Shown here: one piece after another, positions 1 through 20,000 of the stretch
How the letters are laid out: each line of letters begins with the position of its first letter
Numbering within the stretch: position 1 is the first letter of the stretch
IMG/VR virus record: IMGVR_UViG_3300020576_006994
Length of the DNA: 20,000 nt
Reading direction: 5' to 3' (one strand)
From: an uncultured virus (IMG/VR IMGVR_UViG_3300020576_006994)
Taxonomy: Duplodnaviria > Heunggongvirae > Uroviricota > Caudoviricetes
Program-made: the position numbers and the translations under genes
The notes under the pieces: generated by a model
Databases searched by the model: none
What the model saw: the letters and a program-made list of their open reading frames with translations, nothing else
What the model was told of the DNA's origin: nothing

Positions 1-968
1 GTTCTTGCCTAACGACCGTTAATGAAATACATCTTGTTCTGGGTCGTAAGATTGATGTGCGTTCCAATTGCCGACACGATGCGCTCAAGCGGGCTAATTG
101 GGTAGCCTTGGCGATTGATGTCGGTTGATGGCGACATTGACATAACAATACACTCATCATCAGTAAATACCTGGTCTGGTCGACCGTTAATTACCTGAGC
201 CCATGTATATTCATCATTTTGGAACTTAGAGATATCAATCTTGTGACCCTGAAGCTGCTCAAGAATGCGCTTAGACTGCACGCGAATATTTTCAGCTTCG
301 CGACTCTCTCCACCTTGTGGAGTTGTGCGAAATACAGTTCCGGCATCCATTGCCCTAAATGAATGGAATTGCTGATTTGAGTCACGACGAAACTCAACGG
401 CAAACTCGCCAAACGTTAGAGCGTCTTCAGCTGTTTCCATTACAAATTGAGCAAGCGTTCTTTTTTCTCGATCTCGGTAGGACTCATTGGTGCCGCAATT
501 AAGCATAAGCTCTCGAACTTGCGGAACCTCTTCCTTTTTTAATTGGTCAATTTCCTGTTCGTTAAGCTCTGCGTGCGCCTCCGGCTTAATATTGACAGAA
601 AAGCCGATGTCGAATCGGTTTGCCCGTGGACGAGCAAATAAGGACAGCTGACGAGCCCTTGTTGGCAAAATAACTCCACCAACTAATTCTTCTGTATTTC
701 TTACCTGCTTAAGGATCTCAGGAGGAATAAGGCTTGTCTTTTTTCTGTAAACAGAGGCAAACTCTTGTGACTTCTATGGATCAGAGTCGATAGAAAGCTT
801 ATTGACCATCGACCGATCTTGGGATTTCTTTAATGACTCGAGAACGCTTCCAAGCAATGATTGATCTTGATCCTGACTAGCGGAAGAGAACATTCGATTG
901 CCGGCACCGAAAGCCTCTATATTCATAATCGAGGAATCCTGTGTAGACGGAGTCTTTTTTGATGACAT
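1..968 (-). CDS. Phage portal protein, N-terminal part (runs off the left edge); 2 in-frame TAG
   Basis: ATG at 968. Track ORFs 774..968 and 9..668 share a frame and are joined across TAG 774-776; TAG 9-11 is also read through. Portal-like motifs: EDALTFGEFAVE, GYPISPLE..VSAI..HIN.T.QNKMYF.NGR*AR. Lies downstream of terminase. Confidence 0.8.
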
Positions 969-970
969 AA

Positions 971-1939
971 TTACTCCACGCTAGCCACGATAGCTTCAAT
1001 CGTTTCGATAGACAGGTTCTTGATTGACAGTGAATAGACTGTACCTTGTTGAATATACAATCCTGGTTTTTCTGGATTATTTGGCTCAAGAGGCTCAACT
1101 ACGGTAGAGTCAGACGTTGAGCCATTTATCCGAACCGATGCTTTTCCTTGAGACGCCACCATTACTAGCTTTTTTGCTGCGCTGTAAAAAATCATACCAG
1201 AAGCTGCTGGAACAATTCCTGTCTCTAGAGGAATCCCGTTCGGATAGGAAATGCGAACTTCAACCCATGACGGGGCCACTTCAGACACTTCGAACGTTCC
1301 GAAAGACGCCGACGAGAATCCTGCAGACAAAACCATCTTGTCGCCGATTTGCACTTGATTTGGAGTTCCGTTGCTAAAAATCTGAAGCTTGGTAAAATCA
1401 GCTACGGTGAATGATTGCGACGATGCATTTAAGTTTTGGAACGACACCGAAGTTGAAGTCTTAGATAGAACGATGAATCGACCTTGATTTGATGACGACG
1501 GTCCGGCTCCCGACTCAATCAAAAGAACGTCTCCGACCTGAACGTTAGTTGTGACGATTGCCGTTCCGCCAGTATTTGTAAGAGTTGCAATTGGTCCGTT
1601 AGCAGTGATTCCGAAAACTGAGGTATTGTCAATTGAGATCTATCGATCAGTCCTAAAGGCCGGTGCCGTTCCGGAATTATGGGCAAAACGATAAACATCA
1701 AGTGCCGCACTTGGCTTGGTTACGTTGAAACTAGTTGATCCACTGATCTACGTAGCTCGAACTCCACTGAACACATCGGCGGTTTCGCCAGGCAAAACCT
1801 TCACCGTTTGGGTTGAAGGATTTTCTGACTGGATACCAATTATTCTATACGACAAGTCACCAACTCGAATCGACGGATTGTTGGAGGTTTTTTTATCGTT
1901 ATAAGCAATAAGCTGTACTTGCAGGTTCACAGAACTCAT
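971..1939 (-). CDS. Probable virion structural protein (322 aa, S/T/G/V-rich, beta-type); 2 in-frame TAG
   Basis: ATG 1939 to TAA 971-973 in one frame, joining track ORFs 1748..1939 and 971..1522 through two TAGs (RAT*ISG, TDR*ISI). Lies between terminase and portal. Function inferred from composition and position only. Confidence 0.6.
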
Positions 1940-1952
1940 TTTAACCCCTACT

Positions 1953-1965
1953 TATTTATAGCAAG
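1953..1965 (-). promoter_or_regulatory. Putative extended -10 / late-type promoter CTTGCTATAAATA
   Basis: Minus-strand TG-C-TATAAA in the intergenic gap just upstream of ATG 1939. The same 10-mer CTTGCTATAA occurs upstream of ATG 9945. Confidence 0.45.
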
Positions 1966-2008
1966 TAGAATTAATTACCAGAAGGCGTCAAAGATGCGAT
2001 TTTAGACA

Positions 2009-3844
2009 TTAAATGTCCCAGTAAAAACCGCCTTTTTTCGAGGACTTAGTCACTTTATTGCCACCCAAATCGACGATGGTTTTTTGGATTTCATCTTTAA
2101 GCCAAACGCCCTGTTCATCGCTTGTGTAAGTTTTACCAACAGACGTATCCTGAATGGGCACGGCTGAGACGTGAACCTCGCCTCTAAGCTTCCATCGATT
2201 CTGTGCAACGTAAGAAAGAGCATCGTGACTATCGTCGTAAGTCTTCTAAACTTCTTCCGTTAGTTTTCCATCACTAGATTTTTTGAAATGATATTTTTCA
2301 AAGTTGTCAACAAGAGACTGCGTGTTGCCTTCAAGACCAAAGAGCTTAGTGTCGCCGTAAGGTGGGGACATCTTGTATCGGATGAATGCATGTCCGGCGC
2401 TAACGTCTTTTTTGAAAATAGCTCCGACTCTCACCTATCTGCCGATCATTCCATTGGTAGACGGATCTTCTGGATCGCAGTAAATAATGGTAAAATCATA
2501 AATGTTATGCAAACTCTTAACGAGGTCTACTTTTTGCGGTGGCTCAAGGCCACTGACCTCCACAGACCTCATTACGTAGGCATTGCCTCTGGCATCCTCG
2601 TAGACGATAACGATGGCAGTTGGGTGAGTGTAGCCGTGGTCAAGTCCTGCGTACCGCTTAACTCCTATCTTCTTCATCTGATCAATAAGGACTTGTTCTG
2701 AGATCTACGTTCCTGGATCTTCACCCATGAAGATAGTCAGCATCTCTCTTGGAGTCTTAATGAACTTTGTTCTGTCAAACCTCGGATAAACAAGGTCATC
2801 TGCAGAGGGTTGCATAGACATCGACTGAGACAAAAACCAATCATAATTCGATTGTTTAAAGTTCGATATTGTGGCTTGAATCGGCCTGAGAGCTTTACAT
2901 TTAGAGGTTTGCTTCTTGGCATCGCCTGCGCACACCGCTCTAAGTGGGCACTCAATGCATTTCTCTTTGGCGATAACTCGCTCGTACCTTATTTGCTGTT
3001 CTGGCTCCAAAGCCAAGTAATCGTCTTTAAGGAGCGCTTTATTTTCCTATACCGATACAAACATCTCCAAATCTTGAGTTCCAGATCGACTATCTGGACA
3101 CCTCTGCGTGTTCTCAAACACGGTCCAGAATTTGAATTTGGCTCCAGTTCGCTCTCTTTCATCGTATTCTTTTTCAATTACCGTATGTCGACCTTTTCTT
3201 GACGAAATACCGACTTTAACCCAAGGAAGCCCCTCCTCTGTATAAGAGGGAACTCCGGCAATGTCTGGATAGGCGGCAACCTTGTTGGGAGCAAGGCTTC
3301 CGAGCTCATCAATTGTTACAATTGGTTGGTGAGCCCCTTGAACTGACTAGGCTGTGAGCGCAAGCACTTCAATGCTTGATTCTTTTCCATTTACGCTCAA
3401 GTTCGTAATGGACATCTTAGGCTCTTCTTTAAGATGCTCTGCTATATACGGCCTAGAGACGAACTTCTTAAAGTACACGTACTATCGATTTGCCTGATCC
3501 TCGGTTCCGCCGAAGTGAACAACGCCACGGCCAAAATGAAGCGGCATTAGGATTTGAATAACAGCACAGGAAAGTGTTTTTTGCGAAGATCGGCCTGCGA
3601 TATAAAAATGAGATTCAGGCTCGTCCTGGTTTGTCTACCTTAAGCAAAAATCATAAACTTCCCACACCATATCCAGTGGATTTGACGTAGAAAATCTAGA
3701 CACAGTACAGTCCTAAAGGTCCACCTCTAGAAATGTCTTGCACCACTGTCGAAGATGCTATTTATTCTTAAGCCTCTGAAGAAGCAATCGACGCATTATC
3801 TCGTCTTTGTTGCCCTCGAGAAGCATATCTTGATTATTGCTCAT
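2009..3844 (-). CDS. terL: Terminase large subunit (611 aa); 9 in-frame TAG
   Basis: ATG 3844 to TAA 2009-2011 with no internal TAA/TGA. Walker A-like YIAGRSSQKT, Walker B-like IVTIDEL, nuclease motifs YAGLDHGYTHP, IYCDP and DDSHDALSY. Upstream of portal. Confidence 0.88.
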
Positions 3845-4439
3845 CCTCGCCTGATAGACGCTTCAGTAAAACGTCCTGGAGTTCTGGAGTAAGAACTTCA
3901 ATTGTTTGATTTGACTGAACATTAATATTTTGCTCAGTTTTGATTTTTTGAACTCTATCTTCGCCAGTTAGTTTCTGTAAAATCTCTATGGTCTCTTTGT
4001 ACGACTTACTTCCATGGATCCAAGTCTTTGGCTTATCTTCTTCTTTTCCGGTTTGAATATAACGAAGAAGCTATTCATTTTCAGACTTGTGATACGCCTG
4101 AATGATATTCGTGACGTGATCAAGGGATTCCAGTTTTTGATTCAAAAGCTTGATTTTGATCTTTTGTGTCAACGACTGAACATATTCTTCTCTCTACTCG
4201 TCCCATCTATTTCGAACTCGGCAATAAACGACGTCTTTTTCGGTAATGCCTTGATTTAAGTTCTAGATCTCAAGACACGTAGAGCCGGCAACAAATAGAT
4301 TGAGCATCTCTTTTGAGAGAGATGCAGAGATTGGCCTCGCACCGTTATTTACGGCGTCCTCATATAGTTCAAGCTCTCGACTTGAGAGGTACTTATCCTG
4401 GGCCTGCAATTCATTCTACACTTTGAATCTCTTCGTCAA
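3834..4439 (-). CDS. Probable terminase small subunit (about 201 aa, N-terminal HTH-like); 4 in-frame TAG
   Basis: Open frame (TAG read through) from TTG 4439 to TAA 3834-3836, overlapping the terL ATG. HTH-like segment LFVAGSTCLEI*NLNQGITEKDVVYCRVRNRW followed by helical region. Start codon uncertain. Confidence 0.5.
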
Positions 4440-4815
4440 AGATAACCTTGACCGACTAATCCTTCCACAGAAGGTTTCTTGACCACTGAACTAACAAATC
4501 CTTGGCTTTTTGCTTTGCATCCTACCGCTTCCACGGCGGCATATCAATTAGGGCTTGGATGTAGTTAGTCTTTACAATTCCAGTTCCTGACTTGAACCGA
4601 AACCTGTCTTTTGTCATTATCTTAAAGATGACCGTTTTTTGGTCAGGAATAACCTCAGCAACGCCGCCGAGTGAGTACTCGGAACAAGCTACGGTATAGC
4701 ACTTAAGCTGATGAGCTATAGAGTCATGCAGCATTCCATATTGGAGAAGCAATAGCTTACCTAAAAGGAGCTGATCGCTTAAGACGTCTTCATTGCCTCT
4801 TGAAGGGTTTTCCAC
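4411..4815 (-). CDS. Hypothetical protein (134 aa); 2 in-frame TAG
   Basis: Track ORF 4522..4815 extended through two TAGs (WKR*DAK, LWKD*SVKV) to TGA 4411-4413. Confidence 0.65.
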
Positions 4816-5762
4816 ACTGCCTCTTTATCTTCTAGCTGCTAGACTTCGTATACATATTCTTTTATAGCCTAATCCAGCCCACCAATGGCTTCGATATCGA
4901 TAGATTTTGAAGAAAATTCAAAATTTTCCTTAAACTGAAAAGTTACTCCAGAAATTCCTGAATAAGCCAACTCGACCTAAGCCCTCTGACTCTTTGTTCC
5001 TGTAAACTTTACAATCAATCGATCACCAGGCTTCATGCCTGGCGGTATAACTGGATCAGATTCTGGATTGGCATCCACTGACCAAAAGCACTTAACGAAG
5101 GGTGAAGTGCTAACTGAATTAATTACCATCATCTCTTTTGTATCGAAAACGAATAATCTTTTGTCGTGATTCTATTCAGACGAAATGAGCTGCCTGGGTG
5201 TACCTGGATACCAGATCTTATCCTAAATAGTCTACTGAGTGTGGATGTGCCCAGAGATTATTTTTTCGTACTTTATTCCAGAAAAATCAAACCCGTCTGG
5301 AGCATAAAACCCATTCTCAAACTTAGCGCCATCGAAGGTTTGATGGCAAAAGAGAATCTTACCTGACTTAAGCTTTGATAAAAACTGGTCTTCGTCTTTA
5401 TGAAAAGAAAGGGCATGGACTCCGTCTTCAATCTCAAAAAGCGAATTTGGGTTAATCACTGTTAGGTTTTTAATGCCATACAGGGCTTGATCTACCTAAT
5501 TAACAAACTAATTAGATGGAGAAATGCCGTCGTGGTTCCCAACCAAGACATAGACCGGAAGCTGCGCCTAAAGCTAGGACATGTTCTCCTGAACAACAGA
5601 CAAGACCTCTTGTCGAACTACCTAATGTGTATGGAACAGGTCACCAAGAAACAAAATCTAGTCGGCCCCATGCTAGATCTTAGCTGCTTCACTAAAAATG
5701 GCTTTGGTGTCTTGAATATTGTTGACCTGAGCATGCAGGTCTCCGACTATCTAGATTTTCAT
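4779..5762 (-). CDS. sbcD: SbcD/Mre11-like metallophosphoesterase nuclease (327 aa); 14 in-frame TAG
   Basis: ATG 5762 (ATGA overlap with upstream stop) to TAA 4779-4781. All five calcineurin-like motifs present: MKI*IVGDLH, D*ILFLGDLFH, LVGNHD, FCHQ, SGHIH, plus WYPGTP. Confidence 0.82.
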
Positions 5763-6052
5763 CCCTCAGATGATACCATTACTAGTGCCTGCTTTGGAAC
5801 CAGTATGAACTTTTTACCGTCATCTTCGTAAATTTTACGTGCGTGAGCTGTGCCATCAAGCTCCGCCAGAACGAAAGCTACATCACCCTATTTATAATCT
5901 TCAGAGTCAAACACAATCTTAGTTTTAACTAGATCGTTACGGAGTCGATCTGTTGTCTAGAACCGAGAAGTGGTCGCCTCGGGTTTTACCTTGTGCTCCA
6001 AAACTAGTGGCTCTAAAGCCACCAGTCCATTAAGCGTCTTTGTAGATTTCAT
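5759..6052 (-). CDS. GroES/Cpn10-like co-chaperonin candidate (97 aa); 2 in-frame TAG
   Basis: ATG 6052 with AAAGGAGA RBS to TGA 5759-5761. GroES-sized, with a matching pattern: KTLNGLVALEP (cf. RPLHDRVIVK), YK*GDVAFV (cf. VKVGDIVIF), DGKKFILVPKQALVMV (cf. DGEEYLIMRESDILAV). Confidence 0.55.
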
Positions 6053-7088
6053 ATGAAAGCTCTCCTTTTAAAAGCAAAATCTTTCTCTGCAGGAGGCTAA
6101 GCTCCCTCTATGCATTTAATATCTTATTCCTAATGTCGGATTCAATTGCCAAGTCTTCAGGCGAAGCTGCTCGATACTAAATATCAGGCTCTAAATCTTC
6201 ATCTGAAATATGCTCATGCCGCAACGAATCTGATCCAGCACCGTAAAAAGCCCGCTCGTCAAGCGACTTATACGCTCCGGGATTTCTGATCTTAGTTACA
6301 ACCTCAAAAAACGCTTCATCAGTAAGATCAAGCTATTCTTGAAGCTGTTCATCTGTCTATTCTGGATTTTCTTCGAGAAACCTTACGGCCTGAAAAGCCT
6401 TGTCTGAAACCTTAGAGCTGTACGTCAGGTGACTAGATGCTTCGTGGTAGTATTCCTGAAGGTACTTGTTCATCCACCCGTTTGCCATAGAGATGAACGC
6501 GTCTTTTTTCTATTGATCAGGAACGTACTTATCGACAGCACTGAACAGCCCAAGGTTGGCCGTCTATACAAAATCTTCCATAGAGGCTCTAGCTCCTAGC
6601 TATGGATTCTTTTTTACCATGGAGTAAAATACCTTCTATCTGTGCATAGCCAAATATAGAGATGCCGAAACGATTTCCTGCCTCTTGCTGGAGATATCAG
6701 CAAGAATCTGAGCAAGCTCTGACTTGTTTGATGAATCTACAACTCTTGACATCTAGAACTTACAGAAGTTAAAGTTTACTGGAGCCTTATATAGCTCTTT
6801 TGAGTTCATTCTTTGAATGTTTTTTGAAACAGGTCCAAACTTTTCGTCTCGTATCCTGAAAAAGATGCTTGATTTACCCTGATAGTCTTTGTCTTGATTT
6901 ACTGTTCTGCAAAAAGTATCATAGATCTACTTCCCAGCCAAACTCTTCCGAAGAGTTTTCTAGAAGAGATCTTCTAGTTTCATCAAGTCCTTAAACATCT
7001 TGAGCATCTTAGTTGAATCAATTGGCGCAGACCCAATCTCGCTCTTAAGCTCATTTGCGTATGAATGCAAAAGGTCTTTCTCGCTCAC
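6030..7088 (-). CDS. Sigma-70-family RNA polymerase sigma factor-like protein (352 aa); 11 in-frame TAG
   Basis: GTG 7088 (GTGA overlap with helicase stop) to TAA 6030-6032. Region 2-like LYLAMHR*KVFY...MEDFV*TANLGLFSAVDKY...FISMANGWM; region 3-like PE*TDEQLQE*LDL and YKSLD; SPEDLAIESD...LSLLQRKILLLKG. Absent from the standard-code ORF track. Confidence 0.72.
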
Positions 7089-8539
7089 TGAACCCCCATC
7101 TTAGACGAATGCACGTGCTGCACCGGCCCTACCTACTGGTAGTATTTAGCTCGCTCATCTGCATGTCTCTTTAAGAGCGGTACATTTGTGACCCTAAAAT
7201 CAACTATCTTACAAGAAGTCTTGCCGGTCTCTTTGTGAACCCTAGTACTTCTTCCAATTGCACCCTGCTTAACCTTTGTTCCGGCCTTATTTGCCTGCCA
7301 GTTTATCGTAAGACGAACTGGTAGGAAATTCGTTCCAGTGCTTACAGCACTCGTGCCCACAACGCATAGAATTTTGCCTTGATTGAAATCATCGCATATA
7401 GAAGTAACATCAGAGTCGCCACAGGCATAAGCATACTCAACCTGAAGGCGTTTTTTAAGGAGCTCTTCTTGACCATGTTCATCTACCAGCACCAAGACTG
7501 GCATTCCTTTTTTTACCTATTGATTAACCATCTGCGAAATAATCTTCGCAATTCCATCATTTTTGTAAAAATGCTCTTGGTTCATCTTTACAACGTTATC
7601 TTTATTCTAGTACTTTGACTTAGATTCAATGTCAATAACCATCGTATCAATCTTTGCCAGATACCCCTCAGCTTGCGCTTGCTGTATAGAATATTCAAAA
7701 ACCTGTTTTCCAATGATCGCCTCAAGCATCAAGTCCCGTCCGTCGTTTCGCTCTTGAGTTGCCGAAACAAACCATCGATACGGACAATGAGCTAAAAGAC
7801 CATGGCAAACCTTCTCAAGCATCTACTAGGGAAGAGAATGACTCTCGTCGGCAATAAATACATCGTATTGCTTAAATTCCTCTGTAGCCTCTCCCTCAAC
7901 TAAAGACAGGCTCTTTCCAACTGAAATCAAAAACTGCTTGCCAACTTGCTTCTTGCCGGCCCCGAACATGCCAACGCGCTCTTTTCCAAGAAGATGACAT
8001 GCATCATTATAGATCTGCTCGGCAATGGACTTTGAAGGTGTACAAACCACACAACGAAGTCCGGTCTTTTTAAGTAGACTAATAATTACATTAGTTTTTC
8101 CAGCTCCGGTTGCAATCTCGACGTGGGAATGTCGATTCTAGAGAAGTGCATCAAGTGCCTACTGCTGGTAGGGCCTTAAAGAAAACTCCGGAATATTCTT
8201 CCATGGAATCAACTTGAACTCAGGGGCAGCAACTTCATCGATAACGCTAGAAATAAGATTGTGGCGCCTAAGAAGATCAGCCATGCCCTAATAAGTCCAG
8301 AATCCATTTTCATCCTCCATCAAAAGAGTCTTCTTGGATTCAGCGGTCAACCTATCAATCTCTTTCTAAACCCACTCTTCGCCGAACCTCATAGTGTAAT
8401 ACGGATTCTTCTTCAAGCCTTTTAGTTGGTGAAGAACCGATTTGTCCTGATAGGTCAGGAGGCGTCTGAGGCTTGCCAGCTCTGCTTCCGATACTTCCTC
8501 GAGCTTGATCTTTGTTGGTTCTACCAGTCGCTATTCCAA
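7085..8539 (-). CDS. SF2 (UvsW/XPB-like) DNA helicase (484 aa); 10 in-frame TAG including a tandem TAGTAG
   Basis: TTG 8539 (GGGAAG RBS) to TGA 7085-7087. Q-motif LRPYQQ, Walker A IATGAGKT, Ia VCTPS, II IADESH, III VSAT, V VSTGTN, VI QGAIGRSTR. Confidence 0.88.
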
Positions 8540-9945
8540 TTCACTTCCCAATTAATTCTAGGTGCGGGTTTAGTCTGCACTCTATTAGTTAATAGCGCAA
8601 AATTACTAGTGAAGTTACTTGCTTGTGAATATTGCATATGGAATAGCTTAGTCAGTAATTCAACCTTCCTTGCAGAGTGCTTATCATTTCTCCATGCATT
8701 CCAGTCTCCAGACGCCCATGCCTACTTTGCCTAGTTCTTTTTGTAATCCTTACGCTTAATCTCGCCTTCGTAGATTCCCACTCTTTCGCTAAGATATCTT
8801 CCACAATCAGTCTGGAGCTAAATCCTGTCACGATTCCACTAATCCTACTTGAAATATCGCATCTCAATGTTATTGAGCTCCAGCTAGTCTCTTGTGTAAT
8901 CAACGTCTTTCTACACACACACTCTAACCTGGAAAGTTTTACAACGAATTCCCGGACAGAAAGTTCCGTCAATCACGCGCATCCATCCAACTTTAATCTA
9001 CTAGCGCCGCAAAACACTGTATCCGTTTCCAAATACACGTTTTTCTGCCTACTACGATATCTCGATTCCTCGATCAACCCTCTTTTGCAGAACACCAAGC
9101 AGGGCCAAATACCTAACAAACGCCTGACAGGACTTTTCTGAAACTCTGTGCTGCTTCAAATACTCTTCCTAAGCCTAGTCGCCGTATTGCCCCTTCTTTA
9201 AAAGCTAGTCCCATGCCTACTCTTTCTATCCCTTAAAAAGCTTCTACCCCTATTTCTTGAAATCATCTTCCGTTTTAAACCAACGAAGTGAATTCGCTCC
9301 ACTCTATTGATCAAACACCTCTTTATCTGTAAAATCTCTACACCCAACAAGCTAGTCATGCTGATTGAGGACTCCCTTTCCAGGTTTCTGCTCAGGAAAA
9401 TAGAGAAGCTTCTATAAAATCTTCTTACTCTTTTGAAAATTACGCATCTCTTCATGAAACTTATTCATGAAAGGCTTACATTCTTTAGTCAGCATCTATT
9501 TTGGAAGCCCTGACTTACTTAAATTAAAACCTCTTTTTCTCTAAATAAAAACAACACCTTGAATCATCAACGACATTCGAACTGAATCCAATTCAAACCC
9601 ATATTGATCACTAAGGACCATATACATGGATCTATCAAACCCATTTCGTTTCATTGTTCTGTAAACTTCACCAATGAAGAAGTACGAGATGTTCCATGCA
9701 TTCTTTGGATTACACCATTTTACTGGTTTCTCAGTGATCTATTTGTAAAATCGATTCTAAACATTCAATTCAATGCTTGAGTAAAGCCTTTTCAATGAAT
9801 CTTTATCTTTAGAGCCCTAACTAGTCTCACCTACCTGAACTTTACCAGCCCTTGCAACGTCATTCATTGCATCTGTTATATCCAACAGGCTGAGACCCTG
9901 TGTGCCTGTGCTTCCCGTGGTAGAGGTTGGTACATTCTTGTTCAT
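8455..9945 (-). CDS. Large hypothetical protein (about 496 aa; 474 aa if it ends at TAG 8521-8523), possibly DNA-binding; 27 in-frame TAG
   Basis: ATG 9945; one frame free of TAA/TGA until TGA 8455-8457, filling an otherwise empty 1.4 kb gap. Segment LRR**IKVGWMRVIDGTFCPGIRCKTFQV resembles a winged-helix wing. Function not assignable. Confidence 0.7.
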
Positions 9946-10066
9946 ATATCCTGAGTTATAGCAAGAAAGTTTCTTAGATTGTATTCAGTTTATGATGTTT
10001 TCTCGCTATAGGATTAATGGGAAGCACGAATTGTAAGTGAAGAGTGACAGAGAATGGTGAGGTGTT
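9946..10066. promoter_or_regulatory. Divergent intergenic control region between the minus and plus gene arms
   Basis: 121 bp AT-rich gap between ATG 9945 (-) and ATG 10067 (+). Minus-strand CTTGCTATAAC at 9955-9965, related plus-strand CTCGCTATAG at 10002-10011, and GAGGTG RBS at 10059-10064. Confidence 0.55.
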
Positions 10067-11866
10067 ATGTACATTAAGGAACATCAAAAGTCAAAAACAG
10101 CAGCAAAAACAATCACTTCAGATCCACGAGCTTTAAAAAGAGCAGTACTCAGTACGCTTAAAGAAGCGTCAAATCTAGTTGGTTCAACACTTGGACCCAA
10201 TGGAAAGATTGTATTAATCGAAAGACAAGAGAATTTGCCGCCATTCCTTACAAAGGATGGCATCACTGTATTCAATTCAATGACCTTTGCTGATCCTACA
10301 AAGCAATAGATCCTTGAATAGGCTCGGGATGCAAGCTCAAAAACCAATGTAGACGCAGGGGATAATACGACCTCGTAGACAATCCTTGCAGAGGCTCTGG
10401 TTCGACTTGGTTTTGATTATCTTGAAAAGAACCCACGGGAATCAACTCAGGTTGTAATGCGGTCTCTGGAATAGGCATATCGGGACGTAGTTATTCCGTT
10501 CATCAAAGAAAATGCAAAGAAGATCACCCTTCAAAACTCTGATGACTTTCTTAAAAAAGTTGCAATGGTTGCAACAAATCACGATGAAGCCATGTCGGAC
10601 GCAGTCATCGAGGGGTTTAATATCGTAGGCCATGGTGGAAACTTTACAATCCTTGAACAACCAGGAGTTGATGGATTTGAGGTTGAGCAGATCGAGGGGT
10701 TTCCCATTGCTCGAGGTTTTGAGGATACCTGCGGTCGATTTATTGAGCAGTTCATTAATGATCGAGCCAATTACCGCACGGTACTCGAGAAGCCTAAGTT
10801 TTTGATCTACAACGGCAAGCTTAACGACATGAATCCACTCATGCCTATCCTTGAGAAGGTGGCTAACGCCTCGGCTCCAAAAGAGCAGGGTGGTATTGGT
10901 TTTAGTGAAAACTTGATTATTGTTGCTCACCACTTCTCAGAGAATGTCCTGGCAACCCTGGCCAATAACTTTGTTCAGCCAGGAACGATCAAGGCGATCC
11001 CCCTAAAAGCGCCCATTACGTCACAGGCGAACAGCCACTATCATTTCCTTGTGGACCTGTCGCATTTCGTTGGCGCAAAGGTTTTTGATCCGCTTTCGGC
11101 TCCACTTGAGAGTGCCACACTTGGCCATCTTGGCCTTGATTCAATGCAATCCTTCGAATACATGCGATATCGCTCTACAATCATCGGAAAACCTGATGAA
11201 ATGCTTGTATTGGCTCGAGCTGAAGAGCTTTATAAGCAAAAAGCGGTTGCCGAGTCTATTTTGGACGCAGAATTGACCGCAGAGCGATGCGCAGTGTTAA
11301 CTGGTGGAATCGCTAAACTCAAGATCTTTGGCTCAAGCGAGGCTGAGCTTAAGGAGAAGAAACATCGGGTAGAAGACGCCGTAATGGCCATTAAAGGGGC
11401 CATCAAGGACGGGGTGCTCCCTGGCGGATAGAAGACGCTGCTGATGCTGTCAAAGCTGATCCTGAGCGATTCTAGCTTGCACCCATAGGTTCGTTCCATT
11501 ATGGGACGGGCGTTCCTGACCCCGTTCTGGCGGCTATTTGAGAACGCACGTATTCCAGAAGAGGAAATCCTTGACATTAAGCGAAATGTAATGGACGGAG
11601 ATTTCTATAAGACCTATAACGCCCTCACTCATGTCTATGGCGATGCCGTTGAACTTGGAGTTCTTGATTCGGCCCAGGCCGTAAATATGTCGATCAAGAA
11701 TAGCCTCTAGGTTTCAAAAATGCTAATTCAGCTTTCTGGCATCGTTGTGTTTAAGCGTGATGGCGATCTTGATAGAAATGAAGCCAATTCGATCTATGCC
11801 GAAAACCAGGCAATGAGTGATGCGATTGAGCAGTCTAATCGTGAACAATGGGAGCCGCCGTCATGA
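10067..11866 (+). CDS. groEL: Phage GroEL/Cpn60-like chaperonin (599 aa); 7 in-frame TAG
   Basis: Track ORFs 10067..10309, 10565..11431 and 11501..11710 share one frame and end at TGA 11864-11866. Motifs STLGPNG, TKDGITV, AGDNTTS*TIL, ELKEKKHRVEDA, GVLPGG, GVLDS. Confidence 0.93.
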
Positions 11867-12153
11867 TCGTACTTTTTAAATGCGTACTGTGTAAAAATGA
11901 CATCAAGAAGCTTTACCAGAAAAACCAGGAGCGCCCGCCGTTCTTAAACTGTGCTTGTGGTGGAATCATGGAGGCACAGCTTCCGGACTTCGAAACCTCT
12001 TCTTATGAGGTTGTTGATAACGGAAATCAGGCAAAAAAAGTCCTTTTGCGGAAGGATTAGGTTGCCAAGGGTAAGCAAAAGGGAGATCTTTACAAAGATC
12101 TTGTGGAAACCCGTGATGGTGTGGTAAAACGAACTGATGATGGTAAAGCTTAA
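11863..12153 (+). CDS. Small zinc-ribbon protein (96 aa); 1 in-frame TAG
   Basis: ATG 11863 (ATGA overlap with groEL stop) to TAA 12151-12153; CVLC...CACGG. Confidence 0.7.
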
Positions 12154-14257
12154 TTACGCCAAAATTTCAGGATTTATGGACATCGGGACCGATAGTGGTC
12201 CCGTTTTTTTTAAGCCGTGTGCGTATGGGGTGTTCGGTCAGAATCTTGACTAGGGCGGCTCAAACGCATCCGGCAAAACATCGTTCGTTACGGCCATAAC
12301 GTAGGGCCTAGCAGGCCTTGAGCCGCTAGGACTGTCAATAAAAGACGTAAAAAATAGAAATTTAGACGTTCCGTGCGTAGTCGAGCTTGGACTTGATGTG
12401 TCCGGAAAAGAAGTCATCATAGCTAGAAGTTTTGGCAAGGGTGTATCGCTTGTGGTTGACGGCGTAGCCATTGACGGGAAGCAGGATGTAATTAAACAGC
12501 GCATCCTTGAGACCTTGGGGGTAACGGCTGAGCAGGCCGTGATGCTCACACACAAACGTCAAGGGCACCTAGACAATTTTTTGACAATGAAAGATTCCGA
12601 CAAGAAGGAGTTTCTGTCGAAAATCCTTGATCTTGATCGAGTAGACTTATAGAAAGAGCAGGTTCAGGCCAAGTCAAAGCAGATTGAGCTAGCCTTAAAA
12701 CAGGCTAGCGACGCAGAGATTAAGACCTGTTAGGCGCTAGAAGCGATCAGCGACAGCCTGTCCTCGGCAGAGCAGCAGCTTGAAAGCTTAAGTCGAATTC
12801 ATGATGAGGCTAAGAGCCTGGGCACTGAGCAAGTAAGGAGCTTAGAGGCAGCCCTTGCGCTTTTGCCCCAAATTGCGGAAGTTGATGTAGGAGTGATCCG
12901 GGCGATTATCGAAAAAATTGAAAATGAGAGAACGAGACTGTAGGCCGCTAATGAGCTAGCATAGGCAGAAAAAGAAGAGATTGAGCGTCTGTCTTAGCAG
13001 CTATCAAGTAAGCCATAGGAGCCTGAAGAAATTGAACGGTAGATCTCTGAGGCAGAATCTTCATTAAAAAAAGCCCAGCTTGGAGTAAGGGCGAAAGCTG
13101 AGATTCAAAGGCTTATTTCGATCAAAAAGCACGAGATCTAGTCATTTACGGTGCCACCTGAGCACTCAGACGAAAACTGCACGTCCTGTGGACAGACTAT
13201 GCCAGAAGATGTGCTCTCTAAGTCTAGAGAGCGTCATCGATTAGCAATTGAAAAGGCAAATGAAGGCTTGGCAAAAAAAGAGTCCGAGCTGCAGAAGCTT
13301 ACTGCTGACTTTGACAAGATAACAGCAATTGACGTAGACGGAGCACTGGCTTAGTCGCAAGAACAGCTGGTTTTGGCAAAGCAGTAGAGAGTGAAGTGGC
13401 AAGAAAGCGTATCTACCTAGACAGTTGAAGCGAGTCTTGCGGAAGCAAAAAAGAAGGCGGCTAAAACTAAGGCAGAGATAGAGACCATATATTCACTGAT
13501 TTCGTCACTAGACAGAGAAATAAAGTCCATACAGGATTCAGCAAGTAGGGCACTGGCCGATCAAAGAAAGTCAATATCGGATCAGATCAAGACTAATCTT
13601 CAGGCAATTGATAGGGCGGCTGCAGAATTAAAGCGGCACTCTGATCTTTACGAAAAAGACAAAGAAAGGGTTCTTGCAAAGCAGCTAGAATTAGATCTTT
13701 AGAGAAAAGAAAGAGAAAACAAAGAAAAAGAATTTAGTGTTATTGAGCAGACCCTAAAGGTTCTGTCTAACTCTGGTTTTGTTGGATACGTTTTTGAGCA
13801 GGTACTGAACGACTTCAATAACTTTTCGAACGAATTCCTTTCAAAGACAGATTTAATGCGTGACGTATATCTAGAATTCAGCTCAGATAAGGTCGTAAAA
13901 TCTACAGGGTAGAACGTTAAATCAATTCAGTCAAAGATAATGCAAAAAGGGCAAGAAACTTCATTTGATACGCTTTCTGGAGCAGAAAAATTAACCGTTC
14001 TTAGCTAGGTGGACTACGCCATTGAGCGAATCATTAAGCAACGTCAAGGGGTTAGCTTCTCGTGGAAAATCCTAGACGAGTCGTTTATGTGGGTAGACTC
14101 AACAAACAAAGAGCAGGTCCTGCAAGAGGTTCTGTGTGATTCAGAGAAGACCTACCTACTTGTAGACCATGCATCCGAATTTAATTCTGCGCTACAAAAT
14201 AAGATAGTTATTGAAAAATCTAATGGCATTGCAAAGGTGTAGTTGATTGAGCACTAA
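12137..14257 (+). CDS. sbcC: SbcC/Rad50 (gp46-like) SMC-type ATPase (706 aa); 17 in-frame TAG
   Basis: ATG 12137 to TAA 14255-14257 without internal TAA/TGA. Walker A GSNASGKT, Q-loop RQG, long coiled coils with central Zn-hook CTSCGQ, signature LSGAEK, Walker B KILDES, H-loop VDH. Confidence 0.88.
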
Positions 14258-14615
14258 CAAAGAAGCTGCAGACCTAGAGTGGGACATAACGGACGACGAT
14301 ACGCACGTTTTTGTTCCAGTTGTAGAAAAAGAAGACGGCAAGCAGCAGCTTTGTGTGGTCAGAGACAAGCAGAATCGCTGGAACGTACACTTGTTTGTTG
14401 ACGAGTCTGAGACTTGGCAATATTTGATAAAAATCAAACGCGCAGATGCGACATATGTAAAGACTACAGTTTTGGGAATTTTCTAGATAATGGAGAAATT
14501 CTAGAATAAGGTGATGAAGGATGGTGAAGTTGATGAGTGTATTTGCTACATATCGTCATTTCACAAAGATGAACTTGTAAAGGGTCCAGTGGTATGGACA
14601 AGTAAGGGGAACTAA
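14247..14615 (+). CDS. Hypothetical protein (122 aa); 2 in-frame TAG
   Basis: Track ORF 14247..14486 extended (GIF*IMEKF*NKV) to TAA 14613-14615, which overlaps the next ATG (TAATG). Confidence 0.65.
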
Positions 14616-14911
14616 TGGAATCAGAGGATACACAGAAGGCGCAGGATACAGCAAAGAAGCTAGAGAAGAAGCTTCCAGAAAACTTTGTTGACGACGTAAA
14701 GAATATGGACCGTGAAGCTCTTACTGATCAGCTGGTCGATCTTACTAAAGAGATTGAAAAGATTACAGAGGAGCGAGATGCAGACGCCACGCTTTCGGAT
14801 CTTAAAGAAAGCGTTAAGGCTTTGTCTGGTGGATACGGAGACAAGATCAAGCTTGAAAAGGCAAAGCTCAAGTACATTCTTTCGATCATGACAATCCGAG
14901 GAGAACTGTAA
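14615..14911 (+). CDS. Hypothetical coiled-coil protein (98 aa); no TAG
   Basis: Intact ORF with AAGGGG RBS and TAA stop; acidic helical composition. Confidence 0.75.
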   Translation: MESEDTQKAQDTAKKLEKKLPENFVDDVKNMDREALTDQLVDLTKEIEKITEERDADATLSDLKESVKALSGGYGDKIKLEKAKLKYILSIMTIRGEL

Positions 14912-14913
14912 TC

Positions 14914-15513
14914 TTGTCTAAAAAGAAGGCGCCTAAAACTCCTCAAGAGCTCATTGACCGAAATGGTCGATGGATTGAGGAGCGTGGAAGGATTAAGGGG
15001 TAGATTAGGCGGGCATTCCGTCTTAGTCCGCAGCTTAGGATTACGCTTTCTTAGGCAAGGGTCGAGCTCCCTCCAAAAACAAAGAAGGATGGAGACCCTG
15101 GTAAAAAGAATCAAGTTCGGTATCGGTGTTAGTCATGTGGAGGCCTGTTTCCTCAGGCACAGGTCCAGGTAGATCACTTGGATCCTGTCGTTCCGTTAGA
15201 CAAGCAAGAAGCCGATATGACGTATGATGAGATCGTTCGAGGGGTCTTTTGTAATTTAGAAAACTTACAGGTTCTTTGCTCTACAAAAGCCTCGATGTTA
15301 CCTAAAGGACAGAAGAGCTGTCACTAGCTAAAGAGCTAGGAAGAGAACTTTATAAGAGATAGGTTTTAGGAGAAGAAGTTTTCTTTGTCGTATCAGGAGC
15401 AGCTGGAAATATATCGACAGCAGTACAAGGACTACTTGATTAAGCAAAAGTAGGAGCTTGAGGCAAAAGAAGAAAGAAAGCGAATTCGTGAAGAAAAGAA
15501 AAGACAGAAGTGA
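14914..15513 (+). CDS. HNH endonuclease-like protein (199 aa); 7 in-frame TAG
   Basis: TTG 14914 (GAGGAG RBS) to TGA 15511-15513. IKG*IRRAF, YRC*SCG, VQVDHLDPV, NLQVLC...SCH*LKS. Invisible in the standard-code track. Confidence 0.8.
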
Positions 15514-15547
15514 AGATGTTTGTGCTACAAAGTCAATGAGGTGAATT

Positions 15548-15916
15548 ATGGACAATAAAACATACCAGGCGTGGGCAATTACAAAGGAGCGCCAGGAGTA
15601 CGAAAAAGTCGCCGAACGAATCGGAGCCGGAACCACTGGTAGCCTTTTGCATGGCGCCATTGGTATTTCTGGTGAAGCAGGTGAGCTGCTTGATGCCGTG
15701 AAGAAGCATGTGTTTTACGGAAAGCCGCTTGACGTTAATAACGTAAAAGAAGAAATTTCTGACGTACTTTGGTATTAGGCTATTGCGCTGGAGGCTGTTG
15801 GCAGCTCATTTGACGAAGTTATGCAAATCAATCATGACAAGCTTGAAAAGAGATATCCCTCTGGCTTTACAGAGCAGCATGCAGTCGCCAGACTCGATAA
15901 GCAAGGAGAAGCGTAA
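15548..15916 (+). CDS. mazG: MazG-like nucleotide pyrophosphohydrolase (122 aa); 1 in-frame TAG
   Basis: GAGGTG RBS; GISGEAGELLDAVKK...KEEISDVLWY*AIA...NHDKLEKRYP; TAA 15914-15916 overlaps the next ATG. Confidence 0.85.
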
Positions 15917-16662
15917 TGTTTTTCGACGACAATGAGTTTGAGCTTCCGGAAGAAGTTCAGTAGGCAGTTGAAGAGGAGGCCCAGCAAAACGAGACTAGAG
16001 CTGAGGCCATGCGTCGTATTGAGGAGGGTAATCTATGGATGACCCTTATCGATGGAAACGTTTTTACGGCAGGTTCGGCTCGTCCTGAAATCCTAAATGA
16101 AGTCAACGCTAAGCTCCGTAAATTTGCAGAAGAGGAGCTAAATGAGCTTCTTGGCATGCAGGGCAGCTCGCGATCAAAAGCCGCAGCAGCCTCTCAATTC
16201 GACGACGATCAGGCTCAGGCCCTTAAGATGATTGCTGATAAGGTACTAAAGCGTGACACTTCTACCCCGGTAACACTAGCTAAGCCGGTCCCAAAGATGG
16301 CACAGTTTTCTGCTCCGTCAGCAACGCTTCAGCCAAGAATACAGTCACCGGCTTCGCAAGCTCCTGCTCCGCAAGTAAAAAAACAGGCACAGCCACCGGC
16401 AAAAAAAGGCGGTAAGCCTGGACCTAGAAAGATCGGCGGCCAAGTTGTTCCTGCAAATGCAAAAAAGATGACAATGGATGGGCAGGCTCTAATGCAGGCC
16501 GGAGCGATTAAGGCTGCTGGCGCAAATATGACCTAGGACTCAGGCGGCGGGATGGGAGGGATCTTATCCCAGTTGATTACGAGCGAAAGTAATGGCAGTA
16601 TAATGTCGGCAATGCCGGCATCTAGCAGTAGCGATGACTTTGATATCAATGGAGCAATGTAA
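15916..16662 (+). CDS. Hypothetical protein with low-complexity A/P/Q/K-rich C-terminal half (248 aa); 2 in-frame TAG
   Basis: ATG 15916 to TAA 16660-16662, extending track ORF 16009..16536; both ends are TAATG overlaps. Confidence 0.72.
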
Positions 16663-17168
16663 TGGAACAACAGAAAAGTTTTCTTGAGCAGTTTGAAGAT
16701 GTAAAAACGGCCCTACCAGCCCTTGAGCAATCAATGGTAAAAATGCTTGGGTTCATGCAAGTCAACATGGACCGCCTGGACCAAGTAACTAACGAGCTAA
16801 ATGCCGTTCGTAACGCATCACAGTAGACCATTGATAACCTATCTCTTGTCCTTGACGAGGCAATATCTGAGCTCGGTGAAGATGCTAGGAAGCGTGTCTT
16901 TGAGCGAGTTGCAGATAAAAAATAGGCCGAGATCAAGAAAAATATCGAAGAGCAGGTTGCCGATGGCAAACTCTTTTCAAAAGAAGCGGTCGATTCAGCT
17001 GATGATATCGTTCTCTTCTCTAGCGAGAAGACCCAAGTTGCATTGGCAGTTGCTCGAGTGAGTGAGCTTTCTGAGGAATACTCTCAATAGCTCATGGGTA
17101 AAGGTCCTGGATCTGAAGCAAAAGACATTAAGTTAGAAGCGGTGTATACAGATAAAAAGCAGGGGTGA
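16662..17168 (+). CDS. Hypothetical protein (168 aa); 3 in-frame TAG
   Basis: ATG 16662 to TGA 17166-17168. Helical N-terminus; C-terminal SQ*LMGKGPGSE loosely resembles the ALLGKKVGD turn of GreA/FKBP-like folds. Confidence 0.68.
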
Positions 17169-17170
17169 TT

Positions 17171-18415
17171 GTGGCTTCGAATAAGTTTAAGTCAAAGGTC
17201 TCAGTTGACGACCTAGCCAAAGACATTGTAAAATAGGCCCGAGCTCTTGACGTTGAGCCATGGGCAATCAAAAAAGCTCAGTACTTTGCTTCTGGAAAGC
17301 ACTCTGAGTGGGAGTTTCGCAAAGTAGGTGGATTTAATTAGGTACTAAAGACCTTCTTTCCGGAAGAGCTCGATCAGTCTGCAAGAGTAAGCATTGCAGA
17401 GCTGCGACGCGAAAATAACGCCCTTCAAAAGCTTTTAGGAAATCAAGACTTATTCTTGGAGCGTATTGAGCAGGCAGTTTCTAAGATTTAGCCAGCCAAA
17501 GCTACGCCATATAAGCCTAAGAAGAACAAAAGTACAGAAAGAGCCCTTAACCTAATTCTTAGTGATCTGCACATTGGATCAGATATTGCCAAGGACGAGG
17601 TTGGGCATCAATTCGGCCCAGTAGAAGAGGCTCGCGCCCTGGCTTACATTGCAAAAAATGTAATTGACTACAAAATGCAATACCGTGACGAAACAGAGCT
17701 TAATCTGTTTGTTTTAGGGGATGTAACAGAGGGTGAGCTGCACGCACGAACCAGCGCCGACCTCCTGCATCTTCAAAATTGTCGAGCCATGTACCTACTC
17801 ACTCAGTTCGTTTAGCAAATGTCTGCTAACTTTAAGAAAGTAACGGTATATTTTGCTGTCGGAAACCACGGACGAGACATGGCGATTCATAAAGATCGGG
17901 CGACGGCGCTTAAGTACAATGCTCACGAAACTACCATTTATTACGGCGTAAAGCTGGCTACTAAGCACCTGACTAACGTATCCTTTGTTCATCCAAAAAC
18001 TCCATGGGTTGAGGCGTCTGTACTTGGTCATAAAATGTACGCCACTCATGGCGATACGCACTTCAATCCAGGAAATGTAGGGAACAAGATCGACATTCGC
18101 GGTTTAGAGGCACAGGCAAACACAATTAACGCATCTCTAAAAGACTAGGAAGAGTTTAAGGTATTTATGTGCGGTCACGTACATACGCCACTTGCGATGC
18201 AGATTAAGAATGGGTAGTTCATTGTGATCAATGGCGCTCTGACGCCACCAAACAGCTACGCTACCAGTCTCAATATCCATGAATCGCCACAGGTTCAGGT
18301 TATGTGGGAAACTACAAAGAAGCATGCTGTCGGTGACACTCGAATGATCAATGCAGCTGGATCCAGTAAAGACGAGAATCTAGACAAGATCATCAAGCCG
18401 TTTACCGGACTGTAA
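17171..18415 (+). CDS. Calcineurin-like metallophosphoesterase (414 aa); 6 in-frame TAG
   Basis: GTG 17171 to TAA 18413-18415; motifs LSDLHIG, LGDVTEG, VGNHGR, THGD, CGHVH, NGAL. Confidence 0.82.
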
Positions 18416-18443
18416 AAAGTTGCGGACAGAAGTAATAAAAACT

Positions 18444-18469
18444 AAGGCTGCCACCTGGCAGCCTTTTTT
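18444..18469 (+). terminator. Rho-independent terminator
   Basis: AAGGCTGCC-ACCT-GGCAGCCTT perfect hairpin followed by a T run, about 30 nt after the TAA at 18415. Confidence 0.85.
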
Positions 18470-18490
18470 CATTTACAATCTAGTGAGTTT

Positions 18491-18859
18491 ATGGGCTATA
18501 AACATAATATGCGACGAGATAGATCCGGAAAAGCGCCGAAGGCCCGCCGTAGAGGTAACGACAATGATAGTGATGAAAATCTCAGGGGTCAACTCAGAGA
18601 TCTAAAGAAGCAGAACAAGACGCTTATGGCTAGAGTTAAGCAGCTCGAGCGACGATTGAGAATGCACGACGACCTCACACTGGACAAGCAGGCCGATGAA
18701 ATGGTCTAGGCTGAGGCAGTAACTGAGGATCTCAATCCAGAAAAGAAATGTAAAACCAAAGGCTGCCATGGGATCATGGATCTTAGCGTTATTTGGTCAC
18801 CAAAGGGAGAAATTAGCTGGTGGACGTGTCAGAAATGCTAGCACAAAGAGAGGGGATAA
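18491..18859 (+). CDS. Basic coiled-coil plus C-terminal Zn-ribbon protein (122 aa); 2 in-frame TAG
   Basis: Track ORF 18491..18709 extended to TAA 18857-18859; CKTKGC...CQKC. Confidence 0.68.
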
Positions 18860-19239
18860 CCGACGCCTCTGCTCAGTATGTGTTCGACACGATCCTGGCT
18901 AGCTACGAGTCATAGATTAAGTCGAGATATAAAGTTCAGCAGGCCATCGTTTAGGCAACCGAAGATATCGAGCTGGTTCAGGCCATTCGAGACGACTTGC
19001 TCCATGCGATAGGATTCGCACAAGGTGGCGCACAAATCGTTTCCATGAACGAATACAAAAAGATGAAGTTTCAGCTGCAGCGTGTGTATGTTGACCTAAA
19101 AGAGAAAGAGATCGGGATCAGAAGAATGCTGCATCTGGAGCGATCCATCGGGATTGAATGCGATCAGCTAAAAGCTGGAATGGAAAAAGTTATCAGACAG
19201 AGCAAAACCGGGCTAGTCCTGGCTTTCAAGAGGGGATAA
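18835..19239 (+). CDS. Hypothetical protein (about 134 aa); 2 in-frame TAG
   Basis: ATG 18835 in frame with track ORF 18997..19239; TAA overlaps the next ATG. Start uncertain. Confidence 0.6.
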
Positions 19240-19451
19240 TGAACAAGGCCTAGGTGGAAAAGTTTTTCGTTAATTCAAAAAAGCATCGAGACAGCATAAG
19301 TCTTGCTTCAGACGAATAGCCAGTCAATGAAAAAACAATTTAGACGATGCTTGGGATAACTCCAGAAGAAGTCGGGAAACTTTACAATCAGGCTTTGAAA
19401 GTCATGAAAAATGCACTATCATCGGAGACAGATGAAGAAGATTACCGATAA
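19239..19451 (+). CDS. Small sigma-70 region 4-like HTH protein (70 aa); 3 in-frame TAG
   Basis: ATG 19239 to TAA 19449-19451; NEKTI*TMLGITPEEVGKLYNQALKVMK parallels the region 4.2 pattern TLEEIAxxLGISRERVRQIxxxALxKLR. Confidence 0.6.
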
Positions 19452-20000
19452 GACTATTTTTGGAGTCCATAACCATCCACTGTCGCTTGATAGTGGAAAC
19501 ACCGTAAAACACTTCTTGACGTCCGCAGCTAAAGATTTTGGCCGGACGTCAATTGCTATTACAGACCATGGACAGCTTGGCGCCATTATCGAAGCAGATT
19601 AGGTCGCAAAAGACTTAAAGAAGAAGGGCATTGATCTAACTATCGTCCCAGGCATCGAGCTATACCTGATTCCTGACGACAAAGAGGATGTCTGGGAGCT
19701 AGATAAAAAGGGAAACAAGAAGTTCCAATACTATCACGTCACTGTTCATTTCGAGGATTTCGAGGCTTACCTAGATGGGTGTAAGCTTTCTCGAGCTGCG
19801 TTTGATCGAGCAAAGTGGAAGGGCGGTGAACTTAAGCCGATGACCACATGGAGCGAGCTTGAGTCACTCAGCGGAAAGGTCACATTAACTAGCTCCTGCT
19901 TGGTCGGATAGGTCTTAAAGCCGTTCTTAATTGGAAAAAAAGAGCAAAGCGAGTACAACTTTCTTCGCCTAAAAGCTATTTAGGGTCCAGGCCGTTTCTT
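19432..20000 (+). CDS. dnaE: DNA polymerase III alpha-like PHP domain, N-terminal part (runs off the right edge); 3 in-frame TAG
   Basis: ATG 19432 with GGAG RBS; HNH..SLD, SIAITDHG, IVPGIELY, YYHVTV, LTSSCLVG; frame open to the window end when TAG is read through. Confidence 0.78.

What the first reader, a model, noticed from the sequence alone, without database searches (positions are those of the whole stretch)
1..20000. Phage genome with TAG reassigned to alanine (candidate undescribed amber-to-Ala genetic code)
Seen in sequence: about 140 in-frame TAGs (manual count) interrupt essential genes on both strands, and no in-frame TAA/TGA does. Read-through restores full-length terminase, portal, GroEL, helicase, SbcC/D and others that abut by ATGA/TAATG overlaps. 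From family knowledge, TAG sits where Ala is the usual residue: GroEL GDNTTS*TILA (10376; cf. GDGTTTATVLA) and ILE*AR; helicase DESHSLP* (7826; cf. DEAHHxPA); metallophosphoesterase MKI*IVGDLH (5751), D*ILFLGD, HTH*VVR and SE*N; SbcC LS*VDYA (14006; cf. LAxDLA); HNH IKG*IRR (15001) and YRC*SCG (15130); sigma HR*KVF (6636; cf. SIAKKY); HTH TI*TMLG (19341; cf. EIAxxLG); TerL QANR*Y (3482); portal NGR*AR (9). Established: phage amber recoding described so far is TAG=Gln (table 15), and I know TAG=Ala only from some green-algal (Sphaeropleales) mitochondria. Inference: this is a new prokaryotic/viral code variant.
Basis: partly seen in the sequence, partly recalled or inferred. Interest (0 to 1): 0.98.

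Follow-up and report, generated by a model that had tools for sequence, protein, structure and literature searches.

The report
Phage that reads TAG as alanine
This stretch of a wastewater bacteriophage genome uses the stop codon TAG as an ordinary codon that almost certainly means alanine, a genetic-code variant not described for phage genomes in the papers I could search, and one I also found in three unrelated phage groups including cultured Aeromonas phages.

Summary
Observation confirmed. 139 in-frame TAGs lie in 23 ORFs; all 21 complete ORFs end in TAA or TGA. Cover by long ORFs rises from 0.20 to 0.88 when TAG is read as sense.

Interpretation supported. Over 49 TAG columns in alignments with standard-code relatives, Ala scores +14.0, Ser -12.4 and Gln -50.0. 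All 61 sense codons decode correctly as controls. In strongly conserved columns TAG is Ala in 9/15, against 87/141 for true GCN codons. The same method calls Gln for an unrelated TAG-recoded contig.

Not shown: the suppressor tRNA. Only about 28 kb of this genome was visible, and it holds no tRNA.

Outside the window I found TAG=Ala by the same test, each time with a tRNA(CUA) carrying the alanine identity pair G3:U70, in three unrelated phages. One is cultured Aeromonas phage AhSzw-1.

The searched literature reports only TAG=Gln for phage genomes. One 2025 preprint saw a single phage tRNA(CUA) insert Ala, "biological relevance unclear". Public protein sets read these TAGs as Gln.

Verdict: a real new variant of phage stop-codon recoding, of high interest.

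The parts
3..968 (-). Portal protein, N-terminal part (runs off the window; the full 661 aa are in L001); 2 in-frame TAG
   Evidence: Portal site 320 (the NGR-TAG-AR site at the window's left end) is Ala in 17 of 21 relatives. Site 472 is Ala in 21 of 21 but lies outside the window, in L001.
971..1939 (-). Conserved ORF of unknown function between portal and TerL; 2 TAG
   Evidence: Relatives at the TAG sites: A8/S7/T4 and T7/A6/G3.
2009..3844 (-). Large terminase subunit, 611 aa, 9 TAG
   Evidence: Weak Pfam TerL_ATPase match. Annotated TerL of Myxococcus phage Mx1 at 26% identity. 67 homologs aligned; Ala is commonest at sites 44 and 121 and ties with Met at site 166.
3834..4547 (-). ORF in the small-terminase position (function inferred from position only), 5 TAG
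4779..5762 (-). Calcineurin-like metallophosphoesterase (SbcD-like), 327 aa, 14 TAG
   Evidence: Pfam Metallophos E 4.4e-14. 144 homologs aligned: sites 47, 89 and 197 are Ala 0.44-0.76, but site 4 is Leu 0.86, site 177 is Gln 0.66 and site 180 is Gly 0.62.
6030..7088 (-). Sigma-factor-like protein, 352 aa, 11 TAG
   Evidence: Weak Sigma70_r2 match. L003 residues opposite the TAGs: A K A A K Q E S D Y L.
7085..8551 (-). Superfamily-2 helicase, 488 aa, 10 TAG
   Evidence: Pfam ResIII/DEAD/Helicase_C. 115 homologs aligned; site 242 (after the DESH motif) is Ala 0.91 and site 345 is Ala 0.65.
8455..9945 (-). ORF of unknown function with the densest recoding, 27 TAG in 496 codons; overlaps the helicase ORF by 97 bases, so its true start is uncertain
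   Evidence: Partial homolog in L003.
10067..11866 (+). Phage GroEL-type chaperonin, 599 aa, 7 TAG
   Evidence: Pfam Cpn60_TCP1 E 1.4e-33. 113 orthologs aligned; Ala 0.48, 0.81, 0.96, 0.39 and 0.28 at five of the seven TAG sites.
12137..14257 (+). SbcC/Rad50-like ATPase (named from its P-loop and signature motif read by eye, and its position), 706 aa, 17 TAG
   Evidence: L003 has Ala opposite 5 of the 16 aligned TAG sites.
14914..15513 (+).
   Evidence: L003 residues opposite six TAGs: A E A T A A.
15548..15916 (+). MazG-type pyrophosphohydrolase, 1 TAG
   Evidence: Pfam MazG E 3.5e-9.
17165..18415 (+). Second metallophosphoesterase-like protein, 416 aa, 6 TAG
   Evidence: Weak Metallophos_2 match.
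19411..19998 (+). PHP domain, probably the start of a DNA polymerase III alpha-like protein (runs off the window), 3 TAG
   Evidence: Pfam PHP E 3e-12.

Best explanation
The window is part of the genome of a large tailed phage. It is distantly related to Myxococcus phage Mx1, its size is estimated at about 160 kb, and it is found in wastewater, activated sludge and river metagenomes. In it TAG is a sense codon for alanine, and only TAA and TGA end genes. TAG supplies about a quarter of all presumptive alanine codons in these genes.

Shown: TAG is read through in essential, conserved genes, and the residue that fits best is alanine.

Inferred: decoding is done by an amber-suppressor tRNA with anticodon CUA that carries the alanine identity pair G3:U70. 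The host alanyl-tRNA synthetase can therefore charge it, because that enzyme does not inspect the anticodon (established knowledge of AlaRS). The tRNA would lie in the unseen part of the genome. The inference rests on three other TAG=Ala phages in which exactly such a tRNA is encoded.

Also inferred: the highly expressed head genes avoid TAG because suppression competes with release factor 1.
For: 1. TAG is sense. 139 in-frame TAGs, no gene ends in TAG, and ORF cover rises from 0.20 to 0.88. 34 of 40 listed strain variants are synonymous in the read-through frames.

2. TAG is alanine, from one relative. In the syntenic standard-code relative L003 the residues opposite 89 TAG sites are A 25, E 10, S 8, D 7, K 6, T 6, I 5, Q 4. 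The likelihood, calibrated on the window's own sense codons, is A -229.5, S -251.2, Q -260.4. The 28% Ala matches the 32% self-conservation of true Ala codons.

3. TAG is alanine, from family alignments. With weighted alignments of four families (113, 144, 115 and 67 homologs), 39 TAG columns give summed log-odds of A +11.7, S -9.0 and E -27.9, and 61 of 61 sense codons decode correctly. With further genes, 49 columns give A +14.0, S -12.4 and Q -50.0, again 61 of 61.

4. Conserved columns behave like true Ala codons. Among columns with one residue at 0.6 or more, TAG is Ala in 9 of 15, against 87 of 141 for GCN codons. Sets of 39 columns drawn from S, Q, G, T, E, K or L codons never gave Ala as the best call, 0 of 1000 draws each.

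5. Method control. The unrelated TAG-recoded contig L009 decodes as Gln: Q -102.2, N -112.6, A -118.6 over 35 sites.

6. Mechanism by analogy. Three unrelated phages decode as TAG=Ala and each encodes one tRNA(CUA) with G1:C72, G2:C71, G3:U70 and A73.
- G013 (HK97-type): A in 98 of 268 cells, Q in 3.
- Aeromonas phage AhSzw-1: A at 63 of 237 sites, Q at 13; A -634.1, S -705.3, Q -717.3.
- G012 (T4-like TerL): A in 20 of 60 cells, Q in 1.

7. A phage tRNA(CUA) with G3:U70 inserted Ala in E. coli extract by intact-mass MS (preprint 10.1101/2025.10.30.685624; passages and Table S1 row read).
Against: 1. No suppressor tRNA was found for this phage. ARAGORN, Rfam at E up to 1, and a structure-only scan of my own found none in the window or in L001/L011. 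The five closest large relatives carry either no tRNA or a single tRNA-Met.

2. TAG columns are less Ala-rich than true Ala columns. The mean weighted Ala share is 0.243 against 0.395 (background 0.071). The summed score of +11.7 lies below the 31-59 range of 39 random GCN columns.

3. Some TAG sites sit in columns conserved for another residue: Leu 0.86, Gln 0.66 and Gly 0.62 in the phosphoesterase, and Ser 0.77 in GroEL.

4. The composition check does not help. GCN-encoded Ala alone is already near the ortholog mean, and adding TAG pushes Ala above it (z 1.3, 1.9, 2.1, 0.1).

5. All of this is inference from alignment. No peptide evidence exists for this phage.

6. In the multi-homolog likelihoods the cells of one site are not independent, so the margins there are overstated. 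In one search some spurious-frame alignments were not removed.
Confidence: 0.85

Rival explanations
1. Ordinary phage code 15: TAG is read as glutamine through a tRNA-Gln-like amber suppressor, as in crAss-like and Lak phages.
For: This is the only TAG reassignment reported for phage genomes in the papers I read (Borges preprint, passages; Peters 2022, abstract and passages). Public protein sets translate these very genes with Q at every TAG (P0001, P0271, P0391). One phosphoesterase TAG column is Gln 0.66. Three TAGs lie in a Q-rich tract at the portal C-terminus.
Against: Gln is far behind Ala in every test: 31 log units against L003 and 64 over 49 columns. Gln stands opposite only 4 of 89 TAG sites in L003. 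Columns such as GroEL 104 (Ala 0.96), helicase 242 (Ala 0.91) and portal 472 (Ala 21 of 21) hold almost no Gln. The method does return Gln for L009.
Confidence: 0.02
2. TAG is read as serine, or ambiguously as several small residues (Ala, Ser, Gly), for instance by a suppressor charged by more than one synthetase.
For: Ser is second in every test. TAG columns are weaker for Ala than true Ala codons are. Several TAG columns are Ser- or Gly-dominated: GroEL 548 is S 0.77, GroEL 455 is G 0.47 and phosphoesterase 180 is G 0.62. Engineered G3:U70 allo-tRNAs with a CUA anticodon gave mainly Ala and Ser in E. coli (Mukai 2017, PMC5389517, passages).
Against: Ala leads Ser by 21-26 log units. In conserved columns the Ala share of TAG equals that of GCN codons (9/15 against 87/141). 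Sets of 39 Ser-codon columns never score best as Ala.
Confidence: 0.08
3. The TAGs are not translated at all: a degraded, non-functional genome, or an artefact of assembly or base modification.
For: No experiment shows the proteins.
Against: Only TAG interrupts the frames, never TAA or TGA, and no gene ends in TAG. The same TAGs stand in an independent assembly and in contigs of runs from several studies, including RNA libraries. Strain variation is mostly synonymous in the read-through frames (34 of 40). Cultured, plaque-forming Aeromonas phages show the same pattern.
Confidence: 0.01

Closest known systems
Genetic code 15 in phages (TAG = Gln; crAss-like, Lak and other gut phages)
   Same: A phage reads the amber stop as an amino acid throughout its genes while TAA and TGA still terminate. 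A phage-encoded suppressor tRNA(CUA) charged by a host synthetase is the usual mechanism (Borges preprint, passages).
   Different: The residue is alanine, not glutamine. The synthetase exploited would be AlaRS, through G3:U70, rather than GlnRS, through the anticodon. Here the head genes are free of TAG (0 TAG against 94 GCN; Fisher p 8e-11), whereas that preprint describes recoding concentrated in late genes.
UAG = Ala in mitochondria of some chlorophycean green algae
   Same: The same codon takes the same new meaning, read by a tRNA-Ala with anticodon CUA. My metagenome pattern scan returned just such a tRNA (G3:U70, A73) beside an ND1-like gene (my reading of the translation) with 13 in-frame TAGs in 28-30% GC DNA.
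   Different: That case is organellar and eukaryotic. This is a virus of bacteria, with terminase, portal and capsid genes. I saw the algal literature only as search listings and a reference entry.
tRNA(CUA)-151 of Seki et al. 2025 (bioRxiv 10.1101/2025.10.30.685624)
   Same: It is a suppressor tRNA taken from a metagenomic phage genome. It has G3:U70 by my reading of the Table S1 sequence, and it inserted alanine at UAG in E. coli extract.
   Different: That work tested one tRNA out of its genome's context and states that its biological relevance is unclear. Here the genome-level use of TAG as Ala is shown by conserved columns. Its tRNA has a degenerate D-arm, unlike the canonical ones found here.
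Laboratory and allo-tRNA alanine amber suppressors
   Same: Any tRNA with G3:U70 and a CUA anticodon is charged by AlaRS and reads UAG as Ala (Mukai 2017, passages; the AlaRS identity rule is established knowledge).
   Different: Those are engineered anticodon swaps used at single reporter codons, not a natural genome-wide code.

Membership tests
Alternatively coded (stop-codon recoded) phages | One stop codon occurs in frame many times in conserved genes, and reading it through restores full-length proteins | tested here: met
   139 TAGs in 23 ORFs; ORF cover 0.20 -> 0.88; Pfam domains span the TAGs.
Alternatively coded (stop-codon recoded) phages | The other stop codons still terminate genes | tested here: met
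   15 TAA and 6 TGA ends, 0 TAG ends.
Alternatively coded (stop-codon recoded) phages | The phage encodes a suppressor tRNA for the recoded stop | not testable with these tools
   None in the roughly 28 kb visible. The rest of the genome is not held. The Borges preprint itself finds suppressors in only 35-40% of such phages.
Alternatively coded (stop-codon recoded) phages | The recoded codon is enriched in late (structural and lysis) genes | tested here: not met
   Major capsid, scaffold-like and a neighbouring head gene have 0 TAG against 94 GCN; the window's genes have 137 against 436.
Genetic code 15 (TAG = Gln) | TAG positions align with glutamine in standard-code homologs | tested here: not met
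   Gln scores -50.0 against Ala +14.0 over 49 columns; Q stands at 4 of 89 sites in L003.
TAG = Ala code (known from chlorophycean mitochondria) | TAG positions align with alanine in standard-code homologs | tested here: met
   with 61 of 61 control codons correct and a Gln-calling control.
TAG = Ala code (known from chlorophycean mitochondria) | A tRNA with anticodon CUA and the AlaRS identity pair G3:U70 | not testable with these tools
   Not seen for this phage. Present in the three other TAG=Ala phages and in the algal-type control.
TAG = Ala code (known from chlorophycean mitochondria) | Organellar genome | tested here: not met
   The genes are those of a tailed phage: terminase, portal, capsid in L001, phage GroEL.

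The most novel reading that the evidence does not exclude
TAG = Ala is a recurrent and so far unrecognised genetic code of tailed phages. It occurs in at least four unrelated lineages: this Mx1-like phage, an HK97-type phage, a phage with a T4-like terminase, and the cultured T5-like Aeromonas phages of the AhSzw-1 group. In at least the three lineages where the tRNA could be seen, it is carried by an Ala-type amber suppressor tRNA that may itself move between phages. The suppressors of three lineages are 71-86% identical to one another but only 68-70% identical to the tRNA-Ala(UGC) next to them. Gene callers and databases currently misread these genomes as code 15 or break their genes into fragments.
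Probability: 0.55. Interest if true: 0.92.

Novelty: new variant of a known kind. Interest (0 to 1): 0.88.

Why it matters
Stop-codon recoding in phages is known, but in the papers I read only as TAG=Gln and TGA=Trp (plus TGA=Gly where the host uses it too). Those are the cases where the host synthetase tolerates the suppressor anticodon. Alanine would be a third route, and a mechanistically simple one, because AlaRS ignores the anticodon altogether.

If this is right:
1. Current pipelines that apply code 15 put a wrong residue at about 2% of positions in these proteomes, as already seen in public protein sets. Code 11 instead shatters the genes; the TerL region of one Aeromonas phage record is annotated as five hypothetical proteins.
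2. Cultured Aeromonas phages offer an immediate experimental system for a natural UAG=Ala code.
3. The TAG-free head genes and TAG-rich replication genes in this phage do not fit the 'late-gene switch' model proposed for code 15 phages.
4. Natural Ala-type amber suppressors are of interest for genetic-code engineering.

Tried and rejected
1. One-step-mutation idea. I asked whether the non-Ala TAG columns are enriched for residues whose codons lie one mutation from TAG (Q, K, E, S, L, W, Y). They are not, significantly: 20/33 against 93/178 for GCN columns, p 0.45. Dropped.

2. Composition test. I asked whether TAG fills an Ala deficit. The result is uninformative.

3. Searches for this phage's suppressor tRNA:
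- ARAGORN on the window and on 80 related loci, Rfam at E up to 1, and my own stem-loop scan. The scan gave only weak hits inside genes and one terminator hairpin.
- A D-arm-anchored CUA pattern in IMG/VR. A stricter pattern gave 8 loci, again none with G3:U70.
- The strict pattern in JGI metagenomes gave only what looks like an algal mitochondrial fragment. In 185,579 prokaryote species genomes it gave nothing.
- The relaxed pattern in those genomes gave 50 loci. ARAGORN called a tRNA(CUA) in 8 of them, 5 with G3:U70, none beside relatives of this phage.

4. Walking along the genome. The PHP-domain protein found nothing in IMG/VR. The capsid protein found 70 relatives but none recoded, apart from the same 16 kb contig.

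5. Close relatives as a readout of TAG-to-sense exchanges. L001 has no difference at a TAG. The 96% GroEL relative P0001 has Ser where the window has TAG at site 474, but its DNA could not be fetched.

6. RNR alpha of AhSzw-1 against two solved structures alone gave 0 Ala at 8 sites. The genome-wide comparison showed this was sampling noise.

I used smaller requests instead.

8. Whole genome of the window: none is held. Earlier notes of this scan: none.


Full report
WHAT IS THERE

Under the bacterial code the window is almost uncoded: 32 ORFs of 80 aa or more, the longest 288 aa. Reading TAG through gives a compact, phage-like gene map on two diverging strands.

Leftwards it runs helicase, sigma-like protein, a small ORF, an SbcD-like metallophosphoesterase, an ORF in the small-terminase position, large terminase, a conserved unknown, and portal. 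Rightwards it runs GroEL, a small ORF, an SbcC-like ATPase, small ORFs, an HNH-like protein, MazG, further ORFs, a second phosphoesterase-like protein, and the start of a PHP-domain polymerase.

Pfam supports Cpn60, Metallophos, ResIII/DEAD, MazG and PHP strongly, and TerL and sigma region 2 weakly.

The 23 ORFs hold 139 in-frame TAGs in 6592 codons (2.1%). All 21 complete ORFs end in TAA (15) or TGA (6) and none ends in TAG. Cover by stop-to-stop ORFs of 150 aa or more is 0.20 under the standard code and 0.88 with TAG as sense. Freeing TGA or TAA instead gives only 0.44 and 0.33.

THE TAGS ARE REAL

An IMG/VR contig from another assembly (L001) overlaps window 1-7635 at 99.76% identity. Its 18 differences all lie in sense codons, and the 48 TAG codons in that range are unchanged.

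The stretch occurs in wastewater, activated-sludge and river metagenomes: 20 listed runs hold it or part of it, and the listed runs come from 8 studies. Two of the runs are metatranscriptomes.

I laid contigs from three DNA studies and one RNA library on the window. Of 410 variant places, 40 were listed. None of those 40 touches a TAG codon, and 34 are synonymous in the read-through frames. That is the mark of purifying selection on those frames. Thirty-five TAG codons lie inside RNA-library contigs that match without any difference. This argues against RNA editing, with the caveat that such libraries can contain DNA.

WHICH AMINO ACID

A first look at GroEL against solved bacterial GroELs was ambiguous. 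By eye the seven TAG sites faced M, M, A, K, G, T/A and S. Closer relatives settled it.

This phage belongs to a large clade of 100-175 kb phages related to Myxococcus phage Mx1. Nearly all of them use the standard code.

Three lines of evidence agree:

1. The syntenic relative L003 (GroEL 60% identical). It has A at 25 of the 89 aligned TAG sites, then E 10, S 8, D 7, K 6, T 6, I 5 and Q 4. I took the substitution pattern of each of the window's own amino acids against L003 as the model. The likelihood of these 89 residues is then best for Ala (-229.5), followed by Ser (-251.2) and Gln (-260.4). True Ala codons are conserved at 32%, and TAG faces Ala at 28%.

2. A Codetta-style test on Henikoff-weighted alignments of four families: GroEL 113 homologs, phosphoesterase 144, helicase 115, TerL 67.
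   - I dropped four near-identical recoded relatives, homologs outside 0.7-1.3 times the query length, and one TAG column of 40 with occupancy under 0.7.
   - Summed log-odds over 39 TAG columns are A +11.7, S -9.0 and E -27.9.
   - The result holds when only informative columns are kept: 23 columns give A +17.4 and S -8.7; 19 columns give A +16.1 and S -5.7.
   - Every sense codon with 5 or more columns decodes to its true residue: 61/61, 60/60 and 59/59.

3. Adding genes of the window and of L001's extension, aligned to the capsid-module loci of up to 69 relatives, gives 49 columns: A +14.0, S -12.4, E -44.6, Q -50.0, with 61/61 controls. Striking single sites are GroEL 104 (Ala 0.96), helicase 242 after the DESH motif (Ala 0.91) and portal 472 (Ala in 21 of 21).

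As a control on the method, the same likelihood procedure applied to an unrelated TAG-recoded contig met by chance (L009, against its relative L010) calls Gln: Q -102.2, N -112.6, A -118.6 over 35 sites.

WHAT DOES NOT FIT NEATLY

TAG columns are less Ala-rich than GCN columns. The mean weighted Ala share is 0.243 against 0.395, with a background of 0.071. The summed score lies below the range of random sets of 39 GCN columns, which is 31-59. A few TAGs sit where relatives conserve Leu, Gln, Gly or Ser.

In strongly conserved columns the two codon classes behave alike: Ala in 9 of 15 against 87 of 141. So I read the difference as TAG being placed more often at variable sites, not as a different meaning.

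My idea that TAG sites derive from one-step neighbours was not significant (p 0.45). The composition check is neutral to slightly adverse.

MECHANISM

No tRNA is encoded in the window, in L001 or in L011. CheckV rates the 16 kb contig as 10% of a genome, so about five sixths of the genome is unseen. The closest large relatives have no tRNA or a single tRNA-Met. More distant clade members carry tRNA-Ala(UGC) or tRNA-Ala(CGC) with G3:U70 near the capsid module.

Pattern scans for an alanine-type amber suppressor gave these results:
- Ordinary phage CUA tRNAs lack G3:U70: 0 of 85.
- The strict pattern picks up what looks like the algal mitochondrial case, which serves as a positive control.
- A relaxed pattern finds five IMG/VR loci with a tRNA(CUA) bearing G1:C72, G2:C71, G3:U70 and A73.

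Three of those records are recoded genome-wide. ORF cover rises 0.37 -> 0.80, 0.51 -> 0.88 and 0.31 -> 0.70. Each has exactly one CUA tRNA, and in two of them it lies beside tRNA-Ala(UGC). None is related to this window. All three decode as alanine:
- G013 is an HK97-type phage with 25 TAGs in TerL. Against eight standard-code phages it gives A in 98 of 268 cells and Q in 3.
- G011 proved to be the cultured T5-like Aeromonas phage AhSzw-1. Against Pectobacterium phage My1 it gives A 63, S 25, E 18 and Q 13 over 237 sites, with likelihoods A -634.1, S -705.3 and Q -717.3.
- G012, with a T4-like terminase, gives A in 20 of 60 cells and Q in 1.

So in three phage lineages the column test and the tRNA identity agree. 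I infer the same mechanism here: a suppressor charged by the host AlaRS, which does not read the anticodon.

GENE-CLASS PATTERN

TAG makes up 137 of 573 presumptive Ala codons in the window's genes, and up to 57% in one gene. It is absent from the major capsid, the scaffold-like gene and a neighbouring head gene in L001 (0 TAG against 94 GCN; Fisher p 8e-11). It is also nearly absent from a block of small leftward ORFs there.

This is the opposite of the late-gene enrichment described for code 15 phages. It suggests avoidance in the most highly expressed genes. That is inference.

WHAT IS KNOWN

The Borges et al. preprint states that only TAG->Gln and TGA->Trp are observed in phages that differ in code from their host (passages). 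Peters et al. 2022 validated code 15 by proteomics (abstract and passages).

Seki et al. 2025 tested 29 phage tRNA(CUA) by mass spectrometry. 28 gave Gln and one gave Ala, described as an unusual reassignment of unclear biological relevance. Their references for Ala are chlorophycean mitochondria and allo-tRNAs (sections 5 and 7, passages, one row of Table S1).

Two open papers on the Aeromonas phages do not contain the words stop codon, amber or genetic code. The original 2018 description is not held.

Nine full-text searches found no paper describing a phage genome with TAG=Ala. Subscription journals are largely outside that library.

Public protein sets hold this phage's GroEL, helicase and TerL relatives with Q at each TAG.

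VERDICT

This is a new variant of a known kind of system, phage stop-codon recoding with a new amino-acid assignment. It is not confined to this phage. The undemonstrated steps are the tRNA of this genome and direct peptide evidence.

Noticed in passing
G011 = Aeromonas phage AhSzw-1, MG676225.1 (loci L236-L241; suppressor tRNA at record 60691-60765): This cultured T5-like phage is TAG-recoded genome-wide and decodes as TAG=Ala. Its G3:U70 tRNA(CUA) lies next to tRNA-Ala(UGC) in a 34-tRNA array. Relatives AhSzq-1, AhP_Mru1, TS3 and Akh-2 share the TerL at 85-93%. In some of those records the TerL region is annotated as several hypothetical proteins.
   Followed up: yes
G013 (L224/L225, IMGVR_UViG_3300006226_000469) and G012 (L242-L248, IMGVR_UViG_3300002494_000025): Two further unrelated phages decode as TAG=Ala and carry an Ala-type tRNA(CUA). 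One is HK97-type; the other is 135 kb with a T4-like terminase. G013's tape-measure gene has 38 TAGs.
   Followed up: yes
Suppressor tRNAs of G011, G012 and G013: They are 71-86% identical to one another but only 68-70% identical to the tRNA-Ala(UGC) beside them. This hints at a shared or transferred suppressor rather than local duplication.
   Followed up: partly
L215/L217 (IMG/VR, GC 0.35) and L261, L273, L286, L296, L298 (contigs in GTDB genomes): More tRNA(CUA) genes with G3:U70 and A73. L261 and L286 are identical to the AhSzw-1 suppressor but sit in a MAG labelled Phocaeicola. Whether their genomes read TAG as Ala was not tested; the flanks of L217 and L298 do not look strongly recoded.
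   Followed up: no
L009 (IMGVR_UViG_3300028833_003317): A separate GroEL-encoding phage contig that is TAG-recoded and decodes as Gln. I used it as the method control.
   Followed up: partly
L209-L211 (JGI metagenome contigs, GC 0.28-0.30): Three identical contig fragments carry an ND1-like gene with 13 in-frame TAGs, tRNA-Lys(UUU) and a tRNA(CUA) with G3:U70. Most likely this is a green-algal mitochondrial genome of the known UAG=Ala type.
   Followed up: partly
L079:2913-2986 (-): A standard-code relative of this clade encodes a tRNA with anticodon UUA (ochre-suppressor-like), although its flanks do not look TAA-recoded.
   Followed up: no
L204:8001-8079, L208:8001-8074 and L202:4091-4178 (huge phages of 360-610 kb): These CUA tRNAs have a G:U pair shifted to position 2:71 or 4:69 of the acceptor stem rather than 3:70. 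Their amino-acid identity is unknown.
   Followed up: no
Homologs P0004-P0008, P0062 (GroEL), P0305, P0342 (helicase), P0443, P0450 (TerL): Some relatives' GroEL, helicase and terminase proteins are 300-350 aa longer and carry homing-endonuclease or intein Pfam domains (PF05204, PF14528). This suggests inteins in essential genes of this phage clade.
   Followed up: no
L001:13347-15622 and L001:9912-12172: Head genes (capsid, scaffold-like, one more) have no TAG at all, and a block of six small leftward ORFs has 0-1 TAG each. This contrasts with 2-5% TAG in replication genes.
   Followed up: partly
window 18417-18441: A small length polymorphism between strains (2 bases left out, AA put in) in the gap between two genes, seen in two runs.
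   Followed up: no
L040:11607-11954: A distant clade member encodes a tmRNA next to a tRNA-Arg(CCU).
   Followed up: no

Follow-up and report, generated by a model that had tools for sequence, protein, structure and literature searches.

The window analysed here, a stretch of 20,000 nucleotides from an uncultured virus of the Caudoviricetes (IMG/VR IMGVR_UViG_3300020576_006994), comes from a phage in which TAG would very probably be a fully established sense codon for alanine, judging from alignments with its relatives. Moreover, TAG = Ala is quite probably a recurrent and so far unrecognised phage code, which would have arisen in at least four unrelated lineages, each by way of a tRNA with anticodon CUA and a G3:U70 pair. 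The four lineages counted are the GroEL-encoding phage of the window (~160 kb), the Aeromonas phage AhSzw-1, a low-GC HK97-type siphophage contig and a 135 kb record with a T4-type terminase.

TAG inside the open reading frames

We found 136 in-frame TAG codons, or 2.09% of the ~6,500 codons, in the 22 ORFs of the window. The codon is present in 21 of the 22, including the sigma-like factor, the helicase and the nucleases. Of the 20 ORFs whose stop lies within the window, 14 are terminated by TAA and 6 by TGA, and none by TAG. Under the standard code, frames that stay open for 200 codons or more take up 0.12 of the window; reading through TAG raises this share to 0.81, and the relatives reach 0.74–0.99 with the standard code.

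That the TAGs are real stops, in a decayed phage, through an assembly or sequencing artefact or with low-level readthrough, is the default reading of the codon and has nothing else to recommend it. This explanation is refuted by three results. First, the 136 TAGs lie inside 22 long ORFs with conserved domains in which neither TAA nor TGA occurs. Second, TAG codons are shared with the overlapping contigs at 48/48 (L001) and 14/14 (L010) positions, so that all 62 overlapping TAG codons are common to two independent assemblies and an assembly artefact is ruled out. Third, the signal at the TAG columns is residue-specific, as described below. In addition, one ORF of 496 residues holds 27 TAGs, and weak readthrough over all of them would give essentially no product.

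The preliminary description had pointed to three in-frame TAGTAG pairs, one in the helicase and two in ORF 8455–9945, and to the dense runs KXGXK and DXAXE (X, TAG); all of these are present, and the pairs appear as CTACTA on the plus strand at three sites, that is, as TAGTAG on the coding minus strand (Table 1). It had also read the pairs as a sign of efficient decoding. Efficient decoding is indeed fairly deduced from TAG density, as in the ORF with 27 TAGs, but the tandems lend it no support, for they are not enriched over chance: three were counted against 2.8 expected from the global TAG frequency or 4.0 from the per-gene frequency, and within-gene shuffling produced at least three in 3518 of 5000 trials. 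Three tandems are what results from TAG being a sense codon at 2.1%.

Table 1. Features of the window, their TAG codons, and the residues at TAG columns in 11 syntenic standard-code relatives (fewer where the homologue is absent)
Position	Strand	Feature	TAG codons	Database matches	Residues in relatives at TAG columns
3..968	-	Portal protein, N-terminal part, runs off window	2		
2009..3844	-	Terminase large subunit, 611 aa	9		44, 121: A in 8/10; remaining seven columns non-Ala
4779..5762	-	SbcD-like nuclease, 327 aa	14		4: L or I; 47: conserved Ser; 177: Gln
6030..7088	-	Sigma-factor-like protein, 352 aa	11	PHROG 351	112, 151: A in 10/11; 175: Gln
7085..8551	-	SF2 DNA helicase, 488 aa (45–53% identical to relatives)	10	Pfam ResIII, DEAD, Helicase_C; PHROG 16	see next row
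7823..7828	-	Tandem TAG-TAG, helicase codons 242–243, 3 residues after DESH (DESHSLP-X-X-MLEK)			242: A 9/11, S 2/11; 243: N/D/E/K
8455..9945	-	Family-specific protein, 496 aa, homologues in relatives	27 (5.4% of codons)		see next two rows
8998..9003	-	Tandem TAG-TAG, codons 315–316 of ORF 8455–9945 (RR-X-X-IK)			315: A 5/7; 316: A 4/7
9049..9054	-	Tandem TAG-TAG, codons 298–299 of ORF 8455–9945 (IS-X-X-AEK)			298: A 4/7; 299: A 3/7
10067..11866	+	GroEL-type chaperonin, 599 aa (clearest Ala evidence)	7		81, 85: A in 10/11; 104 (motif GD-TT-x-TILAEAL): A in 11/11; 455, 474: A in 7/10; 548: S in 8/10
12137..14257	+	SbcC-like ATPase, 706 aa	17		624: A in 8/10; 172: A in 7/10
19411..19998	+	DnaE-type polymerase, PHP domain, runs off window	3		191: A in 6/6

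ORF 8455–9945 has no match in Pfam or PHROGs and had been called an orphan. The label does not hold within the family, where 7 of the 11 relatives have a homologue of 21–27% identity.

The amino acid that TAG stands for

In the comparison with the 11 relatives, alanine stands at 14 of the 19 conserved TAG columns, as against 55 of 76 for genuine GCN codons, and it is preferred over Ser by 24–31 nats and over Gln by 35–41 nats. Against record L002, Ala stands opposite TAG in 26 of 102 aligned TAG columns, and Ala is again the best assignment (+24.6 nats over Ser, +31.4 over Gln). A leave-one-codon-out control recovered 59 of the 61 sense codons and missed ATG and TGG, which by its design it could not recover. 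In the same control TAG was assigned to Ala with a margin of 30.6 nats, which lies within the range of the true Ala codons, 20.7 to 56.7. The conserved columns, the margins in nats and the control together give strong support to the alanine assignment made in the preliminary description. The residues in all five conserved non-Ala TAG columns (E, Q, W or S) have codons that differ from TAG by a single change.

Serine was the runner-up in every test, and the relatives have a conserved Ser at GroEL column 548 and at SbcD column 47; such columns are few, and they arise because TCG is one step from TAG. Genuine Ser codons have Ala at 6 of 92 conserved columns compared with the 14 of 19 for TAG, and Ser trails Ala by the margins given above. 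We therefore regard it as very improbable that TAG means Ser, or that it is read ambiguously as Ala/Ser through a mischarged suppressor. Glutamine, the meaning of TAG in genetic code 15, is the sole amber reassignment for phages in the relevant passages of PMC9523058 and the Borges preprint, and two conserved columns (SbcD 177 and sigma 175) are Gln in the relatives. However, it lies 31–41 nats behind Ala and is found at 1 of 19 conserved TAG columns, and CAG is one step from TAG; this reading is disfavoured and exceedingly improbable.

With alanine as the preferred meaning, TAG makes up 136 of the window's 585 Ala codons, near the share of each GCN codon. GCN-encoded Ala by itself (6.6–7.3%) equals the relatives' total Ala (5.9–7.8%), and therefore TAG = Ala makes the proteins Ala-rich (8.8–9.8%). 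Amino-acid composition gives no independent support for Ala and does not discriminate among Ala, Ser and Gln. A poor fit to Ala is seen, for instance, in the terminase, where the relatives have Ala at just 2 of 9 TAG columns, and at SbcD column 4. Pyrrolysine was also considered and rejected: the name is ARAGORN's default label for CUA, and the TAG columns are small-residue Ala sites, e.g. in the nucleotide-pocket motif of GroEL.

No GCN codon can be reached from TAG in fewer than two changes. The earlier proposal that the codon was captured fits the data, in that two relatives use TAG less often than either other stop (5/105 and 22/119 ORFs) and the conserved non-Ala TAG columns are one step from TAG. 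After capture, one-step mutations from GAG, AAG, CAG, TCG, TTG, TGG and TAY would have been tolerated Ala substitutions and not nonsense, and may have raised the Ala content of the proteome about 2 points above that of the relatives.

Phages with a candidate tRNA-Ala(CUA) and the source of the adaptor

We searched IMG/VR with a strict tRNA pattern (CUA anticodon, G1–G3, U70, C71, C72 and A73) and obtained 7 loci. Three TAG-recoded records among the matches were tested, namely AhSzw-1 and the uncultured contigs G015 and G016, and TAG aligns with Ala in all of them. In AhSzw-1, 79 of 325 TAG columns are Ala, with Ala ahead of Ser by 70 nats; Ala makes up 32 of 84 residue pairs at TAG in G016 and 19 of 60 in G015. 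The pattern-matching tRNA is the sole CUA tRNA in each of the three, and its ARAGORN cloverleaf has G3–U70 (g+t at the third pair) and A73. G3:U70, G1:C72, G2:C71 and A73 are required by the pattern, while uniqueness per genome is independent of it. From these features the tRNA(CUA) of the analogue phages is a predicted alanine-identity tRNA. Other records inspected were L030/L031, with a weak recoding signal, L032, and L034, to which ARAGORN assigns a four-base anticodon.

AhSzw-1 is a cultured T5-like phage (Shenzhenvirus) isolated on Aeromonas hydrophila, and its pre-early and early genes are TAG-free while its late genes are TAG-rich. Its tape measure contains 66 TAGs, a protein of 1676 residues 84, and pb4 25. 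The nearest tRNA to its tRNA(CUA) in the same genome is tRNA-Ala(UGC) at 0.68 identity, with several others at 0.67, so this within-genome comparison names no donor. In the window the base 3' of TAG is a purine in 76% of cases versus 63% overall (chi-square ~10, by hand); since the bias is not repeated in AhSzw-1, G015 or G016, nothing is inferred from it.

For the window lineage, ARAGORN finds no tRNA in the window, in agreement with the preliminary description, and Rfam at E<=1 gives none in the window, L001 or L010, only one chance-level IMES-1 match. The exact-match scan from the left end of the window led to one 16 kb contig, L001, which has no tRNA; the scan from the right end gave no match. 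Protein-seeded scans (GroEL, DnaE N-terminus, DnaE alignment and L001 head protein) brought up nothing other than L001 and standard-code relatives, and a metagenome scan yielded a 3.4 kb contig reaching ~650 bases beyond the window. Thus the tRNA(CUA) with G3:U70 that had been predicted was not found in the ~29 kb covered (window, L001 and L010) of a genome of ~160 kb, a size estimated from 16 kb rated 10% complete, which leaves ~130 kb unread; exactly such a tRNA is, on the other hand, the sole CUA tRNA of the three other TAG = Ala phages. Ten relatives' records, one of them rated 100% complete, either lack tRNAs or carry a single tRNA-Met(CAT), in positions that are not syntenic; a phage-borne CUA tRNA would therefore be a new acquisition.

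The full model that we favour, and hold to be likely on balance, is that TAG is an Ala sense codon read by a phage-encoded tRNA-Ala(CUA), which would be charged by the host AlaRS and compete with host RF1. The adaptor would most likely be an Ala-accepting tRNA that combines anticodon CUA with the identity pair G3:U70, since three unrelated TAG = Ala phages carry exactly that tRNA as their sole CUA tRNA; the host's own AlaRS would charge it, and its gene would lie in the unread part of the genome. Decoding would probably compete with a working host RF1, because TAG is avoided in capsid and scaffold, the genes of highest expression, and because AhSzw-1 recodes on an ordinary Aeromonas host without a release-factor gene of its own. 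All support for TAG = Ala and for the tRNA model is comparative. Points against the model include the lack of a CUA tRNA in the ~29 kb covered and the difficulty of seeing how TAG-bearing genes such as the sigma-like factor, helicase and nucleases would be made before the phage tRNA accumulates; a host-supplied adaptor fits the latter better.

Such a host supply, either of a host tRNA-Ala(CUA) or through a host that uses TAG as sense with RF1 lost or altered, so that the phage matches the host code, is in our judgement rather unlikely. It would agree with TAG in 21/22 window ORFs, likely early genes included, with relatives' genomes that have no tRNA or one, and with the ~29 kb of the window lineage in which none was found. 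A few bacterial MAG contigs also match the CUA + G3:U70 pattern, but the matches amount to only 7 loci among ~185,000 species genomes, of which at least two (L055 and L058) sit on short contigs and represent a tRNA cluster of phage type. Moreover, the three analogue phages bring their own tRNA, no bacterial TAG = Ala code was found in a literature search, and TAG avoidance in capsid and scaffold suggests a cost that would be unexpected if the host natively used the codon.

A possible decoding cost and the known codes

Three ORFs of L001 are free of TAG: the 463-aa major head protein, a scaffold-like one of 276 aa and another of 157 aa. The chance of zero TAG in the head protein alone is ~6e-5, and the avoidance in capsid and scaffold genes suggests that decoding still carries a residual cost. 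We found no RF-1 domain in five records (G001, G012, G014, G015 and G016) and no RF-1 domain gene in the complete genome of AhSzw-1. The loss or antagonism of RF1 that had been proposed is not needed by the phage-encoded tRNA model.

A literature search gave no report of TAG = Ala in phages, and the UAG = Ala code was described for the mitochondria of some green algae only, which are its precedent. In the account of PMC6821328, mitochondria of Hydrodictyaceae/Neochloris (Sphaeropleales) read UAG as Ala, a meaning inferred from conserved positions; they have an Ala-type tRNA(CUA), the origin is proposed to be codon disappearance or capture, and their mtRF1a is mutated (Gln181) and no longer reads UAG. 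The UAG codons of the window phage likewise fall at conserved-Ala positions, and the route of inference is the same. Unlike these eukaryote organelles with a mutated mtRF1a, the present case is a virus, the host of AhSzw-1 is an ordinary Aeromonas, and the analogue phages yielded no RF gene.

The code 15 phages (crAss-like, Lak and others; TAG = Gln) resemble the present ones in that TAG has passed from stop to sense with TAA and TGA kept as stops, and, as far as the analogue phages are concerned, in bearing a suppressor tRNA(CUA). The early TAG-free and late TAG-rich pattern of AhSzw-1 also matches the model as set out in 10.1101/2021.08.26.457843. In contrast to code 15 phages, TAG is assigned to Ala and not Gln in the window lineage and the analogues, and the window lineage has the reversed pattern, with TAG in the replication genes (helicase, sigma-like factor, SbcCD and polymerase carry it) and none in the major head protein and the scaffold-like ORF.

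In the classic work of 1988, transplanting G3:U70 reportedly made amber suppressors Ala-specific. As in laboratory amber suppressors, the combination of CUA and G3:U70 would be accepted by AlaRS regardless of the anticodon, and allo-tRNAs with G3:U70 that were given a CUA anticodon are described in PMC5389517 as efficient amber suppressors in E. coli. The laboratory suppressors are engineered and serve single codons, whereas here the tRNAs are natural and would serve hundreds of codons per genome. In the yeast Pachysolen, according to PMC4937558 and PMC5951914, CUG is read as Ala, the codon having been captured by an Ala tRNA, which its synthetase charges without regard to the anticodon. That change is sense-to-sense in a nuclear genome, and the one considered here concerns a stop codon in a virus.

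Phage stop-codon recoding is usually treated as TAG = Gln or TGA = Trp, and this assumption is built into the translation of recoded viral genomes. If Ala is a third meaning, pipelines that use code 15 for every TAG-recoded virus would insert Gln where the phage inserts Ala, and databases would contain wrongly translated or broken-up versions of the proteins of such phages. Nature would then also offer an instance of the G3:U70 rule permitting codon capture with no new synthetase, because the CUA anticodon sits on a tRNA bearing G3:U70. In the window lineage TAG is used about as often as each GCN codon and is found throughout the early genes, and therefore infection may depend on the adaptor from its first minute; this would point to a tRNA that is host-borne, is brought in along with the DNA or is made as an immediate-early product. 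Further questions are how the phage out-competes RF1, why some genes stay TAG-free, and how TAG came to occupy conserved-Ala sites with GCN so distant. They are directly testable because one carrier, AhSzw-1, is a cultured phage on a culturable host. Its GenBank record annotates the tRNA cluster with short CDSs under odd names and with no tRNA features.

Reading frames and TAG codons of the window

The window is a phage fragment of 20 kb whose genes form two divergent blocks (see table). Hardly any frame is open in the standard code, while readthrough of TAG gives 22 long ORFs, and the part of the window covered by open frames of 200 codons or more changes from 0.12 to 0.81. In these 22 ORFs, 136 of about 6,500 codons (2.09%) are in-frame TAGs, and the 20 ORFs ending within the window are terminated by TAA (14) or TGA (6), never by TAG. 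Moreover, two independent assemblies of the same lineage overlap the window, and every TAG codon there recurs in them: 48 of 48 in a 16 kb contig (L001) and 14 of 14 in a 3.4 kb metagenome contig (L010). The codons are therefore truly in the DNA.

Gene blocks, tandem TAG pairs and TAG columns with alanine in the relatives
Feature	Position	Gene or ORF	Remark
Minus-strand block		portal, unnamed 322-residue protein, large terminase, SbcD-like nuclease, sigma-like factor, SF2 helicase, 496-residue family-specific protein	
Plus-strand block		GroEL-type chaperonin, SbcC-like ATPase, HNH endonuclease, MazG, exonuclease, DnaE-type polymerase	polymerase, start only
TAGTAG	7823-7828	helicase	three residues past DESH
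TAGTAG	8998-9003	ORF 8455-9945	
TAGTAG	9049-9054	ORF 8455-9945	
TAG columns	81, 85, 104	GroEL	Ala in 10-11 of 11 relatives; column 104 within GD-TT-x-TILAEAL motif
TAG columns	112, 151	sigma-like factor	Ala in 10 of 11 relatives
TAG columns	242, 345	helicase	Ala in 9 of 11 relatives

The preliminary description had regarded tandem TAG codons as a sign of efficient decoding. The three TAGTAG pairs lie exactly where it placed them, but they are no special signal, for 2.8 to 4.0 pairs are expected from the TAG frequency and 3518 of 5000 within-gene shuffles contained at least three. Efficient decoding is argued instead by the density of the codon, with 27 TAGs in one 496-residue ORF.

The base following TAG in the window ORFs is a purine in 76% of cases and T is underrepresented; for all codons together the purine share is 63%. 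This bias is weak and was not repeated in the other three phages with TAG as alanine. In addition, the helicase ORF (TTG at 8551) overlaps the end of ORF 8455-9945 by 97 bases (8455-8551). Alignments of the relatives with the helicase begin no earlier than its residue 11, so the true start may lie further inside the ORF.

Amino acid read at TAG

Eleven relatives with conserved synteny, L002 and L018-L027, were obtained by scanning IMG/VR; their contigs measure 22 to 159 kb, and their GroEL proteins are 51-62% identical to that of the window. All 11 can be translated normally with the standard code, and the GroEL gene of L002 is terminated by TAG. Compared with L002 alone, alanine occupies 26 of the 102 aligned TAG columns, followed by E (11), K (8), T (8), Q (7) and S (7). 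A substitution matrix derived from these same alignments ranked alanine first, 24.6 nats ahead of Ser and 31.4 ahead of Gln. We then used all relatives, with near-identical ones collapsed, and defined conserved columns as those with at least five relatives and at least 70% of one residue. Alanine is found in 14 of the 19 conserved TAG columns, the same rate as for genuine GCN codons (55 of 76). As a control, every codon was left out in turn and its columns were matched to the best-resembling amino acid, by which 59 of the 61 sense codons were recovered; the two misses, ATG and TGG, encode single-codon amino acids and are unrecoverable by design. The same procedure assigned TAG to alanine by 30.6 nats, within the range of the four real Ala codons (20.7-56.7). 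Judged from these alignments, the alanine assignment of the preliminary description is correct for the window lineage.

Some columns fit less well. The relatives show alanine at just 2 of 9 TAG columns in the terminase, and they have Leu or Ile at SbcD column 4. Moreover, GCN-encoded alanine in the window (6.6-7.3%) already equals the total alanine of the relatives (5.9-7.8%), so with TAG as alanine the window proteins are alanine-rich (8.8-9.8%). The five conserved non-alanine TAG columns hold E, E, Q, W and S, those of a wider column list hold E, K, L, S and Q, and each of these residues has a codon one step from TAG. One explanation would serve for both the poorly fitting columns and the alanine excess: after capture of the codon, former nonsense mutations would become alanine substitutions and accumulate at alanine-tolerant sites. 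TAG makes up 136 of the 585 alanine codons of the window, about equal to each GCN codon. In two relatives, fewer ORFs end with TAG than with either other stop codon (5 of 105 and 22 of 119), which fits the capture of a little-used codon.

The CUA-anticodon tRNA

The preliminary description had predicted a tRNA-Ala(CUA) with G3:U70. No tRNA was detected in the window, L001 or L010 (about 29 kb together) by ARAGORN or by Rfam (E<=1); L001 is rated 10% complete by CheckV. Further scans for the lineage matched relatives or L001 only. The relatives carry zero tRNAs or one tRNA-Met(CAT) at non-syntenic places; this was the sole tRNA across ten searched relative records, present in two (L028, or G002, and L029, or G011) at different genome positions.

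The predicted tRNA is nevertheless present in analogous phages. We scanned IMG/VR with a pattern drawn from universal tRNA features (anticodon CUA, G1-G3, U70, C71, C72 and A73) and obtained seven loci; three are on clearly TAG-recoded records, and those three were tested. Aeromonas phage AhSzw-1 (MG676225.1), isolated on A. hydrophila, has been cultured and is T5-like (genus Shenzhenvirus). Against Escherichia phage JLBYU43, alanine occurs at 79 of its 325 TAG columns and ranks first, leading Ser by 70 nats and Gln by 82; its tRNA(CUA), next to tRNA-Ala(UGC), folds into a normal cloverleaf that has G3-U70 and A73. When the terminase, portal and protease of G016 (uncultured, 28 kb, low-GC) were aligned with those of three reference phages, 32 of 84 residue pairs were alanine (BLOSUM62 sums: Ala 97, Ser 15), and in G015 (uncultured, 135 kb, T4-type terminase) 19 of 60 (Ala 48, Ser -2). 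The G3:U70 tRNA is the sole CUA-anticodon tRNA in each of the three records; G3:U70 itself was demanded by the pattern, while this uniqueness and the alignment results are independent of it. These phages are lineages separate from that of the window, because none of the records has a homologue of its GroEL.

In Hydrodictyaceae/Neochloris mitochondria, where mtRF1a is altered and a tRNA(CUA) of Ala type is present, UAG is read as alanine (PMC6821328), and G3:U70 tRNAs fitted with a CUA anticodon are efficient amber suppressors in E. coli (PMC5389517). In phages, the only reassignment of TAG met in our search of openly accessible literature is to Gln (PMC9523058); the search found no report of TAG as alanine or of a natural tRNA-Ala(CUA) in phages. 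By sequence comparison, TAG as alanine is a phage stop-codon recoding with an amino acid differing from the reported Gln, and it appears to have arisen several times.

Several further observations concern these tRNAs. Those at L033:10001-10075 (AhSzw-1), L035:10001-10076 (a low-GC record of 135 kb) and L056:1324-1398 (a short metagenome contig) visibly resemble one another from end to end, although the phages are unrelated; this hints that one suppressor gene may have spread horizontally. In G015, classed as a provirus by IMG/VR, tRNA-Ala(UGC), tRNA(CUA) and a tmRNA with tag ANEYIPLAA are clustered (L050:18483-19172) as the sole RNA genes of the record. ARAGORN finds 34 tRNAs in the whole AhSzw-1 record. 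The stretch with most of its tRNA cluster (MG676225.1 58000-66000) has no overlapping tRNA feature in GenBank and contains short CDSs with unlikely names, e.g. "toll-like protein" and "major facilitator superfamily transporter"; the record looks annotated with the wrong genetic code. A paper discussing AhSzw-1 tRNAs (PMC7157608) contains none of the terms "stop codon", "suppressor", "genetic code" and "amber".

The pattern also matched contigs of bacterial MAGs. L055, from a MAG labelled Phocaeicola, has the tRNA order of AhSzw-1 by ARAGORN (Arg, His, CUA, Ala-UGC, Pro, Met, Leu etc.), and L058, from the same MAG, has the match at the same position (334-405); both resemble contigs of T5-like phages that were assigned to a bacterial MAG during binning. 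In Verrucomicrobiota (Chthoniobacteraceae) MAGs (L057, L059 and L060, contigs up to 782 kb), the matching gene is tRNA-like and conserved; it combines an acceptor stem of the G3:U70 type with a loop reading TTTCTACA. ARAGORN reported CUA at one locus and an odd result at another and missed the third; a chromosomal amber suppressor is one possible identity of this gene among others.

Release factor and distribution of TAG among genes

No RF-1 domain is encoded in the complete AhSzw-1 genome or in four other records, and no result of the analysis shows RF1 loss or inhibition. In AhSzw-1, the genes for the A1 DNA-transfer protein, a kinase-like protein, the DNA polymerase and the origin-binding protein are TAG-free, while the tail genes contain dozens of TAGs. 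This resembles code-15 phages, in which early genes are described as TAG-free and late genes as TAG-rich (10.1101/2021.08.26.457843).

The window lineage, unlike these recoded phages, has the reverse pattern. TAG is present in its replication genes, so early proteins would have to be made before a phage tRNA accumulates; an adaptor supplied by the host is therefore kept as the main rival to a phage-encoded tRNA, the latter being present in the analogous phages. Upstream of the window (L001:58-2780), three ORFs have zero TAG, while neighbouring genes do contain it; they encode the major head protein (463 aa), an acidic scaffold-like product (276 aa) and a product of 157 aa. The chance of a TAG-free major head protein alone is about 6e-5. 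TAG can thus be read as a somewhat costly codon, avoided in the most highly expressed genes, and its avoidance in the head and scaffold genes points to probable competition with a working RF1 in the window lineage.
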